Source of the DNA: a virus | Lineage: Duplodnaviria; Caudoviricetes | Length of the DNA stretch: 64,000 nt | Reading direction: 5' to 3' (one strand) | Virus record (IMG/VR): IMGVR_UViG_3300050514_000135 | Span: 33,102 to 97,101 of that record | Shown: positions 1 through 64,000 of the stretch, in pieces | How the letters are laid out: each line of letters starts with the position of its first letter | Numbering within the stretch: position 1 is the stretch's first letter | Notes under the pieces: generated by a model | What the model saw: only the letters and a program-made list of their open reading frames with translations | What the model was told of the DNA's origin: nothing | Databases searched by the model: none | Position numbers and translations under genes: made by a program

Positions 1-399
1 TGCGCGCTCTGCACGGGCGTCTGGGTGGGCATGGGGATGTCGCTGCTTTTCTCAGGTTTTCCACACGTTGGGGGTGACCTGTTGACGGACCTCTCGAGCC
101 TGGTTCGCCTGCTCGGCGTCGGTTCGGTGAGCGGGTGCGCGGCCCTGCTCTTCGTCGCGGTCTGGGAGAAGCTCGACACGCGCGGCGCGCTTTTATCGAT
201 TGAGAACGCGACGATGACGGTCCCCAACGCGCAGATCCACGCCCCGCGCGTGAAGTTCACGGGGGAGGCGTTCCAGCCGGAAGAGGCGCCGACCGACCCC
301 GTCTCCAGCGACAGCCGGCTGACCAAAAAAGTCCCGACGGATCGGCTTCGCATCGAGGCTAGCCGCCGCTCGCACCCGGAAAAAGACGGGGACAAGTGA
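1..399 (+). CDS. Membrane protein, 5' truncated, DUF1360-like
   Basis: Frame is open from base 1: CALCTGVWVG (CxxCxGxW motif) followed by two hydrophobic segments. Confidence 0.45.
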   Translation, partial: CALCTGVWVGMGMSLLFSGFPHVGGDLLTDLSSLVRLLGVGSVSGCAALLFVAVWEKLDTRGALLSIENATMTVPNAQIHAPRVKFTGEAFQPEEAPTDPVSSDSRLTKKVPTDRLRIEASRRSHPEKDGDK

Positions 400-462
400 C
401 GAGAGCGACAGAATTCGTCGCGTTCGGCACATAGGAGCCTAAAACCCGTGCAGCGAAAGAGC

Positions 463-664
463 GCCTGAGGTCCCCGAGGCTGCGGTCCGCAGCCGCTGCG
501 CTGGTACCGCGTGGACGACGCCCAGGGGCGCTTCCACCGCAGCCGGCCCGTGTTCGCGTTCGCAGTCCAGGCGGGTCGCGTGGTCGAGGCAGCGCCGATC
601 GCGCGCCGCAGGCTGCTCAGGGAGCGCGCGTTTGACGTTTTCGTGAGCCTCGGGGACCTCGGGC
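463..664. repeat. Inverted repeat pair flanking a ~165-bp spacer upstream of the integrase
   Basis: 467-481 GAGGTCCCCGAGGCT is the exact reverse complement of 646-660 AGCCTCGGGGACCTC; extends to 19 bp with 1 mismatch. Confidence 0.85.
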
Positions 665-686
665 TGGTCTGCGAGCTCATTCCGGG

Positions 687-715
687 TTGACCTTATAGAC
701 GGAAACTAGCATTAT
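687..715 (+). promoter_or_regulatory. Sigma70-like promoter of the integrase, probably giving a leaderless mRNA
   Basis: TTGACC (687-692), 17 bp, CATTAT (710-715), 7 bp, GTG start at 723. Confidence 0.6.
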
Positions 716-722
716 TGCCCAT

Positions 723-2300
723 GTGAAGAAGTCGCGCCGGCCGTCGATTACGCGCCTATTGGAAAGGCGTCACCAGGCCAAGGAGGCCAACGGCGCGAAA
801 ACGCCCGACGCTGCCGCGAGGATCGATTCTGCCGCGCCCGAGCCGGCACCGACGAAGAACGGGTCGTCCGAGCCGCCGGCAGCGTTCGCGGCTCAGGAGG
901 CGCCGACCAAGCCGAGCGTCCCCTCTCCCCTGAACCTGCGCAGCCCGGCGGACCTGGAGCGGCTGCGGGCGAACGAGTTCGACGCGGCCTGCAGGGCGGC
1001 GTGGGACGATGACTCGATCGAGCTGACTGAAGCCGACCTCGCGCGCATCGACGTCGCGCGTGCTCGGGCTCTGGCGTTCGCGAAGGACCAGGCATTGCTC
1101 GACTGGCTCGACGAGCCAGAACTAGAACTCGCGACTGATTCGCAAGGTCACGGAGCAACGCGGCTCTTCGGGGTTGCGCCAACACCGGCCGGCGGGGGAG
1201 CGACGGACGTTGCGTGGCTTCGGCCAGCTCTGCAGAGCAGCCCAACGTCCGCCCCGCCGGGCGAGATCTCGAGAGGAGGTGATGTCGATGCCAAAGATCG
1301 GGACCCCCGAAACGGACTTCATGAACCAGCGCCCCTCGTCCGCGTGACGGGGGGCGCGCTCGACGCCGACGCGCCGAAGCAGAGCTACGGGCCCGAGGAG
1401 GTGTTCAAGCGCTTCCTCATGAACCGCTCGGACGACACGCTGAAGGCGTACAAGGCCGACGTCGACGCCTTCGCGGCGTGGCTCGGCGTGAGCTCCGACG
1501 ACGCAGTCGGGCGCCTGCTCGGCCACGGCCTCGGCCCCGCGAACGCTCTCGTCATCGAGTGGCTCGACAGCATGCGCGAGCTCGCGCCGGCGACGCGCAA
1601 GCGCCGGCTCTCCGCGCTCCGCTCGGTCGTGCGCATGGCGCGTCGCCTGGGCGCCGTCGAGTGGTCGCTCGACGTCGACTCGCCGAAGGCGGAGGCGTAC
1701 CGCGACACGGCCGGCCCGACGGAGCACGAGTTCCACAAGCTCCTGCTCGCGTGCGGCGACGGGCTCGAGGGCCTGCGCAATCGCGCGCTCGTCCTGCTCG
1801 CCGTGCTCATGGCGTTCCGCCGGCGCGAGCTCGCCGCGTTCCGTCTCCAGGACTTCGACCGCGACCGGCGCCGCGTGTTCGTGCGCGGCAAGGGCGGGAA
1901 GAACTCGTGGGTCGGCGCGCCTGAAGAAGTGTACGACGCGCTGGTCGCGTGGCTCAACGCGCCCAAGACGATCGTCGGCGAGGACAACGACTCGGTCTTC
2001 CTGTCGCTCTCGCCGCGGACGTTCGGCGAGGCGCTCACGCGCAAGGGCGTCTACAACATCGTGACGAAGATCGGCGAGCGCGCCGGCGTGCGAGTCTGGC
2101 CGCACGCTTTGCGCCACGCGGGGATCACCGCGTCGCTCGACGCGAGCGACGGCGACGTGCGGATGGCCCAGCAGTTCGCGCGCCACGGCGACCCGAAGAC
2201 GACGATGGTCTACGACGACAACCGCACGGACATGGGTGGCCGAGCCGCGCGGCTCGTCGCCGGGAAGCTGATGCCGAAGAAGGGAGACGGGCATGGGTGA
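723..2300 (+). CDS. int: Tyrosine recombinase/integrase with a long disordered N-terminal extension
   Basis: SAM-like core-binding region (TLKAYKADV), then RNRAL, FRRREL, RGKGGK, HALRH, RHGDPKTTMVY giving the R-K-H-R-H-Y catalytic set. Confidence 0.93.
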   Translation: MKKSRRPSITRLLERRHQAKEANGAKTPDAAARIDSAAPEPAPTKNGSSEPPAAFAAQEAPTKPSVPSPLNLRSPADLERLRANEFDAACRAAWDDDSIELTEADLARIDVARARALAFAKDQALLDWLDEPELELATDSQGHGATRLFGVAPTPAGGGATDVAWLRPALQSSPTSAPPGEISRGGDVDAKDRDPRNGLHEPAPLVRVTGGALDADAPKQSYGPEEVFKRFLMNRSDDTLKAYKADVDAFAAWLGVSSDDAVGRLLGHGLGPANALVIEWLDSMRELAPATRKRRLSALRSVVRMARRLGAVEWSLDVDSPKAEAYRDTAGPTEHEFHKLLLACGDGLEGLRNRALVLLAVLMAFRRRELAAFRLQDFDRDRRRVFVRGKGGKNSWVGAPEEVYDALVAWLNAPKTIVGEDNDSVFLSLSPRTFGEALTRKGVYNIVTKIGERAGVRVWPHALRHAGITASLDASDGDVRMAQQFARHGDPKTTMVYDDNRTDMGGRAARLVAGKLMPKKGDGHG

Positions 2301-2721
2301 GCTAGCGTTCGCGAGCGTCGCGTACGAGACCGTCGCGTGCGGTCAGTGCGACATCGTGTTTGCCGTTCCGAGACAAGTCGTCGAGCGTTGGCGAAAGACC
2401 CACGAAGAGTGGTACTGCCCGAACGGGCACTGCCGATACTTCGCAGGAAAGAGCGACATCGAGGCGCTGAAGGAACAGCTCGCCGAGAAGGACCGCTTCA
2501 TCGAGAACGGGAAGAAGCGCGTGGAGTGGGCCGAGAAGCGCGCAGCCCACGAACGCGAGAACACGAAGCGCGCGCAGCGCAGCGCAGCCTCGTACAAGGG
2601 CAAGCTGAACCACGTGAAGACCCGGGTGGGCAACGGCGTCTGCCCGTGCTGCAATCGGTCCTTCACTAATCTCATGAGGCACATGCAGACGAAGCACCCG
2701 ACCTACAAGGGCGAGGATTAA
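2293..2721 (+). CDS. Zn-finger/coiled-coil phage protein
   Basis: CGQC...YCPNGH at the N-terminus, coiled coil, C-terminal CPCCNRSFTNLMRHMQTKH (C2H2-like). Confidence 0.75.
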   Translation: MGELAFASVAYETVACGQCDIVFAVPRQVVERWRKTHEEWYCPNGHCRYFAGKSDIEALKEQLAEKDRFIENGKKRVEWAEKRAAHERENTKRAQRSAASYKGKLNHVKTRVGNGVCPCCNRSFTNLMRHMQTKHPTYKGED

Positions 2722-3023
2722 TGCACGCCGAAGCCTTCATCGCGGCGCTCGCCGACTCGCGCGGGCACGAGCTCACGTCGCGGCGGCCGTGCAACTTCAA
2801 CCACGGCAACCCGGTCGCCGACTTCAACGCCTTCGACTTCCGCGAGCCCGGCATCGCCGAGGTCATGCTCGTGTTCTGCGCCGACTGCGGGGAGCTCGTC
2901 ACGCACCGGCGCATGAACATCTTCTACTCGTACGAGCACACCGAGGACTTCATTCAGATCTGCGGGTACCCGACGAGTGCCGTGCCGTTCGACCAGAGAC
3001 TCCGACCGCGAGGTGAGTCGTGA
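2721..3023 (+). CDS. Hypothetical protein
   Basis: Coupled to both neighbours; typical codon usage; CADC motif. Confidence 0.6.
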   Translation: MHAEAFIAALADSRGHELTSRRPCNFNHGNPVADFNAFDFREPGIAEVMLVFCADCGELVTHRRMNIFYSYEHTEDFIQICGYPTSAVPFDQRLRPRGES

Positions 3024-3286
3024 GTTGGAAACTCGAAGTCCGAACGCACGAGATGCAGGACGGCAAGTGGGTGCTCGTTCTCGACCACGCTTTCTACGGG
3101 ACCACGCGCGAGGACGCGCTCCACTACTCGGACTCGCACGAGCGCACCGACTCGTTCTACCGCGACACGGGCGGCGCGCTCGCGGCGCGCGAGAGCTACC
3201 GACTGAAGTCGTTCATCATCGTCAAGGGGCACTTCCGAGACGTCCCGACGCAGACCGAGGCCGAGTTCAAGAAGAGGAAGCGATGA
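3020..3286 (+). CDS. Hypothetical protein
   Basis: GTGA overlap upstream and ATGA overlap downstream. Confidence 0.6.
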   Translation: MSWKLEVRTHEMQDGKWVLVLDHAFYGTTREDALHYSDSHERTDSFYRDTGGALAARESYRLKSFIIVKGHFRDVPTQTEAEFKKRKR

Positions 3287-3681
3287 CAACGAAGACGTTC
3301 TACAAGCTCGGCGAGTACTACAAGAACGGGTTTTCGGGACCGACGCGCTACAAGTGCGAAGAGATGCACGGGACGGTCGTGGCGGAAGGCGTCGTGAGGA
3401 TCAGCAAGTACGGTGAACGCGAAGAGGTCGTGCTCGAGGCGACGCTCGCGGACACGCCGAAGCGAGCGTTCGATAAACTCGTGGCCGAGAAACAGCTCAA
3501 CGTCGAGGAAGCGAGGCTCGCGCTCGAGAAGGCGGAGAAGGCTCTGAAGAAAGCCAGCACCGCGCACGACGACTGGTTGGAGTACGAGGCTCGAGAAGAG
3601 GCTGAGAGAGCGCGGCGAGTCGAACTCGAGCGCGCCCGCTTGAACGAGCAGCGCGAGAGCCAGTACCGGGACAAGCCGTGA
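3283..3681 (+). CDS. Hypothetical coiled-coil protein (starts MTTKTFYK)
   Basis: ATG at 3283 overlaps the previous stop; GAGGAAG RBS; C-terminal coiled coil. Confidence 0.65.
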   Translation: MTTKTFYKLGEYYKNGFSGPTRYKCEEMHGTVVAEGVVRISKYGEREEVVLEATLADTPKRAFDKLVAEKQLNVEEARLALEKAEKALKKASTAHDDWLEYEAREEAERARRVELERARLNEQRESQYRDKP

Positions 3682-3860
3682 CCCACGGCGAGAAGATGGC
3701 GCGCGCGGCGCTCGCCCAGTGGATCAAGCTGTACGAGCGCCAGCAGAAGTGCGAGCAATGCCAGATCTCGGCCGCGCAGTGCGGGCGACACCGCACGAAG
3801 ACCGAATTCGACAAGCTCCTCGAGCAGAGTCGGCGCCTGCTTGCCGGCGGGCCGAACTAG
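3678..3860 (+). CDS. Small Cys-containing hypothetical protein
   Basis: GTGA overlap; CEQC...CGRH. Confidence 0.5.
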   Translation: MTHGEKMARAALAQWIKLYERQQKCEQCQISAAQCGRHRTKTEFDKLLEQSRRLLAGGPN

Positions 3861-3876
3861 CGACTAGAATTGCTCG

Positions 3877-4074
3877 ATGCGACGGTACGAGAAGCCGACC
3901 GTGACCGACCTCCCCGGCAGGGGGGACTGGGTCCGGAAGTTCCGACTGTTCTTCGCCGACCGGTACGAGGTCGTGGGCTTCAAGGGTGAGTCGGTGCTCG
4001 TGCGCGCGCTGCGCGACGGGGTCATCTACCGCGCGGAGGGCCGGGCCGAGGACCCGCGCTTCTCGGAGCTCTGA
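3877..4074 (+). CDS. Hypothetical protein, probably leaderless
   Basis: TAGAAT -10 box 6 bp before the ATG; coupled to the next gene. Confidence 0.55.
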   Translation: MRRYEKPTVTDLPGRGDWVRKFRLFFADRYEVVGFKGESVLVRALRDGVIYRAEGRAEDPRFSEL

Positions 4075-4514
4075 TGGCGCGCCACGTCCACTTCGACCGG
4101 TGCTTCGACGACGCCAAGGTGCGCCAGCTCTCGGTGCACCTGCCGGCGACGTTCGAGGCGCTGAACCGGATGGCGCCCTGGCGCAAGGGGCGGTGGCCGA
4201 CGCGCGTGAAGTGCATGACGCACACGCAGATCATCGAGGGACGGCGGCGCGGCGCCGGCCACGGCTTCACGTTCATCCGCGGCAACACGATCTGGATGAA
4301 CGCGCACATGACCGCGATGGGCTACTGGCTCGTGTACGTGCACGAGAACCTGCACCACGCCTTCCCCGATGCGACGGAAGAGGAGTTGAACTGCCGCGAG
4401 CTCCCGCAGGTCTACCGCGAGGTGTTCGGGCGCACGCTCACGCCCGCGTTCGCGCGAAAGCACGGCGTCGGTTCGCCAGTGCCGGGCGTCGGCGACCGGA
4501 GCTACTGCCGGTGA
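4074..4514 (+). CDS. Small zincin-like metallopeptidase
   Basis: HExxH motif YVHENLHH plus a downstream TEEE. Confidence 0.6.
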   Translation: MARHVHFDRCFDDAKVRQLSVHLPATFEALNRMAPWRKGRWPTRVKCMTHTQIIEGRRRGAGHGFTFIRGNTIWMNAHMTAMGYWLVYVHENLHHAFPDATEEELNCRELPQVYREVFGRTLTPAFARKHGVGSPVPGVGDRSYCR

Positions 4515-4777
4515 TGGACGAGGGCGCGCAGAAGTCCGCGTTCCCGGCGCTGTCCGAGTTCCCGGGCCAGGGCCTCTACCAGCACCACAAGGGCGGGTAC
4601 TACATGGCGCTGTTCGTGACGACGCACCACGAGACGAACGAGCCCTTCGTCGCGTACGTGCCTTACGGGCACCCGGAGAGTGGCGTGCGCGTGCGCGAGC
4701 TCTCGTCGTGGATAGAGAAGGTCAAGTGGGAGACGCACGGCCTGCTCGACTTCAGGTTCAAGCGGGTAGAACCGTGA
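4514..4777 (+). CDS. DUF1653-family protein
   Basis: GLYQHHKGGYY...HHETNEPFVAY...VRELSSW...FRF matches the DUF1653 pattern; ATG at 4514. Confidence 0.75.
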   Translation: MDEGAQKSAFPALSEFPGQGLYQHHKGGYYMALFVTTHHETNEPFVAYVPYGHPESGVRVRELSSWIEKVKWETHGLLDFRFKRVEP

Positions 4778-5007
4778 TCGAGCAGCTCATCAAGCTCGCG
4801 CGCGAGCGCCTGTTCTACGGCGAGCGACTCGAGCACGTCGCGCACTCGCTCGGGCTCAAGGCCGGCGACTACGCGCTCGGGCACCTCGCGGCGCGCGCCG
4901 CCGAGCTCGACCTCCGAAAGCGCCGAAAACCTGACCTGCAGGGTGTCCAGCTGCCGCTGCGACGCAAGGAGCGGCGCGCGGGGCGCGTGTGGTGGGTGCG
5001 GCGGTGA
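4774..5007 (+). CDS. Hypothetical basic protein
   Basis: GTGA overlaps on both sides. Confidence 0.5.
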   Translation: MIEQLIKLARERLFYGERLEHVAHSLGLKAGDYALGHLAARAAELDLRKRRKPDLQGVQLPLRRKERRAGRVWWVRR

Positions 5008-5327
5008 CCGAGTACGTCTTCTTGATACTCGGCCTAGGCTTCGTCAGCTCTGTCATCGGGTCGCTCGTGCTGTTCGACCGACGAGAAGCTCGGCGAGAGG
5101 ACCAGTGGCGCGTTCAGCAGCGCGTGCAGATGGACGAGACGGTCGAGTGGATGCAAGCCCAGCAGAAACGTCGCAGAGCCACGCACGCCGAGGTTCGAGC
5201 ACTGAGGTGGCCCGCAGTCCGAGCGCTGTGCGAGCGCGAGACCGGGCACTCGCCGTGCGAGTGCGCGACGCGCTTCGCCGCGGGAGAGAACGTCTTCTGG
5301 GCTCGCGAGCGACGGAGGGACTCTTGA
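5004..5327 (+). CDS. Hypothetical membrane protein
   Basis: N-terminal TM (YVFLILGLGFVSSVIGSLVLF); GTGA overlap. Confidence 0.55.
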   Translation: MTEYVFLILGLGFVSSVIGSLVLFDRREARREDQWRVQQRVQMDETVEWMQAQQKRRRATHAEVRALRWPAVRALCERETGHSPCECATRFAAGENVFWARERRRDS

Positions 5328-6235
5328 CCTCGTTCTGGGACCAGTTCGTGCCCCGGTTCGAGGGCAAGCCGCGCATCGAGCTCCGCGACAACCCGCGCGT
5401 GAAGAAGTGGGTGCAGGTCCTGCTCGACCACCGCGAGAACCTGGAGAACGCCGCCGGCGGGAAGCTCGGCGCCGTGCTCGGCTGCGGGCACTGGGGCTGC
5501 GTCGTGGACATGGCCGACCCGTGGGTGCTGAAGCTCACGATCGACCCGACCGAGGCGCACATCTGGGCGAGGATCACGGAGCTCCAGGCCGACGAGGTCT
5601 ACGGGCAGGACGGCTTCACGCGACTCAAGCGCATCTTCGAGTTGAAGCCCGGCATCCGCTACGGCGGGCGCATGAAGCGCGTCTACGGCATCGTGCGCGA
5701 GAAGATCGCGCCGGCGCTGAGGTGGGACCGGCGCCAGAGCGCGGCGCCGACCGTGCACACGCTGCGCAGACTCGGCATCGAGGTGCCCGACAACTATGTC
5801 GCGAACTTCAACTACAAGGAGCTGAAGCAGCTAGACACCTCTTCGGCGGCTAAACCGCTCTGGGTGAAGTCGAACATCGACGAGTTCGCGAACGCGATGG
5901 AGGGCCTCGTCGAGTACAAGGGCATCGGCAGGCAGTGGTACGAGCGGCTGCACATGAGTCGTCGCGACGAGATACGCGATCGTCTGCAGAACGTCCTGAA
6001 TCGAAAGTTCGGCGGCCCCATCGGCGGGCCGCTCGGTGAGTCGCTGGGCATGCTGCTCGACAACGACCTCGTGCTGCGCGATACGCACCTCGGGAACGTG
6101 GGCTGGCGCGTGTTCGAGGAGGTCGACGGCGACGAGGCGCCTGACTCGCTCGTGATATTCGATCCAGGCCACACGCCGACCGAGAAGCGCGAGCTCCCGG
6201 TCGAGGAGTGGCAGCACTTCGCGGCGCTGGGTTAG
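5324..6235 (+). CDS. Atypical protein-kinase-like protein
   Basis: Gly loop LGCGHWGCV, VLKLT lysine, helix-C Glu (TEA), catalytic loop RDTHLGN, IFDPG; TTG start after GGAGGG. Confidence 0.7.
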   Translation: MTSFWDQFVPRFEGKPRIELRDNPRVKKWVQVLLDHRENLENAAGGKLGAVLGCGHWGCVVDMADPWVLKLTIDPTEAHIWARITELQADEVYGQDGFTRLKRIFELKPGIRYGGRMKRVYGIVREKIAPALRWDRRQSAAPTVHTLRRLGIEVPDNYVANFNYKELKQLDTSSAAKPLWVKSNIDEFANAMEGLVEYKGIGRQWYERLHMSRRDEIRDRLQNVLNRKFGGPIGGPLGESLGMLLDNDLVLRDTHLGNVGWRVFEEVDGDEAPDSLVIFDPGHTPTEKRELPVEEWQHFAALG

Positions 6236-6237
6236 CC

Positions 6238-6594
6238 ATGACGGCCCGCGCCGCCGGCGTACTGCTCCGGGCCCGCTCGACGGGCCGCTACCTGTTCCTG
6301 CGCGAGGCGGACGGCACCTGGAACGTGCCCGGGGGCGGGATCGAGCCCGGGGAGGACGCCGAGGACGCGGCGCTGCGCGAGCTCGTGGAGGAGACCGGGT
6401 TCTACGGCACGCTCCGGATGAGCCGCGCCGCCTCGCATATCGGCGCGTACCGCCTCTACGTCGGCGAGGTCGAGAAGGAGTTCAAGCCCGAGCTCAGCGA
6501 CGAGCACGAGGCGTACGCCTGGACCAGACTCTGCGACGTGCCGCGGCCGCACCACCGCGGGCTCGATCGCTTCATCTGGCAGGCGTGCAATTAG
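6238..6594 (+). CDS. Nudix hydrolase
   Basis: Nudix box GGGIEPGEDAEDAALRELVEETG. Confidence 0.92.
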   Translation: MTARAAGVLLRARSTGRYLFLREADGTWNVPGGGIEPGEDAEDAALRELVEETGFYGTLRMSRAASHIGAYRLYVGEVEKEFKPELSDEHEAYAWTRLCDVPRPHHRGLDRFIWQACN

Positions 6595-7154
6595 CCCGGG
6601 ATCTCGATGATAGACACTTGCACGCTGCCGGACGAGATCACGCACGAGCCCGTGACGTCGGTGACGCGAACGTGGACGACATCCCCGCCTGGCGGGACCG
6701 TGTAGATGCAGTCCACGAAGCCGTCGTTGCTCGAAGCGTCTGTGCTCGTAGCGGGACGCATCACACCCTTGATGGAGTCGGCCTGGGGGATCGGGGTGAG
6801 GTTGTTGTCCACCCACCTGAAGTCGATCGAGTCGCCGACACCACCGAACCCGTCCGCGTGGCCGTGGAAGATCAGGTGGTAGGTCTTGCCGACCGTCAAC
6901 TGGAACGACTCGTTGTCGGGCTGAGTGATCCCGCGCGCGGCGGTTGCCGTGTCGAAGTGGAAGTTAGTCACACCGCCGATGTTTTGAGGGACGGTGTTCT
7001 TCGCCTCGTAATATTGCGGAGAGTCAGCGCCGCTCGACGTGAGTCCGTCGATCACGGCGGCGAGGTTGAGCACGAACTGCCCGATCGGGCTGCTGAGGCC
7101 GAACTGCGAGGCGACCGCCATCGCTCGGCTGTGAAGTTTGCTGGCCATCGTCAT
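6591..7154 (-). CDS. Putative virion protein, beta-sandwich C-terminus; paralog of 10861..11415
   Basis: Shared N-terminus SKLHxxAMxVASQFGLxSPIGQ; beta-rich C1q/BclA-like C-terminus. Confidence 0.65.
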   Translation of the reverse strand: MTMASKLHSRAMAVASQFGLSSPIGQFVLNLAAVIDGLTSSGADSPQYYEAKNTVPQNIGGVTNFHFDTATAARGITQPDNESFQLTVGKTYHLIFHGHADGFGGVGDSIDFRWVDNNLTPIPQADSIKGVMRPATSTDASSNDGFVDCIYTVPPGGDVVHVRVTDVTGSCVISSGSVQVSIIEIPG

Positions 7155-7158
7155 CTCC

Positions 7159-7785
7159 TCAGATCATGAACAGGTTGATCGGGTGCCCCTGCAGCGTCGC
7201 CGAGCCGTACTTCTGGCAATAGTCGGCGTGCAGGTCGTCGCGCCGGACGGGCGCGCTCGCGTCGTTCGCGTAGTACCAGAAGCTGCCGTCCTGCAGCACG
7301 ACGACGACGGCCTGGCCCGACGACAGCGCGTCGAGCTGCGCTTGCATCGCGGGCGGGAGCATCGCCTTCAGCTGGTTCGGCATGGGTGGGGTGCCGCCCG
7401 GAAACGCGGTCGGGACCTGGACAGCGACCACACCCGCGGTGAAGCCCCACTGCGTGAGCTTGACCTGGTCCACGGTGCACACGGCGGCAGGTGGGAGAGG
7501 CGGGGGCGTGGCGGTCGTCGTCGTGGACGCGGTCTTGTCCTTGTTCAGGTACCAGATCGCGGCTGCGCCGAGAGCGAGCGCTCCGAGCACCCAAGGCGCG
7601 GCGCTCGGGTTCGCCTGGAGCTTGCCCTCACGCGCGAGCGCGGCTCGCTTCGCGGAGGGCGACATCTTGTGGTACCAGAGCGCGCCGCAGACCGCGCCCG
7701 GGTTCTGCGCCGACTGTGACGCGCCGCGCACGCAGTCGCGCATCCACTTCTTCGGCGGTCTTCGCGGGTTGGTTTGCATCTTCAT
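7159..7785 (-). CDS. Membrane protein (NP tag, TM, HPxxxF C-terminal tag)
   Basis: MQTNP and LQANP, TM WVLGALALGAAAIWYL, ends LQGHPINLFMI. Confidence 0.75.
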   Translation of the reverse strand: MKMQTNPRRPPKKWMRDCVRGASQSAQNPGAVCGALWYHKMSPSAKRAALAREGKLQANPSAAPWVLGALALGAAAIWYLNKDKTASTTTTATPPPLPPAAVCTVDQVKLTQWGFTAGVVAVQVPTAFPGGTPPMPNQLKAMLPPAMQAQLDALSSGQAVVVVLQDGSFWYYANDASAPVRRDDLHADYCQKYGSATLQGHPINLFMI

Positions 7786-8483
7786 GGTCCGGGTCCAGAG
7801 TAAAAGTTTGGCTGTCGATGGAGCGTCGCGATCGTGTTCGCCTGGTAGTGACAGTCGGCCGTGAGCAGGTAGACCGTGTCCCCGTTGTCCGGATTGACGG
7901 GGTTGTTGGTGCGCTGCAGCGAGAGGAGCAGGATGCCGTCGGGCTCGAAGTTCGTCGGGTCGAGGGGGACGGGGATCTCGCTCGTCATGTGCCGGAAAGC
8001 TGAGCCAGGCGGCGCCTCGGTGGTGAAGACGGTCGTGCCCGTGAGGTCGTAGTTCTGCTGGTTGAAACCCTTCGCGTACGTCCAGGTGTAGCTCCAGGTG
8101 ACCTCGTTCGTTTCCGTGCCGTCCGTGAGCCAGTGCGCGTGCAGGAAGACCGGCGAGTTGAGCGCGTAGTCGTGCTGGAAGTGGTAGACGATGTCGACGC
8201 TCCGGCCGAGCGCGAAAGCGTACGCGCGAAACGCGCTGCCGCCGATGCTCTGTCGCGTCGGGTCACTGATGTCCGTGCCGGGCGTGTAGATCTGCCCGAC
8301 CATGTCCCTCCACCCGCCGTTCTGCGACGTGTAGAAGTTGATGTTGCCGAGCACGTTCAGGAGGCTGAGCGTCGTCGCCGCCGTTTCTTTTAGTCCCCTG
8401 CGCCAATTGCCCATCGCAGAGTGAAGCGACTTCTCGCCGCCGGAAGCTGAAAGCAAACCTAGAAGTCGACGTGTTGCTGACAT
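7782..8483 (-). CDS. Putative virion/spike protein with an SLHS N-terminal tag
   Basis: LLGLLSASGGEKSLHSAMGNW leader followed by a beta-rich domain. Confidence 0.65.
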   Translation of the reverse strand: MSATRRLLGLLSASGGEKSLHSAMGNWRRGLKETAATTLSLLNVLGNINFYTSQNGGWRDMVGQIYTPGTDISDPTRQSIGGSAFRAYAFALGRSVDIVYHFQHDYALNSPVFLHAHWLTDGTETNEVTWSYTWTYAKGFNQQNYDLTGTTVFTTEAPPGSAFRHMTSEIPVPLDPTNFEPDGILLLSLQRTNNPVNPDNGDTVYLLTADCHYQANTIATLHRQPNFYSGPGP

Positions 8484-8486
8484 GGA

Positions 8487-9074
8487 TCACACCATGAAGA
8501 AGTCGGCGGGGTGTCCGTTGAGAGCTGGCGTGCCCTTGGTCACGCTCGCGCCGACGAACTTCGCCAGCGCGGCGTTCTCGGCGTCGTCCGAGACCCACTT
8601 CGTGCCGTTCCACTTGTAGAAGCCGCAATCGACGGTCGAGAACGTGTGCGCGTTCTTGTTCGAGACGTAGTCGGCCTTCGGAGCGGGCCACTGCGCAACC
8701 GGTTGGGTCTTGTCCGGCGGCACGTACAGCTTGTACGTCGTGGGCTTCGACTTGACGTACGTCGTGAGCATCGCGTCCGTGATCGGGCACGGGAGAGCGC
8801 TCGGCGTCTCGGCCTTCGCCTCGGTGTCGCGCGACATCCACCACCAGATCCCGGCCGCGAGGAGACCTCCGCCAATGATCCACGGCAGCGCGCTCGGGTT
8901 CTCCTGGAGAGACTTGTTGCCAGCGATCTCGTCCGCGTACCTCTCGGCGTCCGCGTATCGATTGAAGACGCGCAGCACTTGGTTGTGCCACATGACGAAG
9001 TACGCCTGGTTCACGTTCGAGTAACGGATCGTGATCCCGTTCCCGACCTGCACGACACTTTGACGCCTCGCCAT
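8487..9074 (-). CDS. Membrane protein (small domain, LQENP, TM, HPADFFMV)
   Basis: ATG at 9074 (MARRQSVV); LQENP, TM WIIGGGLLAAGIWWWM, ends GHPADFFMV. Confidence 0.75.
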   Translation of the reverse strand: MARRQSVVQVGNGITIRYSNVNQAYFVMWHNQVLRVFNRYADAERYADEIAGNKSLQENPSALPWIIGGGLLAAGIWWWMSRDTEAKAETPSALPCPITDAMLTTYVKSKPTTYKLYVPPDKTQPVAQWPAPKADYVSNKNAHTFSTVDCGFYKWNGTKWVSDDAENAALAKFVGASVTKGTPALNGHPADFFMV

Positions 9075-9076
9075 CG

Positions 9077-9502
9077 TTACACCATGAAGAAGTCGGCTGG
9101 GTGACGCGCACCGGCGAGCGACTTCACGTAAGCGCAGTACTGGTTCATCAGGTTCGGACTCTTGACCGGCGCGCTGTTCTTGTCCTTGTAGTACCAGAAC
9201 TCGCCGTTTCCGAGCACCAGCACGTACGGCCTGCCGAACGGGAGGTCGGCCGGCGCGAGCTTGGTGGTGACGAGGAACTCGTAGGTCGAGGGGAACGGCA
9301 GCGTGATGTTCGTGGTGTTGCCGGCGAGCTGCTTCTCGACGAGCCACGCCTCGAACTTCGTCTTGTCGATGGGTAGGCAGCTGCCAGGCAGGGGTTGGAT
9401 CGGCTCAGCGCTGGAGCTCGCGCCCTTGCTCGTTCCTGACAGCAGCCACCACGCGCCCAGTACGCCAGCGCCGACCGCCCACGGGACCCAGTTGGTCGCC
9501 AT
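9077..9502 (-). CDS. Membrane protein, paralog of 7159..7785
   Basis: ATG at 9502; N-terminal TM; VLVLGNGEFWYY..SAPV shared with 7159..7785; ends HPADFFMV. Confidence 0.75.
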   Translation of the reverse strand: MATNWVPWAVGAGVLGAWWLLSGTSKGASSSAEPIQPLPGSCLPIDKTKFEAWLVEKQLAGNTTNITLPFPSTYEFLVTTKLAPADLPFGRPYVLVLGNGEFWYYKDKNSAPVKSPNLMNQYCAYVKSLAGARHPADFFMV

Positions 9503-10857
9503 TACGGTTGGTTCACTCCCCAGCGCTCCTTGTTCGGAGAGCTGTAGGCCCAGATCCCGGTCTGTCGAAAAACTTTTTCGGCCTTGTCCACGGTGTGCTC
9601 CAGTGCCGTTCCCCGAGCATACCCCAGTTGGCCGTACTGCACCGTGCCCTCGCTGACCCTGTACCCATCTGGGTTGATTAGTTCCCAAGTGGCGTGCTTG
9701 TGGACACGAAGCGTGAACACGCGCCCCGGGTCGTCTGCAGAGCCGTACTTGATGAGCGCGGTCTTGTTCCCGTTCGTGAAGGTGACCGTGTACGCGAGCG
9801 GGTTCTGCTGCAGGGAGAGGCCGGACGCTGCCTTGGGCGCGCCGACGACGATGCCCCCGACCACGACCGCGGCGACGCCCGCGAGCGCGACAGCGCCCCA
9901 CGGGAAGCCTGAGCTCTCGGTCGATCCCAAGCCAGGACTTGGTGTCGCTGTCGAGATCCCCGAGCTCGGCAGCGGCGCCGCCTCGTTCGTGCTCATGTAG
10001 TCCGCCGGCAGGACCACGCCTTTGGCGCACGACGCGCCGAGCGTGAAGAAGTCAGCCGGGTGGGGGGCGCCCGCTATGAAACAGGACGCCCCCGGCGCTT
10101 TTGGGTCCATCGCGTTCCACCTCTCCGCGAGGACCGCCGCGAGCAGCACGGGCAGCATGCGCGAGCCCTGGTAGATGTGGTCAGCGTAGCCCTGCGGGTC
10201 GAGGTCGGTGCAGCCGACCATGATGAGTCCGCCGCGCCGGCGCTTCGCCTTCCACGGCGGGGCCGGGTAGTCGATCGAGTAAGGCGTCGTCGCCGGCGGC
10301 ACGCCCACGTGCACCGACGTCGCCGGCACGTTGATCTCGGGCACCGGTGTGTCGGCTGCATAGGCTTCGGTGTTGCTCGTGAGCTTCTCCCAGAGCCAGT
10401 TCGCGGTCTCGGTCGTGCTCGCGTAGGGCGGGACCACGCTCGAGTACGAGTCGAGGAACAGGCGCTCGTTGTTTGCGGCGAGCGCCGCGAAGTCGAGCCA
10501 CGGCTTCATCCCGGCCGGGTTCAAGACGTGCTTGACCTTGTCGAGGTAGCCGACGTGGATCCCGTCGACGGCGACGACCGCGTCGACGCGCCCGCCGTCG
10601 CTCGACGAGAGCACCTGCGCGACGCCCTGGCAGCTCGCGCTGAACCCGAGCAGCCCGACTCGCAGCGGCGTCACGCCCGGCGCGTACTTCGCGATCATCG
10701 CTCGCACGCCGCCCCCGTACGGCGCGAGCGACTGCGCCCACGAGTCGGGGTTCGGCAGGTTGACGAACTTCGTCGGGCGCTTGAAGGCGGACTTCACCTG
10801 GTTCACGGGTATGCCGCCGTGATTCCAGGCGATCAGGACGTCCGCCTCCTCGGCCAC
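9502..10857 (-). CDS. Membrane-anchored alpha/beta-hydrolase-fold protein with a C-terminal extra domain
   Basis: GFSAS nucleophile elbow, VAVDGIH, DHIYQ; internal HPADFF; TM then LQQNP and ~95 aa domain. Confidence 0.65.
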   Translation of the reverse strand: MAEEADVLIAWNHGGIPVNQVKSAFKRPTKFVNLPNPDSWAQSLAPYGGGVRAMIAKYAPGVTPLRVGLLGFSASCQGVAQVLSSSDGGRVDAVVAVDGIHVGYLDKVKHVLNPAGMKPWLDFAALAANNERLFLDSYSSVVPPYASTTETANWLWEKLTSNTEAYAADTPVPEINVPATSVHVGVPPATTPYSIDYPAPPWKAKRRRGGLIMVGCTDLDPQGYADHIYQGSRMLPVLLAAVLAERWNAMDPKAPGASCFIAGAPHPADFFTLGASCAKGVVLPADYMSTNEAAPLPSSGISTATPSPGLGSTESSGFPWGAVALAGVAAVVVGGIVVGAPKAASGLSLQQNPLAYTVTFTNGNKTALIKYGSADDPGRVFTLRVHKHATWELINPDGYRVSEGTVQYGQLGYARGTALEHTVDKAEKVFRQTGIWAYSSPNKERWGVNQP

Positions 10858-10860
10858 GGC

Positions 10861-11415
10861 TCACACTTCCTGCACGAGCGCGTACGAGAGCCCGCCGAGC
10901 GCGTCGGCCGTGCCGGTGGCGCCGGTCACGCGGAGCTTCACCGTCTGGTTGACGCTGGGCGTGTGGAAGGTCTCGGCAGTCGGCTGGAAGTTCTCGTTGT
11001 TCGTGTTGGTGACCGGCGTGAGGAACGCGCCGTGATCGGCGTGCAGCACGGCGTTCGTGTTCGCGTCCACCCACTCGATCCCGATATTGGTCGTCTCGCC
11101 CGTGTAGTTCGCGAGCGTGAAGTGCGCGGTGAGCCGGTAGTTCTTGTTCCCCGTGAGAGTGAACACGCCGTTCAGCGGGTTGTACGGGATGTCGCCGTAA
11201 CCGGGCGTGTCCATCACGATGTCGGTGTTGGCGGCGAGCGACTGCCCACCACCGGCCGAGTATGAGGTCTGCACGTAGTCCTTGGCGACCGCCTGCGACG
11301 GGTGCGAGGACTGCTGCGAGACGCCGAGGATCCACTGCCCGATCGGGCTGCCGAGACCAAACTGCGAGGCGACCTGCATCGCCAGACCATGGAGTTTAGA
11401 ACGAGCCATGCTCAC
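10861..11415 (-). CDS. Putative virion protein, C1q/BclA-like beta domain; paralog of 6591..7154
   Basis: Shared N-terminal ~30 aa; NGVFTLTGNKNYRLTA beta pattern. Confidence 0.65.
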   Translation of the reverse strand: MSMARSKLHGLAMQVASQFGLGSPIGQWILGVSQQSSHPSQAVAKDYVQTSYSAGGGQSLAANTDIVMDTPGYGDIPYNPLNGVFTLTGNKNYRLTAHFTLANYTGETTNIGIEWVDANTNAVLHADHGAFLTPVTNTNNENFQPTAETFHTPSVNQTVKLRVTGATGTADALGGLSYALVQEV

Positions 11416-11786
11416 GCCTTCGCTTCGATGTTGGCTGCAGCAGCTGCTGCCGCCGCCTCTTTCTCGATCCGCACGTCCTCGTCGAGCTTCTTGTCGATGG
11501 CGCGCGCGGCGAGCTGGGTCCTGACGGCTACGACGACCGATACAGCGAACCAGATCAGGAGCATCGCCAGGAACGCTGCCTTGGGCGCGTGAGCGCCGGG
11601 CACGAAGCCGGAGAGGGCGAAGCCCGCGGCGAAGACGAGCAGGCGCTCGGCGGTCTTCCGAGCGTTCGTGTGCCGGTCCATGAGCTTGAACTGCTTCTTC
11701 CAGTCAGGCTCGTAGTCGTCGGGCGGGAGCATGTCTCGGAACTGCTCCTTCTCTTTGCCTTGCAATCCTTTTTGTTCGATGGCCAT
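11412..11786 (-). CDS. Two-TM membrane protein
   Basis: Two hydrophobic helices; AAGGAA RBS. Confidence 0.65.
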   Translation of the reverse strand: MAIEQKGLQGKEKEQFRDMLPPDDYEPDWKKQFKLMDRHTNARKTAERLLVFAAGFALSGFVPGAHAPKAAFLAMLLIWFAVSVVVAVRTQLAARAIDKKLDEDVRIEKEAAAAAAAANIEAKA

Positions 11787-11795
11787 CTCGTTCCT

Positions 11796-12095
11796 TTACT
11801 TCACAGGCACCGCGACGACCAGCGCGAGCTCCCCGTCCGGGTCGTCGTAGGTGAACTTCGGTCTTTCGTCGGGGTCCTCGGTCTCGCGCGGGAGTTCGCG
11901 CCGAGCCGCGGTCCAACCTTCGTCGGTGTACCCGCGGCACTCGCCGGTTGTGTCGATCAGGTGCACGTGGAGACTGCCCATGTACCCGACGTCGCGCGCG
12001 GCTTCGTGCAGGATGTCGCTCGGATCCGTGCCCTCGACCAACTTTGGCTTCGTCTTCTTGCCCACGACGGTGATCTCGTATCCCATGCCGCTCAC
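11796..12095 (-). CDS. Hypothetical protein
   Basis: GTG at 12095 overlaps the upstream TGA. Confidence 0.5.
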   Translation of the reverse strand: MSGMGYEITVVGKKTKPKLVEGTDPSDILHEAARDVGYMGSLHVHLIDTTGECRGYTDEGWTAARRELPRETEDPDERPKFTYDDPDGELALVVAVPVK

Positions 12096-12928
12096 CAGTA
12101 TCCGTAAAAGAATATGTAGTCGACTTGGCAATTGGCGTTCGACTTCGGGCCGAGCACAGCCGTCGGGCGCAGGTTCGTTGTGTTCAGTGGCAGCGTCAGC
12201 GTGATGTCGCCATCGAAGAGCGTGGTTCCGTTGCTGATGTCGAGAACCTGGACGTGAACCTTGGTGTCGTTGGGCAGCGCATACATGCGAACCTCCATCA
12301 CGCGAGGCCCGCCAGTGGTCGGGTCACCGATGATCGCGTTCGCCTTACTGATCACTGCCGCGCTCTTGGTCGCCGTCGCCGCATTGTCTGTTGAGATGAT
12401 CGTTAGGTCGGTATCGCCCGTGCTCGCTCCGAGAACGATTCGATTGCCGGTGGCAGCAGGATCGGCGCCGCCGCCGATAACCGCGTTGTTGGTTCCGATC
12501 GAAACGACCGCGTCTGCCGTCAGTGCGACGATCGCCAAACGATGGCAGAAGAAAAACCCTCCGACTCCTGCCACCGCTCCGCGGCACATTCCTGGGTCGG
12601 TGAAGTTGTGCCCGACAAGCACGTTGGCCGTGCTGGTCGTCGTGTTCACGCGCGATGAAGCGGTGCGGAGATCCGCGTTCGTCAACGCTGGGGTATTCGA
12701 ACCGGAAAGAGTGTTGCTGACGATCGCGAGATTGCTGATAGTGCCGCCCGCCGCGCTCGTCGGCGCGATATAACGAAAAGTTCTACCCTTCAGCGCCGTC
12801 GCGACGGCTGCCGGCAGCGCGGCAAAGTCGGGAACGTTCGCGCCGATGGTCGCCCCGGTGATGGTGACAGCGTTGCCCGCTACTAGTGAGCGCTCGCCGA
12901 CAGCGTCGTCGTGTACGGTGATGGGCAT
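12092..12928 (-). CDS. Putative spike/receptor-binding protein, lectin-like beta domain
   Basis: Thr/Ala/Gly/Asn-rich and beta-rich; ends VDYIFFYGYW; lies in the spike block. Confidence 0.6.
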   Translation of the reverse strand: MPITVHDDAVGERSLVAGNAVTITGATIGANVPDFAALPAAVATALKGRTFRYIAPTSAAGGTISNLAIVSNTLSGSNTPALTNADLRTASSRVNTTTSTANVLVGHNFTDPGMCRGAVAGVGGFFFCHRLAIVALTADAVVSIGTNNAVIGGGADPAATGNRIVLGASTGDTDLTIISTDNAATATKSAAVISKANAIIGDPTTGGPRVMEVRMYALPNDTKVHVQVLDISNGTTLFDGDITLTLPLNTTNLRPTAVLGPKSNANCQVDYIFFYGYW

Positions 12929-14223
12929 TAGGAGAACAATCCGATCGAGGCGCCGTTGTTGGCGTTCAGGATAGAGCTCTGCGGGGCGGCGACGATGGTC
13001 GCCCAGGTCACGGCTGCGGTCCCGCCGATGATCGCGTCAGACGCGCCCGTGATGGTCGGTGTGGCGTTGAACGTGAGCTTTCCTCCCGACCGCGTGCGGA
13101 CTCCGGTTCCACCGCTTCCCGTGCCCCAGAGTAGATCGTTGCCACTCAAGAAAGCATCGCACCTCACCTCGCCGTCCTCGACGAGTACGGCATCGCTCGT
13201 GGCGTCGAACACTGCCGCAGTACCGACGCGGGCGACGCCACCGTAGCGACAGCGCCAGCCGTTGTTGCCAGACTGCGAAAACAGCGTGTCGTAATCGAGG
13301 AAGGCGACCGTGCCGTTTTGAAAGGTCGGGCGAGACCGACATAGGCAGCCGAAGTAGGCCACGGTGCTGCCCGGGGCGGCGTGGATGACGCCCGTGTCGA
13401 TGAAGCACTCACACATGACCGCGCTCACGGGACAGTGGACGCGGCAGCCGTAGAAGAGCGGCGAGTTGGTGACCGTCGCGAGCGGCAGGACCGAGACGCA
13501 CACGTCGGCTTGCGTAAGGTACAAGTCCGACACGACGATCTGAGTACCGTTCGTGGTGAGCGCTCCGCCGAACTGAGCGGACAGGTTGTTGATCGCGAGG
13601 TACCCGATCTGAGTGAGGCTCTCGATCACGAACGTGTTACCCGCGGCGGCCGCGGCGGCGGTCGGGTTTCCAGGGATGGGGCTCGCGGCGAGGTTCACGC
13701 TGCCCCACGGGCTCGTGCGGTACACTCCGCCCCCGCCGTCCTTGTCGAGCCAGGCGAGCGCCCCCACGGTGCCACTCGTCAGTCGAACGCGTTGACCGGT
13801 GCGACCGGCTCCCATGCCGGCCTCGGTGACCGAGCTCGGCGTGTTCGTCGCGCGGTTCAAGGCCGTGACGGCGGAGAACCCGCCGCCGGGAGACGTATAG
13901 GTCGTCGTGGCGACGCCCTTGATTCGGAGGCAACCGGCGGAGCCGAGCGTGAACGTGAAGATGCACGGGTCGGTCGATGGCACGTCGGTCAAGTACGTGA
14001 CGGTCGTGTCCCCGACGATGTTCCAGACCACGCCCACGCGGCGCTGGCGCTCGGCGTCGGTCTTCAGCGCGGTGCCGGAGGTGAGGCCGGTGTTCGTGTC
14101 GAGTCCTGCGACCGGGTCGATGAACCACGCGGTCTGCGTCGAGGACGCGCCCGTGAGCGGTGCCACGCCCACCGAGACATTGAGATTCGCGTTCGGGGAG
14201 AGGATGACTTGCGGAGTCGTCAT
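12928..14223 (-). CDS. Spike/tailspike-like beta-helix protein (paralog 1)
   Basis: WFIDPVAGLDTNTG..ALKT..E..RR motif typical of the start of pectin-lyase-like folds. Confidence 0.7.
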   Translation of the reverse strand: MTTPQVILSPNANLNVSVGVAPLTGASSTQTAWFIDPVAGLDTNTGLTSGTALKTDAERQRRVGVVWNIVGDTTVTYLTDVPSTDPCIFTFTLGSAGCLRIKGVATTTYTSPGGGFSAVTALNRATNTPSSVTEAGMGAGRTGQRVRLTSGTVGALAWLDKDGGGGVYRTSPWGSVNLAASPIPGNPTAAAAAAGNTFVIESLTQIGYLAINNLSAQFGGALTTNGTQIVVSDLYLTQADVCVSVLPLATVTNSPLFYGCRVHCPVSAVMCECFIDTGVIHAAPGSTVAYFGCLCRSRPTFQNGTVAFLDYDTLFSQSGNNGWRCRYGGVARVGTAAVFDATSDAVLVEDGEVRCDAFLSGNDLLWGTGSGGTGVRTRSGGKLTFNATPTITGASDAIIGGTAAVTWATIVAAPQSSILNANNGASIGLFS

Positions 14224-15485
14224 GAGCGCAACCCCGCCATCGCTCCGTTATTGAGATTCCACATCGAGCTCTGAGCGGCGGCCGCGACCGTTGCCCACGT
14301 CACCGCCGCGGCTCCACCGAGCACGACGTCGCCGCCGGTCGATGTGATCGTCGGTTGGTTACCAGCGCTGTTCCAGGAGATGCCTCCCCTCGATCGCACC
14401 TGCACCGCGCCGCCGGTGTTCGTGTTGTTTAGACCCCAAAGAATCGCGGTATTGTCCATCTGCGCGAGGACGTCGATCACGACGTTGAACGAACCAACAC
14501 CGGTCCGGTCGAAACTACCGACGGCAGCTTGGACAGAAACGAACGCACCCAAGTTCGCCTGTATCTGCGCGTTCTGTAGGAACGACGGGGCTACTGCAAA
14601 GATGATGCGTCCCTGGTTAGCCAAGACTGTCGCGAAAGCCGCATGGCCGGAGATAATGAGAGTGGCTAGACCGCTCGACAGTGTGGCCACGTTAGAACAG
14701 CCGTTCAGACGTGGGTTACTGCCAATAACGAAACCCAGTTGCTGAGTCTGCATGCGACAGCCGGTCACCAAGAACTGGCTCGCTGATCCTGGGCACTGCG
14801 CGAAGGACAAGCGTCCGCCGGGGGCGTCCGCCTCAATCGCTAAGTTTTCTACCGATCCCACCCCGTTGAACAGCAGGCAATCGATCCCCGCTATGCGGGT
14901 GCCAAGGGTCTCGATAGCGAACGTGTCATTGACGGCCGGAGAGACGGCGGCCAGCGTCGTCGGGCTGATGAATTGAGACACACGCGCGGTGTTCGCCCCG
15001 AGATCAGCCAGAACCCACGCGAAGGCGCCGGAGTTGGCCCCGCTCGTGAGTCGCACGCGCCGCTGAACGTGAGCAGCCCAGACAATAGGAGTAGTCGTGT
15101 CCGCCAGTCGCGCGTCTTGACTGGTCGCCGCGTTCGTCGCCGTGAACGCAGTGACGACGCCGGTCGCTTGCAGTGTCGGAGTACCGGTCCAATTGATTCG
15201 CTGGTTCGAGACGTCGACGAGAGCGTCGATGAACTGAGTTGGAAAGTCCCCGGTCAACGCGACGCTGATCGTGCCGATTCCTGGCGCGAAGGATCGACCG
15301 TTCCACCGCCGAGCAAGTTCGGCCAAGGTCAATAGAGGGGAAGCGGCCGTACCGACGTTGTTGTCGTTGCCAGTCGTACTGCTCACTCCCCAATCGATCT
15401 GCGTGAGGTAACCCTCGTCCGTTCCCACGCCTGTCACCACGGCGAGGTTGGTGTTCGGAGAGAGAAGAACTTGTCCCGTCGTCAT
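14220..15485 (-). CDS. Spike/tailspike-like beta-helix protein (paralog 2)
   Basis: WGVSSTTGNDNNVGTAASPLLTLAELARR; both termini similar to 12928..14223. Confidence 0.7.
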   Translation of the reverse strand: MTTGQVLLSPNTNLAVVTGVGTDEGYLTQIDWGVSSTTGNDNNVGTAASPLLTLAELARRWNGRSFAPGIGTISVALTGDFPTQFIDALVDVSNQRINWTGTPTLQATGVVTAFTATNAATSQDARLADTTTPIVWAAHVQRRVRLTSGANSGAFAWVLADLGANTARVSQFISPTTLAAVSPAVNDTFAIETLGTRIAGIDCLLFNGVGSVENLAIEADAPGGRLSFAQCPGSASQFLVTGCRMQTQQLGFVIGSNPRLNGCSNVATLSSGLATLIISGHAAFATVLANQGRIIFAVAPSFLQNAQIQANLGAFVSVQAAVGSFDRTGVGSFNVVIDVLAQMDNTAILWGLNNTNTGGAVQVRSRGGISWNSAGNQPTITSTGGDVVLGGAAAVTWATVAAAAQSSMWNLNNGAMAGLRS

Positions 15486-15486
15486 C

Positions 15487-17163
15487 TCACTGCCTCACGT
15501 TGATGAAGGCATTGTTGGGAGGCGCGGCCACTGCCGGTGCAGTCGCCCAGTCAATGGCGGCGGCGCCGGCGAGTACGACGTCGAGTCCTGGTGTAGCGCC
15601 GGTCGCCGTGGGCTTGGTCACGTACATGACACCGCAGCCGTTGCGCACGCGGAGCGCGTTCGTCACCGTATTCCCTGCCGCGCCGTAGAAGATCGCTCCG
15701 CTAGTCGACATGACCCACATTGCGAAGTCTTCCACTCGCATCAGTTCGGTGAGGAAGCCGTTGACCACACCGAAGCACGCCCGCGGGTTGATGTCCTCGA
15801 GCGAGGAGCCGTTGCCCAGCAAGAAGGCCGCGTTGTTGACCCCGTTACCGTCCTGCAACCATCGATTGCTGATGATGTCCGCACCCTCGAGCGTCTGCAT
15901 CTCGGTGCACTGGCAGACGCCCTGGCAGAAGAAGTTACCCTTCCCGAAGGAGAAGGAGCTGCCGCCGATGACCTGGACGCCGTTCAGGTTGAACGTGCCC
16001 TCGACGATGTGCGTGCCGCCCGCGACTTGGATGAACTGAGCGCCGAAGACCTGGGCGACCGAAGCACGACCGCCGAGCATGTAGGAGTGCGGGATGATCG
16101 TGTTCGCGGCGGAGCCGATCGAGACGTCGCGCAGTCGGTAGATACAGTTCCCGAGAATTTGAACGTTGAAAGCTTGGAGCTGCGTGTCGAAAGTCTCTAT
16201 TACGTAGCTGTCTCCGATGGCCGGGTTGACGTTAGATACCGAGCCGGCAAAGACGACCGGTGCGATGAGTTGGAAGGTCCCGACGTTCGCGGTGGTCGCC
16301 CCGGGACTCGAGGTGATGAAGGTCACAGCGCCAGCGTTCGTGCCGCTGGTCATGCGGATGCGGCGATTGACGTGTGGGCCGAAGTTCTGCGCGGCGTCGA
16401 CGAGTTGCGTTCGAGTACCGGTCGCGGCGTTCTCGGCGGTGTAACCGGTGATTGTACCGGCGCCCACCTGGGTCATCGTGCCCTGGATATTCATCTGGCC
16501 GCCGCCGGTGAACGCAGTTCCCGCGCACGACCAGTTCGCGAAGAGCACGAGGTCCTGAGTCGGGAAAGTCCCGGCGAGCGTGACCGTGATCGACGTGAGA
16601 GCGGGCGAGAAAGTCCTGCCCATGAACCGGCGATTCAATTCGCCGATCGTCAAGAGTGGCGTGAGCGCCGTCGAGCCGTCGTTCGCGTCGTTGCCCGTCG
16701 CCGAGTTCACGAACCACGCGGCCTGCGTTAGGAACGGTAGCGTGAAGTCACGCACCCACGCCGCGCCGGTCCAGACCAGGATGTCGCCCGCGAAGAGGCC
16801 GGGCGGGAGCCCGCCACCAGGCGCGCCTTGAACAGTCGGCACCCACGTCGCGCCGTTCCAGACGAGCGTGTCGCCGACCGCTGGTGGCAGCGCGTTCGGC
16901 ACCCACGCACTCACGCCATCCCAGACCAGGATGTCGCCGAGCTCGACACCAGGAGGTAAGACGCCACCGGGCAGCGCGATCGGGATCCACTTCGTGCCGT
17001 TCCAGACAAGAGTGTTGCCAGGCGCTGGCGGGACCGCGTTCGCGACCCACGCCGAGCCGTCCCAGAACAAGATGTCGCCGATGTCGATCCCGAGCGGGAG
17101 GACGCCACCGGGGCCTCCGCCGCCGCCGGGCGAGTACGGGGTCTTGTCCCAGAAGTTCCTCAT
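15487..17163 (-). CDS. Spike/fibre protein with N-terminal GD(I/T)LxWxGxxW repeats (paralog 3)
   Basis: Five G[DN][IT]L[FV]W[DNT]G..W repeats, then WFVNSATGNDANDGSTALTPLLTIGELNRR. Confidence 0.72.
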   Translation of the reverse strand: MRNFWDKTPYSPGGGGGPGGVLPLGIDIGDILFWDGSAWVANAVPPAPGNTLVWNGTKWIPIALPGGVLPPGVELGDILVWDGVSAWVPNALPPAVGDTLVWNGATWVPTVQGAPGGGLPPGLFAGDILVWTGAAWVRDFTLPFLTQAAWFVNSATGNDANDGSTALTPLLTIGELNRRFMGRTFSPALTSITVTLAGTFPTQDLVLFANWSCAGTAFTGGGQMNIQGTMTQVGAGTITGYTAENAATGTRTQLVDAAQNFGPHVNRRIRMTSGTNAGAVTFITSSPGATTANVGTFQLIAPVVFAGSVSNVNPAIGDSYVIETFDTQLQAFNVQILGNCIYRLRDVSIGSAANTIIPHSYMLGGRASVAQVFGAQFIQVAGGTHIVEGTFNLNGVQVIGGSSFSFGKGNFFCQGVCQCTEMQTLEGADIISNRWLQDGNGVNNAAFLLGNGSSLEDINPRACFGVVNGFLTELMRVEDFAMWVMSTSGAIFYGAAGNTVTNALRVRNGCGVMYVTKPTATGATPGLDVVLAGAAAIDWATAPAVAAPPNNAFINVRQ

Positions 17164-18596
17164 GTCGTGCTCGCCACGATCCGCGAGAGGTTCAGAGCAT
17201 CCGTGTACGGGATCGCGGCGTAGAGCTTGTCAGTGCCTCCCACGTGCGTGTCCGAGACGGCACCCGTGAGCTCGGGCTTGTTCGCGCCGTAGTACACGCC
17301 GCCGCCGTTGTGCACGTCGATGCCGTAGGACACGGGCGCGATGAACGCCGCGGTCTGCCACATGCGCCCGGTGAAGCGGTAGAAGGCCATATCGCCGATG
17401 TCCACGCCGCCCGAGCCGCCGACCGTGATGAAACCGTGGTTCGTGACCGTCGCCTGCGCGCCGCCGGTCATCTGGAAGCCGCCCGCGCGGTTGACGACGC
17501 GGTCCATGGTCGCCCAGCAGCCGGCCTGTAGGATCGGCGTGCACGACTGGAACGCGGGCCCTCCCATTCGGTAGACGCCCGTCGAGAACGTCGGCACGCC
17601 GGACACCCACATGCAGCCGAGGAAGTCCGCGTTCGAGTCCTGGAAAGACGCCTGACCCACGTTGAACGGGAATTGGACACCGAAGAAGGTCAGGCGACCG
17701 AGCGACGAGGCGTTGGTCGCCACTCCGCCCTTGGCGGTCATCGGCTTGTCGACCTGCGGAACGATCGCCAGGTCGCGGATCACGACGTCGCCCGAGCCCA
17801 CGTTCTCGACGTCGATCCAGCCGAGCTGCGTCGCGGTCACGTCCTCGATGAACTCGGTGTCGCCGGGGTTCAGCACCGTGTCGGTGTTGAAGATGTCCGT
17901 GAAGTAGCTCGTGGTCGCGGTCGTCGCCGAGGGGAAGGCGAGCAGCCAGCCTACGGCGCCGGTCGCGCTGTCGCGCACGCGCTGGTTCGGGAACGTGTTC
18001 AGGACGCCGGGCGTGGTGTCGAGCACCGCGGCCGTGTGCGCGGTCTCGTCGTACGGCGTGAAAGCGGAGACCGTGCGCGTTGCGGAAGCGCTGGGCGTGC
18101 CCACGATCGTGGTCGTCGTGTTCGGCGCGGGCGCGAGGCGCACGTGCAGGTCCTGGAGCGAGAAGTCACCCTCGAGCGTGATGGTCGTGTCCTGCAGGAT
18201 CGACCTGTCGTTCAGACGGCACGCGAGCTCGGTCACGGTCAGGAGCGCCGTGGCGGGTGTGAAGCCGTCGTTGATGTCGCTGCCGGTCACGGCGTTGACG
18301 AACCACGTGGCCTGCAGCACGTAAGCGTTGACGCCGCACAGGCTCGCGGAGCCTCCCCCGGGGATCGTGACGTCGACCCGCCCCGGTCCCACGGCGGCCG
18401 AGACCCCGGCGCCGACGAAGTTCACGGTCGTGAACGACCCGATCGGCGCGCCCTGGTTCAGGAAGGCGAGCGTGTTGCCCGCGGAAGCGACGAAGTCGTC
18501 GACCTTCTGCGAGATAGCGAGGCGCCACGCGCCCAGTTTGCCGTGGAGCGATCTCTCGCTCGCGGCTGCTTTCAGGAGTGAGAGGATCCTGCCCAT
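17160..18596 (-). CDS. Spike-like beta-helix protein with an SLH N-terminal tag (paralog 4)
   Basis: LSLLKAAASERSLHGKLGAW leader; TTVNFVGAGV; WFVNAVTGSDINDG..LLTVTEL. Confidence 0.7.
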   Translation of the reverse strand: MGRILSLLKAAASERSLHGKLGAWRLAISQKVDDFVASAGNTLAFLNQGAPIGSFTTVNFVGAGVSAAVGPGRVDVTIPGGGSASLCGVNAYVLQATWFVNAVTGSDINDGFTPATALLTVTELACRLNDRSILQDTTITLEGDFSLQDLHVRLAPAPNTTTTIVGTPSASATRTVSAFTPYDETAHTAAVLDTTPGVLNTFPNQRVRDSATGAVGWLLAFPSATTATTSYFTDIFNTDTVLNPGDTEFIEDVTATQLGWIDVENVGSGDVVIRDLAIVPQVDKPMTAKGGVATNASSLGRLTFFGVQFPFNVGQASFQDSNADFLGCMWVSGVPTFSTGVYRMGGPAFQSCTPILQAGCWATMDRVVNRAGGFQMTGGAQATVTNHGFITVGGSGGVDIGDMAFYRFTGRMWQTAAFIAPVSYGIDVHNGGGVYYGANKPELTGAVSDTHVGGTDKLYAAIPYTDALNLSRIVASTT

Positions 18597-18626
18597 CGTG
18601 GTCCGATTTCGGTTTATCCTAACCCG

Positions 18627-19601
18627 ATGCCGCAGTTACGAGCACTCATCACGGGCGTCACCGGCCAGGACGGCTCGTACCTTTCCGAGCTACTACTCGA
18701 AAAGGGCTACGAAGTCCACGGCTTCGCTCGCCGCGGCTCGCGGGCCCCGGATCCCCGCGTGGCGATGCACTACGGGGACTTGTGCGACTCCGCGGCGCTC
18801 CGGGCGGCCCTGTCCGAGGTCGAGCCGAGCGAGGTGTACAACCTCGGAGCCCAGAGCCACGTCGCCGTGAGCTTCGACGAGCCCGCCTACACCTTCGCCG
18901 TCACGGCCACGCCCGTCTTCACGATGCTGGAGCACATTCGGGCGCGTGCCCCGCACACTCGACTGTACCAGGCGTCGTCTAGCGAGATGTTCGGCACCGA
19001 GCTCCCGCCACAGAGCGAGCACACGCCGTTCGCCCCGCAGTCGCCGTACGCCATCGCGAAGGTCGCCGCGCACCACGCGATCCAGCTCTACCGCAAGTAC
19101 GGGCTCTACGTCGTCAGCGGCATCCTGTTCAACCACGAATCACCGCGTCGCCCGGCGAACTTCGTCACTCGCAAGATCAGTCGATCGGTCGCGCGCATCG
19201 CGCTCGGCCTGCAGGACGAACTCGTGCTCGGCAACCTCGACGCCAGCCGTGACTGGGGCTTCGCCGGCGATTACGTAGAAGCCATGTGGCGCATGCTGCA
19301 GCAGAACGTGCCCAAGGACTACGTGATCGCGACAGGTGAGACGTTCACGGTGCGCGACTTCGTGATCCTCGCGTTCCGTTGCGCGGAGGACGTCACCGGC
19401 AAGCGCATGGACTGGGACAAGTACGTGCGCATCGACCAGAAGTTCAAGCGGCCGGCGGAGGTGCCGTACCTGTGCGGGGACGCTACGCGCGCGTTGGCTG
19501 AGCTCGGCTGGCAGCCTACCGTCCGCTTCCACGAGCTCGTGCGCCGGATGGTCGTGCACGACCTAGGCGAATGCGCGGTCCAAACAGCGCCGCGCGAATA
19601 G
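18627..19601 (+). CDS. gmd: GDP-mannose 4,6-dehydratase
   Basis: ALITGVTGQDGSYL, YNLGAQSHV, YQASSSEMFG, SPYAIAK, GILFNHESPRR, RDWGFAGDYV. Confidence 0.95.
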   Translation: MPQLRALITGVTGQDGSYLSELLLEKGYEVHGFARRGSRAPDPRVAMHYGDLCDSAALRAALSEVEPSEVYNLGAQSHVAVSFDEPAYTFAVTATPVFTMLEHIRARAPHTRLYQASSSEMFGTELPPQSEHTPFAPQSPYAIAKVAAHHAIQLYRKYGLYVVSGILFNHESPRRPANFVTRKISRSVARIALGLQDELVLGNLDASRDWGFAGDYVEAMWRMLQQNVPKDYVIATGETFTVRDFVILAFRCAEDVTGKRMDWDKYVRIDQKFKRPAEVPYLCGDATRALAELGWQPTVRFHELVRRMVVHDLGECAVQTAPRE

Positions 19602-19706
19602 CGCGCTCGTGCTGGGTGCAGTAGCAGTACTGGAGGCCGACGCATTGCCGCCCCACGCGCCGGCAGCGCTTGCCCGCGGTGAGCGCGTTCCACGCGCAGC
19701 GCTCGG

Positions 19707-20225
19707 TCACAGCGTCCTCATGACTTCCTCGAGCGTCGGCGCGTCGCGGTCGAGCGTCGAGAGGATCGGGTCCTTGACTAACTTGCCCCAGCCGATGCCG
19801 GCCGAGTCCCACTTGACGCGCCACTCGTGCGCGGGCAGGCGGGGGCCGTCGAAGCCATAGTGCACGGTCGCGAAGTCGTCCGAGAGAACGTAGTAGCCGT
19901 GCGCGCACCAGGGCGGGATGACCAGCGCGCACCCCTCCTCGGCCTCGAGCACGGTCAAGAAGTCCGCCTCGCCGGTCCGCATGTCGACGACTGCTTCCAG
20001 GATGCGCCCGCGCACGCAGCGCACGACCTTCGTGAGCGGCGCCTCGAAGGGGTCCTGGAAGTGAAGGCCGCGGAGGACGTTCGCGTACGACCTCACGCTG
20101 AGCTCGCGGACGATCGGCAAACAACCGGCGTGATCGAGCGCGTACTCCGCGCAGTAGCCACGTTCGTCGTGTGCCCAGTGCGGGCGCAGGAGCTTGGCGC
20201 CGCACTTCATCTCGCGGACGATCAC
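19707..20225 (-). CDS. rmlC: dTDP-4-dehydrorhamnose 3,5-epimerase-like cupin
   Basis: DERG, NVLRGLHFQ, KVVRCVRG..VDMR, IPPWCAHGY, WD..GI.W, ILS..D. Confidence 0.88.
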   Translation of the reverse strand: MIVREMKCGAKLLRPHWAHDERGYCAEYALDHAGCLPIVRELSVRSYANVLRGLHFQDPFEAPLTKVVRCVRGRILEAVVDMRTGEADFLTVLEAEEGCALVIPPWCAHGYYVLSDDFATVHYGFDGPRLPAHEWRVKWDSAGIGWGKLVKDPILSTLDRDAPTLEEVMRTL

Positions 20226-20401
20226 TCTCCACCGTCCCGGTTGTTCCACGTCGGGAGCCCGGCGTCGTTGCACGGGTTCACGGCGCCACCGCACCAGAAC
20301 CCGCTCTCGCACTCGATCACTCGATCACACGTGAGCCAGGCTCCGACCATGGCGCCAATGACGAACATTCCCACGCCGAAGAAGAACCCCTCGCCGTTCA
20401 T
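20222..20401 (-). CDS. Small TM protein
   Basis: ATGA-coupled; FFFGVGMFVIGAMVGAWL helix. Confidence 0.45.
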   Translation of the reverse strand: MNGEGFFFGVGMFVIGAMVGAWLTCDRVIECESGFWCGGAVNPCNDAGLPTWNNRDGGE

Positions 20402-21405
20402 CCCTCCAACCACTCCGGGTTGTCGAGGAACCATCGGACGGTGCGCTCGACGCCCTGCTCGAAGGTGTACGGCATGTCGAAGCCGGCGGCCTTGAGCTTC
20501 GCCCCGCTCATGGCGTAGCGGAAGTCGTAGCCGGGGCGCTCCTTAGCGAACGAGACGAGCTCGTAGCTCAGCGGCCTGCCCACGATGTCGGCGACGCGCT
20601 GGCAGAGCTCGAGGTTCGTGACCTCGCGCTCGCCCACGATGTTCCACTTGTCGAAGCGCGGATGCTCGCTGCGGTGCTCGAGTATCCAGCGCAGCGCGTG
20701 CGCGATGTTCGCGGCGTAGGTGTAGAAGCGGCTCGAGGGCTTCGTGCCGGTGTCGTCGGCGTGGATGGTCACGAGCTCGCCGCGCAGCACCTTGCGGATG
20801 GTCATCGGCAGGAACTTCTCCGGGTGCTGGCGCTCGGCGATCACGTTCATGACGTGGACAGCGCTCGAGTGCAGGCCGTAGGTGTTCGAGTACGCGCAGG
20901 CGAGCTCCTCGCCGGCGGCCTTCGACGCGCTGTAGGGGTTCGTCGAGCGGTAGCGGTCGAACTCGGTGAAGAGTTCGCCGGCATTGGCCGGGCCGAAGAC
21001 CTCATCCGTCGAGAAGTAGAGGAAGTACGGGGAGGGGATGCGATGCACCGCTTGCGTGCGCCACCACTCGAGCAGGTGCGCGGTCCCGATCACGTTGTCG
21101 TGGATAAACATCAGGGGCTCGGTGATGCTCCGGGTCACGTGCGTGCTGGCGGCGAGGTGGAGGACGGCGTCCACGTGGCCCAGTTGCCGGTCGACCGTAG
21201 CGTTGATCGGCGCGCGCAGGTCGTGCCACACGAACGTGACGCGCTTGCCGCACTCGGGCCAGCACTCGAGGTGCCGCAGGCGGTGGAGCGTGCTCGTCGC
21301 GTCGATGCGGTCGAGTCCGACCAGATCCCAGTCCGTGCGCCCGAGCAGGTGCTCGGCCACGTGGTGCCCGATGAAGCCGCAGAGGCCGGTGATCAGCACG
21401 CGCAT
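20398..21405 (-). CDS. rmlB: dTDP-glucose 4,6-dehydratase
   Basis: VLITGLCGFIG, HLAASTHV, STDEVFG, YSASK, QHPEKFLP, RPGYDFRYA. Confidence 0.9.
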   Translation of the reverse strand: MRVLITGLCGFIGHHVAEHLLGRTDWDLVGLDRIDATSTLHRLRHLECWPECGKRVTFVWHDLRAPINATVDRQLGHVDAVLHLAASTHVTRSITEPLMFIHDNVIGTAHLLEWWRTQAVHRIPSPYFLYFSTDEVFGPANAGELFTEFDRYRSTNPYSASKAAGEELACAYSNTYGLHSSAVHVMNVIAERQHPEKFLPMTIRKVLRGELVTIHADDTGTKPSSRFYTYAANIAHALRWILEHRSEHPRFDKWNIVGEREVTNLELCQRVADIVGRPLSYELVSFAKERPGYDFRYAMSGAKLKAAGFDMPYTFEQGVERTVRWFLDNPEWLEG

Positions 21406-22640
21406 CAGCCTATCACCCTCGGTCTCGGCAGCGGGACGATCCACTTACCGCCCTGCTCCGTGAACCACTGCTCGCGCTCCATGATCTCGTCCGCGTAGTT
21501 CCAGGCCGTGATGAGGCAGTAGTCGGGCGGCGAGTCGTGCATCCACCCTTCCGATACGATCCAGACGCCCGTGCCGGGCAGGAACTTGCCGATCTTCAGC
21601 GGCGCCCGGTCGTAGCAGCGCCGCACACTCACGCGCCGGGCCTCGAGCACGACCGCGTTCATGAGCGTGGTGCTCTTGGCCGTCGCGCCGTAGAGGTCCA
21701 CGGTCTTGCCCTGCTCCGCGAGCTCGGTGAGCATGCTCGCGAGGCCGTGGATGGTCTCCCACGCCTGCTTCACGAACTTCGCCTCGAGCCCCTGGAACAA
21801 GTCGATGCGCTCGCCGGACACGCACCGGTACACGTCGTCGTCGTCGTAGACCGCGGAGTCGAGGCACGCGACGAGCATGAGCGACCCGCCGTGGATCTCC
21901 GCGTAGTCGACATCGATCAAACGCATGCCGTGGCGCTTCAGGAACTTCCGCACCGGGTCGATGCTGAGGTAGCTCACGTGCTCGTGGTAGATCTGGTCGA
22001 ACTGGCCGCCGACCATCGTGTCCACGACGTAGGCGTTCTCGATGTAGAAGACGCCCGTGTCCGGGTCGAGCAGCGTCTTGACGCCCTCCAGGACTGCGTC
22101 CAGGTCGTCGATGTGCGCGAAGCAGTGCCGGGCGATGACCTGATCGAACTTCCCGAAGTCTTCGACCAGCTTCCGCGCGATGGCGGCGTCGAAGAACGCC
22201 GGGATGCTCAGGCCGATGTCGCAGTCCCCCACGTCGCTGTGGATGTTCTGGGCGGGATCGACGTTCACCTTCACGTGGTGCAGCCCCCTGAAGGTCCGCA
22301 GGAACGCGCCGTTGTTCCCGCCGATCTCGAGGATCTTCGCGTACGGGTATTCGCTGAGGAACCGGTGCACGCGTTCGTAGTGCTGACTCAGCGACGGCAT
22401 GTCCGGCGTCGCGTAAGCGTACTCGCTGAAGAGCTTCGCCCCGTCGACCGCGATCGTGAGCTGGTGCAGGCCGCACGCCCCGCACTTGACCATGCACAGT
22501 GGGTAGCGCTCAGCGTGCACGGCGGAGGAGTGGTCGGCGTGGAGGTCGTTCGCGAGCGGGATCGCGCCGAGGTCGAGGACCACGTCCGCGCCCTGCTCGG
22601 CGGCGAGCTCGACCTTGCAGAAACGGCAGCGTCTTGTCAT
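21405..22640 (-). CDS. NDP-hexose C-methyltransferase (C3'-type, Zn-binding N-terminus)
   Basis: CRFC...LDLGAIPLAN...CGACGLHQL, LEIGGNNG, HCFAHIDD, FDQIYHEH, IHGGS, YGATAKS, KIGKFLPG, AWNY. Confidence 0.9.
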   Translation of the reverse strand: MTRRCRFCKVELAAEQGADVVLDLGAIPLANDLHADHSSAVHAERYPLCMVKCGACGLHQLTIAVDGAKLFSEYAYATPDMPSLSQHYERVHRFLSEYPYAKILEIGGNNGAFLRTFRGLHHVKVNVDPAQNIHSDVGDCDIGLSIPAFFDAAIARKLVEDFGKFDQVIARHCFAHIDDLDAVLEGVKTLLDPDTGVFYIENAYVVDTMVGGQFDQIYHEHVSYLSIDPVRKFLKRHGMRLIDVDYAEIHGGSLMLVACLDSAVYDDDDVYRCVSGERIDLFQGLEAKFVKQAWETIHGLASMLTELAEQGKTVDLYGATAKSTTLMNAVVLEARRVSVRRCYDRAPLKIGKFLPGTGVWIVSEGWMHDSPPDYCLITAWNYADEIMEREQWFTEQGGKWIVPLPRPRVIG

Positions 22641-23470
22641 GGCAGCCTCAGTGGGAGCACGTCCCGGAAGTTGTCGTACACGAAGCGGTGGGCTCGGGCG
22701 AAGACCTCGTTGTCGCCGCCGAACGAGTTCGCGAGTTGGGCGTAGATCTCCGAGTCGCGCGTGACGGCGCCGATGCCGCCGTTCGCGTTGGTCTTGTGCT
22801 CGCACGCGATCGGGATGAGGAGGCCGTTCCAGCCGTGCCGACGCGCCATGCACGCGAGACCGTAGTCGTAGCCGTGGTGCACGATCGTGAACGGCCACCA
22901 GCTCCAGCCGTTGACCTGGTCGAGCAGGGCGCGTCGCACGAGCATTGACTGCCCGTCCGTGTACACGATCGGGCGCTCCGTCGTCGTGCGCTGGCCGTGC
23001 GTCTCGGCGTCCCGCATGTTCGACCAGAAGTCGGTGCGGCAGACCTGCTGCCAGGCGTACGGCGCCTTGTAGAGCCCCGGTCGGCCGAGCCCGGTCGAGC
23101 CGCCGAACCCTGCTAAGCCGAGCCGCTCGTCGTGCTGGAACGCGGCTAGCACGCGCGTGTCCCACCCCTTCTCCTGGATGAGGAAGTCGTCGTGGATGTA
23201 GACCAGGACGTCGCTGTCGCTCGCGTCGGGTCGAGCGCAAGCGGCCTCGTAGAGCTCGTGCAGCGCCCACGGGATGCCGCGGTTGTTCTGCTCGCCGGTG
23301 ACGATCGAGCGGTCGGCGAGCTTCTCCTTGGGCAGCCCGTGCGTGCTCGCGAAGCAACCGTTGCCGACGCCGATGAGCTGGACCGGGTTGTCGGCGTTCT
23401 CGAGCGCGAGGCCGACTGACTCCCGGAACAGGTCGGGCATGCACGTGACGACGCAGAGGCGGAGTCTCAC
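22637..23470 (-). CDS. GT-A fold glycosyltransferase
   Basis: DVLVYIHDD (DxD-like), GLAGFGG, YTDG, HHGYD; GTG at 23470. Confidence 0.75.
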   Translation of the reverse strand: MRLRLCVVTCMPDLFRESVGLALENADNPVQLIGVGNGCFASTHGLPKEKLADRSIVTGEQNNRGIPWALHELYEAACARPDASDSDVLVYIHDDFLIQEKGWDTRVLAAFQHDERLGLAGFGGSTGLGRPGLYKAPYAWQQVCRTDFWSNMRDAETHGQRTTTERPIVYTDGQSMLVRRALLDQVNGWSWWPFTIVHHGYDYGLACMARRHGWNGLLIPIACEHKTNANGGIGAVTRDSEIYAQLANSFGGDNEVFARAHRFVYDNFRDVLPLRLP

Positions 23471-24108
23471 AGCACGAGCCCCACGCCGATGCCGAGAGGC
23501 TTCTCGACGCCGATGTAGTCGGCGATCGGTATCCAGAGACCCTCGTCGCGTCCCCTCCGCCAGGCTTTCGCGACTCCAGGACAAGCGAGCGTGTCGTGCA
23601 GGATCACGAGCGAGCCGGGCCGCCAGTGCTCGCGCACGAGCTCGATGTCCTGCCACACGCCGACCTCGCTGTGGTCGCCGTCGATGAACGCCACGTCCAC
23701 CTCGAGCCCGTCCAGGAACTCGCGCGCCTCGGGGCCGTGGCTGTCGCAGCGCAGGTGCTCGATCAGGATGTCATCGAAGTTAGCGACGAGCTCGGGGTAG
23801 CGGGGGTGCTGGCCGTCGTCGATCGAGTGCATCTCCCAGTATCCGCACCAGCGGGAGATCATCACCGCGGCGCCGCCACTCGCCGACCCGATCTCGAGGT
23901 AGGTCTCGTCGCCGTGCGAGAGCCGGTTCAGGAGCACGAGCAGCGCGCCGAACTCGTCCGGGTTCTGCTGCAGCGACAGGCCGCCCTCTTTCGCGTACCC
24001 GTTGCCGAAGTGCGCGAGGCTGTCCGTGCCCGCGTCCCGGATCTCCTGCACCGCGACCGAGAACTGCTCGGGCGCCCTAGCTCGCAACTTGTCGATCGTA
24101 TCCATCAC
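23467..24108 (-). CDS. Class I SAM-dependent methyltransferase (Methyltransf_24-like)
   Basis: YLEIGSASGG, DVAFIDGDHS, GSLVILHD. Confidence 0.85.
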   Translation of the reverse strand: MMDTIDKLRARAPEQFSVAVQEIRDAGTDSLAHFGNGYAKEGGLSLQQNPDEFGALLVLLNRLSHGDETYLEIGSASGGAAVMISRWCGYWEMHSIDDGQHPRYPELVANFDDILIEHLRCDSHGPEAREFLDGLEVDVAFIDGDHSEVGVWQDIELVREHWRPGSLVILHDTLACPGVAKAWRRGRDEGLWIPIADYIGVEKPLGIGVGLVL

Positions 24109-24785
24109 GGCAGCTCCAGCGGGGTTTTTCTAGTCTCGCTCCCCGGCGCGCCGCCCCACTTGCGGACGTACCGGCGGTAGTTCGCCTGCATGTACCCGTG
24201 GAAGATCTTGTTCTCCTCGGGCGTCATCGCCTTCAGGTAACCGTTCAAGACGTGGTCGTAGCACGTCGTGTCGATCTCGCGCATCTTCACGCCCGCGTGG
24301 CGCATGCGGTGCCAGTAGTCGACGTCCTCGTAGTACGCCGGCCAGAACCCCTCGTCGAACGGCCCGACCCTCCTCCACGCCGCGTGCTTCAGGAGGAACA
24401 CGCAGAACGTCGTGTGCGTCACGGTCTTCGGGAAGATGAACTCGGCGTCGGTGGTGACCGCCTCGTGCACCATCTCGGCGATCGTGTTCTCGTGCAGGCG
24501 CACGTCGTCGTTCGAGATGATGATCAGGGTGTCGCCGTCGTCGTAGAAGTTGAACAGCAGGTTCCACGACGCGCTGACGCCCAGGTTGGTCCGCTTCTCG
24601 TAGTTGAACACGCTGAAAGGGATCGAGGCGTGCGCCTCCACGTTGAACACCTTCCGGACGTCAGCCCCGTTGTCCACGATCGTAAACAAGTCCGGCGGGC
24701 GCGAGCCGAGCGCGGCGGAGCGGTAGAGCTCCTGCAGGAGGTCGAGCCGCCGCACGCACGGCACGCCGAGGACGACGCGCGTCAC
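24105..24785 (-). CDS. Glycosyltransferase family 2
   Basis: IVDNG, NLGVSASWN, ISNDD, VGPFDEGFWPAYYEDVDY. Confidence 0.85.
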   Translation of the reverse strand: MTRVVLGVPCVRRLDLLQELYRSAALGSRPPDLFTIVDNGADVRKVFNVEAHASIPFSVFNYEKRTNLGVSASWNLLFNFYDDGDTLIIISNDDVRLHENTIAEMVHEAVTTDAEFIFPKTVTHTTFCVFLLKHAAWRRVGPFDEGFWPAYYEDVDYWHRMRHAGVKMREIDTTCYDHVLNGYLKAMTPEENKIFHGYMQANYRRYVRKWGGAPGSETRKTPLELP

Positions 24786-25000
24786 TTCTTCGCCGCCTCT
24801 CGGGCTCGTTCGACGAGCGCGCGCAGTGCGAGCAGCTCGCGCATCGCGTCCAGCACGACGACGTAGTGGATCGTGAGCGGCTGCCCCGACCGAGACATTC
24901 CCATCGGGTTGTAGATGACCTCCGACTTCAGGCACTCGATCGCCGCGCGGATGTCTTCCTCCGGTCTTGGCTGGCCGGTGACGTCTTCGAACTCAACCAC
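24782..25000 (-). CDS. Hypothetical protein
   Basis: Overlap-coupled small ORF. Confidence 0.45.
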   Translation of the reverse strand: MVEFEDVTGQPRPEEDIRAAIECLKSEVIYNPMGMSRSGQPLTIHYVVVLDAMRELLALRALVERAREAAKK

Positions 25001-26225
25001 GCGCCCTCATCTCCGCGAACCAGTCACGCAGCAACCTGCCCACGTTGCTCGAGTGGAACGTCTCGCGCGGCCAGTCGACTCGGGACTTGACCGGCTCGCG
25101 GTGCACGCGCTGCATGGCCTCGACGAGCGCGTCGAGCGAGTAGTCGGCCTGCGTCGCAGTCGGCTCCCAGTGGTAGGTCGGCGGCACCGCCTGCTCTCCC
25201 ATGCGCGGGATCAGGATGTCGTCCTCGCCGAGGAAGTCGCGGGGCCCGCCCGAGTCGGTCGTGATCACGCGGCGTCGCGCGAGCTTCGCTTCCAGGAGCG
25301 GCATGTCGACGCCCTCGCCGCGACTCGCCGACACGTACACGTCGCCGTTGCCGTGGATGTCCTCGATCATCTGCTTCCGCGTGAGGACGCGCCGGTCGAC
25401 GACGATCGCGGAGTTTCGGGACGTCCAGCCGTTGCTCGCCGCCTCGTGACTGAACGTCGCCTCGTGGATGAAGTACTCCGGTGCGGGGTAGCCGACCTGC
25501 GCCGTCGCGGTCTTCAGCCACAGCCGCGCCTGGCCCGGCTTGAAGGCGCGCATGAACGCGCGGATGAGGTTCTCGGGAGCCTTCCGCTGCTCCCACGCGC
25601 CGATCCAGTAGAAGGTCCGGACGCTCCTCGGCGGGGGCAGCTGCAGGAGCGCGTCGTCGTCGAAGAACGGGACAGGCACCCACCGAACATTCGTCGAGCC
25701 GGCGTCGCGCAGCGCCCTCTCGTTCGCCGTGCACGGCACCCACACGCCCTCGAGCGTGTTGAGGTAGCGCGCGATGGCCGGCGTCGCGCGGAGCCGCTCG
25801 AACATCGTGTAGAACACGCGGGGCCGCGGCTTCCTGTCGAGCACCTGCCGGATGCACGGGATGAGCACGTCGGGGCGGTGGAAGCACGTCGACCAGACGT
25901 AGGCGTCGTGGGTGTCGGCGCTCCGCGACAAGCCGGCGGCCTCGGCAGCGACCTCCGGCAGCAGCCCGGCTTCGGGGACCACCGGGTAGAGCCGCGCGTC
26001 CACCCCCGCCTCGACCATCGCGCGGGCGTAGCGCCGAGCCAGGATGTCCCAGCCGACGTTCAGGCGGTTCCACGGGCAGTCGAGCACGACGAGCGGCCGG
26101 CCGTCTCGGGCGCGGTGCAGCGCGGCGGCCTGCGGCGCGACGGGCCTCTTCTTGGGCCGCGCCGTCTTCGGGCCGTGCTTGTATCTCAGCGCACGGGCGC
26201 GCCGCGTGATCTGCATCGCCATCAC
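24993..26225 (-). CDS. Glycosyltransferase family 4 (GT-B), basic N-terminal extension
   Basis: FYWIGAWEQRK, DVYVSASRGEGVDMPLLEA. Confidence 0.85.
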   Translation of the reverse strand: MMAMQITRRARALRYKHGPKTARPKKRPVAPQAAALHRARDGRPLVVLDCPWNRLNVGWDILARRYARAMVEAGVDARLYPVVPEAGLLPEVAAEAAGLSRSADTHDAYVWSTCFHRPDVLIPCIRQVLDRKPRPRVFYTMFERLRATPAIARYLNTLEGVWVPCTANERALRDAGSTNVRWVPVPFFDDDALLQLPPPRSVRTFYWIGAWEQRKAPENLIRAFMRAFKPGQARLWLKTATAQVGYPAPEYFIHEATFSHEAASNGWTSRNSAIVVDRRVLTRKQMIEDIHGNGDVYVSASRGEGVDMPLLEAKLARRRVITTDSGGPRDFLGEDDILIPRMGEQAVPPTYHWEPTATQADYSLDALVEAMQRVHREPVKSRVDWPRETFHSSNVGRLLRDWFAEMRARG

Positions 26226-27382
26226 GCGACCTCCGCGCGGGGCAGCTTTGAACGCACCCACCGCGCCACCTCGCGACCGACGGCCGGCGCGTGGTGGTTC
26301 TGCCACGGCCACTCCTTGCTGCCGAAAGTGCGCTGCGGCGGGCGCGGGTTCTTCGCCATGTGCTGCATCGCCGCGGAGAGGTCCTCCACGCGGTAGTCGA
26401 CGCACGTCGAGCCTCGCCCCCAGATCGCGTCGTAGTCGGGCAGGAGCACCGTGCCGTTGCCGACGATGAGCCGGTCGTCGTCGCCGAGGAAGTCGGTGGG
26501 CCCGCCGGACGGCGTCGTGATGACGCGGTTTCCGGAGAGCTTCGCCGCGAACGCCGGCATGTCGATGCCCTCGCCGCGCGACGCCGAGACGTAGACGTCG
26601 TGCGTGTGGTGCAGCACGACCATCTGGTGCTGGGAGAGCAGGTCGCGGATGACGCGGATGTCACGATCGGTCTCCGCGTACGTCCAGCCCCTGTTCTCGA
26701 CGCACTCGTGGGCGATGACCTCCTCCGCCAAAGCGTACGAGCTGTATCGCCACGGTGCCGGACCGATCTTGAGCGTGAGCGTCGCCTCGCCCGGCCTGAA
26801 CGCTCGCATGAACGCCTTGATCAAATTGTGCGGGGCCTTGCGCGGCTCCCAACGACCGATCCAGTAAAAGGCCGGCCGATCGTACTCGGCATCGTGGCAG
26901 CGCTCGGCCAGGTGCGGGTCGTGGTCGAAGAACGGGACGTGGACGAAGTGAGCGTTCTTCACGCCCGCGCGCTGCAGGGCGTGCAGGTTCGCCGAGCACG
27001 GGACGAGCACGCCGTCGAGCTGGTTCAGGAGCGGCACGAGCTCGGGCTGCACGTTCAGGCGCTCGAACATGGTGTAGAAGAGCGCCGGCTTCTTGTAGAG
27101 CTGGCGGTAGTTGATCACGCGCTGCAGGACCTTCACCTGCCCCGAGTCGGGCCCGCCGAACGCGCCGGACCAGAGGTAGGCGTCGGCGGGGCGCGGGCCG
27201 GGACCGATCATGTGCCCGACCTCGCGCTCAACGACCGGGTGGCGCTCCTCGAGCAGCGGCAGCCACGAGTGCAGGCGCACCTCGAGCCCGCCGAGCTCCA
27301 TCGCGCGGGCGTACGCGCGCGAGGCGATGCACCAGCCGTCGAAGAACCGGTCGAAGAGCGTTTCGAATAGGACGACGGTCAC
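26222..27382 (-). CDS. Glycosyltransferase family 4 (GT-B), tandem paralog
   Basis: FYWIGRWEPRK, DVYVSASRGEGIDMP. Confidence 0.85.
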   Translation of the reverse strand: MTVVLFETLFDRFFDGWCIASRAYARAMELGGLEVRLHSWLPLLEERHPVVEREVGHMIGPGPRPADAYLWSGAFGGPDSGQVKVLQRVINYRQLYKKPALFYTMFERLNVQPELVPLLNQLDGVLVPCSANLHALQRAGVKNAHFVHVPFFDHDPHLAERCHDAEYDRPAFYWIGRWEPRKAPHNLIKAFMRAFRPGEATLTLKIGPAPWRYSSYALAEEVIAHECVENRGWTYAETDRDIRVIRDLLSQHQMVVLHHTHDVYVSASRGEGIDMPAFAAKLSGNRVITTPSGGPTDFLGDDDRLIVGNGTVLLPDYDAIWGRGSTCVDYRVEDLSAAMQHMAKNPRPPQRTFGSKEWPWQNHHAPAVGREVARWVRSKLPRAEVA

Positions 27383-27383
27383 C

Positions 27384-27635
27384 CTAGTCCGCCTCGCTCC
27401 AGTCCTCGGCGAGTACGTCCGTCTGCGACGCGAGCCACGGGACGAACTCGTTCTGAGCAGTCTTCATAACGATGAACGGCGCCCTCGCGACATCGAAGTT
27501 CTCCGTCTCTTCGGAACTCCAGCCCGCTGTCACGTACATCAGCCACATACCCTTGCCGTTCCAACCGTTGCGCTCGACGCGCTTGCCCTCGCGCAATCGC
27601 TTGAGCGCCTCGCCGAAGTCAAATTCTTCTTTCAT
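27384..27635 (-). CDS. tad2: DUF2829 / Tad2-like anti-defence nucleotide sponge
   Basis: FGEAL..L..G..V.R.GWNGKGM ... MKTAQN..VPWLASQTDVLAEDW, the hallmark DUF2829 sequence. Confidence 0.85.
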   Translation of the reverse strand: MKEEFDFGEALKRLREGKRVERNGWNGKGMWLMYVTAGWSSEETENFDVARAPFIVMKTAQNEFVPWLASQTDVLAEDWSEAD

Positions 27636-27647
27636 CGTCTTCCTCCT

Positions 27648-27836
27648 TCAGAGTTGAACCGAGTCCTGCACGAACCTCTTTGCCACCCCGTACTTGCGAT
27701 TGCCCCGCGTCATGTTCTTAGCGCCGTACAGAGGTTCGAGCCGGAACACTTCGCGGATCAAGTCGATGAACCGGCGCGCGTCGCGGTGCTTCTCCCTGTC
27801 TGCCTTCTCCCACTTCCTGGCTCGCGGCTTCCCCAC
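27648..27836 (-). CDS. Small basic hypothetical protein
   Basis: Fills the gap between groES and tad2 on the same strand. Confidence 0.45.
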   Translation of the reverse strand: MGKPRARKWEKADREKHRDARRFIDLIREVFRLEPLYGAKNMTRGNRKYGVAKRFVQDSVQL

Positions 27837-27839
27837 GGC

Positions 27840-28130
27840 TCAGTCCTCGATCACCAGGAGCACGTCTTCCTCGAGCACTGCGAGCAGCTCGCGGCCGTCG
27901 AGCTTGAGCTCGTTGCCCGCCCACTTGCCGAACATGACGCGGTCGCCCGGCTTCACGCACGGCTCGCGGAGCTTCCCGTTGTCGAACGTCTTGCCGCGTC
28001 CGACGGCGACGACCACGCCCTCGATCGGCTTCTCCTTCGCTATGTCCGGGATGATGATCCCGCCAGAAGTCTTGTCCTCGTTCTTCACGCGCTCGATGAG
28101 CACGCGGTCGTGCAGTGGTCTCAGGTTCAT
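27840..28130 (-). CDS. groES: Co-chaperonin GroES
   Basis: MNLRPLHDRVL...KTSGGIIIPD.AKEKP..G.VVAVG.G...VKPGDRV.FGKWAG.E. Confidence 0.95.
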   Translation of the reverse strand: MNLRPLHDRVLIERVKNEDKTSGGIIIPDIAKEKPIEGVVVAVGRGKTFDNGKLREPCVKPGDRVMFGKWAGNELKLDGRELLAVLEEDVLLVIED

Positions 28131-28143
28131 GTCGCTCTTCCTT

Positions 28144-28596
28144 TCAGTGCAGGTGGTTCTCCGACGCGGGGTGCGCCGGGCAGTGGTCGAGGTGGTGCGC
28201 GCACGCGGCCGAGCAGGCCAGCTCGAACTTCGAGCTGATCAGCCACTCGTGCGGGACGCTCGTCCAAGAAGTGGACCTCTTCGGGACGCTCACGCGATCC
28301 TTCAGGCCGCAGACGTTGCAGTACACGTCCACGCGGTCGTACTTCCGGTTGATGAAGTCGGCGAGCCAGTCGCCGACGGTGAACCGGACGACCACGAGCA
28401 GCGGCCACGCGAGCATGCCGAGCGTCATGACCAGGTAGTTCGTGCCCCGCGACGCCCAGCGCAGCGGCCAGCGCATGCCCTTCGTCAGGTGGATCGTCCG
28501 GCGGAGACCGGCCTGGATCTCCACCGTGTTCGAGGCTGCCGCGGTGAAGCCGACCACGCCGCCGAGCCAAGCCCAGAAGAGCGCCTCGCGGATCAC
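28144..28596 (-). CDS. Membrane protein with C-terminal Cys cluster
   Basis: Two TMs; CNVC...CSAAC. Confidence 0.55.
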   Translation of the reverse strand: MIREALFWAWLGGVVGFTAAASNTVEIQAGLRRTIHLTKGMRWPLRWASRGTNYLVMTLGMLAWPLLVVVRFTVGDWLADFINRKYDRVDVYCNVCGLKDRVSVPKRSTSWTSVPHEWLISSKFELACSAACAHHLDHCPAHPASENHLH

Positions 28597-28952
28597 GACT
28601 TCTGCTCCTTGAGCTTCTTGCGTGCCTGGCGCGCGCTGGCCGCGATCACGGCGTACCCGATCCGGTTCACGCCCTCCGCCGCGAGCCCGCCGGCGATGGC
28701 CTTCGCGCGCTCGGGGTTCTTCTTCACGAAGTCGCCGATCTTGCCGACGCCCTCCAGGAAGCGCTCGACGCTGACGACGGCACGCTCAGGGTCGCGCTCG
28801 ACTACCTCGAGCGTCTTGTCGGCGAAGTCGACGGCGCGGCCGATGCCGCGCGCGATCAGGAGTTCCAGCTCGCTCGGCTCGCGCTTTGGTTTCTCCGGCG
28901 TCGGCTTGCGACGCACGCTCTGCCCGTTCTTCTTTCGCTTGGGCTTCTTCAC
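28593..28952 (-). CDS. Hypothetical protein
   Basis: GTGA-coupled to the HTH gene. Confidence 0.6.
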   Translation of the reverse strand: MKKPKRKKNGQSVRRKPTPEKPKREPSELELLIARGIGRAVDFADKTLEVVERDPERAVVSVERFLEGVGKIGDFVKKNPERAKAIAGGLAAEGVNRIGYAVIAASARQARKKLKEQKS

Positions 28953-29116
28953 GCGTGAATCCTCAACTTCAACTGCTGCGCCGCCATCTTGATGCGCTCG
29001 ACGACCGACGCTCGCACTTTCTCACCGGCCACGTACTTGCGGACGGTGCGGACGTCGACCAGCGACTCGGCGGCGACGCGCCGGATCTCGATCTCGGTCC
29101 ACTTCTCGGTCGACAT
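28949..29116 (-). CDS. 55-aa LacI/Cro-type HTH regulator (missing from the ORF track)
   Basis: Manual translation MSTEKWTEIEIRRVAAESLVDVRTVRKYVAGEKVRASVVERIKMAAQQLKLRIHA; stop overlaps the next GTG. Confidence 0.7.
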   Translation of the reverse strand: MSTEKWTEIEIRRVAAESLVDVRTVRKYVAGEKVRASVVERIKMAAQQLKLRIHA

Positions 29117-29154
29117 CTGTGCGCAGTATGTGCAATATGCGCACAGATTGTCAA
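29115..29154 (-). promoter_or_regulatory. Sigma70 promoter overlapped by a palindromic operator
   Basis: TTGACA (29154-29149), 18 bp, CATACT (29130-29125), 8 bp, ATG; inverted repeat ATCTGTGCGCA at 29115-29125 and TGCGCACAGAT at 29138-29148. Confidence 0.8.
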
Positions 29155-29213
29155 CGACGGTGTGGAATCCAGCGACGGTTGCCGCGAAAACTGCTCGGGG
29201 CTACCGTGCCGCG

Positions 29214-29957
29214 ATGAGATACCTGCTCTTCCTCTTCGTCTTCTTGCTCGCGTGGCCCGCGGCCGCGACCCCGCTCAGCCGGGCCCTGTTCGTGGTCGCC
29301 CAGGCGCTCCCCGCGCCGTACGCGCCCCCGGACAAGGCCGAGACGGCCGCCGTGGAGCGCGCCGCGTTCCTGGGCAAGCTCGCCGGCGGGCTCGCCAGCG
29401 CGGCCCAGGAGGCCACCTGCGAGGGGGACTACGCCGCCGACTCCGAGTGCCGGCGCAAGTGGCCGGGGCCGGCCGAGGAGGTCGCCGCGTTCGCCCTGAC
29501 GCTCGGGTGGTTCGAGTCCAAGCTCGACCCGGAGGTGCAGGCCGGCCGGTGCGCCGTGTGGGGTCCGGCGCCGTCGCAGATCGGCTGCGACGGGCAGCTC
29601 TTCCGGTCCGGGTACGCGCCCCCGGCGCTGGTCGGCGTCGAGCGCAGGACCAAGTGGGGCCTCGTCGTGTTCACGTCGAACACGGTCTTCCAGGTGAAGG
29701 TCGCGACCAACGAGCGCGTCCGCGAGATAGTCGGCGACGGCGAGATGCACGTGTTCGAGGCGAGCCGCGAGGCGGTCAAGATCATCAGCTCGAGTCGCGG
29801 CAACTGCCGCGCGGCAGCGAGCTGGCCCGAGTGCGTGGCGACGTCCTACGCGGGGTCGTCGACGTTCAAGCAGGCACCGATCCGCGCCGCGATGTTCCGC
29901 AAGGTCCTGCCGAAGGTGCGGGCGGCGATGAGGGACCCCGATGCCCCCTCCGCGTGA
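29214..29957 (+). CDS. Secreted Cys-rich protein, possible lysozyme-like fold
   Basis: Signal peptide MRYLLFLFVFLLAWPAAA; WFESKLDP resembles a transglycosylase Glu motif; TACCGT -10 box 6 bp upstream. Confidence 0.55.
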   Translation: MRYLLFLFVFLLAWPAAATPLSRALFVVAQALPAPYAPPDKAETAAVERAAFLGKLAGGLASAAQEATCEGDYAADSECRRKWPGPAEEVAAFALTLGWFESKLDPEVQAGRCAVWGPAPSQIGCDGQLFRSGYAPPALVGVERRTKWGLVVFTSNTVFQVKVATNERVREIVGDGEMHVFEASREAVKIISSSRGNCRAAASWPECVATSYAGSSTFKQAPIRAAMFRKVLPKVRAAMRDPDAPSA

Positions 29958-30056
29958 CGACCGGTTCCGCGACGTGCTGCTCAACGAGGGCTGCACGGTC
30001 GCGGGCATCGTCCTCCTGGCGTTCGCGATCTCGCTCATGCTGTCGCTGACGATACT

Positions 30057-30611
30057 GTGGTGGCGATCGTGATCGAGATCTCCCGCCGGTCCTTCCTGCT
30101 CGGCACGGCGTCGCTGATCCCTAGTCGGGGAGTCGCCGCGCCGCCGGTCGACGGGACCGTGCTCATCGGCGACAGCCACGCCTACATGATGAACCGCGCC
30201 TTCCATGATGTCGCGCACGCCTACGACAGGCGCGTCGCGGTGGTCGCGCACGGCGGGTCGAGCGTGCGGCAGTGGCTCGTCAAGAAGTGGGTGCAGCGAG
30301 AGGTGCTCGCGAAGTACCCGGACGCGACGCTGCTCCTGGTCTCGCTCGGCACGAACTGCACGCGCTCGGAGCGACCGCGCCTCGCGGACGACATCCGGCG
30401 CCTGGTGTCCGAGAGCGGCGTGAGCGTGTCGTGGCTCCTGCCCCCGCCGATGAAGTTCGACACGACGTACCTGCGCGACGCCGTCAAGCAAGTCACCGGC
30501 GTCTTCCCGATCGACCCAGGACCTCTCCCGATGCTGCGCGACAAGATCCACGCGACGCCGAAGGGCTACTACATGTGGGCGCAGACGATCGCCGACACGC
30601 TCTGGTCGTGA
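30057..30611 (+). CDS. SGNH/GDSL hydrolase with a Tat-like signal
   Basis: SRRSFL; IGDSHA, G, LGTN, DKIH blocks. Confidence 0.8.
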   Translation: MVAIVIEISRRSFLLGTASLIPSRGVAAPPVDGTVLIGDSHAYMMNRAFHDVAHAYDRRVAVVAHGGSSVRQWLVKKWVQREVLAKYPDATLLLVSLGTNCTRSERPRLADDIRRLVSESGVSVSWLLPPPMKFDTTYLRDAVKQVTGVFPIDPGPLPMLRDKIHATPKGYYMWAQTIADTLWS

Positions 30612-30612
30612 C

Positions 30613-30783
30613 TCACGTCAAAGGGCGAGCCCAGAACACGCCGGCGTCGTCGACCGCGACCTCGTACTTCTTCTGCTCGTGATTCACGAAGCCCAGCCAG
30701 CGCACCTTCCCTGTCGGGCGCTGGGGTTCATCGGGGCCCGGCTCGTGCGGGCCCTCGTGACTGCCGTTACCGTAGAGCAGCAC
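30613..30783 (-). CDS. 56-aa hypothetical protein containing VRWLG (missing from the ORF track)
   Basis: Manual translation from the GTG just after the 30786 stop: MLLYGNG...GKVRWLGFVNHEQKKYEVAVDDAGVFWARPLT. Confidence 0.45.
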   Translation of the reverse strand: MLLYGNGSHEGPHEPGPDEPQRPTGKVRWLGFVNHEQKKYEVAVDDAGVFWARPLT

Positions 30784-30785
30784 GA

Positions 30786-31079
30786 TCAGGTCGGCGTGTA
30801 GAACGCGCCGAGCGCCGAGCGGAGACTCTGCTCGCCGTCGACCGTGCGGAACTCGCCCGTGTCGGTCCCGAGCGCGGCGGTGCGTGTGATGAAGCGCCCG
30901 ACCTTGGAGTGGAGCGACTGCTGACCACCGACGGACATCGCCGAGGAGTGGAGCGCGGCGGCGTCGGGCAGGAGGTGCGTGTCGAGCAGCGCGGCGCGCA
31001 TGTAGTGGCGACCGAGCGGCGAGTGGAGCGAGATCTCGCCACCGGCCGCTTTCAGGAGACTGAGGTGCTTGCTAGCCAT
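30786..31079 (-). CDS. Small protein made of GGExSLHSxLG repeats
   Basis: GGEISLHSPLGRHY / GGQQSLHSKVGRF / DGEQSLRSALGAFY; TAGACT -10 box upstream. Confidence 0.7.
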   Translation of the reverse strand: MASKHLSLLKAAGGEISLHSPLGRHYMRAALLDTHLLPDAAALHSSAMSVGGQQSLHSKVGRFITRTAALGTDTGEFRTVDGEQSLRSALGAFYTPT

Positions 31080-31089
31080 GACCCGGAGT

Positions 31090-31386
31090 CTACTCCTTAT
31101 CCGCGGCCGGGCACAGCCCCGCGGCGCGGTTCCGGCGCAGGATGCGCACCCAGCGCGCGAAAGCGTGCGCCACCGCCTTCGTGACCGAGCCCGTGCCGCT
31201 GCACCACTTGCAACCGAGGTTCACGTCCACGGTCCGGTAGGCGCCGTCGACCTCCACGACTCGCTTGACGGCCCGGTGACCGCGCCCGCCGCACGGGTCG
31301 CACGGGCAGAGCGTGTCGCGGTGCGCCTCCGGCTGCTTCAGCCGCTCGAGTTTGAAGCGGTCGCTGTCCTTGCGTCGCTTGCCCAC
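31090..31386 (-). CDS. DnaJ-type Zn-finger small protein
   Basis: CDPCGGRG...CKWCSGTG. Confidence 0.6.
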   Translation of the reverse strand: MGKRRKDSDRFKLERLKQPEAHRDTLCPCDPCGGRGHRAVKRVVEVDGAYRTVDVNLGCKWCSGTGSVTKAVAHAFARWVRILRRNRAAGLCPAADKE

Positions 31387-31395
31387 GGCCGGAGT

Positions 31396-31656
31396 CTAGT
31401 CCGTTTTTTTCTTTGGGTCGGGCACTTTCTGGACGCCGCTCGGCGTCAACTTCTGCGAGACCCGCTCCATTTTTTGGGAGCTCGCTCGGATCTTCTGACG
31501 CGCTAGCTTCATCGCCTCGTGCGGGTCCGTCTCGCGGATCGCCTGCACCTCGGACGTGACGGGGTCGTCCTCGTCTTCTTCGTCGACCGGAATGATCGGC
31601 CTCACCGAGGGGAATGGGTCGGGTAATTCAAGAGCCGGGTCCGTTGCCATGTCCAT
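31396..31656 (-). CDS. Hypothetical protein
   Basis: GAGGAGG RBS; coupled to the upstream gene. Confidence 0.55.
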   Translation of the reverse strand: MDMATDPALELPDPFPSVRPIIPVDEEDEDDPVTSEVQAIRETDPHEAMKLARQKIRASSQKMERVSQKLTPSGVQKVPDPKKKTD

Positions 31657-32024
31657 CACCTCCTCATTCGCTGCTCCTTGAGCGTCCTCATGATCTCGTT
31701 CGACTCGTTCAGTGCCTGAGTCGTCTCTTCCAGCTTTTCGGAGACGAGCTTCAGCGTCTCGCGCGACGTCGTCAATTCCCCGGTCACCTGGACCACGACG
31801 GCGTTCGTCTTGTCCGCTAGCTTCAACATCTCGCCCGTGTTCGCCTTCGCGTCGTCGAGTCTCGCCTGCTTCTCGGACAGAAGTTTCATCGTTAGCCAGA
31901 CCACGACGCTCGCCAGGACGACGATTGCGAGGCCCGGCAGGCCGGACGTCGCCAGCTTCTCCGCCCCCGACGCGATACCGTCCGGCGTTTGGAGGAAGCT
32001 TAGGCTTGTCAGCCACAGCGTCAC
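31656..32024 (-). CDS. Holin-like single-TM coiled-coil protein
   Basis: GLPGLAIVVLASVVVWL TM plus coiled coil, directly downstream of the endolysin. Confidence 0.55.
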   Translation of the reverse strand: MTLWLTSLSFLQTPDGIASGAEKLATSGLPGLAIVVLASVVVWLTMKLLSEKQARLDDAKANTGEMLKLADKTNAVVVQVTGELTTSRETLKLVSEKLEETTQALNESNEIMRTLKEQRMRR

Positions 32025-32851
32025 GCGGCCTCGGGGAGCGTCGCTGCCTCGACCTCTGCCGCGGCCCACGTCTTCGCCCCTACCACCCCGTCCACTTTGA
32101 GTGCCTCGCCCGTGACGACGTCCTTGTGCTTGCCCTGCCACGCGATCGTGGCGAGCTCGGTGAGCGGTCCGAAGGCGCCGTCCGCGACGATGCCGAGGAA
32201 GCGCTGCCAGTCCTTCACGGCGGTGCCGAACGAGCCGCGGCGCAGCGTCGGCTGCTTCGGCGCGTTGAAGACGCCCTGCGCGACGCGCTTGAGTTTCTGC
32301 ACGACCGTGGGCTGGCCGCTCGGGAACGGCTCGCCGAGCTCGTCGCAGCGGCGCTTGATCGCGGCGGAGAGCGCTTTCATGTGGTTCGTGATGCGATCGG
32401 CGACCGTCTTGCCAAAGCCCTCATAGTAGTGGTTCGCGTGCATGCCGGAGCTGACGCCCCAGAGGTCGCCGCGCGCGCAGGCATCGAGCACGTTGTTCTT
32501 CGGCTTGCTCGCCGTGCCGACGATGTAGCGCTCCATGTCCGCGCAGGCGTCGACGTCGTTGCTGTAGCTACGGAAGCAGACCGAGTACGTCGTGGACGTG
32601 CCGTCCGCGTTCGGGTGCGTGTCCTTGTAGAGGAACGAGGTCTGCGCGTCGCACGGGGGCACGCCGGCTTGCACGGCCCCGCGGTTCCTCGAGATCCTGC
32701 CCTCGACGCTGCTCCAGCCTCGTCCGTAGCGCGTCTCGAGAAAGTCGACGCCCTGGCAGACCTGCGACTCGACCAACGACGGCGGGCGCCCGAAGTTCCG
32801 GTTGAACCCGAGGTCGATGAACACCTTCTCGTCGGCGTGGATGCCCATCAC
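32021..32851 (-). CDS. Endolysin with a C-terminal peptidoglycan-binding domain
   Basis: PG_binding_1 pattern LRRGSFGTAVKDWQRFL..ADGAFGPLT...VDGVVGAKTW; N-terminal ETRYG..W..N.GA catalytic-like region. Confidence 0.82.
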   Translation of the reverse strand: MMGIHADEKVFIDLGFNRNFGRPPSLVESQVCQGVDFLETRYGRGWSSVEGRISRNRGAVQAGVPPCDAQTSFLYKDTHPNADGTSTTYSVCFRSYSNDVDACADMERYIVGTASKPKNNVLDACARGDLWGVSSGMHANHYYEGFGKTVADRITNHMKALSAAIKRRCDELGEPFPSGQPTVVQKLKRVAQGVFNAPKQPTLRRGSFGTAVKDWQRFLGIVADGAFGPLTELATIAWQGKHKDVVTGEALKVDGVVGAKTWAAAEVEAATLPEAA

Positions 32852-33357
32852 GTCACCACGACGACGTTCTTGCCCTGGTTCGGGTCCCAGTAGCGGCTCG
32901 CGACGCGGTCACCGTTGTCCCACTCCCAGTTCCACTGCATGCTCGAGTCCGGCGGCCACGAGACGGCCCACGGCGGCGCGATGCACACCTCGCCGTGCGA
33001 GATCCACGTCTTGTTGTTGTTGAAGGCCCAGAAGAATAAGAACTGATCCCATTGCTGAGCGAGGTCGCGCGTGCTGAGCGGGCCTCCGTACAAGCGCCAA
33101 CGCGGGCGCACGTTCGGGTCCTGCAGCGCGAGTCGCTGCTCGGGCGACATCGAGTTGTAGAGCACGGTGTCGATCAGGATGCCGCGCACGAACGCGCTCG
33201 AACTCGCGTCGCAGGGCAGCCCGTTGCCGGCTGCGACGAACCCGCGCGGCAGGCCGAGTCGGCCGTCTCCCGCGTCCTCGGGCGCGCGGAGTATGTCCGC
33301 CGGCGGCGCGGGCGGCGGAACGAAGTCACCGGGTGTGATCCAGTCGACCACGATCAC
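32848..33357 (-). CDS. Hypothetical Trp-rich protein
   Basis: GTG at 33357 after AAGGA; overlap-coupled. Confidence 0.6.
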   Translation of the reverse strand: MIVVDWITPGDFVPPPAPPADILRAPEDAGDGRLGLPRGFVAAGNGLPCDASSSAFVRGILIDTVLYNSMSPEQRLALQDPNVRPRWRLYGGPLSTRDLAQQWDQFLFFWAFNNNKTWISHGEVCIAPPWAVSWPPDSSMQWNWEWDNGDRVASRYWDPNQGKNVVVVT

Positions 33358-33608
33358 TCCTTGTTGATCGGCGTGCGCGCGAGCCACTCGTCGTCGAGGT
33401 GGTTCGTCTCGATATACGCGACGGCGCCCTTCAACGCGCGCACCCACATCTTGGGGTCGACGACCTTGCCGCTCGTCATGGCGAAGTCGAACATGTCGAC
33501 CATGATCGGCGCGATGTGGTCGGCGACGACGGGCTCGGTCTCCGCGAGCGTCGTGAGCAGGTTCACGAGCGGGAGCAGGTTCGGTTGGATCGGTACGGGC
33601 ACGCTCAT
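33354..33608 (-). CDS. Hypothetical protein
   Basis: ATGA-coupled. Confidence 0.55.
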   Translation of the reverse strand: MSVPVPIQPNLLPLVNLLTTLAETEPVVADHIAPIMVDMFDFAMTSGKVVDPKMWVRALKGAVAYIETNHLDDEWLARTPINKE

Positions 33609-33886
33609 CGCGGTGGCTCACTTTCCTTGTCGCAGCGGACCCAGGTCCGGATCTCCTCCTTGAACCGCGCGTCCTCCGCCTTGCGCTCGGGGCAGTCCGG
33701 TCCCTGGCCCACGCACTTCATCGCGAGCCGCGCCTCGTGCGCGGCGACGACCTTGCCGAGGTCGGCCTCCGTGCACGGCTCCTGCGATGTCGCGCCGCAA
33801 CCCGCGCTCGCGCCGGTGAGTCCGTACAGCACACCCATCGTAAAGAGATAGGCGCCGAGCAGGGCTGGAAGTTTCACTCTTGACAT
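33605..33886 (-). CDS. Putative lipoprotein in the lysis region
   Basis: Hydrophobic N-terminus ending SAGC (lipobox-like). Confidence 0.55.
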   Translation of the reverse strand: MSRVKLPALLGAYLFTMGVLYGLTGASAGCGATSQEPCTEADLGKVVAAHEARLAMKCVGQGPDCPERKAEDARFKEEIRTWVRCDKESEPPR

Positions 33887-33896
33887 CCTACCACAC

Positions 33897-34136
33897 TCAT
33901 TCCTCTTGCTTTTTCGCGGGGATGCGGATCTGACCGGTGACGCGGCGGGCGCGCTCGAGGTCGTAGGCGAGGCCCTTGAGCTCCTCCTCGAACGGCGTGA
34001 TGGGTCCTGCCTGCCACGGTTTCTTCTCAGCCCACGCGACGACGGCGTCGACTATCGCGCCCTCGGCGCGTCGGATTAGCTCGGACTTTGGGTCGCTCAC
34101 GCGTAACAAGATAGGCGCCGCCGGCGAGCCCGGCAA
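33897..34136 (-). CDS. Hypothetical protein (start probably near 34100)
   Basis: Plausible helical ORF; overlaps the 3' end of the upstream gene. Confidence 0.4.
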   Translation of the reverse strand: MPGSPAAPILLRVSDPKSELIRRAEGAIVDAVVAWAEKKPWQAGPITPFEEELKGLAYDLERARRVTGQIRIPAKKQEE

Positions 34137-34851
34137 TCACGCCGAGCGTCAGAAGCGGCGACGTGCCGCTGGCTGCCCCACTGCTGACCGACGCGCCCGA
34201 CAGCCAGGGCAGGACGTGCGCCTCGCTGACCGGCGCGAGGAGCTTGCCCAGCGACTGGTGCGGGTACTCCGCGTCCTTGTAGCGGTAGTACCAGAGCGCT
34301 CCCTGGTTGAAGACGCCCTCGCCCGGCTTCGGCATCGGAGGGACGGCGCTCGCGGCCGGCAGATCGATCAGGCCGGCGGGCTTGAGCACGGCCTCGCGGA
34401 AGGCGTAGTCGCCGTTCATGTGCGAGTCGGTGGAGCCCTTGTCGCTCGTCACACTCACGAGATTGAACTTGCCCGCCGCGGCGTCCTTCGCCGCCTTCTG
34501 GTAGCCGGTGTAACCGGAGCCGAACGTCGAGTCCATGAGCACGACGCCGGCGACGTCGCCGCGGTCCGCGTCGTTGTTGAGAAGAGGGCTTACGAACCCG
34601 AGGCCCGCCGAGTAGCTCACGAAGACGAGCTTGCCGTCGATGCCGTACTTCTTGCGGATGTTGGGCGTGACGCGGCCGGAGCCGTCCTTGAACGAGCTGT
34701 AGAAGTTCGCGTACGCCGTCGAGCAGTACTTGTCCTCGCCGCCGCACACGAACCCGAGCGAGGCGGGGTCGAGCCCCACGAGCTTCGTGCCGGCGGGCCA
34801 AGCGACCTTCGAGGGAGGCGTCGCCTTCAGGAACAGCACGCCGTCGGTCAT
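34027..34851 (-). CDS. Tail-anchored alpha/beta-hydrolase-fold protein
   Basis: VSYSAG elbow, VVLMDS, PHQ; C-terminal TM then VRANP and poly-Arg. Confidence 0.65.
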   Translation of the reverse strand: MTDGVLFLKATPPSKVAWPAGTKLVGLDPASLGFVCGGEDKYCSTAYANFYSSFKDGSGRVTPNIRKKYGIDGKLVFVSYSAGLGFVSPLLNNDADRGDVAGVVLMDSTFGSGYTGYQKAAKDAAAGKFNLVSVTSDKGSTDSHMNGDYAFREAVLKPAGLIDLPAASAVPPMPKPGEGVFNQGALWYYRYKDAEYPHQSLGKLLAPVSEAHVLPWLSGASVSSGAASGTSPLLTLGVIAGLAGGAYLVTRERPKVRANPTRRGRDSRRRRRVG

Positions 34852-35474
34852 CGAGCACCCGGCTTCACTCGCACGGTCGCCCACACGATCCCGACGCCGA
34901 CGGCGACGATCGCTAGTCCCGAGAGTATGCCCATGCCCGAACCTCCCGGCCCCGTCGCGCCCGCACCGGCGAAAGCCTTCTCCAGGTACTCCTGCCTGAC
35001 CTTCACGCACTGCTCGTACGTGACGCCGCTCGGGCAGACCGAGGTCGGCACGGCCTGCGCGCCGTTGAACCCGAAGTGGTAGTGGCCCATGTCGCCGCAC
35101 GCGCCGAATTGCTTCCAGCGCCCGCCCCACACGCCGCCTTGCGATTCCCACCACTCGCCGAGCTTCGTGTGCGTCTCGCACGTGTTCGGGATGAGGTCGA
35201 GGTCGATCGCGTGACCGAGCGTGTGCATCGAGCGGCAGAAGTCCGCCTGCGAATAGCCGAGGTCGACCTGCTCCTGCTGCGCCGAGCACGTGCGACCTAC
35301 GGAACGGATCTTCGGCGACCAGCCGTGCGCGGTGGCGTACGCGATCAGCGCCTCGACCTTGGGTCGCACCGCGGGCACGAGGTCGTCGAGCGTCTTGGTC
35401 GGCTGGAAGAGTTCGACCGTCGCCGCTCCGAGCCACTGCACTCGCGCGCCGCGCTTCACCCACTGCACGCTCAT
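34848..35474 (-). CDS. Tail-anchored M15-family peptidoglycan peptidase with WLG leader
   Basis: GRT...Q, SMHTLGHAIDL, WGGRW...DMGHYH; leader MSVQWVKRGARVQWLGA; C-terminal TM. Confidence 0.82.
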   Translation of the reverse strand: MSVQWVKRGARVQWLGAATVELFQPTKTLDDLVPAVRPKVEALIAYATAHGWSPKIRSVGRTCSAQQEQVDLGYSQADFCRSMHTLGHAIDLDLIPNTCETHTKLGEWWESQGGVWGGRWKQFGACGDMGHYHFGFNGAQAVPTSVCPSGVTYEQCVKVRQEYLEKAFAGAGATGPGGSGMGILSGLAIVAVGVGIVWATVRVKPGAR

Positions 35475-36472
35475 AGGAGGAAGTACCAGACTGCGGCAGC
35501 AACCGCGGCGAGGCCCCCGACAACGACGACCGGCGACGTCCCGGAACCGGAGGACGAGCTCGACCCGCCGAACAACTGGTCCGAGAGGTCGGGCACGCCC
35601 GGGACGAGGTTCCCCTTCGGCCACTTCACGGTCGCGTTCAGCTTGTCCATGTACGCCTTGGCGAGCGTCGTGGGAGCGTTGGTGGGGCAGCTGAGCTGCG
35701 GCTCGTTCGTCGGCGCGCCGCGGATGAAGTACTCGCAGTCCTTCTTCAGCTTGAACTTCTGGAACGCGATCTCGTCCTGCCCGACCGCGGACCAGTCGAT
35801 CGGCTCGCCCGGCGCGGCGACCGGGCCGATGTAGCCGTTGTAGTAGACCGCGTAGTTGTAGTCGGTGCAGGTGAACTTCGAGTTGACGACGCCGATGTTC
35901 TTCGCCGCGCCGCACTCCTTGATAGACGTCGGCGTGAGCGTCTGCTCGCCCGCGGCGTCGTAGCTCTCCTTCGACTCGAGGTACCGCACCTGCCTCGGTG
36001 CCCAGCGCGAGTTCACGGGCGCCGGCGGACAGCCCGCCGCGGTCAGCGAGGCGTCGCTCGCGAGTCCCTTCGTGATCGCGAGGTCGCGCATCGTGAGGTA
36101 GGCGCGCACCGAATAGATCGCCCGGGCCGAGACCTTGGCCTTCGCCCCGACCGAGGACATCGTGTCGACGACGAGGTCCTCCATCGTGGAGCCGTGCGCG
36201 ACCGGGATCTTGCTACCGATCCACTCGCCGATGATCCCACCGATGATCCCGCAACCGACCGCGACTGCGGGGCCGGCCGCCGCGCACAGTCCAGCACCGG
36301 CGATCGTGCCGCCGACCTTGCCGTACGCCTTGAGAGACTCCTCGTCGATCGCGCCGCGCCGCGCGATGACCTCCTTCGTGAGCGCGTTGTTCTCGAGCTT
36401 GTCGTAGCCCGTGTATGCGCCGACGCGCCCGAGCCAGAGCACGCGCCGCGGCCTCACCCACTCGACGTTCAT
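35471..36472 (-). CDS. Membrane protein with WLG leader and glycine-zipper
   Basis: MNVEWVRPRRVLWLG; GxxxG zipper; C-terminal TM. Confidence 0.7.
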   Translation of the reverse strand: MNVEWVRPRRVLWLGRVGAYTGYDKLENNALTKEVIARRGAIDEESLKAYGKVGGTIAGAGLCAAAGPAVAVGCGIIGGIIGEWIGSKIPVAHGSTMEDLVVDTMSSVGAKAKVSARAIYSVRAYLTMRDLAITKGLASDASLTAAGCPPAPVNSRWAPRQVRYLESKESYDAAGEQTLTPTSIKECGAAKNIGVVNSKFTCTDYNYAVYYNGYIGPVAAPGEPIDWSAVGQDEIAFQKFKLKKDCEYFIRGAPTNEPQLSCPTNAPTTLAKAYMDKLNATVKWPKGNLVPGVPDLSDQLFGGSSSSSGSGTSPVVVVGGLAAVAAAVWYFLL

Positions 36473-37044
36473 GTCACCCACCAAGCGACTCCGACGATCG
36501 CGGCGATCAAGAGCAGGGGAGCGATCGACTGCTTGGCGCCGGTCGCGATCGTCGGCGGATTGAGCTGCTCCTTGATAGACGCGGCCCAGGTCTTGTAGCC
36601 GTCACCGGTCGGGTGGATGCCGTCATCCTTGGCGACGGTCGGCTGGTCGATCGTGCGCGCGTTCGCGGCGATGACCGCCGCGATGAGCTCGGGGTACTCC
36701 CACGGGAGCTTTCCCGGCATGAGCCAGACGACCTCAGCGCCGGAGCCGCGGATCTTCACCGCGAGCTCGTTGACCTGCGCCTTCAGCGTCGCCGCGGGTA
36801 CCTTCCCCTTCGTGTCGTTGCTGCCCAGCGAGACCAGCACGCGCTTAGGGGTCAGCGCGAGCGCCGTCGCGAGGTCGGCGGACGCGAGCCACTGCGCGAC
36901 CGTCGTCCCGGTCTTGGCGAACGCCTGGAAGGGCTCCGGCGCCAGCGCCTCCTTCAAGGGCACGGCGAGGCCCACGGCGAGCGAGTCCCCGATGAGCACC
37001 GTGGGCTTGTCCCCGACGGCCCCGAGCCACTGCACGCGCGCCAT
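36469..37044 (-). CDS. Tail-anchored SGNH hydrolase with WLG leader
   Basis: MARVQWLG; IGDSLA, SLGSND, DGIHPT; C-terminal TM. Confidence 0.82.
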   Translation of the reverse strand: MARVQWLGAVGDKPTVLIGDSLAVGLAVPLKEALAPEPFQAFAKTGTTVAQWLASADLATALALTPKRVLVSLGSNDTKGKVPAATLKAQVNELAVKIRGSGAEVVWLMPGKLPWEYPELIAAVIAANARTIDQPTVAKDDGIHPTGDGYKTWAASIKEQLNPPTIATGAKQSIAPLLLIAAIVGVAWWVT

Positions 37045-37748
37045 CAGATCCACCCCAGGAGGTACGCCGCGCCGCCGACCGCGAAGGCACCGAGCGCGAG
37101 CGTGCCGAGTCCGGGTCCCGAGCTCGCGGACGAGCTCAGCGGGTTCGCTCCGAGCCAAGCGGCCGCGGCGTTGCTGTAGCCGAACGCGCGACCCGGGTAG
37201 TCGGCGGAGACGCCGCCGGTCGAGCAGTCCGCGATCACGTTCCACCGATTAGGCGCTGTGCACTTGCTGCTGGTGCCGCACTTCACGCTGCCGGCGTTGT
37301 ACGCGATCACGGTCTTGATCGGGTTGCCGCCGTACTTGGTCATGAGTTCCGACAGCAGCTTCGCGCCGAGGTCGACGTTCAGCGCCGGGTCACTGAGGAG
37401 CTCGTTGACGGACACCTTCCTCCCCGCCTGGTCGCTCGCGGTAGCGGGCAGGAGCCCCATGAGTCCGTAGCAGCACGACGAGTGCGCGTCTTGCTTCCCG
37501 CCGCTCTCGGTCGCCATCACGCCGTCGACGAACTGCGGCCAGAGCTTGTACTTGGCCGCCGCGGCGTCGACGATGGCGCGCCACTGCTTCACCTCCTCGG
37601 GGAGCTTCAGGGCCTTCGCGCCCTCGTTCTCGATCTCGATGAGGCCCTCTGGTGTCCAGCGAGCTCGCGGGCCGCTGCAGCCGGACTCGAACCACTGCGC
37701 CGGCGTCGAGACGGCGCCGAGTCCGAGCATGTAGTCGAGCGGGTGCAT
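37044..37748 (-). CDS. Tail-anchored SLT lytic transglycosylase with HPLDY tag
   Basis: MATESGG, GLMGL, NVDLGAKLL, AYNAG; N-terminal MHPLDYMLGLG; C-terminal TM. Confidence 0.88.
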   Translation of the reverse strand: MHPLDYMLGLGAVSTPAQWFESGCSGPRARWTPEGLIEIENEGAKALKLPEEVKQWRAIVDAAAAKYKLWPQFVDGVMATESGGKQDAHSSCCYGLMGLLPATASDQAGRKVSVNELLSDPALNVDLGAKLLSELMTKYGGNPIKTVIAYNAGSVKCGTSSKCTAPNRWNVIADCSTGGVSADYPGRAFGYSNAAAAWLGANPLSSSASSGPGLGTLALGAFAVGGAAYLLGWI

Positions 37749-37752
37749 CGCA

Positions 37753-38430
37753 TTATCGTTTGAACTTGAGAACCATGCCGGGCGACTGGTAGCGAGCCTT
37801 CGCTTTCGCTTCCTCGCGACTGTGCGCGCGGACGTAACCGTCGATCGCGCCGACGTCATCGTAGTAGCGGTAGAGCGGCGCCCCGACACCCCAGTATCGA
37901 CCGCGGCGGTCGTAGCCTCCTTGATTAAGAGGCACGCGTTCGAGGTAGATGTCGAACTGCGGCTCGCCAGCGTTCTCTTGCAACGCCGCGCCGCTCCCTC
38001 CGAGCAGGATGAGGAACAGGCCGACGACGAGCGCTCCGCCCACGACGTAGACCATGCTGTCGCCGGACTCGGAAGAAGAGGACGGCACCGCCCCCGGCTT
38101 AGCGGGAGGGGGGGTTCCGGGAGACGAGGACGGTGCCGAAGTCGGGGGCGCGAGCCAGCCAGGCGGCGGCTTCAACGGCCAGTCCCAGCCCGCCGGGTAG
38201 CCTGGCGGGCGCGGCGGAGGCCACGGTTGCCCCGTCAAGGACCAACCGAAGGGCGGGTCCTTCGGGAAGTCGCCGGTCGGCAACCACTGCATTCCCGTGA
38301 GGTCCCAGAACGGCGGCTTCGGTGGTGGCCACGGACCGGTCCAGCCGGGTGGGGCCGGAGCCGCGGGCAGAACTTGGCCTAGCGTGCCACGCACGCGCTC
38401 GTCGATCGGCTTGCTCCACTCCACCTTCAC
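37753..38430 (-). CDS. Pro/Trp-rich membrane protein with a C-terminal small domain
   Basis: MKVEWSKP..GTLGQ leader; PPGW repeats; TM; LQEN then GGYD..GRYWG.GAPLY domain. Confidence 0.7.
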   Translation of the reverse strand: MKVEWSKPIDERVRGTLGQVLPAAPAPPGWTGPWPPPKPPFWDLTGMQWLPTGDFPKDPPFGWSLTGQPWPPPRPPGYPAGWDWPLKPPPGWLAPPTSAPSSSPGTPPPAKPGAVPSSSSESGDSMVYVVGGALVVGLFLILLGGSGAALQENAGEPQFDIYLERVPLNQGGYDRRGRYWGVGAPLYRYYDDVGAIDGYVRAHSREEAKAKARYQSPGMVLKFKR

Positions 38431-38433
38431 GGC

Positions 38434-39183
38434 TCAGCGCTTCCTGCGACGCTTGCGCGGCCTACCCATGCCGGCCGTCGCACCGACGCCGACGTAGAAG
38501 TTCTCCTGCAGCTTCGGGGCGCCCAAGAACAGGGCAGCGCCGATTCCGACCACGATGAGGCCGCCGATGACCAGCGGCAGCGTGTTCGACGACGTGTCCG
38601 TCGCCGGTGTCGTCGGCGCCTGGTTAGGTGTGACGCGCACGTCGGCCGGGTTGACTGGCGGCTGAGGTCCGCCGCACTGCGCGATGCAATTGACCAGGTT
38701 GAAGACGTAACCGGGCGAGTTCGGCGGCACGCCTGTCGCCTGGAGGCAAGTGTCGACGCACGCCTGCGAGCCGGCGGGAACCTGGGGCAGGCCGGGGATC
38801 TGCGGCGGTGTTCCGGGTAGCGGTGCTGAACCACCGAACGGTGGAAACTGCCCTGGCTGCACGAAGCCCTTCGCCCACGCCTCGAGCGCGGCGACCTGAC
38901 CGGTCGTCGGCGTGTCCGCCGGCAATTGCTTGAACGTCACGGGTTGCCCATTGAGCGCCGTCCAGTAATCGACGAAGGCGTCCATCATGGCTTGGTCGCG
39001 TGCGGACCAATAACCCGTCAGGTCCTGCGAAGTGCCGTAGTCGGTGACCGGCACGTTGCCGTACAGGTTCTTCCACGACAGCAAGAGAGCCTTCGCCTTG
39101 AGCTGCAGCGCCGGCACCTCGCCGAGTCGCGAGACCGCGCCGAGCCACGAGACTTTCTTCTTGGATACCCACTGAACTTGCAT
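38434..39183 (-). CDS. Tail-anchored membrane protein with WLG leader
   Basis: MQVQWVSKKKVSWLG..RLG; Cys hairpin; TM; LQEN; RPRKRRRKR tail. Confidence 0.75.
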   Translation of the reverse strand: MQVQWVSKKKVSWLGAVSRLGEVPALQLKAKALLLSWKNLYGNVPVTDYGTSQDLTGYWSARDQAMMDAFVDYWTALNGQPVTFKQLPADTPTTGQVAALEAWAKGFVQPGQFPPFGGSAPLPGTPPQIPGLPQVPAGSQACVDTCLQATGVPPNSPGYVFNLVNCIAQCGGPQPPVNPADVRVTPNQAPTTPATDTSSNTLPLVIGGLIVVGIGAALFLGAPKLQENFYVGVGATAGMGRPRKRRRKR

Positions 39184-39187
39184 CGGC

Positions 39188-40087
39188 TTACCTTCCGGTC
39201 ATGACCGTGGTCTGGGCGACGTAGCGCTGGCCGGTCTTCCAGACGTTCACTTCGGACCCGTCGATGTGGCGCTTGCCCACGTACATGTAGCGCGCGTTGG
39301 CGGGCGTGATCATGACAATGTCCCACGGCTCGCTGGAGCTGTTGCGCCAGTTCTTGCCGCGATAGGCGTAGGCGTACCCGGACTTCGGGTGCGGCGGGTT
39401 AGCCTGCAGCATCGGCGATGCCTTGCTCAGGAGCAGCGCACCGACGGCCAGCGCCGCGATCCCGCCGGCGATGTAGAGACCGGTGTTCGACGACGCGCTC
39501 TCCGCGGGCGGCGACGTGGGCGGGGGCGTCACCGGCGGCGGCGTCACGGGAGGAGGTGTTACCGGCGGTGGGATGATGACCGGAGGGACGATGATCGGCG
39601 GCGGTGCCTGTCCAGCACAGAGCGACAAGCACGTGGCGAGGTTCACCGGGTCCAAAGCGTACTTCTGCTGGCAGTTCTGCGCGCAGATCACCGGGTCAGG
39701 ACTCGGCCCGGGATTCGGGTTGATCCCCTTGCTGACGGCCCAGTTCTGCAGCGCCTGCAGGTGCGGCGCGTCGGGGGGAGCGGCGACGGTCCCGCCCTCG
39801 CCAGCGACGCCCGTCGCGAGGTGTGGCGGCTTGCCTCCGCTGTTCCACCAGACGCTGAACGACTCGAGCGTCGCGCCGTCGCGGATCTTGGTGAACGGTG
39901 GAAGGAAGTCCCCGGGCTTCGTCCCGTAGTCCTGGAACGCCGCCGACTGATTCCCCTCGCCCTGCGCCCACGCGGAGAGCAGGGTCTTGATCTGGACCAT
40001 CTCCGCCTCGGTCGCGCCGAGCGTGCCGGGCACGCGGCCGAGCCACTGCGTCCTCGGTTCTCGCTTCACCCACTGCACTTGCGTCAT
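39188..40087 (-). CDS. Membrane protein with WLG leader, paralog of 38434..39183
   Basis: MTQVQWVKREPRTQWLGRVPGTLG; DYGT..D shared; PPVTPP repeats; TM; LQANP plus small domain. Confidence 0.75.
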   Translation of the reverse strand: MTQVQWVKREPRTQWLGRVPGTLGATEAEMVQIKTLLSAWAQGEGNQSAAFQDYGTKPGDFLPPFTKIRDGATLESFSVWWNSGGKPPHLATGVAGEGGTVAAPPDAPHLQALQNWAVSKGINPNPGPSPDPVICAQNCQQKYALDPVNLATCLSLCAGQAPPPIIVPPVIIPPPVTPPPVTPPPVTPPPTSPPAESASSNTGLYIAGGIAALAVGALLLSKASPMLQANPPHPKSGYAYAYRGKNWRNSSSEPWDIVMITPANARYMYVGKRHIDGSEVNVWKTGQRYVAQTTVMTGR

Positions 40088-40362
40088 GACTTCTTCTTTC
40101 CGTTCTCGTAGAGCGCCCACGCTAGCACGAACGCCTCGATGCTCGCCGCGCCGGCCAGTGAGTACTTGATCAGGTTCGGGCCTCTCAGCCCCACTACGTA
40201 CATGCCCACACCGACGAGCGCCGCGCGCATCGCCGTGTGGAAGATCATCACCGGGATAGCTGAGACGTCGCCAGCGACGAGCGCCTCGGCGCTCTCGCCC
40301 GAGGGGAGACCGGCGAGCGTGCTCGGCGCGCGCATCGGTTTGACCCAGGTGACGGCAGACAC
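40084..40362 (-). CDS. Small two-TM membrane protein
   Basis: MSAVTWVKP leader; two hydrophobic helices. Confidence 0.7.
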   Translation of the reverse strand: MSAVTWVKPMRAPSTLAGLPSGESAEALVAGDVSAIPVMIFHTAMRAALVGVGMYVVGLRGPNLIKYSLAGAASIEAFVLAWALYENGKKKS

Positions 40363-40363
40363 C

Positions 40364-40555
40364 TCACAACCTCCCCGTCTTCAGCGAGCCTACAGCTTTC
40401 ACCCCTCCGTAGATCGCCAGAGCTAGCAAGCCGAGCAGGAAGAGCGTCGGGACAACGCCCGACGTCTCGACAGCCGCCGAGGCGCCGAGCGTGTCAGGCA
40501 CGCGGCCTAGCCACTCGACCCGCTGCGTCCTCTGCTTGACCCAAGTGACCCTCAC
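40364..40555 (-). CDS. Minimal leader + TM protein
   Basis: MRVTWVKQRTQRVEWLGRVPDTLG, then a TM only. Confidence 0.7.
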   Translation of the reverse strand: MRVTWVKQRTQRVEWLGRVPDTLGASAAVETSGVVPTLFLLGLLALAIYGGVKAVGSLKTGRL

Positions 40556-40929
40556 CGGAGCCCTCCTCCTGCGATGAACCCGAGCGCGAGCGCGGCCACA
40601 CCTACGCCGAGCAGCAACGCGATCGAGTTGTCACCAGAACTCCCGGCAGACGCCGAGCAGAACGGCATCTTCTCGATCTCCTTGTCGAGCTGCATCGAGA
40701 CTGGGTCGGTCTTGTCCGGCCCAAACAGTTCCAAGATCCGCGCGCAGTTCGGGTACGCGGTGACGATCCCTTTTTCGACGCAGTTGTCGAACTCGCTGGT
40801 GTAGCAGGGCGGGAAGTACGACACAGCTTCTTTGAAGCGCTCGTCGTTGGTCAGACCAAGGCGCCCGCTCGGCAGCTTACCCAGCCACTGAACACCGTGA
40901 GCACTCTGCTTGACCCAAGTGACCCGCAC
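40552..40929 (-). CDS. Tail-anchored Cys-rich protein with WLG leader
   Basis: MRVTWVKQSAHGVQWLGKLPSGRLG; 4 Cys; C-terminal TM. Confidence 0.72.
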   Translation of the reverse strand: MRVTWVKQSAHGVQWLGKLPSGRLGLTNDERFKEAVSYFPPCYTSEFDNCVEKGIVTAYPNCARILELFGPDKTDPVSMQLDKEIEKMPFCSASAGSSGDNSIALLLGVGVAALALGFIAGGGLR

Positions 40930-40944
40930 TTAGCCTCCTCCGCC

Positions 40945-42147
40945 TCAGGCGGCGTACCGACCGCGCTTCTTGTGCCGGCGGCGCTTCGGGTTCTGCTGGA
41001 GACGACCCGCGGCGGACTTCGGCAGCTTCGGGGGCTTCCCGAAGAACGCGAACGCGCCGAGCGCGAGACCGGCGAGCGCGAGCGCTCCGACGCCGCCGAG
41101 GCCGGTCGACGTCGACGAGACGGCGGGGTTGGCGACGCAGTCACCCGTAGCGTTGCGGGTGTAGTTCGCCGGGCACTTGTCAACGCACTTGCCGTTCACG
41201 CAATCCTGCGTAGGCGAGCAGCCAGCGTTGTCGGTGCAACCGGGTGCGGGGCCGGGCGTGCCGGTCTTGCAGTCCGGATTGAACGCGCTCTTCGACTGGT
41301 CGATGCTCCCGCACTGGGCCGGGACGGCGACGGACCCGTCGAGGTAAGTCTGCACGTAGATCGCCGCCGCGCAGGTCGTGGGACCGAGCTTGCCGTCCGC
41401 GCCGATCGGGCAGATCTTCTGCGTCGCGAGCGCAGCGTTGATCTTGGCCTGCAGCGCACCGACGTTCGTCGGTGACCCGCCCTCGAGCGCCGCTTGCGCC
41501 AGGCACGTGGGGTCACAGGCGACGACGCAAGCGTCAAACGCCGCGGGGTTGTTTTGATTCTGCGCCGTGCACTTCTGCGCGCACATGTTGTAGCAAGACT
41601 TGTAGGTGATCGTATCGTGCAAGTCGCCTTGCCCGAGTCGACCGGTTCGTCCGATCCATTGCACGCGCCGCGCGCCGAAGATCGGGTGGAACGGGGGCAT
41701 CGGCCGAGCCTGATTCGTCCACGTGATCGTGGTGGTACGTCCAAAGGGCACGATGAACGGCGTCTCGACGAACGGGAAGATCGACTGCCGGGTGTAGAAC
41801 GGGATGGGCACCGTCGCCACGGGCTCGGGCGGCGGCGGGACCATCGCGCCGACCTGGTACGTGACGCCGCCGTCGTACGTGCAGTAGCTCGTGCCGGGGC
41901 CGTAGTACTGGTACGCCTTCTTGTAGACGCCGCACGTGACGTAGCTCGCGCCGTAGGTCTGGCCGAGACTCAGGAGCTGGTTCACGCCCTGCTGGTGAGT
42001 GATCCACCCGGGCGGCGTGTAGGCGTACACGACCGATCCGTTGCCGAACTTCTCGCGCACGGTGAACGTCCACGACTCGGCGTCGTACGGTTGACCGAGT
42101 CGGCCTTGCTTTCCGGCCATCGGTTTGGTCCAGTTCACGTGCTTCAT
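40945..42147 (-). CDS. Cys-rich tail-anchored protein with two leader copies and a PG-binding-like motif
   Basis: MKHVNWTKP..GRLGQ and internal RVQWIGRTGRLGQ; VGALQAKIN...ADGKLGPTT; EGF-like Cys; TM; LQQNPKRRRHKKR. Confidence 0.72.
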   Translation of the reverse strand: MKHVNWTKPMAGKQGRLGQPYDAESWTFTVREKFGNGSVVYAYTPPGWITHQQGVNQLLSLGQTYGASYVTCGVYKKAYQYYGPGTSYCTYDGGVTYQVGAMVPPPPEPVATVPIPFYTRQSIFPFVETPFIVPFGRTTTITWTNQARPMPPFHPIFGARRVQWIGRTGRLGQGDLHDTITYKSCYNMCAQKCTAQNQNNPAAFDACVVACDPTCLAQAALEGGSPTNVGALQAKINAALATQKICPIGADGKLGPTTCAAAIYVQTYLDGSVAVPAQCGSIDQSKSAFNPDCKTGTPGPAPGCTDNAGCSPTQDCVNGKCVDKCPANYTRNATGDCVANPAVSSTSTGLGGVGALALAGLALGAFAFFGKPPKLPKSAAGRLQQNPKRRRHKKRGRYAA

Positions 42148-43025
42148 GTAAACAATCTCCTGTCCGAGTTTTGAAACAGTTTGCCAGACCGGGTCGGCAG
42201 CTGACTGCAGTCGGGCCAGAGCTCGACGGTGAGCGCGCCGGCGACGCGACCGTAGTGGGCCGTGGTCGGGAACATGAAGAGGAACCGGTCCTCCTGCGCG
42301 ATTGCGCCGAGGTCCGTGGGCGGCGTCACGCTGCAGATGTCCGCGGGGTCGAACTGGTTGACGCTCGCGTAGAGCACCACGCGTCCGGGGCCGTAGACCG
42401 GGATGTACGTCTCGAAGTCGCGGTTGTCGCGCCACGTGCCCAGCATGCCGAGCCCCGGCTCGAGGGGCATGCCGCTGTTCGGTGGCACGTACGGGACGAG
42501 CGGCGGGCGGTAGAGCAGCGCGGTGTCGTTCCCCTCGAACGAGACGTCGCGCCCGCCGCCCATGCTCGCGTCGCTGAAGCGGTTCCCGGCCTGGCCGAGG
42601 AGCTGGTGGCGGAGGTGCCACGAGATGTTGCCGCCCGGCGGCTGCCAGAACGGCTCGCGGATCAAGATCTCGAACGGCCGCCCGGGGCAGTCGGGGTTCG
42701 CGCCCGTGAGGAGGCCGGCGAGCGTCTGCGCCGTGTGCACGGCACGCACGACGATCGCGCCATGGTTCGGGATGTCGACGACGACGAGCCGGAACAGGTA
42801 CCGGTGGTACTGGTCCGTGGTCGGGGCGAGCGGCACCTCGATGCCCGTCGAGCTCATGTCGCCGACGTACGGGGACGAACCGACCGCGATGTTGCGCAGT
42901 TGGAACGCGCTCGACACCACGTCGAGCAGCACCGGGCAGCCGCAGAGCCAGTGCCGGTGGTCAGCGCCTACGTGCGCGATCTCGGTCTGTGCTGCGGTTG
43001 CGGGTCCGATCTTCTCAAGTTCCAT
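42144..43025 (-). CDS. Beta-rich putative virion structural protein
   Basis: No TM; alternating beta patterns; follows the candidate capsid genes. Confidence 0.55.
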   Translation of the reverse strand: MELEKIGPATAAQTEIAHVGADHRHWLCGCPVLLDVVSSAFQLRNIAVGSSPYVGDMSSTGIEVPLAPTTDQYHRYLFRLVVVDIPNHGAIVVRAVHTAQTLAGLLTGANPDCPGRPFEILIREPFWQPPGGNISWHLRHQLLGQAGNRFSDASMGGGRDVSFEGNDTALLYRPPLVPYVPPNSGMPLEPGLGMLGTWRDNRDFETYIPVYGPGRVVLYASVNQFDPADICSVTPPTDLGAIAQEDRFLFMFPTTAHYGRVAGALTVELWPDCSQLPTRSGKLFQNSDRRLFT

Positions 43026-43041
43026 CCGTCACACCCTTCGC

Positions 43042-43662
43042 TCAGGGCGGACAGATGCCCTTTTCCTTGAGGACCGCGAGCGCGTCCTGGATCGAGATCT
43101 GCGCGTAGCAGTTGCTGCGCGGGAGACGCATGACGTGGAGGCTGACGATGACCTCGGTCGGGATCTCGTCGGGGTCGACGAGGGCGCGGGTGTTCGTGAA
43201 GGTGGCGATGGCCGACGCCCCGCACGTGAGCACGAGGCCCACCGGGCAGACGCAGCTGAACGCCTCCTCGAAGTTGCCGAGCGGGGTCGGGTCGCTGGAG
43301 ATGACGAAGTTGCACCACGTGCGGATCTGCAGCGTGATGTCGATGTCCGGGTTCTGCGCGTATGCGGTGTTCGCGATGTCGCGGAGAGGGTTGCCGGGAA
43401 AGTAGTTCGGCCGGCGGACGGTCGCCTGGACGTCCTTCAACCAGACGTCGACCTCGGCGAGCTCCTCGAACTTGACGGGCAAGGGTTGGTTGGCGGTCGC
43501 GCTCGTGAACGAGGCGCGGAGGTTCAAGATCTCCCAACCGCCGATCGCGCTCGAGACGATGCCGCGCGCGCTCGCTCCGGAGTACAGGAGCGTCGCAGCG
43601 AGCTTCGGATCGAACTCCGCAATCTCGCCCAACGTGAACTGGCGGGGGGCTGTCTTTCGCAC
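43042..43662 (-). CDS. Beta-rich putative minor capsid protein (jelly-roll candidate)
   Basis: GTG at 43662 after GAGG; beta-strand pattern ending EVIVSLHVMRL. Confidence 0.5.
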   Translation of the reverse strand: MRKTAPRQFTLGEIAEFDPKLAATLLYSGASARGIVSSAIGGWEILNLRASFTSATANQPLPVKFEELAEVDVWLKDVQATVRRPNYFPGNPLRDIANTAYAQNPDIDITLQIRTWCNFVISSDPTPLGNFEEAFSCVCPVGLVLTCGASAIATFTNTRALVDPDEIPTEVIVSLHVMRLPRSNCYAQISIQDALAVLKEKGICPP

Positions 43663-43704
43663 TGTGACCTCGAATCCAAAAGAGAGTGAGTGAAGAGGCG
43701 GTGC

Positions 43705-43734
43705 GGGGTGCCCGAGCGTGAGCCCGAGCACCCC
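43705..43734 (-). terminator. Stem-loop terminator/attenuator after the candidate major capsid gene
   Basis: Minus-strand RNA GGGGUGCUCGGGC-UCAC-GCUCGGGCACCCC, a 13-bp stem whose two mismatches are G-U pairs only on the minus strand; pyrimidine-rich tail follows. Confidence 0.7.
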
Positions 43735-43749
43735 TCGCCGTTAGTCCGA

Positions 43750-44961
43750 TCACTCGTCGGGGTTGACGGTCGCCTTGCGGTTCTCGAGCAGGATCTTGAG
43801 GTTCTCCTTGCCCTGCTTGGTGAGGCCCGAGAGGTGGGCCGTACCCTTGAGCGCGCTCTGCTGGAGCAGGCCCTGGATGTAGCTCGACTCGAGCAACATC
43901 TGGAACTGCAGCGAGTCCGGGTAGACGTAGTTCAGGTAGTCGATGCACGCGCTCGGGAAGAGCTCGACTCCGAACAGGCCCACGCCGAACGAGAAGCACC
44001 CGCCGGGGATGGTGTACGCCGACGAGTAGCCGACGCCGCACGCGGTGTCCTCGGTCAGGATGCCCGGCGCCGGAGACGGGATGGTCTCCAGGTCGAGCAC
44101 GCCCTCGCGACGCATCGCTTCGAGGAAGCAGCAGTCCTGCTCGACGCGCGACAGCCCGATGCGGATCGTGGTCGTCGGGACGTAGAGCAGCGGGCGCTGG
44201 AAGCAGTACATCTTGTGCCCGAGGCCGGTTCCGGTGAAGTGCCCGTAGGTGTTGCCGGCAGTCGGTGCACCGATGCACTCGGTGCCCGCGTCGCCGACGA
44301 CGACGTTCTGCGGGATGAAGAGCCGATCGTAGCCCTTGTCGTGCAACACGCTGTTCGTCGCGATGACGTACTTCTGCGCGGCCGCGAGCGAGTCGCCCGC
44401 ACCGCCGAAGACGTTGGGCTTCGGCCAGACGCCGATGTGGCTCGCGAGCTCGTCGACGACGACGATGCGGCGGCCCATGCGGATCTGCAGGCGATACGCC
44501 TGGACGAAGTTCTCGCCGAAGATCTGCCCGGGACCACCCCAGTCGAGCGCCGCATTGCGCGCGGCAGCGTCGCCGGCGAGTCCGCCGACAGGAACGCAAC
44601 CGTCGAAGCACGGCGTGGCCGAACCCGCGTCGGGCTCGGTGACCAGCGCGCCGGGGAGCGCGAACTGGCGACCCTCAGCGATGAAGGTCAAGAACGCGCC
44701 GAGGGCCAAGAACGGCGTCTCGACGCGCGCGCCGGTGAAGGCGCCGGTGATCTGACGACCGGGACAGGCTTCCGCCTCGGTGTCGACGTTGAAGAACTGG
44801 AGGCCCGCCTCGAACCGAGCGAACTCGGCCGGGGTGAGTGGCATCTTCAACTGGGTCTGGTCGCTGATGATCGCCGTGATGGCGGTCCACGGGAGGTTCA
44901 CTGCCTCGCCGATGCTCGAGACCTTCTTCCAGGCTTGTGCGTTGTTGGTGACGTTGGCCAT
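43750..44961 (-). CDS. Candidate major capsid protein (non-HK97, possibly jelly-roll)
   Basis: 403 aa, no TM, beta-rich; strong purine-rich RBS GGAAGGAAAAAGAGAG, A-rich upstream leader and downstream hairpin suggest high expression. Confidence 0.5.
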   Translation of the reverse strand: MANVTNNAQAWKKVSSIGEAVNLPWTAITAIISDQTQLKMPLTPAEFARFEAGLQFFNVDTEAEACPGRQITGAFTGARVETPFLALGAFLTFIAEGRQFALPGALVTEPDAGSATPCFDGCVPVGGLAGDAAARNAALDWGGPGQIFGENFVQAYRLQIRMGRRIVVVDELASHIGVWPKPNVFGGAGDSLAAAQKYVIATNSVLHDKGYDRLFIPQNVVVGDAGTECIGAPTAGNTYGHFTGTGLGHKMYCFQRPLLYVPTTTIRIGLSRVEQDCCFLEAMRREGVLDLETIPSPAPGILTEDTACGVGYSSAYTIPGGCFSFGVGLFGVELFPSACIDYLNYVYPDSLQFQMLLESSYIQGLLQQSALKGTAHLSGLTKQGKENLKILLENRKATVNPDE

Positions 44962-45053
44962 GTTCTCTCTTTTTCCTTCCGACCGACCGCGGGTCATCCG
45001 CTCCGGCCGCTCAAACAAACTTTGGTTTCGGGGTTAGTTTTTTCTGTCGTGGT

Positions 45054-46913
45054 TTACTGGCGATTCGCTCCGGAGAACTCCAGCGACCGGCGCGTCATGT
45101 CGTCCATGTTGCCGTTCGAGCGAGCTCCGGCGATGACCGCGGGCGGTGCCGCCTGCGGGACAGTCGGCTGCACGTCGGTGAACACCTCGACCGGCACGGG
45201 ACCGGCACCCGGCATGAGCGGCTGCACGCCCGAGTATCCGGGCGGAGGCAGCGCGTTCGTCACCGGGACGCCAGTCGGCGGTTGCTTCTCGATCACGAGG
45301 CACACTCCGTAGGGGAGCATGACCGCGTTGCCGGGTTGCCAGTACGAGCTCGGGTCCCCGCCGCCGTTCATGGCGCTGATGGCGTCGATGCTGACGCCTC
45401 CAGCAGCCGCGAGAGCGCTGAGGTCCTCGCCCGCCTGGACGACGTGACGACACTCGGTGTTGTTGTTGTACTTGGCGCAGTTCGGGCAGAGCGTCTCGCA
45501 GTTCGAGTAGCAGCCGTTGAAGCCACCGCACTCCGTGCAGTTGCCCAAGCGACCGGTGTTGACGAACGTGCGAGCTTGCTGACCCGGACGGCCGACGCCG
45601 TTCGCGTCGCCGAGCTGGTAGATCGATCCGCCACCGGCGCCCATCGGCGACTGGATGACGGGCGGAGTCTGCTGGCCCGGAGCGAGCTGCGGGATGAAGG
45701 GGCGCGTGGCGAAGAGCTTCGCGACGTTCTCCTGGATGTACGCCTGCTCCATCGGGTAGGCGCGGTTTCCGAAAGTGGCCTTGCCCGCGTCCGCCGCGTT
45801 GACCTTGAAGATCGCCGGGGCTGCGTACCAGTCCCAGAGCATCTTCAGGCCGTTCGCGCCGAAGCCGACGGCGACGCCGCCGAGCACCCACGGGATGAGC
45901 CCGCGGCCGCGCGTGAAGTACGTGCCGGCCATGCCAGCCGCGGCTCCACCGAGCTGCGTGGCGAGGCGCCAAGCGTCCGGCTTCATGCGGTAGGCTGCCG
46001 CCGCGTCCTTGCCGTAGTACGGGTTCGTCCCGTCCTTCGGCTTGCGCGTCGCGACGAGGCGGTCGGCGACGTCAGCGGCCGTGAGGCCGATGAACACCGC
46101 GATGGCCGCGACGCCGTACGCCCGGATCGAGCTCATGCTGAATGCTCCGTCGGCGTTCTCGTAGAGCACCGGAGCGTGACCCGACACGAGTCCGAGCCCG
46201 ATGGGGTTCTCCTGCATCATGCGCCGGCGACCCCCGCCCTTCCGCTTGTGCCGGCGGCGTCGAGTGACCTCGACGACCTGCACCTGGGCGGCCTTGGCCG
46301 CGGGGAGACGAACGATGTGAGTCTTGGCGACGGTCGAGCGACGGCTGCGACGACGCTTCTTCGCGTGGCTGCGCTTCTTGCCGTGACTGCGCCGTTTCGC
46401 CTTCTTCGTGTGCTTGCGCTTCCGGCGGCGTTTCGCGCCGCCCGCTCCCATAGCCATGGCCATGAGCGGAGTCATGCGACGAGACCGCTTAGCCCTGCGC
46501 TTGGCCTTCCGCTTGCCCTTCTTGCCCTTACGCTTGCGCTTCTTGGAGGGGTTTTCCGAAAGTGCCATTTGTTCTTGCTCCTCATTCTCCTCGTACCGGT
46601 GACCCCGGCCACGATTCTCTGAAAGTTTGGGGTTCGCGGTCAACTCTTGCCGGCGTGCCGGTCGTTTCTTCATCTTCGAGATCTTGCCGATGTTCGACGT
46701 GCCGTACTTGCTCTTGAGCGCCGAACGCATCTTCTTGAACGCCGCGATCTGCGCCGCTGAGCGCTTCTTCTTCCGGGGATTGTCCTTCAACACTTTGGCC
46801 ACCGGGTTCTCCTCAATCACAGGCGCGTGCGACGCACGCGGAGTTTTTTTCTTCAAGTAGTCGGCGAGACGTTTCTGAAAACGCAGCGCGGTCTTGGTCG
46901 GCTCGTGCATCAT
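45054..46913 (-). CDS. Arg/Lys-rich core-like membrane protein with NP repeats and a LysM domain
   Basis: Poly-basic tracts separated by EENP/KDNP/TANP/SENP/QENP; about 3 TMs; Cys cluster; LysM HVVQAGEDLSALA...VSIDAISAMN...QPGNAVMLP. Confidence 0.75.
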   Translation of the reverse strand: MMHEPTKTALRFQKRLADYLKKKTPRASHAPVIEENPVAKVLKDNPRKKKRSAAQIAAFKKMRSALKSKYGTSNIGKISKMKKRPARRQELTANPKLSENRGRGHRYEENEEQEQMALSENPSKKRKRKGKKGKRKAKRRAKRSRRMTPLMAMAMGAGGAKRRRKRKHTKKAKRRSHGKKRSHAKKRRRSRRSTVAKTHIVRLPAAKAAQVQVVEVTRRRRHKRKGGGRRRMMQENPIGLGLVSGHAPVLYENADGAFSMSSIRAYGVAAIAVFIGLTAADVADRLVATRKPKDGTNPYYGKDAAAAYRMKPDAWRLATQLGGAAAGMAGTYFTRGRGLIPWVLGGVAVGFGANGLKMLWDWYAAPAIFKVNAADAGKATFGNRAYPMEQAYIQENVAKLFATRPFIPQLAPGQQTPPVIQSPMGAGGGSIYQLGDANGVGRPGQQARTFVNTGRLGNCTECGGFNGCYSNCETLCPNCAKYNNNTECRHVVQAGEDLSALAAAGGVSIDAISAMNGGGDPSSYWQPGNAVMLPYGVCLVIEKQPPTGVPVTNALPPPGYSGVQPLMPGAGPVPVEVFTDVQPTVPQAAPPAVIAGARSNGNMDDMTRRSLEFSGANRQ

Positions 46914-47452
46914 GGCGAAACAAAGCCTCGGCTGTCAACGACGCATCCTGACGGGAGCGGCATGCGCCACGCGAGTGGTGTCCCTTGACCGGTGACCAAC
47001 AGGTCAACCGGATGAGAGAACTCGTGCTCGTAAAACCCTCGTGCATGTCCCGCGCGTCGGTAGCGAATGAAAGCGACCTTGCCGACACGATGCCACGAGC
47101 CTTTTGGAATGTCGATACGACCGATCGGCAAGGGCTGACCGTTGCCGAAGTACACGCGCGCGTCCTGCAGCACAACTGGTGACACTTGTGCACGCGACGT
47201 GCGCCCGCGCTTGTCGCGAACGATGTGCATGTCGCAGCGACTGAGCAGGCGCCCCTCCGTGTCGTGAACCAGCACGAATTCCGGCGGAATCTTGATGTCG
47301 CTCGGCATCCCGTAGTAGTCGAGTTTATGCCTGCCGACGCGCCTCACTTGCTCGACGCTCACGAACTCGAGGTGGGTCGAGCGCACGAGCAGCGAGCCGG
47401 TCTTGCAGTAGCCGGTGTTGCAGACTGTCGCTTGTGCAATTCGGGACGTCAT
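46910..47452 (-). CDS. Hypothetical protein (start possibly 47308, MPSDIK)
   Basis: IRY...YEHEF...RGF pattern; coupled to the downstream gene. Confidence 0.6.
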   Translation of the reverse strand: MTSRIAQATVCNTGYCKTGSLLVRSTHLEFVSVEQVRRVGRHKLDYYGMPSDIKIPPEFVLVHDTEGRLLSRCDMHIVRDKRGRTSRAQVSPVVLQDARVYFGNGQPLPIGRIDIPKGSWHRVGKVAFIRYRRAGHARGFYEHEFSHPVDLLVTGQGTPLAWRMPLPSGCVVDSRGFVSP

Positions 47453-48321
47453 CAGGGTGTCGCCGAGGCTAGCGCGCGCTTCATCGACATCGACGAGCCC
47501 ACGAGGTAGAGGCCGAACCCGACCAGGCCGATGATGCCGACCGTCGCGATGAGCTTCGTGTAGTCGTTGACCGCCGGCGCTCCGGCGTTCTTCTCCGCGG
47601 CGGCGGCGAGCTTCACCGACTCAGCGCCGTCGAGCAGGGCCTTCGTCTGCGCGGCAGCCTGCTCGGGCGTGGCCTTGCCGCTCGTCACGAGCTCCGTCTG
47701 ATTGTTCGAGAGCGTGCGCAGCATCTTGTTCGTGGAGACCGTTGACGCGAGCGCGAACGACTCCTTGACGATCCCGTACGCGGCGAGCGCGATGAGCCCG
47801 TTACCGACGATGCCGCCGGCGATGAGGAGCGGCAGGATGCCGACTGTTCCTGAACCGTGCGCGGTGTTGCCCGACGTCGCGTCGAGGAGCACGGGCTTGC
47901 CGCCCACCACGCCCACGCGCATCGCGTCGGTCGGCAACGCCTCGACCACGAAATCTTGAAGCTGATTGCTGTAGATCAACTTGCGCTTGTTCGCGAGCAC
48001 GTCGCTCGCGCCGTCGACCGCGATCTTGCCCATCGCGACCAGGTCCACTGCCTGCTGGTCGAGGTCAGGACCCCAAGCTCCTGGATCGACTGCGCCGCCC
48101 TCGCCGCCGGTGCCGGACATGAACGGCAGCCCGAGGTCCTCGCGCACCTTCTTCAGTCCGAGATAGGACTTCACCATGGCGTCGCGCGACGCCTGCGTGC
48201 TGTCGCGCAGCGCGGTGATGAGCGCGGTCCAAGCGTCCAGGTTCGGGTCCGCCGGTTGCCCGAGCATGCGCTTCAGCGCGACGGGGATCTGCAGCGGGTT
48301 AGCCCATTTCGTCGTCGTCAT
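47452..48321 (-). CDS. Two-TM membrane protein
   Basis: MTTTKWANP...MLGQ; two hydrophobic helices. Confidence 0.7.
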   Translation of the reverse strand: MTTTKWANPLQIPVALKRMLGQPADPNLDAWTALITALRDSTQASRDAMVKSYLGLKKVREDLGLPFMSGTGGEGGAVDPGAWGPDLDQQAVDLVAMGKIAVDGASDVLANKRKLIYSNQLQDFVVEALPTDAMRVGVVGGKPVLLDATSGNTAHGSGTVGILPLLIAGGIVGNGLIALAAYGIVKESFALASTVSTNKMLRTLSNNQTELVTSGKATPEQAAAQTKALLDGAESVKLAAAAEKNAGAPAVNDYTKLIATVGIIGLVGFGLYLVGSSMSMKRALASATP

Positions 48322-49238
48322 TGGGTAGTCCTCATCTTCGACATGCGATCGTAGAGGTTCAGACCGAGCGTCGCCGCGCTGATCGCGAGTCCCCCGATCA
48401 AGATCTTCTCGAGCGTCGTGAAGTGCTCGCTCTTCTGCGCTGCCTCGCGCTCCTGCTCGGTCTGCGTCTGCCCCAGCCACTGCATGCGAGGCTTGGTCCA
48501 GACGACCGGCTTCGGTTTCGTCTCCCAGATCACCCTGGTGGTGAGCCCCGCGGTGCTGGTAGGCGGGGCTCCGACGCCGACGAAGATCCCGCGGTCGACG
48601 AAGTTGTGCTGTTCGGGATTGAACTGTGTCTGCGCGCCGCTGAAGCAGGCGTGCGCGTCGCACAGCACCTTGATGTTCGGCACGCTGACGACACGCTCGC
48701 GCTGGAACGGCACGCACTCACCGAGTCGGAGCTCGGACAGGCTCGGGTCCGCGTAGTTCCACTTGTCGTTGAACCAGACGACGCAGAGCACGTGCTCGAT
48801 GACGTCGCCGCCGTACCCGTGACCTACGATCGCCACGTGCATTCCGACGGAACCGAACGCCGACGCGCAGAGCACGAGCAGTCCGTCGCAGTCGTCGCCC
48901 TTCAGGCACGGGATCTCGTTGCCGAGCTCGTCGTGGTGGGGCTTCGCCGGGTCGCAAGCGAGTAGATGCGCCTTGGGGATGTATTCCGCGTTGATCGGGT
49001 CAGGCACCCAGAGCTTGGTCTGCGCGGCCTTCAAGATCACGCGCGCCCGCGCCGACGGCGAGTCGACGGCCTGCCCCAGGTTCCTCGCCTCGTCGAGGCG
49101 GTCGATCGCCCAGCTCCGCACGTAGGCGTTGCTCATCCCCTCCGCGACGAACTCGGCCACGCGGTCGAGCGAGGTGCGCGTACCCTGCTCTCCGTACGGG
49201 TGCGACCTCACGTCGGAGACGAACGGGCGCGGCGGCAT
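48318..49238 (-). CDS. Transglutaminase-like Cys protease/transamidase, membrane-anchored
   Basis: GDDCDG (Cys), EHVLC (His), WNYADPS (Asp) triad; C-terminal VVWTKPRMQWLGQ followed by a TM. Confidence 0.78.
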   Translation of the reverse strand: MPPRPFVSDVRSHPYGEQGTRTSLDRVAEFVAEGMSNAYVRSWAIDRLDEARNLGQAVDSPSARARVILKAAQTKLWVPDPINAEYIPKAHLLACDPAKPHHDELGNEIPCLKGDDCDGLLVLCASAFGSVGMHVAIVGHGYGGDVIEHVLCVVWFNDKWNYADPSLSELRLGECVPFQRERVVSVPNIKVLCDAHACFSGAQTQFNPEQHNFVDRGIFVGVGAPPTSTAGLTTRVIWETKPKPVVWTKPRMQWLGQTQTEQEREAAQKSEHFTTLEKILIGGLAISAATLGLNLYDRMSKMRTTQ

Positions 49239-49246
49239 CGCGAGTC

Positions 49247-49276
49247 AGTATGCCCTCGCCTCTCTCCCGCCTGCAA
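49247..49276 (-). promoter_or_regulatory. Promoter of the structural operon, leaderless
   Basis: TTGCAG (49276-49271), 18 bp, CATACT (49252-49247), 8 bp, ATG; same geometry as the 29.1-kb promoter. Confidence 0.6.
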
Positions 49277-49331
49277 CGTGTCGCGTTTCCGCTCACCGCT
49301 CGGCGCGTGCACTTTTAGGCACAGTTGTGAA

Positions 49332-50936
49332 TTAGGAGACGGGTCCGCCGTTCGGTCCTACGACGGAGACGTTCGACTGCGGGTTCGTCGCGGCGACCTG
49401 CGGCGGGGGCTGCTGCTGGCTCATCGCCTGCTGCATCTCGGGAGTCATCTGCTTCGACAGCTGCACGAAGCGTTCGGCGCGCTGTAGCGCGGCCTCCTCG
49501 GCCTCCGCCTGCTCCCGCTGCGTCTCGCGGCGCTGCTGCACCATCGTGTTGCGCTCCTCTCGGAACTCTTTGACGATCCCGCGCGCCTCTTTCAGGATGC
49601 CGCGCCCGGCCTCGGCGAGCTTGTCGCCGTTGTACATGGCCATCGTGACCGCGTCGACCGGCGAGCCGGTGGCCTTGTCGAAGACCGCGCGCATGTGCGG
49701 GAGCTCCTTGATCACGTGCGGCAGGACGTTCTCCTCGTCCTTCGTCGGCGGCTCTGGTTCTTCGCGCTCGGGAGGCGCGAACGTCTTCACGTAGCGACGA
49801 CCGAGGCTTGCCATCTCGGAGGCCATCGCGAGCGTCGATTGAAACTGCTCGATTGGCGACGGCGGGTCAGGCTTCTTCTCCTCCGGCTTCGGAGGGGGCG
49901 GTTGCTGCTGCTGGCCGTAACCCGGGTACATCATCCCCATGTACGGGTTCTGGTACATGCTCATCATGTAGGGCAGGAACGGCAGGAGGTGCGGCGGGAT
50001 CTGCGGCTGCGCCTGCTGCGGCTGCTGCGCCGCGCGCTTGACCTCCTCGATCAAGCTCGCGTTCTCGCGCGTGAGCTGCATGAGCATCGCGACCACGTTC
50101 GGGTCCATCATGCCGGGCGCCATCGGGTAAGGCATCTGCGGCATCTGCGGCATCTGCGGTGCCTGCGGCTGAGGTGCTGGCGGCGGTTGCGCTTGCTGAG
50201 GCTGCTGCATCGGCATCGGCATCGGCATCGGCATCGGGTACGGCATCGGCATCATCTGCGGCATCATCTGCTGCGGCATGCCGTAGCCCCACGGCGGCGG
50301 TTGCTGCTGCGGCCAACCCTGCTGCGGCGGTGGGCCCTGCATCGGGTTCGGCATCATCGGGCCGTAACCCGGGTACCCGTAACCGGGAGGCGGTTGATTC
50401 TGGTTCGACACGTCGTCAACCTCCTCGCGCTCGGCGAAGTTCACCTTGCCGGTGGCTTTCTGATAGTTCGTGCTGTCGCAGATCCACCACTTGTAGACCG
50501 CCCGAGCGCCCCTCCAGTGGTTGTTCGCCAGGTGGTCGACCATCTTCGGCCAAGTGTCGATCGCCGCGACGGCCTTCGTCGGGACGCGGTCGTCCGTGAC
50601 GGGCTCGATCTGCTGGAAGCGCACGTACGCCCCGGGATTCTCGCGCGCCGCCATCTCGTACTTGTGCGGGTCCGGAGCGTCGAATCGAATGTTCGTATCG
50701 CCTGCTGCTTTTCTTTTTGCCACGTGGTTCATCACCTGGTTCAGTCGCGCACTCTCTGGATCGTAGCCGATGTTGTTCGCGACGCTCGGGTCGATCGGAA
50801 CGTTCGAGTACGGGAGTCCTGTCTGCGGATTTACCGGAGTTCCAGGCGGGTACATCGGTCCCGGCTTGATGTCGGCCCGCCTCGTAGGAGTCTTCTCCCG
50901 TTTCTTCTTCGGCTTCTGTTTCTCTTCGTCGGCCAT
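49332..50936 (-). CDS. Pro/Gln/Met/Tyr-rich low-complexity protein with C-terminal coiled coil
   Basis: Long PQM tracts (GGCATC/CTG repeats at 50100-50350), flanked by ordered domains. Confidence 0.75.
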   Translation of the reverse strand: MADEEKQKPKKKREKTPTRRADIKPGPMYPPGTPVNPQTGLPYSNVPIDPSVANNIGYDPESARLNQVMNHVAKRKAAGDTNIRFDAPDPHKYEMAARENPGAYVRFQQIEPVTDDRVPTKAVAAIDTWPKMVDHLANNHWRGARAVYKWWICDSTNYQKATGKVNFAEREEVDDVSNQNQPPPGYGYPGYGPMMPNPMQGPPPQQGWPQQQPPPWGYGMPQQMMPQMMPMPYPMPMPMPMPMQQPQQAQPPPAPQPQAPQMPQMPQMPYPMAPGMMDPNVVAMLMQLTRENASLIEEVKRAAQQPQQAQPQIPPHLLPFLPYMMSMYQNPYMGMMYPGYGQQQQPPPPKPEEKKPDPPSPIEQFQSTLAMASEMASLGRRYVKTFAPPEREEPEPPTKDEENVLPHVIKELPHMRAVFDKATGSPVDAVTMAMYNGDKLAEAGRGILKEARGIVKEFREERNTMVQQRRETQREQAEAEEAALQRAERFVQLSKQMTPEMQQAMSQQQPPPQVAATNPQSNVSVVGPNGGPVS

Positions 50937-50941
50937 GTCAT

Positions 50942-51265
50942 TCAGACCGCGGTGACGACCGGCGTCGCCGCGCTCACGAAACTCGGTACCTTCATGTTCA
51001 GAGCGCCCCGGAAGAGCTTGGTCACGATCGCCTCGACCTGCGCCGCCGTGTACCAGAGTCGGTTACCAAGCGCGTTGGTCGTGAGCGTGATCTCCCTCAC
51101 GATGGTCGAGCCGACGGCCGTCGTCGAACTTCCGGTGACGTCGAAGCCCAGCGCTTGGGCAGTCGCGGCGACCTCGAGTTGCGTGTTCAACACGCGCAGG
51201 CGCGTCTTGTTAATCGGTTGGTATCCGACGAGGCACGTGTAGCTGAGTACGGCTTGGAAGGACAT
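50942..51265 (-). CDS. Hypothetical protein
   Basis: AGGAG RBS; coupled. Confidence 0.6.
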   Translation of the reverse strand: MSFQAVLSYTCLVGYQPINKTRLRVLNTQLEVAATAQALGFDVTGSSTTAVGSTIVREITLTTNALGNRLWYTAAQVEAIVTKLFRGALNMKVPSFVSAATPVVTAV

Positions 51266-51495
51266 CAGGTCTCCTGCTCTTTGCTCTTGCCGTTCCTCTT
51301 CTTCGCTGCCGGCTCAGGATCGTTCAACGAACGAAACACCGGGTCCTTGCTTAGCCACTCGTGCAGAGCCTGCGCGACGATCGAGGAGTACGGGACACCT
51401 AGTTGCTTGCTCACCACGTCGACCCTCTCATACTGCTCGGTCTTCAAATAGACCACCAGTCGAGTCTTCTTGGCGGGGCTCTCGTCCTCGGACAT
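51265..51495 (-). CDS. Ribbon-helix-helix DNA-binding protein
   Basis: KTRLVVYL (strand), EQYERVDVVSKQLG, YSSIVAQALHEWL. Confidence 0.7.
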   Translation of the reverse strand: MSEDESPAKKTRLVVYLKTEQYERVDVVSKQLGVPYSSIVAQALHEWLSKDPVFRSLNDPEPAAKKRNGKSKEQET

Positions 51496-51501
51496 CTCGC
51501 C

Positions 51502-51972
51502 TCAGGTCGTAGCGGACTGCACTGGCGGGTCCACTTGGGAACCGTTGGGTGGCTGGGCCGCCTGCTCTTCTTCGTCCGGTTCGTCGTTCTCGCTGTTGAA
51601 CCACTCCGCGGTCGCGACCGCGACGTCTTCCTTGATCCACGTCTCGCGGACGCGCGTGACGTCCTTCAACCACACGACCTCGACCGTGCCGAACGGCAGG
51701 CCGTTGAAGGTGCCGTCGGGGGCGTCCTGCTTCTTCGGCAGGATGATCCAGTAGAGCAACTGGTAGTGCGCCGGCGTCGACTGGATGTCGTCGTCATCGT
51801 CCGTGATCTCGAGCTGGGGCACGAAGCAGATGACCGACAGGAGCACCGGGTAGCTGGCCGGGTCCTCCTTGCTCAGGCGAACGTGCACCTCCTTGCCCTC
51901 GGCGTCGCGCAGCTTGTCGCCCGACCGGATGACGTTGCCGTTCGAGAGTTCGAGCGACTCGATGATCTTCAT
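51502..51972 (-). CDS. Acidic hypothetical protein
   Basis: GGAGG RBS before MKIIES. Confidence 0.6.
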   Translation of the reverse strand: MKIIESLELSNGNVIRSGDKLRDAEGKEVHVRLSKEDPASYPVLLSVICFVPQLEITDDDDDIQSTPAHYQLLYWIILPKKQDAPDGTFNGLPFGTVEVVWLKDVTRVRETWIKEDVAVATAEWFNSENDEPDEEEQAAQPPNGSQVDPPVQSATT

Positions 51973-52027
51973 GCCGTTTCCTCCGCGCACTGCCTGACAC
52001 TCGTGTGCCCAGGTGGTGACACGGAGG

Positions 52028-52057
52028 AATATGCAAGCACTGGCCGGCCCCAGTCAA
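52028..52057 (-). promoter_or_regulatory. Sigma70-like promoter
   Basis: TTGACT (52057-52052), 18 bp, CATATT (52033-52028) in an intergenic gap. Confidence 0.6.
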
Positions 52058-52060
52058 GTT

Positions 52061-52450
52061 TCAGTTGTCGGCGGGGTCGGGCAGGGCGGCGATGAAGTCC
52101 CAACCTTTCACGGTCAAAGTCGCAAAAAGCTGCGAGCACCCGAGCCTTCCGTGATCGAGTCGGACGTACCCCTCCCGCATGAGGGCATTCGCGACTTTTG
52201 AGCCGGAGCGGTAGCCGAGGCACATTCTGCGCACGGCCCTCGAGACCCGGCCGTCGCTCGCGAGCTCCACCAAGAACGCGAACTGCAGCACGGTAAGCCC
52301 GTCGATCGTCCCCCTCAACCCGTTCGGGCTCCGGTACATCGACAGGCCCTGCGTCTTGCTCAACCAACCGGCGTGGTTGCGCTTCAGGTTCAGGCGCTGC
52401 GCCTCGTCGAACAGCTCGACGACTTCTTTGCGGAGTTCGGGCGTCCACAT
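52061..52450 (-). CDS. Putative winged-helix protein
   Basis: LTVLQFAFLVEL...ALMREGYV...LTVKG (MarR-like pattern). Confidence 0.5.
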   Translation of the reverse strand: MWTPELRKEVVELFDEAQRLNLKRNHAGWLSKTQGLSMYRSPNGLRGTIDGLTVLQFAFLVELASDGRVSRAVRRMCLGYRSGSKVANALMREGYVRLDHGRLGCSQLFATLTVKGWDFIAALPDPADN

Positions 52451-52454
52451 CAGG

Positions 52455-52789
52455 TCACTCGCGCGGCGGCTCGAGGTAGGTGATCGGCTTGTCCAGCTTC
52501 TTCGCGTGCTCGATGCCGCGTCGCGTGGACTGACCGACGTACGTGTTCACGTTCACGACGATCACCTCGTCGGCCTGCTCGATCTTCTTGAGCGTGAGAT
52601 CGTCGATCATCGCCTTCTGCTCGTCGCTGATCGGCACCATGTCGACGTGGTGCCAGAAGCCGGGCAGCAGGACGATCTTCCCGCGCAGCGTCTCGCGCTG
52701 CGCCACTCCGAGCTGCTGCAACTTGAACTTGCTCGAACCGATGATGGCCACTTGTTTGGGTCGCATGGTCTCCTCCTTCTCGTACTCCA
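52455..52789 (-). CDS. Nucleoside 2-deoxyribosyltransferase-like Rossmannoid protein
   Basis: VAIIGSSKF...KKIEQADEVIVVNVNTYVGQSTRRGIEHA; start uncertain. Confidence 0.6.
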
Positions 52790-52840
52790 TGGGCGACAGC
52801 TTCGCGCGCATGCGCGCGTCGCACCTGCTGTCGTAGTCGG

Positions 52841-53356
52841 TCAAGTCGTGCTCTCCAACGCTGCGAACATCTTCTCGTAGAACTTCGCGAACGGGCACCA
52901 CCTCAGGAACTCCTCGCGCGTGAACCAGGTCACTGGGCAGCCGAGCTCGCACTCGCGCGGGTGCTCGTCGTCGCCGACCGCGTCAAACTTCCTCGTCTGC
53001 ACGCGGAACACGAGACAGTACGTGCCGCGCCCGTCGTTGAAGTGCGGCTCAGTCGGCGCTTCATAGATCTGCTTGTACGTGAACGAGACCAAGCCGGTCT
53101 CCTCTTGAAGTTCGCGCGCGCACGCCACGCCCGGAGTCTCACCCTCCTCGACGAGACCGCCCGGCATCGTCCAGCCGCCGTAGCGCTTGTTCCAGACGAC
53201 GAGCATGCGCCCGTCTTCGCGGGTGACGTACGCTACTGCGGCGCGGCGCATCAGGTTGCAGCCGGGATAGTCCGCGCAGATCAACTTGCTGTCGATCCCG
53301 TCGATCGTGTGGTGGGTCGCCGGCTCTCCGCACCGCTCGCACTTCAGTTCGGTCAC
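52841..53356 (-). CDS. Nudix hydrolase with an N-terminal Zn ribbon
   Basis: CERC...C; GGLVEEGETPGVACARELQEETG. Confidence 0.85.
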   Translation of the reverse strand: MTELKCERCGEPATHHTIDGIDSKLICADYPGCNLMRRAAVAYVTREDGRMLVVWNKRYGGWTMPGGLVEEGETPGVACARELQEETGLVSFTYKQIYEAPTEPHFNDGRGTYCLVFRVQTRKFDAVGDDEHPRECELGCPVTWFTREEFLRWCPFAKFYEKMFAALESTT

Positions 53357-54141
53357 GGCGCCACCCATTGCAGAGAACTGATCAGTTCTTCCGGCGGTTC
53401 CTCGCCGAGCGAGGTCAGGTCCTTCACGGGCACGCCGACGAGCTTGGCCGCCGCGGCCTCGATGCGCATCCCGTCGGAGATGCGACCGCCCACGAGCCAG
53501 ACCTCGTCGCAGCGCTTGATGAGCGAGCAGTCCGCGCGCAGGCCCTGCTCGCGGTACGACTCGTCGAGCTGGCTCGCGAGCACGATCCAATCCGCGACCG
53601 TCGAGTAGCCTGACTTGAACGCCCACGCGCACCAGCGCGCGGCGCGCGCGATGTTCGCGTCTCGGTCGGGACCCGATAGCGGGTGCGCGATGTAGACGAC
53701 CTTCATGTCGCGGTAGTGGACATCCGCGGCGCGGCGCTCGTCGACGAGCCGGTTGTTGTCCTGCTGGAGCTGGGTGATCGTCTTTTTTAGACCAACGATC
53801 ACGTCCTCGACGTCGCCGAGTGTTTTGAGCCCGGCGACGCGCTTCCGCAGCCCGGTCACCTCGGAGGTGATCGACTGCTCGACCCAAGTCGCGATCTCGT
53901 CCGGCTTCGTTTCGCCCTCGATCGACCTGTGCACGTTCGTGAACTCGGCCAAGCGCAGGAGCTGCGCCTTGAACGTGTCCCGTTCGACGATGACCCGCTT
54001 CACGCAGGTTGCAGGGGAGAGGTACCCGCTCGGGTCGCGATCGTCGTCCGAGCCGTAATCCTCGTCGTGCTCCACGAGCACGCCCTTGACCTCCGCGAGC
54101 TCGCACGACGCCTCGGTGATCACCTCGATCGTCGGCATCAC
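53353..54141 (-). CDS. Coiled-coil + DUF4406/NDT-like domain protein
   Basis: VVYIAHPLSG...NIARA...RCDEVWLVGGRISDGMRIE. Confidence 0.7.
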   Translation of the reverse strand: MMPTIEVITEASCELAEVKGVLVEHDEDYGSDDDRDPSGYLSPATCVKRVIVERDTFKAQLLRLAEFTNVHRSIEGETKPDEIATWVEQSITSEVTGLRKRVAGLKTLGDVEDVIVGLKKTITQLQQDNNRLVDERRAADVHYRDMKVVYIAHPLSGPDRDANIARAARWCAWAFKSGYSTVADWIVLASQLDESYREQGLRADCSLIKRCDEVWLVGGRISDGMRIEAAAAKLVGVPVKDLTSLGEEPPEELISSLQWVAP

Positions 54142-54383
54142 TCACCACCCGCCCACAGCAGGAGTTCTTGGTGCAGGTTCATCGCGTACAGCACCTCCCG
54201 CACCGGCGCCATCTCGGCATCCACGCGCGGCGCCGTCGGGTGCTTGCCGTACACCTCGAACCACCACGAGCCCGAGCGCACGCGCACGACGAGCACGCCG
54301 TCCTCGTCGAAGTACGCCTCGCGTCGCTCGCGCGGCCGGTTGATCCCCCGCAAGAAGGTCTCCGTCTGGGTCTGTTGCATCAC
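54138..54383 (-). CDS. Hypothetical protein
   Basis: GGAGGA RBS; coupled. Confidence 0.5.
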   Translation of the reverse strand: MMQQTQTETFLRGINRPRERREAYFDEDGVLVVRVRSGSWWFEVYGKHPTAPRVDAEMAPVREVLYAMNLHQELLLWAGGE

Positions 54384-54889
54384 TCCTCCAGTGCCTTGAT
54401 CAGTTGCTTCTTCAGTCTCTCGTGCGTGGCCTTGAGCTGCTCCTGCTTCTCGCTCGCCACGTGCAGAGCCAAGGTCGCTCGTTCGACCTCTTGCTTCTTG
54501 AAGGCGACGTCCTCGTCGGCCTTCACCACGAGCTCGCGCATCGCCTTGACTTCGAGGTAGAGCGAGTCGGTGTCGATCGCCGCGTGCGACGAGCACGCCA
54601 TGTTCTCGCACGTCGCGGTCACGGAATTGAAAGCGTTCGTCTTGCACAGTGGGCAGGCGATGAACTCGTAGTGCGAGTCGTTCCCGTTCCCGTTCTTCTT
54701 CCCGTTGGGCTCGAACCCTATCTTCTTCAGGTCGGAGACCGTGTTCTTGAGCGCGCGGTGGTCCTCGCTGTCCGAGAACACCGTCTGCCTCCCGTCAGAC
54801 GCGGTCACCCGATGGTGGCCGCGCGACGTGCGCTCGACCGAGAACCCCTGTCTCCGGAGCTCGGTGCGGAGCTTGTCGAAGTCGCTCAC
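54380..54889 (-). CDS. HicA-like N-terminal domain fused to a Zn ribbon and coiled coil
   Basis: LRRQGFSVERTSRGHHRV...SDHRALKN...LKKIG; CPLC...C. Confidence 0.55.
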   Translation of the reverse strand: MSDFDKLRTELRRQGFSVERTSRGHHRVTASDGRQTVFSDSEDHRALKNTVSDLKKIGFEPNGKKNGNGNDSHYEFIACPLCKTNAFNSVTATCENMACSSHAAIDTDSLYLEVKAMRELVVKADEDVAFKKQEVERATLALHVASEKQEQLKATHERLKKQLIKALEE

Positions 54890-55899
54890 GGCTCGGTCTC
54901 CCACTCCTCTAGCAGGCACCTGAACACGGCGTACGGGTTCGACCCGACCTCGGCCGACTGCTCGACCGTGAAGCCCGCAGCAGCGGTGTGCCCGCCCCCG
55001 CCGTGCGCCTTGCAGAACGCGCCGACGTCGTAGCCGCTGTGGCTGCGCGTCGAGAACGTGAGCTGGAGCTTGTCCGCGTCCACGCGGTAGTGGAAGCCGG
55101 CGACGATGTCGGTCATCGCCTTGCCGAACTTCTCCTTCTGCGACTTCTCCAAGATCTCAGCGGCGTCGCTCGTCGTGTACACGCCCTGGAACACGTGCAC
55201 GAGCGTACCCTTCTTGGTCACGAACGGGTGCGCCTCCTTGAGCGCGTTGTTCGCCGACTCTACCTTCTTGTCGAAGAGCACAGGGCCGAGTGACCCGACC
55301 GTCGACATCGTCTTCTCGATGCCGAGCGTGAGCGCGTCATTACCCCAGAACATCAGCGCCTCGGCCTGCCAGCACGCCTCCTGCCAGCGCTCGTCGTGCT
55401 TCTTCCACGTGTCGCGTATGCCAGCGAGTTCAGCGAATTCATGAACCGAGTTTTTGATCTCATTCCACTCGTTCGCGTCCCGCAATGGCTTCCACACGTG
55501 CTCGTACGCGAGCCACGCGCCGCACTCGTTCCTGTCGTTCTCGCCATACGCCCCGAGCCCGGCCTTGACGAACAGCATCGTGACGTCGCGCTGGGTCGGG
55601 TGGTGGTCGAGGACGATCGTGCCAGCCTCGAGCCAGTGCTTGAGCTGCAGCGGGTGACGAACGCAGTCGTCTTCGCCCTCTCGGCTCGCGTCCCACGACT
55701 TGATGTGCGGGCTGAAGTCGCAGAACAGGTCGCCGGGTCGCGGCTCCAGCGCGCGATGCTCCTCCGTCCCGTGCTTCACGAACAGGACCTCGACGTCCGG
55801 CAGAGCGTCCTTGACGATGAGCGCGCTCGCGTACCCGTCCGGGCAGTTCGCGTGCGTGATCAGGCGCTTCACCTGCTTCAGTTTCTCGATCGAGATCAC
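54886..55899 (-). CDS. DHH/DHHA1 phosphoesterase
   Basis: HANCPDG, CDFS, VLDHH, RDTW, GGGGHTAAAGF. Confidence 0.88.
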   Translation of the reverse strand: MISIEKLKQVKRLITHANCPDGYASALIVKDALPDVEVLFVKHGTEEHRALEPRPGDLFCDFSPHIKSWDASREGEDDCVRHPLQLKHWLEAGTIVLDHHPTQRDVTMLFVKAGLGAYGENDRNECGAWLAYEHVWKPLRDANEWNEIKNSVHEFAELAGIRDTWKKHDERWQEACWQAEALMFWGNDALTLGIEKTMSTVGSLGPVLFDKKVESANNALKEAHPFVTKKGTLVHVFQGVYTTSDAAEILEKSQKEKFGKAMTDIVAGFHYRVDADKLQLTFSTRSHSGYDVGAFCKAHGGGGHTAAAGFTVEQSAEVGSNPYAVFRCLLEEWETEP

Positions 55900-56087
55900 T
55901 TGAACACCTCCTCCAGGCTGATCACGCGCTTCTTGTCGGCCGCGTCCTGCGCCTCGACCGACTCGACGCCGTTCTCGTACATCTCCTTCATGTCGCGGTA
56001 GTTGCGCCGCGACAGGTAGTGCTTCGTGACGCGCGAGACGCGGTCGATCTCCGCGACCTCGCGCAGGCGCTTCAGCACGGACGACAT
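55896..56087 (-). CDS. Hypothetical protein
   Basis: Overlap-coupled. Confidence 0.5.
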   Translation of the reverse strand: MSSVLKRLREVAEIDRVSRVTKHYLSRRNYRDMKEMYENGVESVEAQDAADKKRVISLEEVFK

Positions 56088-56425
56088 CAGTTCCCGCCCT
56101 TCGCCAGCGCCTCGACGATGTCGTTCGGGACGGCGAACTTCGCCATGCCGTCGGCGAGCCGCGACATCTCCTCGTCGGTCGGGAACGTCTTTTGGAACTC
56201 GCGCAGGCCAATGGCCATGCGGAGCGAGAAGCGCGCCGACGCCATGATCTCCTCGGGCGCAGGCTTCTCCTTCTGGGCGTCGTAGTCCGCGAGGTAGAGG
56301 CTCAGTTTCTCGATGTACTCGTCGAGGTCGAGCTGGCGCGCCAGGTGCGCGACGTCGTAGATGCGCGCCTGGATCTCCAGCTCAGCCTCGGTCAGCGTCT
56401 CGGCCATCGTCGTGCTCTCGGTCAT
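56087..56425 (-). CDS. Hypothetical protein
   Basis: Overlap-coupled; GAGGAG RBS. Confidence 0.6.
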   Translation of the reverse strand: MTESTTMAETLTEAELEIQARIYDVAHLARQLDLDEYIEKLSLYLADYDAQKEKPAPEEIMASARFSLRMAIGLREFQKTFPTDEEMSRLADGMAKFAVPNDIVEALAKGGN

Positions 56426-56688
56426 GTTTTTCTCCTCTGTTGGTTGTCACACTCGTCCACGTGATCTGCCGCGGCCCTCAGCGCGTTCGCGAACGCGCCC
56501 GCCGGCGTCTCCCCTCGCGCCGACAGCTCGATCGACCTGAGCTGCCGGTTCTCCTTGTTGTAAAGCTCCGCCGCCGGCTTCAGGCTCGCGGGGTCGGGGA
56601 AGAGTCGGACGGAGACGGACCACTCCATCTCCATGCGGTCACGGCGCATAGCACTGAAAGCCACGTTGAACTTCTCGTCGACAATCAT
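56422..56688 (-). CDS. Hypothetical protein
   Basis: Overlap-coupled. Confidence 0.55.
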   Translation of the reverse strand: MIVDEKFNVAFSAMRRDRMEMEWSVSVRLFPDPASLKPAAELYNKENRQLRSIELSARGETPAGAFANALRAAADHVDECDNQQRRKT

Positions 56689-56903
56689 CCCGTCTTCCCT
56701 CCGATAATCAGGTCCAGCTCGACCTCGCGCGGCACGAAAGAGTTACACGAGCACGCCCGTCCCGCGCCGCCGGGACTCCCGTCGTACTCGCCGTGCAGGC
56801 AGTGCCGGCGCGAGGCATCCTCTTTAGTCGAGCCCAGGCCGTTGTCCACGAACTCGGCGTGGTCGTCGCGAGGGTGCCCGCAGTTGGCGCATAGGTCGGT
56901 CAC
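56685..56903 (-). CDS. Small Cys/His Zn-binding protein
   Basis: CANCGH...H...C...CSC; GTG at 56903. Confidence 0.55.
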   Translation of the reverse strand: MTDLCANCGHPRDDHAEFVDNGLGSTKEDASRRHCLHGEYDGSPGGAGRACSCNSFVPREVELDLIIGGKTG

Positions 56904-57484
56904 TTGAACTGCCTCCACGACCGCGACGGCACCGGCCCGCGCGCGGCCTCCTCGACGTAGTTGCCGCCGTAGAGCTCGACCTCGCCGTGCACCGTGTGGA
57001 AGCGCATCTGCGCGACCCGCATGCCCGCGTACAGGCGCACCGCGTGACCCACGACCGTGACCTCCAGCGTGTACTGCCCGTTGAAGCCGGTGTCGCCGTA
57101 GCCGGCAGTCTGGTGGATGGACACGCCGAGCCTCCCGAGAGAGCTCTTCCCGTCGATGATCGGCACGAACACGTCGGTGTAGACGCGCTCGACCGTGTGC
57201 ATGAGGTAGAGCTGGCCGGGCCTCAACACGATCCCTTCGCCAGAGATCTTCTCTTTTCGAGTCTTGTTCTCGCGCCGACTGTCGAGCTCTTCGTGCAGCA
57301 CCTTGATACCGGTGACGAACGACCACAGCGGGTCGACCCACTGCTGTCGACGCTCGTACGTCACGACGTCGTCCCCGAGCGTCAGGTCCACACTGTTCGG
57401 GTTCACGTGCTCGGGCACGAACGGGTCGATCTCGATCGTCCCTGCCTTGATGTACTCGCGGATCGCGGGGCCGGTGAGGATCAC
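56900..57484 (-). CDS. dcd: dCTP deaminase
   Basis: MILT...I.IDPF...NPNSVDLTLG, DGKSSLGRLG, AGYGDTGFNGQYTLE, LYAGMRVAQMRF. Confidence 0.92.
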   Translation of the reverse strand: MILTGPAIREYIKAGTIEIDPFVPEHVNPNSVDLTLGDDVVTYERRQQWVDPLWSFVTGIKVLHEELDSRRENKTRKEKISGEGIVLRPGQLYLMHTVERVYTDVFVPIIDGKSSLGRLGVSIHQTAGYGDTGFNGQYTLEVTVVGHAVRLYAGMRVAQMRFHTVHGEVELYGGNYVEEAARGPVPSRSWRQFK

Positions 57485-57708
57485 TTTTTTCTCTCCTTCG
57501 CGCACTTCGGGCACATCGCCCTGCGACGCACACCTTCGCCAGACGGCACGTCGTACAACCACTGCCATTCGTCCGGGAGCGTCTCGACCTCGATATCGAC
57601 CTCGAGATCGCCGCCGCCGATGCTGAACTCGCCTAGCTCGACCACGTACTCCTGCGTGGTCTCGCAACCGCTCATGTCGCACACCGCGATGAGCTTGACG
57701 TAGATCAC
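57481..57708 (-). CDS. Small Zn-ribbon protein
   Basis: CDMSGC...CPKC. Confidence 0.55.
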   Translation of the reverse strand: MIYVKLIAVCDMSGCETTQEYVVELGEFSIGGGDLEVDIEVETLPDEWQWLYDVPSGEGVRRRAMCPKCAKERKK

Positions 57709-58406
57709 GGCTCGCCCTCCTTCGGCCGGCTTTTACCCCTGTTCTCAGCCAAGCACGCTTCTCGCTTTGCGAGCGTGCCGGTCTTCAATGCGACCTCTCG
57801 TCGCGCGGTGATGCGCGCGGTCTGTGCGGTGATGTCGAATCTAGCCGCGAGAAAGTGAACCGAATGGTCAGCAGCAAGGCGTCGAATCTCGACACGCTCG
57901 AGATCAGATAATCGCGCCCGTCTTCGGGCTCTCCCGGAATTATCGGTCATCGTCAAATAGCGCAGATTATCTCGCGCCGGATTCAACGAATTGCGATCAC
58001 GATGATCGACCTCGTGCCCTTTTGGGCGAGGACCCAAGAACGCCTCAGCGACTAGCAGATGAACGAAGTAGCGCTTTCTGCCGTCCAGGGTCACCATCGG
58101 GTACAGAGCAGTGTTGATCAACCAAGGTGCCAGCCTCCCGTTCGGACGACATACCTGGCCAAGCGAAGAGACTCGCGCGCCCGGCACAAGCGAAACATAG
58201 CGCCACTCAGCAGGAAGAATCTCGCCGTTTCGATGTTGCAAGAAGATTCGGATGCCTGGGAGCAGCGCATGCAGCACGTCGGTCGTGTCCCTCAAGGAGG
58301 CGCCGTGAAGTCGATCGCGAAGCGGCTTAGGCAGCATCTCCCAATGCGTGCGACATAGCTCGTAGATGCTGGCTGCACCTTCGCAGACGTAGCAGGCTCC
58401 CTTCAT
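57705..58406 (-). CDS. HNH homing-endonuclease-like protein (NUMOD4/HNH_3)
   Basis: EWRYV...VSSLGQV, VHLLVAEAFLGPRP..EVDHRDRNSLNPARDNL; visibly more AT-rich codons. Confidence 0.82.
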   Translation of the reverse strand: MKGACYVCEGAASIYELCRTHWEMLPKPLRDRLHGASLRDTTDVLHALLPGIRIFLQHRNGEILPAEWRYVSLVPGARVSSLGQVCRPNGRLAPWLINTALYPMVTLDGRKRYFVHLLVAEAFLGPRPKGHEVDHRDRNSLNPARDNLRYLTMTDNSGRARRRARLSDLERVEIRRLAADHSVHFLAARFDITAQTARITARREVALKTGTLAKREACLAENRGKSRPKEGEP

Positions 58407-58551
58407 CAGTTGAGCTCCTCTCGCTGCGGGCAGTCCTCGCCGACCGCGGCGCCGCAGTCCGGGCACGCGATGTCGAGCGTCGCGCAGTCGTGGACCGCGG
58501 CGCTCTCGACGAGTCGTCCCGGGCACGCGGTCTTCACTCGGTCGTCCTCGG

Positions 58552-58878
58552 TCACGGCGTCACCGTCGAGGCGTCGATCGCCGCGTTCCCTGGACACTGG
58601 CAGAAGTGCATTCGCCTGTCCTTCTCTACCTGGACTACGCCTCGGTACACGGAACCGTGCTCGCACGTGACCGAGTTGAAGCTGTCGACGTTCACGAGCC
58701 GGTCCTCGCACGGCGACTCGCACGACGGCGGCCCCGCCCACGCGACGATGATCGACAGCGCGCTGAACACGACACCCACCGCGCCCCATCCGGCGCTCAT
58801 CAACACGTACTTCCACTTCGGCATGTAATCCGGCTCCTTCTCCTCGGGTGCGGCGCTGGTGCGGTAGGGTGACTTCAC
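58552..58878 (-). CDS. Small membrane protein (PYR motif, Cys-rich)
   Basis: MKSPYRTSA; one TM; Cys pairs. Confidence 0.5.
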   Translation of the reverse strand: MKSPYRTSAAPEEKEPDYMPKWKYVLMSAGWGAVGVVFSALSIIVAWAGPPSCESPCEDRLVNVDSFNSVTCEHGSVYRGVVQVEKDRRMHFCQCPGNAAIDASTVTP

Positions 58879-59146
58879 TCTCGCCCCTCTATCGCGAGCA
58901 TCATATCGATCACGCACTCGCGCACCGTCTGATGTCGAAGTTCAGGAACGGCGTCCATTCGCCATTCAACGTCCCAACGCTTGCAAAAGGCGACGACACC
59001 AGGACACGCACACGCGAAGACTTGCTCGTCGGAGACGTGCACGAATGGCACGTGCTCGAGTCTCGTCTCCTTCCAGGCGTCGGCGGTCCCGGTCAGCGAG
59101 ATGGTTAAGACGCACCACGTAAGCAGCGCCAGCGTTCGATTCGGTT

Positions 59147-59425
59147 TCAAGACTTCTCTCCCTCCGCGTCGCACCGGCCCGTCTTCAAGAACCGCTCGAC
59201 CGCGACGTGCGCGCACTCGGGACAGCACGCCATCGACCCGAGCGGCGTCGCGCCGGCCAGGTAGATCCACGTGTTCGGCTCCGGCGGTGTCGAGGGCTTG
59301 GCCTTGCCGCAGACGATGCACGCCTCGGGCGCTAGTTCGGTCACCACCAGTTGTACTTTCTGGACAGAACCCCGACGCCCCAACCGATCGCGAACACGCT
59401 CGGGTACGTCACTAACAGCCACCAA
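59147..59425 (-). CDS. Small Zn-binding protein
   Basis: CIVC...CCPEC. Confidence 0.45.
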   Translation of the reverse strand: MVAVSDVPERVRDRLGRRGSVQKVQLVVTELAPEACIVCGKAKPSTPPEPNTWIYLAGATPLGSMACCPECAHVAVERFLKTGRCDAEGEKS

Positions 59426-59429
59426 GAGC

Positions 59430-59681
59430 TCACGGTCCCCTCTCGTCCGCGCAGCCGGCGCATTGTGTACAACCGAGCGGTATCTTCTTCCCGCAGTGCT
59501 CGCACTTCAGTGTCAAGAAGCGGCGAAACTCAGCGAGTTTACGATCAAGCTCGTCCGCATAGCCGTCGACTTCTTTGAGGCTCTTCTCTTCTTTCGTCGC
59601 TTTGAGCGAGCCTCGGAACCAGTCGAGGTCGCACAGCAGAGCCTCGCGCGGCGATAACTTTCGCTTGAAGACTGTGCTCAC
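59430..59681 (-). CDS. Small coiled-coil/Zn-ribbon protein
   Basis: GTG at 59681 overlaps the upstream stop; CEHC...CTQC. Confidence 0.5.
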   Translation of the reverse strand: MSTVFKRKLSPREALLCDLDWFRGSLKATKEEKSLKEVDGYADELDRKLAEFRRFLTLKCEHCGKKIPLGCTQCAGCADERGP

Positions 59682-60121
59682 CTCATCCTCCCCAACTTCC
59701 AGAGCCCCATCCCGATCGAGTCCACGCAGTTGTGGTCGTAGTCCTTCGCCCTCGGCCGCAACGGAACTCGCGCGAGCTCGGCCGGCGTCAGGCACCGGAG
59801 CACGCGGTTGTTGTGGATCCTCTTCGGCACGCTGCCCTTCCACGTCGTCGGCCACACGGTCTCGACCTGCCCCCGGTGACGGTAGAACTCCTCGATGCGC
59901 CCGACCTTGCGCGCGATCGAGAGCAGGGCGTTCACGTCCTTCTCGCGCGGGCGGCCGAACGGCATCTCGACGAGCACGTTCAGGAGTCCCGCGGTCGGCC
60001 TGGGCGGGGCGTCCATCATCGCCTCGAAGGGGCCGAACCACGCGCGCGAGAGTTCGCCGTCGTGGAACCAGGACCACGCGGAGACCTCGCCGGGGTCGAA
60101 GTTGAGGAGGTCGCGGATCAC
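59678..60121 (-). CDS. RuvC-like Holliday junction resolvase
   Basis: FDPG, VLVEMP, PTTWKG..K, HN.VDSIGM (RNase H-fold acidic set). Confidence 0.7.
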   Translation of the reverse strand: MIRDLLNFDPGEVSAWSWFHDGELSRAWFGPFEAMMDAPPRPTAGLLNVLVEMPFGRPREKDVNALLSIARKVGRIEEFYRHRGQVETVWPTTWKGSVPKRIHNNRVLRCLTPAELARVPLRPRAKDYDHNCVDSIGMGLWKLGRMR

Positions 60122-60293
60122 GCCTCGTCCACCAATTTCTGGAGCGCGCGGCGCACCTTCTCGCGAGCGTCCAAGTCGATGCCGCAGTCCTCGACCGGGA
60201 CCTCGAGAACGATCGGCTGGCCGACGACCTTTCGAACGACGTCGACGGTCACGTACTCCTCGGCGATGGTCGCGAGCTCGATTCGGATGCGTT

Positions 60294-60500
60294 TCATGAC
60301 TGGGCCTCCTTGATCTCGCGCTCGAGTTGATCAGCCCAAGCATGGAGGTCGTCGCTCTCGCGTGATAACTCCCGCAACCGATCGACGAGCTTCAATCGGT
60401 CCAGCGTGACGACGTCCGCGGCAGCGTCCAACCTGAACTCGAGAGGGACCTGCACCTCGAGTGGCAGCATCCGCGCCACGTCCTTCGCCTTCTTGATCAC
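60294..60500 (-). CDS. Hypothetical protein
   Basis: Overlap-coupled. Confidence 0.45.
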   Translation of the reverse strand: MIKKAKDVARMLPLEVQVPLEFRLDAAADVVTLDRLKLVDRLRELSRESDDLHAWADQLEREIKEAQS

Positions 60501-61459
60501 GACCGCGCCCCCAGGATGTCCTCCTCATGCGGGATCAGCTTCCGGTACTGGACCCAGCCGTTCAGGTTACCGAGGAAGTGCGTGCGATCTCCGGGCAGCA
60601 CGACCGAGTCACCGTTCTCGTGGTACTCCGCGCCGATCCATCGCCATCGATTGCCGACCCAACGCCACTTGGGTTGGCTAAACATCGCGAGTTCTAGATT
60701 GGTCATCGGGCGCGCCACGTGCTCGAACGGCGCCATGTGCCCGCTCGCGAGCATCATGTCGGTTCGAGCGATCGACTTCTCAGGGTGCTCGCCCTCGTTC
60801 TGCTTGTCGTACGACACGCGGGCGCAGCGACCGATCGAGATTTTGCACACCGCGTCCGGGAATTCCGACTCGTTCGTGACCACGATGTCGAACGCCTCGC
60901 TGGGCGACACGAGCGGTGTGTGCCAATCGCCGTAGTCCAGCGCCCTCGGGTTCCCGTTCGCGTAGAGCTCCCGCATCGCGTGCGCGAGGTCGCGGAAGTC
61001 CGGGTGCGCGTCCTTGTTGTCGCGCAGGTTGAAGAAGTTCGACCACTCGGTGCCGGTGACGAGCGCTGTGTGAAACATGAACGGCTCGAGGAGCCGGTTC
61101 GTGATCTGCTTGTGGATGCCGTGCTTCAAAAGCCGCGCAGCCTGCTCTACTGCGGCGTCTCGTGCGGCTTCCCACTCAATCGCGGCGAACTTTCCTGCAT
61201 CAGGCGAAACATCCTGCTCGGCCTGCATCCCCTTTTGGTTCTTGCCCCAGTGCGTCGGCACGTACGGGTCCTCGAGCACGCGCGCGATCATCTTCTCGAC
61301 GGGGATCGCCCGCGAGCTCGCGCTGCTCTTGCTTAACATCTTGTGCGTGTTCACCTCGGCCAGGATGATGCGCGGGTGCACGCACTCGAACGTGGTCAGG
61401 CGGTGGCCGGCTGGGGATACGGAGTCGCAGATGATCTTGGAGGATGTTGTCGTGGTCAT
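60497..61459 (-). CDS. thyX: FAD-dependent thymidylate synthase (phage type)
   Basis: RIILAEVNTHKMLSKSSASSRAIP, HKQITNRLLEPF, NFFNLR..AHP, RCARVSY, HMAPFEHVA. Confidence 0.88.
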   Translation of the reverse strand: MTTTTSSKIICDSVSPAGHRLTTFECVHPRIILAEVNTHKMLSKSSASSRAIPVEKMIARVLEDPYVPTHWGKNQKGMQAEQDVSPDAGKFAAIEWEAARDAAVEQAARLLKHGIHKQITNRLLEPFMFHTALVTGTEWSNFFNLRDNKDAHPDFRDLAHAMRELYANGNPRALDYGDWHTPLVSPSEAFDIVVTNESEFPDAVCKISIGRCARVSYDKQNEGEHPEKSIARTDMMLASGHMAPFEHVARPMTNLELAMFSQPKWRWVGNRWRWIGAEYHENGDSVVLPGDRTHFLGNLNGWVQYRKLIPHEEDILGARS

Positions 61460-61713
61460 TTTCCTGGTCCTGGCATCGGTCGTATGGGTCTGTCGACCTG
61501 AATATTATTCAGAGTCTCGAGGCGCTCGATCTCGTGGTTCAGGTACCATCTCGCTTTACGAAGATCCTCGAGCTCGCTGCCCTTGTGCGCGGCGCGCGCG
61601 ATGTACTTCACGGTGTTGCCGAGAGCGAAGCCGAGCTTCCAGTCGTCGATCACGTCGATGACCTCGAACCTGCCTGCGTTGTAGTGCTTCGGGTGGTTGA
61701 CGGAGTCGCTCAC
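61456..61713 (-). CDS. DUF3310 family protein
   Basis: DSVNHPKHY...EVIDVI...FALGNTVKYIARA.HK..EDLRKARWYL. Confidence 0.88.
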   Translation of the reverse strand: MSDSVNHPKHYNAGRFEVIDVIDDWKLGFALGNTVKYIARAAHKGSELEDLRKARWYLNHEIERLETLNNIQVDRPIRPMPGPGK

Positions 61714-61901
61714 GGCCCGTCCTCCAGCTTCACGGTCACGCGCACGCGCTTGCCTACCCAGTTCTCCGGGATGATCTTGCCCGCGCCGACCGCGACGTTT
61801 GCGACGCCTTGGTCATTCTCGGCGAGCACGCACATCTGCCCCTGCGCGACGATCACCTCACCCTTCCACTCAATCTCTTTTTTGGTGCCTGCGTAGTGCA
61901 T
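61710..61901 (-). CDS. Hypothetical protein
   Basis: GAGGAGG RBS; MHYAGTKK. Confidence 0.5.
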   Translation of the reverse strand: MHYAGTKKEIEWKGEVIVAQGQMCVLAENDQGVANVAVGAGKIIPENWVGKRVRVTVKLEDGP

Positions 61902-62704
61902 CACGCCCTCCTCGCGCTCACGACTGACTCCTTGAACAAGCGGACGCCCGGGATCGCCCGGTTGCCCTTCGCGAGCTCGTCCTGGATCTTCTTCGTGTCC
62001 GGCGAGCAGAGGTAGCGGGGGACCTGCTCGGGGTTCACGACCTCGAACTTCTCCACCTCGCGCACGGAGACGCCCTGCGGCGCGACCACGGGCTCGTACG
62101 CCCCCATTGACTGCGTCGCCGCCATCGCGGTCGGCGCCGCGGAGGCGGCCTGCAGCGCCGCGACGTTCGCGTCCTGCTTCGCAGCCATGTAGCCGGCGAT
62201 CTTGCCCTTGAGCGTCTCCTCCGCCTCCTCGAGCGCGGTCAGGACCGGCTTGAAGAGCGCGTTCGTCGCCTTCGCGGCGTCGTTCAACGGCTTCGTGATC
62301 TTCTTCCGCTCGCCCTCGACCAGCGCGTACTCGGACTTCACCTCGCGCAGGAGCTGCGCCGCGAACTCCTGCTGCGCGTCGGTCGCGATCTCGAACGCCC
62401 GCAGGCGCGGCAGCGCATCCGGGTTCGTCCACTGGACTCTCGCGATGACCTCGCGCGCCATGTTCGCCGTCGCCTCGGATGCTTTTTGAATCTCACTGCT
62501 CACGGTCGCCTCCTGCACGCTGCAATTCTCGCCGGTCACCGGCACACCGCACGCCCCGCACGGCGCCGAGAAGTTCGCCGCCGCGTCGTACACGGTCACG
62601 CGGTAGCCTGAGCCGGGGAAGTGCTCGGGGACCCTGTTGGACTCGATGCAAGAGCGGCACGCCGCGTCGCCGCTCTTCCACGCCCAGCCTAGCCAGTTGA
62701 GCAC
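61901..62704 (-). CDS. Coiled-coil phage protein (Gam/Gp157-like C-terminus); start may be 62503
   Basis: RKKITKPL...LFKP...; VPRYLCSPD..KI...IPGVR. Confidence 0.6.
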   Translation of the reverse strand: MLNWLGWAWKSGDAACRSCIESNRVPEHFPGSGYRVTVYDAAANFSAPCGACGVPVTGENCSVQEATVSSEIQKASEATANMAREVIARVQWTNPDALPRLRAFEIATDAQQEFAAQLLREVKSEYALVEGERKKITKPLNDAAKATNALFKPVLTALEEAEETLKGKIAGYMAAKQDANVAALQAASAAPTAMAATQSMGAYEPVVAPQGVSVREVEKFEVVNPEQVPRYLCSPDTKKIQDELAKGNRAIPGVRLFKESVVSARRA

Positions 62705-64000
62705 TCACGCCGCCTTCCTCTCCGGCGCCCACGGCACCAGTCTCCCGTTCGAGTCCTTGACGACCTTCGCCGACTTGCTCCACTTGCGCGCGAGCAGCGT
62801 CTCGACCGTCGGCGGGATGTCCGGCAGAAACGGTGACGCACCCGCGATCATCAACCGCTCGAGTTCCATCGCTCGGTCGTGCGCGCGGTAGTCGTCGTCG
62901 GTCTCGACCACGAATTCGTCGTGAATGAAGTTCACCGGGCGCGAGCCGTACAGCGGCGAGCCCGGTTGCGCGTAGCACGCCTCCGCGATCAGGAAACCTG
63001 CCGCCTTCGCGGCGTCGGCGGCGAGCGCCTGGAACCAGCCGTTCGCGTACTCGGTGAAGTTCAGGTCGCCGCGGAACCGGTTCGACATGAAGTACCGGAT
63101 CTGCGTCTGCCCGCTGTTCATAAACTTCTTCGCGTCAGCGAGGTAGAGCGGTGCCTCGGGCCACGCGCCGAGCCAGAAGTCCTTGAGCGCGAACGCCTCG
63201 CTCGGCTCGATGATGACGTTGTAGTTTTTTCGGCCGTAGTCGATCAACTTCAGCGGCCCGAGCCCTCCGGGCAGTCCGAAGTCGGCGACCTTGCCGGTCT
63301 GGCGCGCGAGGTAGACGCGACCCTTGCGGTCGATCTCGAACTCCGCGTGCGCCTCGTCGTAGCTGATGTGCAGGATCTTCGACGCCATCTCGAGGTGCGG
63401 GTCGAGGCCCTTGTTCAGCATCTCGCCCATGCGCGTCTGGCCGAACTTCCACAGGCAGACCTGCGACCACGTGCGCAGCTCGAAGCCGGAGAAGTCGGCG
63501 ACGATAAAGATCTTCCCCGGGCGCGGCTCCGCGCACTCGCGCATGCCGTTCGACGTCGACCAGTTCTGGGTCTGCCCCTTGCCGAAGTTGTTCCCGCCCT
63601 TGGTGCGCCCGCTGTTCGCCAGATCGAACTTCGGCTGGATCGGGTACTCGGTGCCCATCTGCAGGAGCGGCACGTCGCTCTTCAGCATGTGCTCGAAGTG
63701 CGAGAGTTCGGCGTACTTCCTCAGCAGCGGGTGCTGCGCGCGCGAGCACACGTCCTTGTCGGTCACGACCGACTCGCGCTGCTTCGCGATCTTCCTCTCG
63801 ATGGAGGCGCGGCGCGCCGGCACCGACTCGTGCTCCAGCGCGGCCTCGAGAAACTCGAGCTTCTTCATCGCGGTCTTCGTGAGAGGCACGACGTGACCGG
63901 CGGCCTGCTTCTCGGCGACGACCAGCGCCTGCACGGGCGCCTTCTTCTTCGTGTACTTCTTGATCTCCCCGGTCTTCTTGTTCTTCGTGACGTGCACGAT
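62705..64000 (-). CDS. polA: Family A DNA polymerase, C-terminal part (5' end outside the window)
   Basis: SGRT, motif A ADFSGFELR, DPH, motif B RQTGKVADFGLPGG, motif C FIHDEF. Confidence 0.92.
   Translation of the reverse strand: MVHVTKNKKTGEIKKYTKKKAPVQALVVAEKQAAGHVVPLTKTAMKKLEFLEAALEHESVPARRASIERKIAKQRESVVTDKDVCSRAQHPLLRKYAELSHFEHMLKSDVPLLQMGTEYPIQPKFDLANSGRTKGGNNFGKGQTQNWSTSNGMRECAEPRPGKIFIVADFSGFELRTWSQVCLWKFGQTRMGEMLNKGLDPHLEMASKILHISYDEAHAEFEIDRKGRVYLARQTGKVADFGLPGGLGPLKLIDYGRKNYNVIIEPSEAFALKDFWLGAWPEAPLYLADAKKFMNSGQTQIRYFMSNRFRGDLNFTEYANGWFQALAADAAKAAGFLIAEACYAQPGSPLYGSRPVNFIHDEFVVETDDDYRAHDRAMELERLMIAGASPFLPDIPPTVETLLARKWSKSAKVVKDSNGRLVPWAPERKAA

Follow-up and report, generated by a model that had tools for sequence, protein, structure and literature searches.

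The 64,000-nt stretch of viral DNA analysed here (the window, whose positions are used for all coordinates) raises the question of what a short Asn-Pro (NP) motif, [LMIV]x[EAQTD]NP, is doing beside the transmembrane segments (TMs) of small anchor proteins. An initial annotation had listed sites of the motif, and each of these was found in the right gene and on the right side of the predicted TM (Table 1); TMs were called by a hydropathy script, and that of 8487-9074, slightly under the cut-off, was clear by eye. The motif lies within about 5-20 residues of the TM, and the proposed rule that it stands across the TM from a WLG/VxW or HP tag was upheld at every listed site. Two further matches in the window are exceptions found on the tag side, LGANP (37140-37154) and CVANP (in 40945-42147), and the LQQNP of methyltransferase 23467-24105 is not kept, Asp replacing Asn in the homolog. 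Our preferred answer, to which we assign a probability of roughly 0.55, is that the motif, in the form Phi-x-[EDAQS]-N-[P/R], acts across the lineage as a signal that addresses proteins to the genome-facing compartment and marks them for processing, loading them and being cut in the manner of the capsid targeting sequence (CTS) of phage T4.

Table 1. Features of the window discussed in the text (order of elements from N- to C-terminus; motif positions in brackets).
Position	Strand	Feature	Composition
4074..4514	+	Soluble HExxH zinc-metallopeptidase-like protein	HENLHH and downstream Glu; candidate NP-side cutter
5324..6235	+	Soluble kinase-like protein	N-terminal LRDNP (5381-5395); Gly-loop; later DPGH motif
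7159..7785	-	HP-type anchor	MQTNP (7765-7779), 49-aa cargo, LQANP (7606-7620), TM, ectodomain, C-terminal HP tag
8487..9074	-	HP-type anchor	55-aa cargo, LQENP (8895-8909), TM, ectodomain, HP tag
9077..9502	-	HP-type anchor, empty slot	Neither cargo nor NP motif
9502..10857	-		Hydrolase-like ectodomain, internal HP tag, TM, LQQNP (9799-9813), 98-aa cargo
34027..34851	-		Ectodomain, TM, VRANP (34072-34086), poly-Arg tail
37753..38430	-		VxW leader, Pro-rich part, TM, LQENA (37969-37983), 71-aa cargo
38434..39183	-		WLG leader, ectodomain, TM, LQENF (38497-38511), basic tail
39188..40087	-		WLG leader, ectodomain, TM, LQANP (39395-39409), 68-aa cargo
40945..42147	-		VxW leader, Cys-rich ectodomain, TM, LQQNP (40987-41001), poly-Arg/Lys tail
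43750..44961	-	Probable major capsid protein	Single jelly-roll model with large insertion
45054..46913	-	Core/anchor protein	N-terminal part rich in Arg/Lys with 8 copies of the motif (46152-46817), then three hydrophobic segments
46910..47452	-	Conserved soluble 180-aa beta protein	Immediately precedes the core gene; possible tag reader
47452..48321	-	Conserved 289-aa anchor	C-terminal TM; homologs have one or two NP-delimited cargos after it
48318..49238	-	Transglutaminase-like Cys protease	C117/H149/D164 invariant, then WLG tag and TM

The strict motif occurred 14 times in the structural genes (10,721 aa), against 2.0 expected from within-protein shuffles (maximum 9; 0 of 1000 shuffles reached 14), and once against 1.4 expected in the replication/early, non-structural genes (15,149 aa), the sole match being the kinase-like protein; the enrichment over replication genes that the initial annotation had asked to be checked is thus present. 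Since the motif had been defined on the window, the enrichment was re-tested on 258 dereplicated proteins from related viruses, using the broader form [EADSQ]N[PR]. This form was found 25 times within 30 aa after the last TM (3.3 expected; null maximum 8 in 300 shuffles) and 20 times within 30 aa before it (4.0 expected), the latter matches being read as mostly core-protein and HP-type sites. The strict motif occurred 41 times in the relatives overall (10.7 expected) and only 3 times after a TM (null mean 0.3, maximum 3), and the relatives therefore use a broader consensus. Chance, or a signal at the level of DNA such as a recombination site or the Shine-Dalgarno-like AGGAG in Gln-Glu codons, would fit with the motif having been picked after the window was viewed and with the AGGAG contained in LQE codons; the out-of-sample enrichment, synonymous codons that follow the background and the many sites using Ala, Asp or Ser codons that lack AGGAG leave it a negligible chance. 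Most listed window sites also have no in-frame start codon just downstream, and a DNA-level or Shine-Dalgarno origin was rejected on codon use and on these missing starts.

When leader-bearing proteins were read from the TM onwards to their first Asn, with no motif filter, this Asn was present in 31 of 33 proteins, was followed by Pro in 17 and by Arg in 5, and was preceded by E, D, S, A or Q in 26. In 11 of 31 junctions and in 18 of 86 core sites the preceding residue was Glu; other common residues there were Ala, Asp, Ser and Gln. Asn is the fixed residue; the +1 position is mostly Pro, otherwise Arg, Ala, Gln or Phe, and as Pro is not invariant, Phi-x-[EDAQS]-N-[P>R,A,Q,F,K] describes the motif better. 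The surroundings of the Asn are loose in the relatives, where Phi is often Ala, Arg or Pro and +1 varies. N-glycosylation was rejected as the role of this Asn, because Pro after Asn blocks the sequon.

In sequence the motif borders interchangeable cargos, divides tandem cargos, punctuates a protamine-like core and ends soluble enzymes. The initial annotation had proposed that it joins small cargo domains to anchors, and the modular nature of these joints was borne out: the cargo of 39188-40087 was found on three anchors that differ from one another and in either orientation, each time on the NP side and bounded by the motif. One of these is L023:10094-10759, a homolog of 8487-9074 which holds this cargo, different from its own, in the same slot. 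Two further cargos were each found on two anchors. The cargo of 37753-38430 occurs on another anchor in L002, and its homologs stand alone in Achromobacter phage AchV4 gp49 and in P0165, so that cargos do exist as separate ORFs elsewhere, a check that the initial annotation had proposed; another homolog lies in a terminal-repeat gene of Caulobacter phage CcrPW. The cargos of 39188-40087 and 9502-10857 and one L001 cargo gave no tblastn match in cultured phages, and PHROGs provided no name for any cargo of the window. The NP-side domains are small, as had been said, although their length in the window ranges from about 50 to 98 aa rather than from 60 to 95. We regard a cargo joint on the inner face as very probable.

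Such shuffling could also have spread a mere structural linker, Asn-Pro forming a turn or capping a helix, being copied with the cassettes and having no reader: Asn-Pro is a common cap/turn pair, and recombination at a shared linker would propagate it. This explanation is improbable, since the motif is kept across viruses whose capsid proteins are only about 35% identical, occurs at free termini and within Arg/Ala repeats that are unstructured, and retains E/D-N even where +1 is Arg, Ala or Gln; moreover, where homologs of a cargo stand alone in tailed phages, Asn-Pro is absent from the boundary of the cargo.

Comparison of the anchors with their homologs showed how the motif behaves when the NP side changes. 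Both cargo-flanking motifs of 7159-7785 are kept in L023:8225-8932 and L038:5402-6007; in L023:6056-7603, a homolog of 9502-10857, an extra DUF5661 cargo is inserted directly behind the motif; and homologs of 40945-42147 keep the motif as LQENR, LQENK or PADNP. Two homologs of 34027-34851 do not have it. L013:16783-17247, a homolog of 37753-38430, is without both motif and cargo, the loss of the cargo removing the motif, and the motif is missing from the window anchors that have no cargo or tail (9077-9502, 35471-36481 and 36469-37044). These empty anchors tell against a topogenic or sorting signal, in which the tags would tell a viral insertase which side of the TM stays put and would have no role in release, as do the soluble proteins bearing the motif and the core-protein copies that recur more than 200 aa from any TM. 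Such a signal, which we consider quite unlikely, would account for the constant spacing between motif and TM (mostly 8-17 aa) and for the large WLG ectodomains, on which no signal peptides were seen by eye; an inconsistent charge bias would likewise suggest that orientation is set by something other than host rules.

That bias bears on which face the motif occupies. The initial annotation had placed NP on the cytoplasmic or DNA-facing side and WLG/HP outside, and the domains themselves agree: kinase, ART-PolyVal, GNAT and poly-Arg segments are found on the NP side, and SLT, LysM, M15 peptidase, GDSL esterase and Cys-rich modules on the other, a division that fits DNA- or cytosol-acting functions for the former and outer ones for the latter. 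In WLG-type proteins the Lys/Arg bias favours a cytoplasmic NP side (97 vs 45, p 2e-5), and Cys is more frequent on their tag side (2.5% of residues) than on their NP side (0.7%). In HP-type proteins the bias runs in the opposite direction (10 vs 16, n=6, not significant), so that this part of the assignment did not find support in charge, and the positive-inside rule yields no single uniform topology. In the 47452-48321 family, WLG and NP would lie on one face if the first hydrophobic segment were a true TM.

The motif also occurs outside TM proteins. The LRDNP reported near the N-terminus of the kinase-like protein, which had no Pfam match, is present, and 54 of 83 soluble homologs are tagged at an end, 30 of them N-terminally and 26 C-terminally with only 2 having both tags, these homologs not being phylogenetically independent. 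Motif density in this family is about 20 per 1000 aa in the flanks vs 1.7 in the core, and in some members Glu replaces Asn in the C-terminal tag. The homolog P0187, with the order tag-kinase-tag-TM-esterase-HP tag, obeys the full rule; elsewhere the motif separates the kinase from ART-PolyVal (P0219, P0230, P0209), GNAT (P0223) or DUF5661 (P0214). Three other soluble ORFs have a terminal tag (L018:18125, L032:6163 and L032:13670). Given how often the soluble kinases are tagged at one end, the tag probably addresses proteins as well as separating domains.

These soluble proteins also speak for docking without cutting, in which the motif would bind an inner scaffold (for example the 180-aa or the core protein) and stay uncut, the cargos acting while tethered to the viral membrane after its merger with the host membrane. 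The kinase tags lie 2-15 residues from the ends, where a cut would free nothing, and a single tag at either end suffices. In a few proteins, such as L034:19368-19739, a cargo-less anchor, the chain stops at the motif and there is nothing for a cut to release, a point in favour of docking or a vestige, and the only clear protease lies on the other face (see below). What makes docking alone unlikely is the arrangement of the motif elsewhere: it separates cargos in tandem, it can flank one cargo at either end, and up to about 15 evenly spaced copies stand between basic blocks, which is the pattern of processing sites.

The evenly spaced copies belong to the core protein 45054-46913 and its homologs. 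Its N-terminus holds five strict and three looser copies that the initial annotation did not list, and 8 of the 9 Asn residues among residues 1-262 are within the motif. Homologs have from 2 to about 15 copies, about 10 aa apart, with N236-P237 nearly invariant, and full-length forms contain 26-38% Lys/Arg. Beyond the hydrophobic segments, on the far side, the protein has a Cys cluster and a LysM-like domain.

The virus itself appears to be an undescribed soil virus, probably tailless and membrane-containing. No head-tail family was found among the Pfam matches listed (25 of 40 families). The model of the capsid protein, which has 146 relatives at 50% clustering, reached pLDDT 73 and weakly matched SPV1 (Z 5.9, rmsd 3.7, 138 aligned), HCIV-1 (Z 5.3) and HHIV-2 (Z 5.1), level with unrelated jelly-rolls; Foldseek matches of the model to papillomavirus L1 were taken as noise (TM-score about 0.1). 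In G000 the only real Walker A motifs, by motif scan of home-made gene calls, were in the primase-helicase and the UvrD helicase, and a motif scan of called genes in the outer parts of G002:C433 gave one chance-like match; no packaging ATPase is evident from such scans. The structural block encodes more than 20 TM proteins, which makes an internal membrane probable. The host is probably bacterial. One relative was found in a Gemmatimonadaceae MAG, seemingly as a whole viral contig that may be mis-binned.

No protease could be linked to the motif. The HExxH protein is 51-79% identical in 4 related genomes and lies near NUDIX/kinase genes; it gave no significant family or structure match, a homolog having only a weak match to Pfam M78 (E 0.15), and we give its candidate role as the cutter a fairly low probability. 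Clear HExxH zincin-like motifs occurred in stand-alone ORFs and not in anchor or cargo chains, the one match in an anchor being the DUF5661 motif. The 180-aa protein matched no known protease or fold (best Z 3.8; Foldseek E >0.3; Atlas TM-score <=0.33). The transglutaminase-like protease, with a TM-score of 0.73 to viral transglutaminase-like models and, in L002, an intein at the catalytic Cys, was rejected as the NP cutter on topology: in L001:3597-5174, with the order protease-WLG-TM-LLDNR-cargo, it faces the WLG side. It more likely reads the LG-type tags of the other face.

According to the address-and-processing reading, tagged segments would gather with the DNA on one membrane face during assembly and, since no packaging ATPase is evident, the membrane would probably close around the nucleoprotein core. 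A protease on the genome-facing side may then cut at Asn, the weaker part of the scheme, although cutting either in the particle or on entry seems rather likely to us. Basic peptides of about 10 residues would thereby come off the core protein and the cargos would be set free, to act as early effectors in the next host after entering it together with the DNA. The HExxH or the 180-aa protein could, speculatively, be the cutter. A bolder version, doubtful at present, is a peptide code for the two faces, each having its own protease, LG/HP tags and the transglutaminase-like enzyme outside and the Asn tag with an Asn-specific, possibly HExxH, peptidase on the genome face, by which a motor-less membrane particle would load any domain that gains the five-residue tag.

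Tailed phages (T4, phiKZ) are known to use signals by which injected proteins are loaded and processed, and we came across no published example from a tailless bacterial virus that contains a membrane; neither this virus group nor an Asn-Pro virion signal was described in the literature searched, mostly that outside subscription journals. The tag would offer a simple rule to predict the delivered effectors and the membrane face of each domain in a large uncultured group, an enzyme cutting at Asn-Pro would have an unusual specificity, and the system bears on how proteins are sorted across a membrane in viruses with no packaging ATPase.

Several known systems share parts of this arrangement. Adenovirus pVII and mu are cut by AVP, and vaccinia core and membrane proteins by I7, at Gly-based sites and by proteases of clan CE. 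The Arg-rich core precursor with repeated sites and the virus-encoded Cys protease beside the capsid genes are similar here, but the motif is Asn-based, the host probably bacterial and the protease transglutaminase-like; the Gly-based sites resemble the WLG/LAG tags and not NP. Asparagine peptide lyases, such as YscU/FlhB (NPTH) and reovirus mu1 (Asn-Pro), cut themselves inside a folded domain. They have in common with our proteins Asn-Pro as the putative scissile bond and, as proposed here, peptide release from a membrane-linked protein; the sites described here, in contrast, are in variable low-complexity linkers between unrelated domains, which makes self-cleavage unlikely.

The polyvalent proteins of phages and conjugative elements are likewise mosaic strings of conflict domains (ART-PolyVal, kinase, GNAT), whose processing and release are predicted to be the work of zincin HExxH peptidases (Iyer et al. 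2017, PMC5512222). The cassettes of this tailless virus differ in sitting on small TM anchors with a conserved junction motif as border, and its HExxH protein is a separate gene, whereas the zincin is common, if not universal, within polyvalent chains. Portogloboviridae (SPV1) and Halopanivirales have a single jelly-roll capsid and an internal membrane, to which the capsid candidate and the probable membrane here may correspond. Halopanivirales have an FtsK-HerA packaging ATPase and SPV1 has none (PMC8812541), just as none is evident here; our virus differs in its circular genome of about 93 kb with PolA and integrase, in the number of its TM proteins (more than 20) and in its host, probably a bacterium.

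The closest parallel is the phage T4 CTS of IPI-III and Alt, which loads effectors and is cut by the prohead protease gp21, with phiKZ gp175 as a further such protease (PMC9026906). Both systems place a short peptide with redundant sites on unrelated effectors that vary among relatives, and the terminal peptide on soluble variable proteins (the kinase family and three other ORFs), which would be loaded, is similar as well. The redundant cleavage sites of phiKZ propeptides (PMC9026906) find a counterpart in the basic, propeptide-like regions of the core protein. Unlike T4, the virus has no tailed-phage head genes among the matches listed and has a jelly-roll capsid candidate model. The T4 signal, [LIF]-x-E, has an invariant Glu behind which the cut is made, whereas Asn is fixed here; the tag of our virus can stand at either end and beside membrane anchors, and a second set of tags marks the other face.

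The initial annotation had placed an Asn-Pro motif, [LMIV]x[EAQTD]NP in its strict form, beside the transmembrane segments (TM) of structural proteins, opposite a WLG leader or HP tag; every site it listed is present, each on the claimed side. Structural proteins (10,721 residues) contain the strict motif 14 times, against 2.0 in shuffles (0/1000); the 15,149 residues encoded by other genes contain it once, in the kinase. Since the motif had been chosen on the window, a further test used 258 proteins from related viruses. Among these, [EADSQ]N[PR] was found 25 times in the 30 residues that follow the last TM (3.3 expected, maximum 8 in 300) and 201 times overall (94 expected).

Leader-bearing anchors with tails of at least 24 residues, from relatives and a few window proteins, were also counted with no motif filter. 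An Asn shortly past the TM was present in 31 of 33; the next residue was Pro in 17 of them and Arg in 5, and the residue ahead of the Asn was one of Glu, Asp, Ser, Ala and Gln in 26. Of the proposed Asn-Pro core, Asn is therefore the fixed point and Pro merely preferred. Codon use at the sites equals the genome background, so the signal resides in the protein. As exceptions, LGANP (SLT protein) and CVANP (40945-42147) sit on the tag side; the methyltransferase LQQNP is a copy without conservation.

Sequence comparison points to the motif as a joint for cargo, the small swappable domains on its side of the TM. The 68-aa domain past the motif in gene 39188-40087 recurs after the TM of a different anchor in related loci L002/L004, with the motif at both ends and a second cargo following, and also, motif-bounded, before the TM in a close relative's HP-type homolog of 8487-9074 (E values 1.6e-18 and 6e-24). 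One domain thus keeps the motif side in both orientations; this is the strongest evidence from sequence for the side rule. The cargo of gene 37753 is found on another anchor in L002; in locus L013 the homologous anchor has lost the cargo together with the motif; a homolog of gene 9502 has gained a DUF5661 domain immediately past the motif; and members of the 47452 family carry 0, 1 or 2 cargos, each started by the motif. Stand-alone cargo ORFs, a proposed check, were found: the 37753 cargo forms an ORF by itself both in Achromobacter phage AchV4 and in homolog P0165. It also lies within a terminal-repeat gene of Caulobacter phage CcrPW; Asn-Pro is absent at the cargo boundary in both cultured-phage proteins.

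The tag reported on the soluble kinase is real. Of 83 homologs, which are not phylogenetically independent, it stands just before the domain in 30 (often doubled), just after it in 26 and at both ends in only 2. Per 1000 residues, the flanks contain ~20 motifs and the core 1.7. Homolog P0187, ordered tag, kinase, tag, TM, GDSL esterase and C-terminal HP tag, matches the predicted layout exactly. In others the motif or a near variant links the kinase with ART-PolyVal, GNAT or DUF5661. Neighbours at two kinase loci are homologs of window anchors, or similar SLT/GDSL/M15 genes. Additional soluble ORFs bear a terminal tag. Because a cut near the end of a soluble enzyme would free nothing, the motif probably serves in addition to direct proteins to the particle. 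In kinase homologs P0222, P0224, P0226, P0232, P0236 and P0242 the C-terminal tag has Glu for Asn, which suggests that specificity has relaxed or changed in one sub-lineage.

In the core protein, eight of the nine Asn among the first 262 residues lie within the motif, and Lys and Arg together make up 84 of the first 236 residues; homologs carry up to ~15 copies, often 10 residues apart with Arg blocks between. Three hydrophobic segments follow the basic region, so that the subsequent Cys cluster, together with the LysM-like domain, would lie across the membrane.

The assignment of the motif to the DNA or cytosolic face, and of WLG/HP to the outer face, was borne out in part. Functions on the motif side are kinase, ART, GNAT and basic peptides, and those on the WLG/HP side SLT, M15 peptidase, GDSL esterase and LysM. 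Flanking Lys/Arg counts in WLG-type proteins (97 vs 45) favour a cytoplasmic motif side; those in six HP-type proteins (10 vs 16) do not. Cys makes up 2.5% of the tag side and 0.7% of the motif side in WLG-type proteins. No signal peptide was seen, by eye, on the large WLG ectodomains. Given this and the inconsistent Lys/Arg bias, host insertion rules do not account for the arrangement. The tags themselves might direct export, or the membrane might be assembled as an open sheet, as poxviruses build theirs.

A second hydrophobic segment is present in the 47452 family; should it span the membrane, the family breaks the side rule. Here a conserved G-x-[VLI]-G stands directly ahead of a ~28-aa Gly-rich hydrophobic segment, after which come a helical stretch and a C-terminal TM. 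The layout is reminiscent of a fusion protein in which cleavage at an LG-type site would bare the fusion peptide. The GDSL/SGNH domain type, present twice in the window, sits on an HP-type anchor in P0187. An N-terminal helix motif, S-L-x-S-x-x-G-x-W/F, is common to spike-like and small soluble proteins and occurs in relatives too.

Coordinates of the features discussed (window positions, or locus and position)
Feature	Location	Strand	Remark
Capsid candidate	43750-44961	minus	single jelly-roll with insertion; structure model
Core protein	45054-46913		
47452 family	47452-48321; L001:6362, L004:5988, L007:5157, L034:11898		
Transglutaminase-like protein	48318-49238		
Hint insertion in its homolog	L002/L004:4686-5831		
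HExxH protein	4074-4514		
GDSL/SGNH esterase	30057-30611	plus	soluble
GDSL/SGNH esterase	36469-37044		WLG-tagged, anchored
S-L-x-S-x-x-G-x-W/F carriers, window	6591-7154, 7782-8483, 10861-11415, 17160-18596, 30786-31079		
S-L-x-S-x-x-G-x-W/F carriers, relatives	L018:16767, L023:7603, L038:6007		
Tad2-like and GroES (Cpn10) matches	27384-27635 and 27840-28130		apparent, from sequence
HxH protein	L034:4111-5640		

The window makes up the final 64 kb of a 97,101-bp record whose end genes are repeated over ~3.7 kb, so the genome (G+C ~66%) is probably a circle of ~93 kb. An integrase gene accompanies genes resembling those of PolA, primase and helicase; there is also a sugar-modification block, and the structural genes form a long region on the minus strand that encodes >20 predicted TM proteins. 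A whole-genome Pfam scan also gave Tad2-like (anti-Thoeris) and GroES matches. No head-tail family is among the Pfam matches listed (25 of 40 families). A motif scan confined real Walker A motifs to two replication proteins in this genome; in it and in relative G002:C433, both apparently circular, the scan made no FtsK-HerA packaging ATPase evident. The closest viral structures to the capsid model are SPV1, HCIV-1 and HHIV-2, at a weak Z of 5.1-5.9; the protein has 146 relatives at 50% clustering, and flanking gene order is conserved across the related loci retrieved. The DNA occurs in rhizosphere metagenomes. We infer a tailless, probably membrane-containing bacterial virus.

G002:C433 (locus L034) is the 73.7-kb contig DASRAP010000433.1, binned in a Gemmatimonadaceae MAG; since its ends overlap in sequence, it may represent a free virus instead of a provirus. 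It shares the window's structural module and encodes a protein with the HxH motif typical of rolling-circle Rep; no PolA or primase, both encoded in the window's genome, was seen in it. Replication modules seem to be exchanged.

The transglutaminase-like protein has an invariant Cys-His-Asp triad and matches viral transglutaminase-like models (TM 0.73); in L002/L004 an intein-like insertion falls exactly at the catalytic Cys. Because it lies on the WLG side, LG-type tags are its more likely substrate. Many capsid homologs (P0001-P0079) have sequences like the WLG tag close to their termini, LAG, LGG or LG at the C-terminal end and LG or IG at the N-terminal end; these are possible sites for the transglutaminase-like protein. 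A candidate enzyme for the motif side is the soluble HExxH protein, 51-79% identical in four genomes and near NUDIX/kinase genes; its family search gave no significant match, and it has the HExxH-plus-Glu pattern of polyvalent-protein processing peptidases (PMC5512222). A second putative candidate, a 180-aa protein encoded upstream of the core gene, is present in 9/9 aligned loci and had no match in a fold search.

We conclude that the motif is real and conserved, most likely a virion loading/processing signal, and would probably be cleaved. An adenovirus-type Gly site and a self-cleaving Asn lyase were rejected. Literature searches found no published account of the virus group or the motif. 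New here are the cargo test in both orientations, a kinase family with tags at one end or the other, and the assignment of two candidate proteases to opposite membrane faces.

The core protein, with its basic blocks and repeated motif, resembles adenovirus pVII/mu. It also resembles phiKZ propeptides, whose sites are redundant (PMC9026906). In its proposed role the motif is comparable to the T4 capsid targeting sequence and to the joints in polyvalent proteins, but differs from both in detail: the residue is Asn, not Glu, the anchors are in a membrane, and the candidate peptidase stands alone.

Follow-up and report, generated by a model that had tools for sequence, protein, structure and literature searches.

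The virus examined here is uncharacterised, with a genome of about 93-97 kb, and all coordinates (w) are those of the window, the 64,000-nucleotide stretch of that genome that was analysed. Five ORFs lie on its minus strand, at w30786-31079 (P0001), w7782-8483 (P0002), w17160-18596 (P0003), w6591-7154 (P0004) and w10861-11415 (P0005), with coding-type GC3 values of 0.84-0.92; the units and cargo regions described within them below lie on the same strand. The original prediction held that a GGExSLHSxLG module caps spike proteins and also makes up a stand-alone protein of 97 aa. This stretch proves to be the conserved loop of a helix-loop-helix unit of ~26 aa (family consensus LLDLLKAAGGEVSLSSPLGRFLQRLS), and its presence both at spike N-termini and in the 97-aa protein was confirmed by a regular expression and by an independent unit HMM.

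When the 97-kb genome is translated in six frames, the regular expression E.SL[HR][SG].[LMVI]G occurs four times: P0001 contains two of the matches, and the N-termini of P0002 and P0003 contain one apiece. The 26-aa unit HMM, trained solely on a family of three-repeat proteins of ~100 aa and with the window's spike proteins left out, recovered, out of 2637 six-frame ORF segments, the N-termini of P0003 (E 3.5e-6), P0004 (E 3.2e-4), P0002 (E 4e-3) and, weakly, P0005 (E 0.94), with no match better than E 2.5 in the rest of the viral genome. No match at E<1 arose in a control set drawn from 37 unrelated phage loci, which amounts to 374 kb and 5176 ORF segments, and the sole comparable match outside the family, in the relative L006 (E 0.89), is attributable to chance. 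The regular expression, the unit HMM and the 374-kb control together rule out chance or low complexity as the origin of the unit.

The 97-aa protein P0001, whose gene has an AAGGAG 13 nt before its ATG and a GC3 of 0.90, would constitute a docking module without cargo. Its unit 1 (aa 5-30, w30990-31067) scores 44.2 bits with the unit HMM (domain E 1.1e-12) and its unit 2 (aa 43-68, w30876-30953), also identified in the family alignment, scores 33.9 bits; unit 3 (aa 73-97, w30789-30863), the most diverged, scores 10.9 bits over the loop and aligns with the third unit of the family. The ALHSSAM segment, previously taken for an additional partial copy, is instead the first helix of unit 2, and P0001 therefore consists of exactly three units.

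Orthologues of P0001 are 75, 68 and 51% identical to it and, with a dN/dS of 0.35, the gene is conserved and, judging from these sequences, under purifying selection. Exhaustive and word-based searches define a three-repeat family of about 30 clusters, with proteins of 94-130 aa, that is known solely from metagenomes and whose 31 members are without a relative in Pfam, PHROG or PDB, the last searched with a 31-member profile. Two further proteins returned by the exhaustive search, P0020 (TPR/NB-ARC-like) and P0027 (1711 aa, with GDxSLNSKL repeats), were rejected on inspection as repeat-driven false positives. IMG/VR scans with P0001, P0003 and a 534-aa protein gave no relatives, and species genomes scanned with alignment A8 gave no match either, so that no prophage copy or host is known. 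Absence of the repeat from relatives had been named as an observation that would count against the module; what we found is that divergent relatives keep the gene for the 97-aa protein as well as the N-terminal units.

Approximately 17 positions of the unit are conserved, on both sides of a junction between Gly-Gly and Glu/Gln, and conservation is strongest in the Gly/Ser/Pro-rich loop rather than in the helices. At positions 9-11, Gly is present in 46 and 50 of 68 units, followed by Gln or Glu in 64, frequencies that are partly set by the harvesting pattern used to collect the units; position 16 is Ser in 62/68 and position 17 Pro in 42/68. Within a genome, we searched for co-variation at residue 15 (His or Ser) between spikes and the three-unit protein, and detected none. 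Adenovirus and ASFV proteases cut between GG and X at GG-X sites, and the frequent Gly-Gly followed by Glu/Gln could likewise mark a site for a viral maturation protease, which would process the 97-aa protein into three peptides and remove a 12-17-aa leader from the spikes. We regard this as highly improbable, given that the junction reads A-S-E in P0003, A-S-Q in P0004 and P0005 and T-S-Q in L007, that conservation extends to both sides of it in the manner of a folded unit, and that the whole 97-aa protein is predicted to fold as one domain.

An AF2 model of P0001 computed from 31 sequences was of moderate confidence (pLDDT 74.9, pTM 0.63), and one computed from 5 sequences was unusable (pLDDT 50). 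In the former, helices span residues 4-12, 21-33, 40-50, 59-70, 77-80 and 89-94, and the three units of the chain are predicted to form a compact six-helix domain of ~95 aa. Searched by fold, neither PDB nor BFVD returned a clear match to this model (Foldseek E>2.6). VIA-align ranked highest the six-helix domain at the N-terminus of CAP, with a Z of 4.7, followed by a single-chain six-helix barrel made by design (Z 4.2) and by TPR domains (Z about 4); these scores lie under the meaningful level for helical proteins and are such as any helical protein may reach. TPR-like helical hairpin repeats and single-chain six-helix bundles would resemble P0001 in its three predicted helix-loop-helix units, but they have no sequence relation to it and no equivalent of its Gly/Ser/Pro loop.

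The structural block of the genome is rich in C-terminally membrane-anchored proteins, and unit-bearing spike genes alternate there with membrane-protein genes; the spikes bearing units are themselves without a membrane segment. This arrangement would suit a unit that acts as an amphipathic helical hairpin and anchors the spikes straight to a viral lipid membrane instead of a protein site. We nevertheless consider a membrane anchor improbable: the conservation peak falls in the loop and not in the helices, P0001 carries little charge and lacks any hydrophobic stretch, its AF2 model is that of a soluble, compact bundle, and the virion membrane is itself presumed.

The expectation that the module would precede differing receptor-binding-like domains was borne out, the unit being strictly N-terminal, conserved and placed before unrelated cargo resembling host-recognition domains. 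In P0003, a single unit (aa 4-29, w18510-18587) is followed by a cargo (w17160-18509) that, from paralogy and sequence character, appears to be a beta-helix-like spike body. Its paralogues at w12928-14223, w14220-15485 and w15487-17163 are 25-31% identical in alignment and share with it the motif W-F-V-x-x-x-x-G-x-D-x-N-x-G, and the cargo of all four is without a match in Pfam, PHROG or PDB. These three of the four beta-helix-like paralogues have other N-termini, and the unit is therefore not the sole docking solution. Furthermore, the P0003 unit is kept in the orthologous spikes of two divergent relatives (L048:4295-5860 and L006:3743-5287), for which identity is ~49% at the N-terminus (manual count) versus 27% overall (BLASTP). 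The L048 spike N-terminus also matches the unit stretch of P0002 at 45% over 40 aa (BLASTP). P0002 carries its single unit at aa 7-32 (w8388-8465), ahead of a cargo (w7782-8387) with no match in Pfam, PHROG, PDB or phages.

The SKLH(S/G)xAM..SPIGQ(F/W) start of P0004 and P0005, proposed earlier to be related to the module, is indeed a diverged copy of the unit, since their distant orthologue L007:7667-8254 has a canonical one (E 2.8e-10). The single unit of P0004 (w7059-7136) is closest to unit 2, scoring 16.5 bits with the unit-2 profile versus 10.3 with the unit-1 profile, and the likely start of this ORF is the second ATG, at w7148, with a GAGGAG 6 nt upstream, which gives a MASK... N-terminus like that of P0001. 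The single unit of P0005 (w11317-11394) is the most diverged and weakly scored when taken alone; the L007 orthologue has the canonical form in the corresponding place.

The cargo of P0005 (w10861-11316) is predicted to be a C1q/TNF/BclA-C-like knob. Its ESM Atlas model (pLDDT 0.73) gives TM values of 0.62-0.73 to BclA_C, C1q and collagen-C1q clusters (0.65/0.82 for one BclA_C cluster and 0.62-0.66 for those of C1q and collagen-C1q), and the modelled cargo can be superposed on the C-terminal jelly-roll of C1q/BclA; a Pfam C1q sequence match is absent. The cargo of P0004 (w6591-7058), a paralogue, is assigned the same putative fold through its homology to P0005. Knobs of the P0005 type were also found in tail-fibre-like ORFs at 37 metagenome loci and within the collagen-like tail fibres of tailed phages that are unrelated and do not have the unit. 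Searches of cultured phages gave no match for P0002 and P0003 and a single hypothetical protein, from a Pseudaeromonas myovirus, for P0005.

In two relatives, all three units are joined in one chain to a BNR-like propeller (P0013 and P0021), with P0013 being 47% identical to P0001 over 100% of the latter. The propeller cargo reaches 20.5 bits with Pfam BNR (cut-off 27) and 17.8 bits with BNR_2 (cut-off 31.4), and has no PDB sequence match; four motifs resembling the Asp-box pattern of BNR propellers (S-x-D-x-G-x-T-W) are visible in it.

The neighbourhood of the three-unit gene is kept in every contig seen. Directly upstream of it in the window, L001/L002 and L005 lies a gene whose small product bears zinc-finger motifs of the DnaJ type (CXXC..CXXC), a position that could point to the unit being an assembly or chaperone-recognition tag, that is, a trimerisation nucleus or the target of a viral chaperone, with the three-unit protein as a regulator or decoy. 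L006 and L048, which are more distant relatives, have no such zinc-finger neighbour, and a six-helix domain that is predicted to fold and is retained among the core genes is more what one expects of a structural part than of a transient tag; we therefore hold such a tag to be unlikely.

The three-unit gene also adjoins, in every contig seen and in two gene orders, a cluster of genes for glycosyltransferases, methyltransferases and sugar-nucleotide enzymes. Together with the near-invariant loop Ser, often followed by Pro, this adjacency would be compatible with a unit that is an acceptor or handle for virus-encoded O-glycosylation and a three-unit protein that is a glycan-bearing surface protein. 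That account has in our view very little likelihood: the adjacency is inseparable from the general collinearity of these genomes, none of the known sequons match, and the glycan genes could equally act on the host surface or on DNA. No binding partner, capsid protein or vertex protein of the virus could be identified. No tail, portal, terminase or HK97-type capsid genes were detected, a 403-aa capsid candidate (w43750-44961) gave nothing in an Atlas look-up and noise in a PDB sequence search, and the latter was also noise for w42144-43025. We read the lineage as one of ~85-93-kb soil viruses without recognisable capsid genes.

The closest organisational parallel is found in PRD1/PR772 (Tectiviridae), where the 126-aa protein P31 shares homology with the domain at the N-terminus of the trimeric spike P5, and three P5 and two P31 share one common site in the penton (PMC6750898). 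P31 can replace P5, leaving particles that are intact and non-infectious, and the structure of PR772 is available as PDB entry 6Q5U (PMC6750898). The present virus likewise combines a small protein lacking cargo with spikes whose N-termini are homologous to it (E 3.5e-6 to 4e-3), a parallel confined to organisation, and one spike class has a putative C1q/TNF-like knob. The tip of P5 is itself a TNF-like knob. In contrast, there is no sequence similarity to P31/P5, and the unit is predicted to be a helical hairpin repeat and not a jelly roll, the AF2 model being all-helical and the 31-member profile giving no PDB or PHROG match. The present system further differs in that the unit is present in triplicate in the stand-alone protein but singly in each spike chain, and that at least four different cargo types use the module.

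Other viruses also attach their receptor-binding proteins through conserved N-termini. The N-terminal tail of the adenovirus fibre (FNPVYPY motif) binds the penton base, so that a brief conserved stretch at the start of the trimeric fibre docks interchangeable knobs at one capsid site, as the unit would do here; the adenovirus segment, however, is a linear peptide tail of different sequence and without a stand-alone paralogue, whereas the unit is predicted to be a folded helix-loop-helix and also exists in a free three-copy form. Tailed phages have conserved anchors at the N-terminus of fibres and tailspikes (the T7 gp17 N-terminus, the P22 tailspike head-binding domain, and the branched systems of CBA120 or G7C), likewise lineage-conserved and ahead of swappable receptor-binding or depolymerase domains, and their fibres have the P0005-type knob in common with the spikes described here. 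The unit differs from these anchors in that P0001-P0005 and the 31 family members gave no match to Pfam/PHROG anchor families, and we know of no cargo-less three-copy form in tailed-phage anchor systems.

Taken together, these data establish a unit that is real, N-terminal and kept across relatives, that stands ahead of unrelated cargo, and that exists in stand-alone and fused three-unit forms. We propose, as a reading with about an even chance of being right, that it is a lineage-specific virion-docking (anchor) domain, contributed as three times one unit by presumably trimeric spikes and as one times three by the propeller or the cargo-less protein. Spikes whose cargo is expected to trimerise (the knobs of P0004 and P0005 and the beta-helix-like P0003) have one unit at the extreme N-terminus, and three spike chains would bring three units together; the BNR-like propeller of the relatives would supply all three from its own chain, and the 97-aa protein would be the three-unit module alone. 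From these two forms it follows that the same three-unit body would be presented to one kind of particle site, which could thereby receive various host-recognition heads, and the protein without cargo would occupy the spike site, alone or jointly with spikes, in the manner of P31 and P5 of PRD1/PR772. We infer the trimerisation of the cargo by fold analogy, and likewise that the two arrangements are equivalent and that the unit binds the particle. Phage BNR propellers, too, can form trimers, and were that so here the arithmetic of three units per site would break.

A more far-reaching proposal, which we consider possible but rather doubtful, is that a single class of docking site takes the three-unit body in either arrangement, that the 97-aa mimic sets head composition and host range by competition, and that tandem duplicates (L001, L004, L047) and the propeller fusion represent steps in the birth of new spikes. 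In a bolder variant, the conserved Ser-Pro loop might be a handle decorated by the adjacent virus-encoded glycan pathway.

The 26-aa unit profile provides a sequence handle for host-recognition proteins in a lineage without structural genes recognisable by current libraries. One docking body built from either one chain or three would be a form of modular spike construction not described before. If the cargo-less protein competes with spikes, it would represent a second, independently evolved instance of the P31/P5 principle of tectiviruses and a simple genetic knob for spike occupancy. Furthermore, the docking partner of the module should be a surface-exposed structural protein, and the module may therefore offer a route by which the lineage's capsid or vertex proteins could be found.

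All five ORFs for which the original prediction had proposed a shared module were confirmed on the minus strand with a codon composition of the coding type: the 97-aa protein P0001 (window 30786-31079), which is composed of three units and lacks cargo, and P0002 (7782-8483), P0003 (17160-18596), P0004 (6591-7154) and P0005 (10861-11415), each with a single N-terminal unit. The core pattern E.SL[HR][SG].[LMVI]G occurs four times in the six frames of the genome, confined to the three ORFs in which it had been reported. A 26-residue unit profile (consensus LLDLLKAAGGEVSLSSPLGRFLQRLS), built on 68 units taken from the ~100-aa three-repeat family alone, was run against every ORF segment in the six frames of this genome and the first related loci. 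Beyond the three-repeat genes and a propeller fusion in L003, its best matches fell at the very N-terminus of four proteins, P0003 (E 3.5e-6), P0004 (E 3.2e-4), P0002 (E 4e-3) and P0005 (E 0.94), and 374 kb of unrelated phage loci yielded no match at E<1. These N-terminal matches, together with the clean phage control, establish that the shared module is real.

The related start of P0004 and P0005 is, on sequence comparison, a diverged copy of the same unit, as a canonical unit stands at the start of their orthologue in an 86-kb relative (MATAIEVLKAATSQLQLSSPLGRWAQKVS, E 2.8e-10 with the unit profile). The ALHSSAM segment of P0001, previously counted as an extra partial copy, is instead the first helix of unit 2. 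Single units are closest to unit 1, with the exception of P0004 and P0005, which are closest to unit 2. A reading of the unit as a protease site cleaved between GG and the following E/Q is very improbable, since this junction is not kept in P0003, P0004, P0005 or the L007 orthologue.

The P0001 gene carries AAGGAG ahead of its ATG, and its product has orthologues with 75, 68 and 51% identity, with a dN/dS of 0.35 against the closest. A family of about 30 clusters emerged from an exhaustive profile search covering 1.84 billion representatives and a subsequent word-based search that used an alignment of 15 members; it encompasses proteins of 94-130 aa, nearly all with three units, all of metagenome origin and none named. 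Pfam and PHROGs matched none of the 31 family members (0/31), and the family profile found no match among PDB sequences. The unit module is an undescribed protein family. Tandem paralogues of the three-unit gene are present in three relatives (L001 3002-3286, L004 9671-9991 and L047 10328-10642). In L006, a 160-aa protein (9480-9962) encoded just upstream of the three-unit gene starts with MSKLTDVARAAATGSISNTSKLFQWMVQTSEAVD, perhaps a unit that has diverged strongly; the unit profile returned no match to it.

In closer relatives, the gene directly upstream of the three-unit gene is of the DnaJ zinc-finger type, as would suit a chaperone or assembly tag, but this neighbor is limited to those relatives, being absent from L006 and L048, and we regard such a role as unlikely. 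The zinc-finger-like protein has 95-98 aa and two CXXC..G motifs (window 31090-31386, minus strand; L001 2690-2986; L005 9699-9986), and it matches the central zinc-finger domain of DnaJ in Pfam weakly (E 0.0028).

AF2 predictions for P0001 reached a pLDDT of 50 with 5 sequences and of 74.9 (pTM 0.63) with 31 sequences. The latter model is composed of six helices forming three helix-loop-helix units, in which the predicted loop corresponds to the conserved GG(E/Q)xSLxSPxG stretch. Fold searches with this model (Foldseek against PDB and BFVD; exhaustive VIA-align) returned background helical matches only, with a best Z of 4.7. The conservation of the unit resides in its loop and not in its helices, which makes a membrane-binding hairpin decidedly unlikely, even though the genome abounds in membrane proteins.

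The cargo that follows the unit differs among proteins. In P0003, the unit precedes a body paralogous to three adjacent genes, which start with other N-termini. It is kept on the matching spike in two divergent relatives (L048 4295-5860, E 4.5e-5; L006 3743-5287), and P0003 and the L048 spike are identical at 17 of their first 35 residues by our own count, versus 27% overall by BLASTP; a paralogue adjacent to the relative's spike bears a shortened version of the unit. Within the window, the beta-helix-like paralogue at 15487-17163 (minus strand) starts with three tandem ~40-aa repeats (GDIL.WDG..WV.N..PP...GxTLVWNG) and no unit, and those at 12928-14223 and 14220-15485 have in common a third type of N-terminus, MTTxQV(I/L)LSPN(A/T)NL. 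P0002 presents a single unit before a cargo for which searches of Pfam, PHROG, PDB and phage sequences returned no match. In two relatives, P0013 (650 aa) and P0021 (668 aa) consist of three units followed by a domain of ~550 aa, in which four Asp-box-like motifs occur and BNR matches stay below the Pfam threshold. Next to the P0013 gene, a 100-aa gene occupies the place where the stand-alone gene is usually found, so that P0013 looks like a duplicate of the three-unit gene that gained cargo.

P0004 and P0005 are organized as unit, short linker and C1q/TNF-like knob. For P0005, superposition of its Atlas model yields TM values of 0.62-0.73 against clusters of the BclA C-terminal, C1q and collagen-C1q types. 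The P0005-type knob was found at 37 metagenome loci (GC 32-47%), embedded in long ORFs of tail-fibre-like type, of which several have collagen-like repeats and one carries PHROG tail-fibre families. The aligned part of P0005 extends from about residue 26-76 to the end and never includes the unit, and the unit profile detected no unit in any of the 37 loci. The presence of the knob in unrelated fibres, all without the unit, indicates that this cargo is a fibre-tip domain of a mobile kind and that the unit is confined to this lineage. Low-GC contigs of up to 297 kb (L012, L015, L026, L032, L035, L040, L041 and others) encode the knob in long fibre-like proteins, several with collagen-like Gly-X-Y runs; in L012, L015 and L026 it lies near the N-terminus, not at the tip.

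Across window 6591-11786 (minus strand), unit-bearing genes are interleaved with genes for membrane proteins carrying LQxNP ahead of the membrane segment, which are candidate partners of the unit. Two of these proteins end in HP(A/I)(D/N)(F/L)FM(V/I), and a matching run of small membrane proteins in L007 ends in (S/A)(M/L)FMV.

The record spans 97,101 bp (GC ~66%), the window being its bases 33102-97101. Bases 1-3726 recur, near- but not fully identical, at 93376-97101 (window 60275-64000); this repeat is a terminal redundancy or circular-assembly overlap, so that the unique genome is ~93.4 kb and PolA and ThyX appear twice in the record. Pfam identified integrase, PolA, ThyX, UvrD-type helicase and PD-(D/E)XK nuclease genes, a set of cell-wall enzymes (SLT, M15, SGNH, PG-binding protein) and a sugar cluster of GDP-mannose dehydratase-type enzymes and glycosyltransferases. 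Neither Pfam nor PHROGs revealed capsid, portal, terminase or tail families among the large ORFs tested, and the structural block (about window 31000-52000) is rich in membrane-segment proteins. With relatives that are metagenome contigs of 84-92 kb, JGI 3300006845 among them, the virus looks like a member of an undescribed lineage.

The glycan cluster always adjoins the three-unit gene, in both gene orders seen, and a Ser is nearly invariant in the unit, as a glycosylation handle might have it, a role that we nevertheless judge highly improbable. In L004, a 754-aa epimerase/GDP-mannose-dehydratase-type gene (6740-9004) has a LAGLIDADG_3 match between two Epimerase matches, suggesting an intein or homing-endonuclease insertion. 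Heavily modified sugars are suggested for some relatives (L047 6162-7658; P0039 contig), whose glycan clusters encode a radical-SAM enzyme of the B12-binding type along with several methyltransferases.

Taken together, one unit per chain precedes cargo of normally trimerising fold classes, and three units per chain precede a propeller or nothing. By this pattern, a domain of three units and six helices would be the working body and would plug into a single class of particle site; cargo trimerisation, the equivalence of three one-unit chains to one three-unit chain and the particle contact are what we infer the data to suggest. The nearest known case is PR772/PRD1, in which P31 shares homology with the N-terminal domain forming the base of P5, a trimeric spike; the penton comprises three P5 and two P31, and P5 is replaceable by P31 (PMC6750898). 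The resemblance is one of organization and not of membership: unlike that of P31/P5, the fold here is predicted to be helical, and the sequences are unrelated. A putative adaptor for interchangeable receptor-binding domains, as originally proposed, is the best-supported reading, in keeping with an N-terminal unit preceding differing cargo, including a mobile fibre-tip knob; in it, the unit would bind the particle. The principle already has a precedent in P31/P5, and the protein family and virus lineage that present it here are undescribed.

Follow-up and report, generated by a model that had tools for sequence, protein, structure and literature searches.

How membrane proteins are selected for entry into membrane-containing phage particles is poorly understood. 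In the adenoviruses, unrelated precursor proteins share a short peptide, followed by a glycine-containing element, that docks on the inner face of the jelly-roll capsid protein; the N-terminal propeptides of pVI and pVII occupy the same hexon cavity, and adenain cuts adenovirus propeptides at (M/I/L)XGX-G sites. PRD1 assembles from a phage-specific membrane patch, with no address signal described (PMC6356626). In the window analysed here (a 64,000-nt stretch of a 97-kb viral record), we found five membrane proteins carrying a six-residue tag with the consensus His-Pro-x-Asp-Phe-Phe (hereafter named the HP tag). Neither such tags nor this virus group turned up in our literature search; the group, temperate viruses of ~93 kb with a jelly-roll-like capsid candidate and without head–tail genes, seems to be undescribed, and the host is probably Polyangiaceae. 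Searches returned no head–tail genes or prohead protease, no Rfam families or tRNAs in the sequence, and no DNA match to this virus in the phage collection.

The HP tag and its carriers

The strict pattern HP[AIL][DN][FLY][FM] was searched in all six frames of the whole 97-kb record and matched five times in real genes, compared with no match in any of 30 second-order Markov simulations, which confirmed that the motif is real. All five sites lie where the first-pass annotation had placed them, with the tag C-terminal in B, D and E, internal in F and N-terminal in the SLT transglycosylase (Table 1). F contains in addition a weaker second copy, LPADYM (residues 284–289, 9991–10008). A sixth, looser match, HPVDLL (46997–47014), was not accepted as a tag, as it falls within a conserved globular domain in which an ortholog has DPAVDLC.

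Table 1. Tag carriers and other features discussed in the text
Feature	Position	Strand	Length	Organization	HP tag in context (tag position)
Gene B	7159..7785	(-)	208 aa	Small N-terminal domain, LQANP, one membrane helix, ectodomain, C-terminal tag HPINLF-MI-stop	GHPINLFMI-stop (7168-7185)
Gene D	8487..9074	(-)	195 aa	Small N-terminal 'cargo' domain, LQENP, membrane helix, ectodomain, C-terminal tag HPADFF-MV-stop	GHPADFFMV-stop (8496-8513)
Gene E	9077..9502	(-)	141 aa	Membrane helix, ectodomain, C-terminal tag HPADFF-MV-stop	RHPADFFMV-stop (9086-9103)
Gene F	9502..10857	(-)	451 aa	Hydrolase-like domain (1-262), tag HPADFF, TLGASCAKGVV, LPADYM, linker, membrane helix, LQQNP, C-terminal small domain	PHPADFFTLGA (residues 266-271, 10045-10062)
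SLT lytic transglycosylase	37044..37748	(-)	234 aa	N-terminal tag M-HPLDYM, C-terminal membrane helix	MHPLDYMLGLGA (37728-37745)
WLG-leader cluster	34027..42147	(-)		~11 single-pass membrane proteins with N-terminal WLG-type leaders (M15 peptidase, SGNH hydrolase, others), flanking the SLT gene	
Beta-rich protein	43750..44961	(-)	403 aa	Candidate capsid protein and candidate tag receptor; weak, mostly jelly-roll matches, several of them capsid proteins	
Protein with Cys-His-Asp-like core	48318-49238		306 aa	Internal WLG motif before its membrane helix	

The SLT gene starts 4 nt past the upstream stop, and its product matched Pfam PF01464 over residues 59–155 (E 2.3e-19; 69.5 bits against a cut-off of 21.3); in a relative, the SLT start is a GTG with GGAGGA 9 nt upstream. 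F had been labelled an alpha/beta hydrolase, a name that found no support in Pfam, PHROG or PDB sequence searches and goes back to an elbow-like motif, GFSAS, and a single source annotation; a profile of the hydrolase likewise found no sequence relative in the PDB. Gene D, once read as starting within E, starts at 9074. BLASTP identifies B and E as clear paralogs (2e-17), and the match between D and E is limited to the membrane helix. D could be a distant paralog of B/E, in which case the five sites represent three contexts, and otherwise four.

Among 36 collected tags, His-Pro is invariant and Gln is absent, and the best-conserved positions are His, Pro and Asp. The beta-clamp motif QL[SD]LF, which has Gln at position 1 and belongs to DNA-metabolism proteins, was therefore rejected, as the tags have no Gln and their carriers are membrane or cell-wall proteins; the J-domain HPD motif was also considered and rejected. 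As a conserved short peptide in flexible regions, portable between unrelated domains, the tag has the sequence features of a short linear docking motif in the general sense. The 19-bp stretch at 8489–8507 recurs exactly at 9079–9097, as first reported; it encodes ADFFMV in preferred GC-rich codons and needs no special explanation, and gene conversion was rejected in view of synonymous differences in the adjacent codons. D, E and F use different synonymous codons for His-Pro-Ala, so selection acts on the tag peptide.

Conservation and exchange of tags in relatives

The motif is not confined to B, D and E. At 47–85% identity it is kept across at least four protein families, in 10 hydrolase clusters, eight SLT clusters, all D homologs and the B/E orthologs, and in the SLT and hydrolase orthologs it is conserved while neighbouring residues vary. 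The eight nearest SLT clusters begin M-HP[LCV][DE][YFL][MFL]; the D homologs end in GHPx[DES]xF in 8/8 clusters with differing N-terminal domains; the B orthologs of two relatives (L002 and L007) retain the tag; and one relative has an additional small tagged protein, MNQHPTDMF.

More distant orthologs carry something else at the same site. SLT orthologs have full WLG leaders (e.g. MGKVQWVPDAPVVEWLGAV) or other short leaders at the identical place, every leader type being joined to one domain start (LGAV..WFDSGCG), and hydrolase orthologs have PFGWLTLG, HPFAWVG or VRWLAEP in place of HPxDFFxLG. Moreover, ~40 short hydrolase forms end right before the tag position, and one virus of 73 kb encodes the part beyond the hydrolase domain as a gene of its own (75 aa). 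Because other leaders occupy the tag site in distant orthologs of both enzymes and the short hydrolase forms stop before it, the HP and WLG tags are, as far as ortholog comparison can tell, evolutionarily interchangeable modules independent of position, and the leader swaps bear out the earlier suggestion of a separable module exchangeable with the WLG leader. Thus the motif is real, conserved, modular and position-independent, and is swapped for other leaders at the same sites in orthologs. The WLG-type leaders are a sister class of tag, and both classes are present together in one genome.

Tags also resemble each other within a genome or clade: HPFAWVG and HPFVGL in L004, MFLHDLGAL and MFLDAV in a 73-kb contig (L008/L013), and VRWLAEP in the hydrolase of one clade, which is similar to VEWLAET and LTWIKET of L010. 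Such a pattern would be predicted for ligands of one co-evolving receptor; recombination among tags or adaptation to a host factor could also be its source.

The HP form itself occurs only in a narrow clade. Scanning IMG/VR for the exact pattern HPAD[LF]FM returned 11 loci, with a real terminal context in the known relative only; most of the loci outside it adjoin stop codons in that frame, and none has the terminal context. Eighty hydrolase-bearing loci from MAGs of Myxococcota and other groups (895 genes called) had no HP tag in context and almost no WLG leaders within 8 kb. The alignment of the capsid candidate (MCP) was too divergent for a genome scan, and a single-protein scan of viral contigs gave no match.

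Possible roles of the tag

Relative to the membrane helix, every tag is on the Cys-rich side, and the NP motif and basic tails are on the opposite one. All cysteines are on the tag side (2–18 per protein, mostly in even counts) and K/R are mostly on the other, a distribution that fits an extracytoplasmic location of the tag. By sequence inspection the tag is not a Sec, Tat or lipoprotein signal: such signals are N-terminal and have a hydrophobic core of at least 10 residues, whereas the tag has 2–4 hydrophobic residues, no RR, no lipobox and C-terminal copies. The SGC of the SLT protein was considered as a lipobox and rejected.

[quoted passage not shown] HPxD(F/L)F would be a short linear address peptide within a family of fast-evolving tags that includes the WLG leader, joined through flexible termini or linker segments to single-pass virion membrane proteins, on their ectodomain side. 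Most likely it would dock at a site in a structural protein encoded by the virus (the membrane-facing capsid shell or a vertex component), and docking would bring into the particle the cell-wall enzymes (SLT and the hydrolase-like F) as well as the small adaptors B, D and E, with their varied cargo domains across the membrane. We infer the protein binding and the choice of partner, for which the first-pass annotation had pointed to the proteins at 42–45 kb, and, from context, the membership of B, D, E, F and the SLT protein in the virion. An extracytoplasmic tag side would fit poorly with docking to a capsid protein in the cytoplasm during PRD1-style assembly.

The AlphaFold model of E gave pLDDT 88–95 for the domain and 54–67 for the tail, so that it does not confidently pack the tail against the domain; the modelled ectodomain had no fold match (best Foldseek E 0.09). 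As to a receptor, the 403-aa protein was modelled with pLDDT 88, and its structural matches were weak with both Foldseek (best E 0.011 for SPV1, 0.016–0.04 for PR772/PRD1 P3) and VIA (Z 3.6–5.0, rmsd 2.7–5.6 over 86–166 residues). The ESM Atlas had nothing for this protein, Pfam and PHROG gave no match in the 42–51 kb block, to an HK97-fold shell protein or otherwise, and PHROG gave none for ten structural-block and tag proteins. On the model, the 403-aa protein is a candidate for the capsid role.

A wider form of this reading is possible, with more doubt attached: a peptide address code, in which some 17 single-pass membrane proteins, and through them cleavable lumenal cargo domains, would be loaded into an internal-membrane particle by interchangeable tags of 6–20 residues (WLG-type, HP-type and others), the two coexisting classes representing two addresses (e.g. 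vertex versus facet). Alternatively, the tags could provide a new route, not dependent on signal peptides, by which disulfide-rich ectodomains are positioned. If the address role is true, a portable six-residue tag would make the selection of membrane proteins directly testable and provide a handle for loading foreign proteins into particles.

It is rather unlikely that the tag and the following LG(A) in the SLT protein and F are a recognition or cleavage element of a viral maturation protease, similar to the T4 capsid targeting sequence (CTS) and the pVI/pVII propeptides, a reading that could coexist with docking. LG had been reported after the tag twice; it does follow the N-terminal and internal copies, but as part of a widely conserved LGA/PVG element that comes after all leader types, WLG leaders included. 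This shared element speaks for cleavage, as do the internal WLG motif and Cys-His-Asp-like core of the 306-aa protein, and an SLT ortholog (P0149) in which a retropepsin-like domain separates the leader from the SLT domain. However, Pfam found no protease family, that protein included, and the C-terminal copies have no LG and end 2–3 residues past the motif, so that cleavage would remove almost nothing.

Export or membrane insertion by an unconventional signal, for ectodomains that have no signal peptide, would fit the placement of all cysteines on the tag side with K/R mostly opposite, the action of the enzymes on peptidoglycan and the absence of any Sec, Tat or lipobox signal. We consider it unlikely, as B, D and E already have an upstream signal-anchor-like helix but bear their tag at the extreme C-terminus, the tag of F comes after its domain, known export signals are not position-independent, and 2–4 hydrophobic residues are few for such a signal.

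Binding of a host factor with no viral partner, for example a PDZ-type protease or chaperone reading hydrophobic C-termini, or interfacial lipid anchoring appears quite improbable. PDZ class II ligands are hydrophobic C-termini, which the F-M-V, F-M-I and F-M-F endings resemble, and clade-specific tag types could track host clades; the N-terminal and internal copies, however, cannot offer a free C-terminus, and the WLG and HP tags coexist in one genome. The aromatic residues would suit a lipid anchor, but the conserved His, Pro and Asp are ill suited to plain lipid insertion. Finally, despite the kinship of B and E and possibly D, it is very hard to believe that the motif was inherited in one paralog family and arose by chance at the other two sites, with no common function, as the SLT and hydrolase copies persist in eight and 10 ortholog clusters with varying adjacent residues and the simulations produced no chance match.

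Comparison with known systems

The T4 CTS is similar to the HP tag proposed here as a docking peptide in that a short leader unrelated to the cargo fold sends different proteins into the particle, and cargo-like small domains are present here too, joined via a possible cleavage motif, LQxNP. However, the CTS is found only at the N-terminus, works through the scaffolding core of a tailed phage and is cut off by the prohead protease, whereas 3/5 HP copies are C-terminal and 1/5 internal, and the HP tag sits on membrane proteins. The adenovirus propeptides offer a parallel to the proposed docking role, being shared by unrelated proteins and followed by a glycine-containing element, but the tags have no sequence similarity to them, and a double jelly-roll hexon and an adenain-like protease are not established here. 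Encapsulin cargo-loading and microcompartment encapsulation peptides, which bind the shell interior, are likewise short, terminal or linker-embedded, portable between cargos and clade-specific in their variants; their shells are of the HK97 or BMC fold and their cargo soluble enzymes, in contrast with the single-pass membrane carriers and jelly-roll-like shell candidate of this virus. For the PRD1-type phages, no shared address peptide has been described on the membrane proteins, the genome here is roughly sixfold larger and the match to a capsid fold is weak, but these phages too have a virion-associated SLT enzyme (P7) and many small single-pass membrane proteins, such as the vertex–membrane linker P16.

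HP-tag sites and the genome that carries them

All five sites of the HP motif, HP[AIL][DN][FLY][FM], listed in the first-pass annotation proved real, and each lies in a well-supported gene, those around the sites all being on the minus strand. Six-frame translation of the whole record gave five matches to the strict pattern, compared with none in 30 Markov simulations. The reported 19-bp identical stretch encoding the tag was exact; because the His-Pro-Ala codons of D, E and F differ synonymously, this identity is the same peptide in favoured codons and nothing more.

HP-tag sites in the window (B, D and E, small single-pass membrane proteins; F, 451-aa hydrolase-like protein; SLT, 234-aa lytic transglycosylase)
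Protein	Position	Strand	Tag	Domain
B	7159-7785	-	C-terminal end GHPINLFMI	
D	8487-9074	-	C-terminal end GHPADFFMV	
E	9077-9502	-	C-terminal end RHPADFFMV	
F	9502-10857	-	HPADFF at residues 266-271	
SLT	37044-37748	-	N-terminal start MHPLDYM	PF01464, 69.5 bits

B and E are paralogous (2e-17). By BLASTP, D was similar to E over nothing but the membrane helix, although a MAFFT alignment suggested a shared scaffold. Counted by context, the five sites thus reduce to four, or to three should D be a remote paralogue of B/E. A weaker second tag-like copy, LPADYM, was seen in F at residues 284-289 (window 9991-10008), 12 residues past HPADFF, and its LPx[DNS][FY][MVI] form is retained more widely than the HP tag, reaching hydrolases that are more distant. 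The N-terminus MVDWITPGDFV (window 32848-33351) joins a VxW element to a PxDFV element and is possibly a hybrid or degenerate tag. A looser hit, HPVDLL (46997-47014), was rejected as a tag; it is part of a conserved domain in a 180-aa protein, the orthologue of which has DPAVDLC.

The window (GC ~66%) covers bases 33102-97101 of a 97,101-base IMG/VR virus record, the first 3,726 bases of which recur at its end as a direct terminal repeat with 99.97% identity (window 60275-64000 = record bases 1-3726). Because the record start is repeated at its end, the unique genome of 93,375 bases is probably complete, being circular or terminally redundant. The record is labelled linear by IMG/VR and 57% by CheckV, despite the 3,726-bp repeat. 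No tRNAs or Rfam families were found in the window, and no similar phage in the INPHARED collection. Relatives encode integrases. Hydrolase relatives in species genomes numbered 105; the best 80 of 105 (GTDB contigs L025-L104) were mostly in MAGs of Polyangiaceae and other Myxococcota, and some of these 80 were within contigs of 1-3.5 Mb, an indication both of prophages and of the host group. One SLT cluster also comes from a Polyangiaceae MAG. The host is therefore probably a member of the Polyangiaceae and the virus probably temperate. The virus group appears to be undescribed in the literature searched.

Conservation and exchange of the tag

The HP motif was not confined to the three paralogues, since SLT and hydrolase homologues keep it. 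In the relative IMGVR_UViG_3300006845_000026, whose proteins share 47-62% identity with the window proteins, the hydrolase carries HPSDFF, the SLT starts M-T-HPLDLFM (GTG start, GGAGGA 9 nt upstream), four C-termini carry the motif and an additional small protein has it at the N-terminus (MNQHPTDMF). In a large protein collection, HP[AGS]D[FL]F was kept in the 10 long hydrolase clusters closest to F, and M-HP[LCV][DE][YFL][MFL] starts were found in all eight nearest SLT clusters. A C-terminal GHPx[DES]xF plus 2-5 residues is shared by all eight D-type clusters, whose N-terminal domains are of several unrelated kinds. Among 36 collected tags, Phe occupied position 6 in 34 and Asp position 4 in 28; the tags had been collected with a pattern that demands His-Pro, and the constancy of these two residues therefore does not count as independent evidence. 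Residues directly past the tag vary freely in SLT orthologues. No HP tag in context was detected among 895 genes at 80 hydrolase loci (the best 80 of 105), nor elsewhere in IMG/VR; the HP-type tag is restricted to a narrow clade.

In approximately 40 clusters the hydrolase is a short form of ~260 residues, stopping at ...SCYVG exactly where the tag of F begins. A 73-kb virus (L008 and L013, one record; JGI contig; region L008:10001-11424) has a short-form hydrolase, and the post-domain piece of F is there a separate 75-aa gene ~400 bp downstream, starting MFLHDLGAL and comprising a leader, CAKSVVLPxxYM and a membrane helix. The strongest result of the analysis was the interchange of leaders. 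In more distant long hydrolases, PFGWLTLG, PFHWLGLG, HPFAWVGASLG or VRWLAEP occupies the site of HPADFFTLG. At the site of MHPLDYM, more distant SLT orthologues have full WLG leaders (MGKVQWVPDAPVVEWLGAV, MSKVTWIDDAPVLGLGAV) or other leaders (MLTWIEP..LASP..LGAV; MFAWLPAQHLQRLP.GGLGAV; MIYDHLGAV; MFLDAV), and every leader type joins the same LGAV..WFDSGCG domain start. Because orthologues carry other leaders at the same site, the HP tag is a clade-specific replacement of the WLG-type leader on two unrelated proteins. The ortholog swaps and short hydrolase forms thus bear out one part of the docking proposal in the first-pass annotation, in that the tag is a separable module interchangeable with the WLG leader; docking to a partner is a candidate role.

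Within a genome or clade, tags of different proteins also resembled each other: HPFAWVG of the hydrolase and HPFVGL of a D-like C-terminus in L004, MFLHDLGAL and MFLDAV on the L008/L013 contig, and VRWLAEP of one clade's hydrolase and VEWLAET and LTWIKET in L010. Such likeness would be expected of ligands of one co-evolving receptor; alternatively, it could reflect tag recombination or adaptation of the tags to a host factor. Cargo domains are shuffled among carriers: one small domain (60% identity, 6e-27) follows the helix of a WLG protein in window 39188-40087 (residues 232-299) but precedes that of the relative's D-type HP protein in L002:12045-12707 (residues 4-80). In other clades (L008:11495-12954 and L006:11182-12505), small cargo-like proteins have W-type C-terminal tags directly past an NP motif (NPSWTRVLG*, NPTWTRVFG*, SAWTRVFG*, SWTKVFG*, FWGKFLG*, HWVKFLG* and PWKRFMV*).

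Topology and structural proteins

Tags of the WLG and the HP type always occupy one and the same side of the membrane helix in the single-pass proteins that carry them, and opposite them lie the LQxNP motif, the basic tails and the small cargo domains. Across window 7159-42147, all cysteines of these proteins are tag-side (2-18 in each, the number being mostly even), whereas most K/R are on the NP side. Judged by the positive-inside rule and disulfide logic, this distribution makes the tag side look extracytoplasmic. No Sec, Tat or lipoprotein signals were found in the tagged single-pass proteins, and this absence stands as a paradox against an extracytoplasmic-looking tag side. The AlphaFold model of E (18 sequences) had an ectodomain with pLDDT 88-95 and no match to a known fold; the last eleven residues of E score 54-67, too low for the tail to count as confidently packed against the ectodomain.

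The 42-51 kb block contained no Pfam or PHROG family. Its 403-aa protein (43750-44961), with 69 relatives among 1.8 billion representatives, gave a beta-rich, jelly-roll-like model (pLDDT 88). The best fold matches were all weak and mostly jelly-roll, with nucleoplasmin at the top; they included the capsid proteins of SPV1, PRD1/PR772 (P3), P23-77 (VP17), HCIV-1 and PBCV-1, with internal-membrane viruses represented. The 403-aa protein is a capsid candidate rather than an established double jelly-roll protein. A candidate protease without a Pfam family is the 306-aa protein at 48318-49238, whose core is Cys-His-Asp-like (DCDG..., EHV..., YADPS) and which carries an internal WLG motif (VVWTKPRMQWLGQ) ahead of its membrane helix. 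In the 342-aa SLT orthologue P0149, a retropepsin-like aspartic protease domain (PF13650, PF13975) separates the MLTWLSEP leader from the SLT domain.

Possible roles of the tag

The HP tag may be a docking peptide, the reading we favour, at slightly less than an even chance; it would recruit membrane proteins onto a viral structural receptor as the particle assembles. PRD1 assembles from a phage-specific membrane patch, without any address signal described (PMC6356626). A rival to docking is that the tag is a ligand of a host factor or lipid. Another is an unconventional export or insertion signal, consistent with the Cys and charge asymmetry across the membrane helix but at odds with tags at C-terminal and internal positions. 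A protease recognition element would be compatible with docking, but is unlikely as the sole role since the C-terminal copies stop 2-3 residues past the motif. Paralogy and chance alone are contradicted by retention of the motif in hydrolase and SLT orthologue clusters.

Devices comparable with a docking tag are the T4 capsid targeting sequence, encapsulin and microcompartment loading peptides, and the adenovirus pVI/pVII hexon-binding propeptides. The HP tag is likened to each of these by analogy, since at least one defining feature of each either fails for the tag or is putative there, and the tag may represent a variant of this already-known kind of device in a seemingly undescribed virus group.
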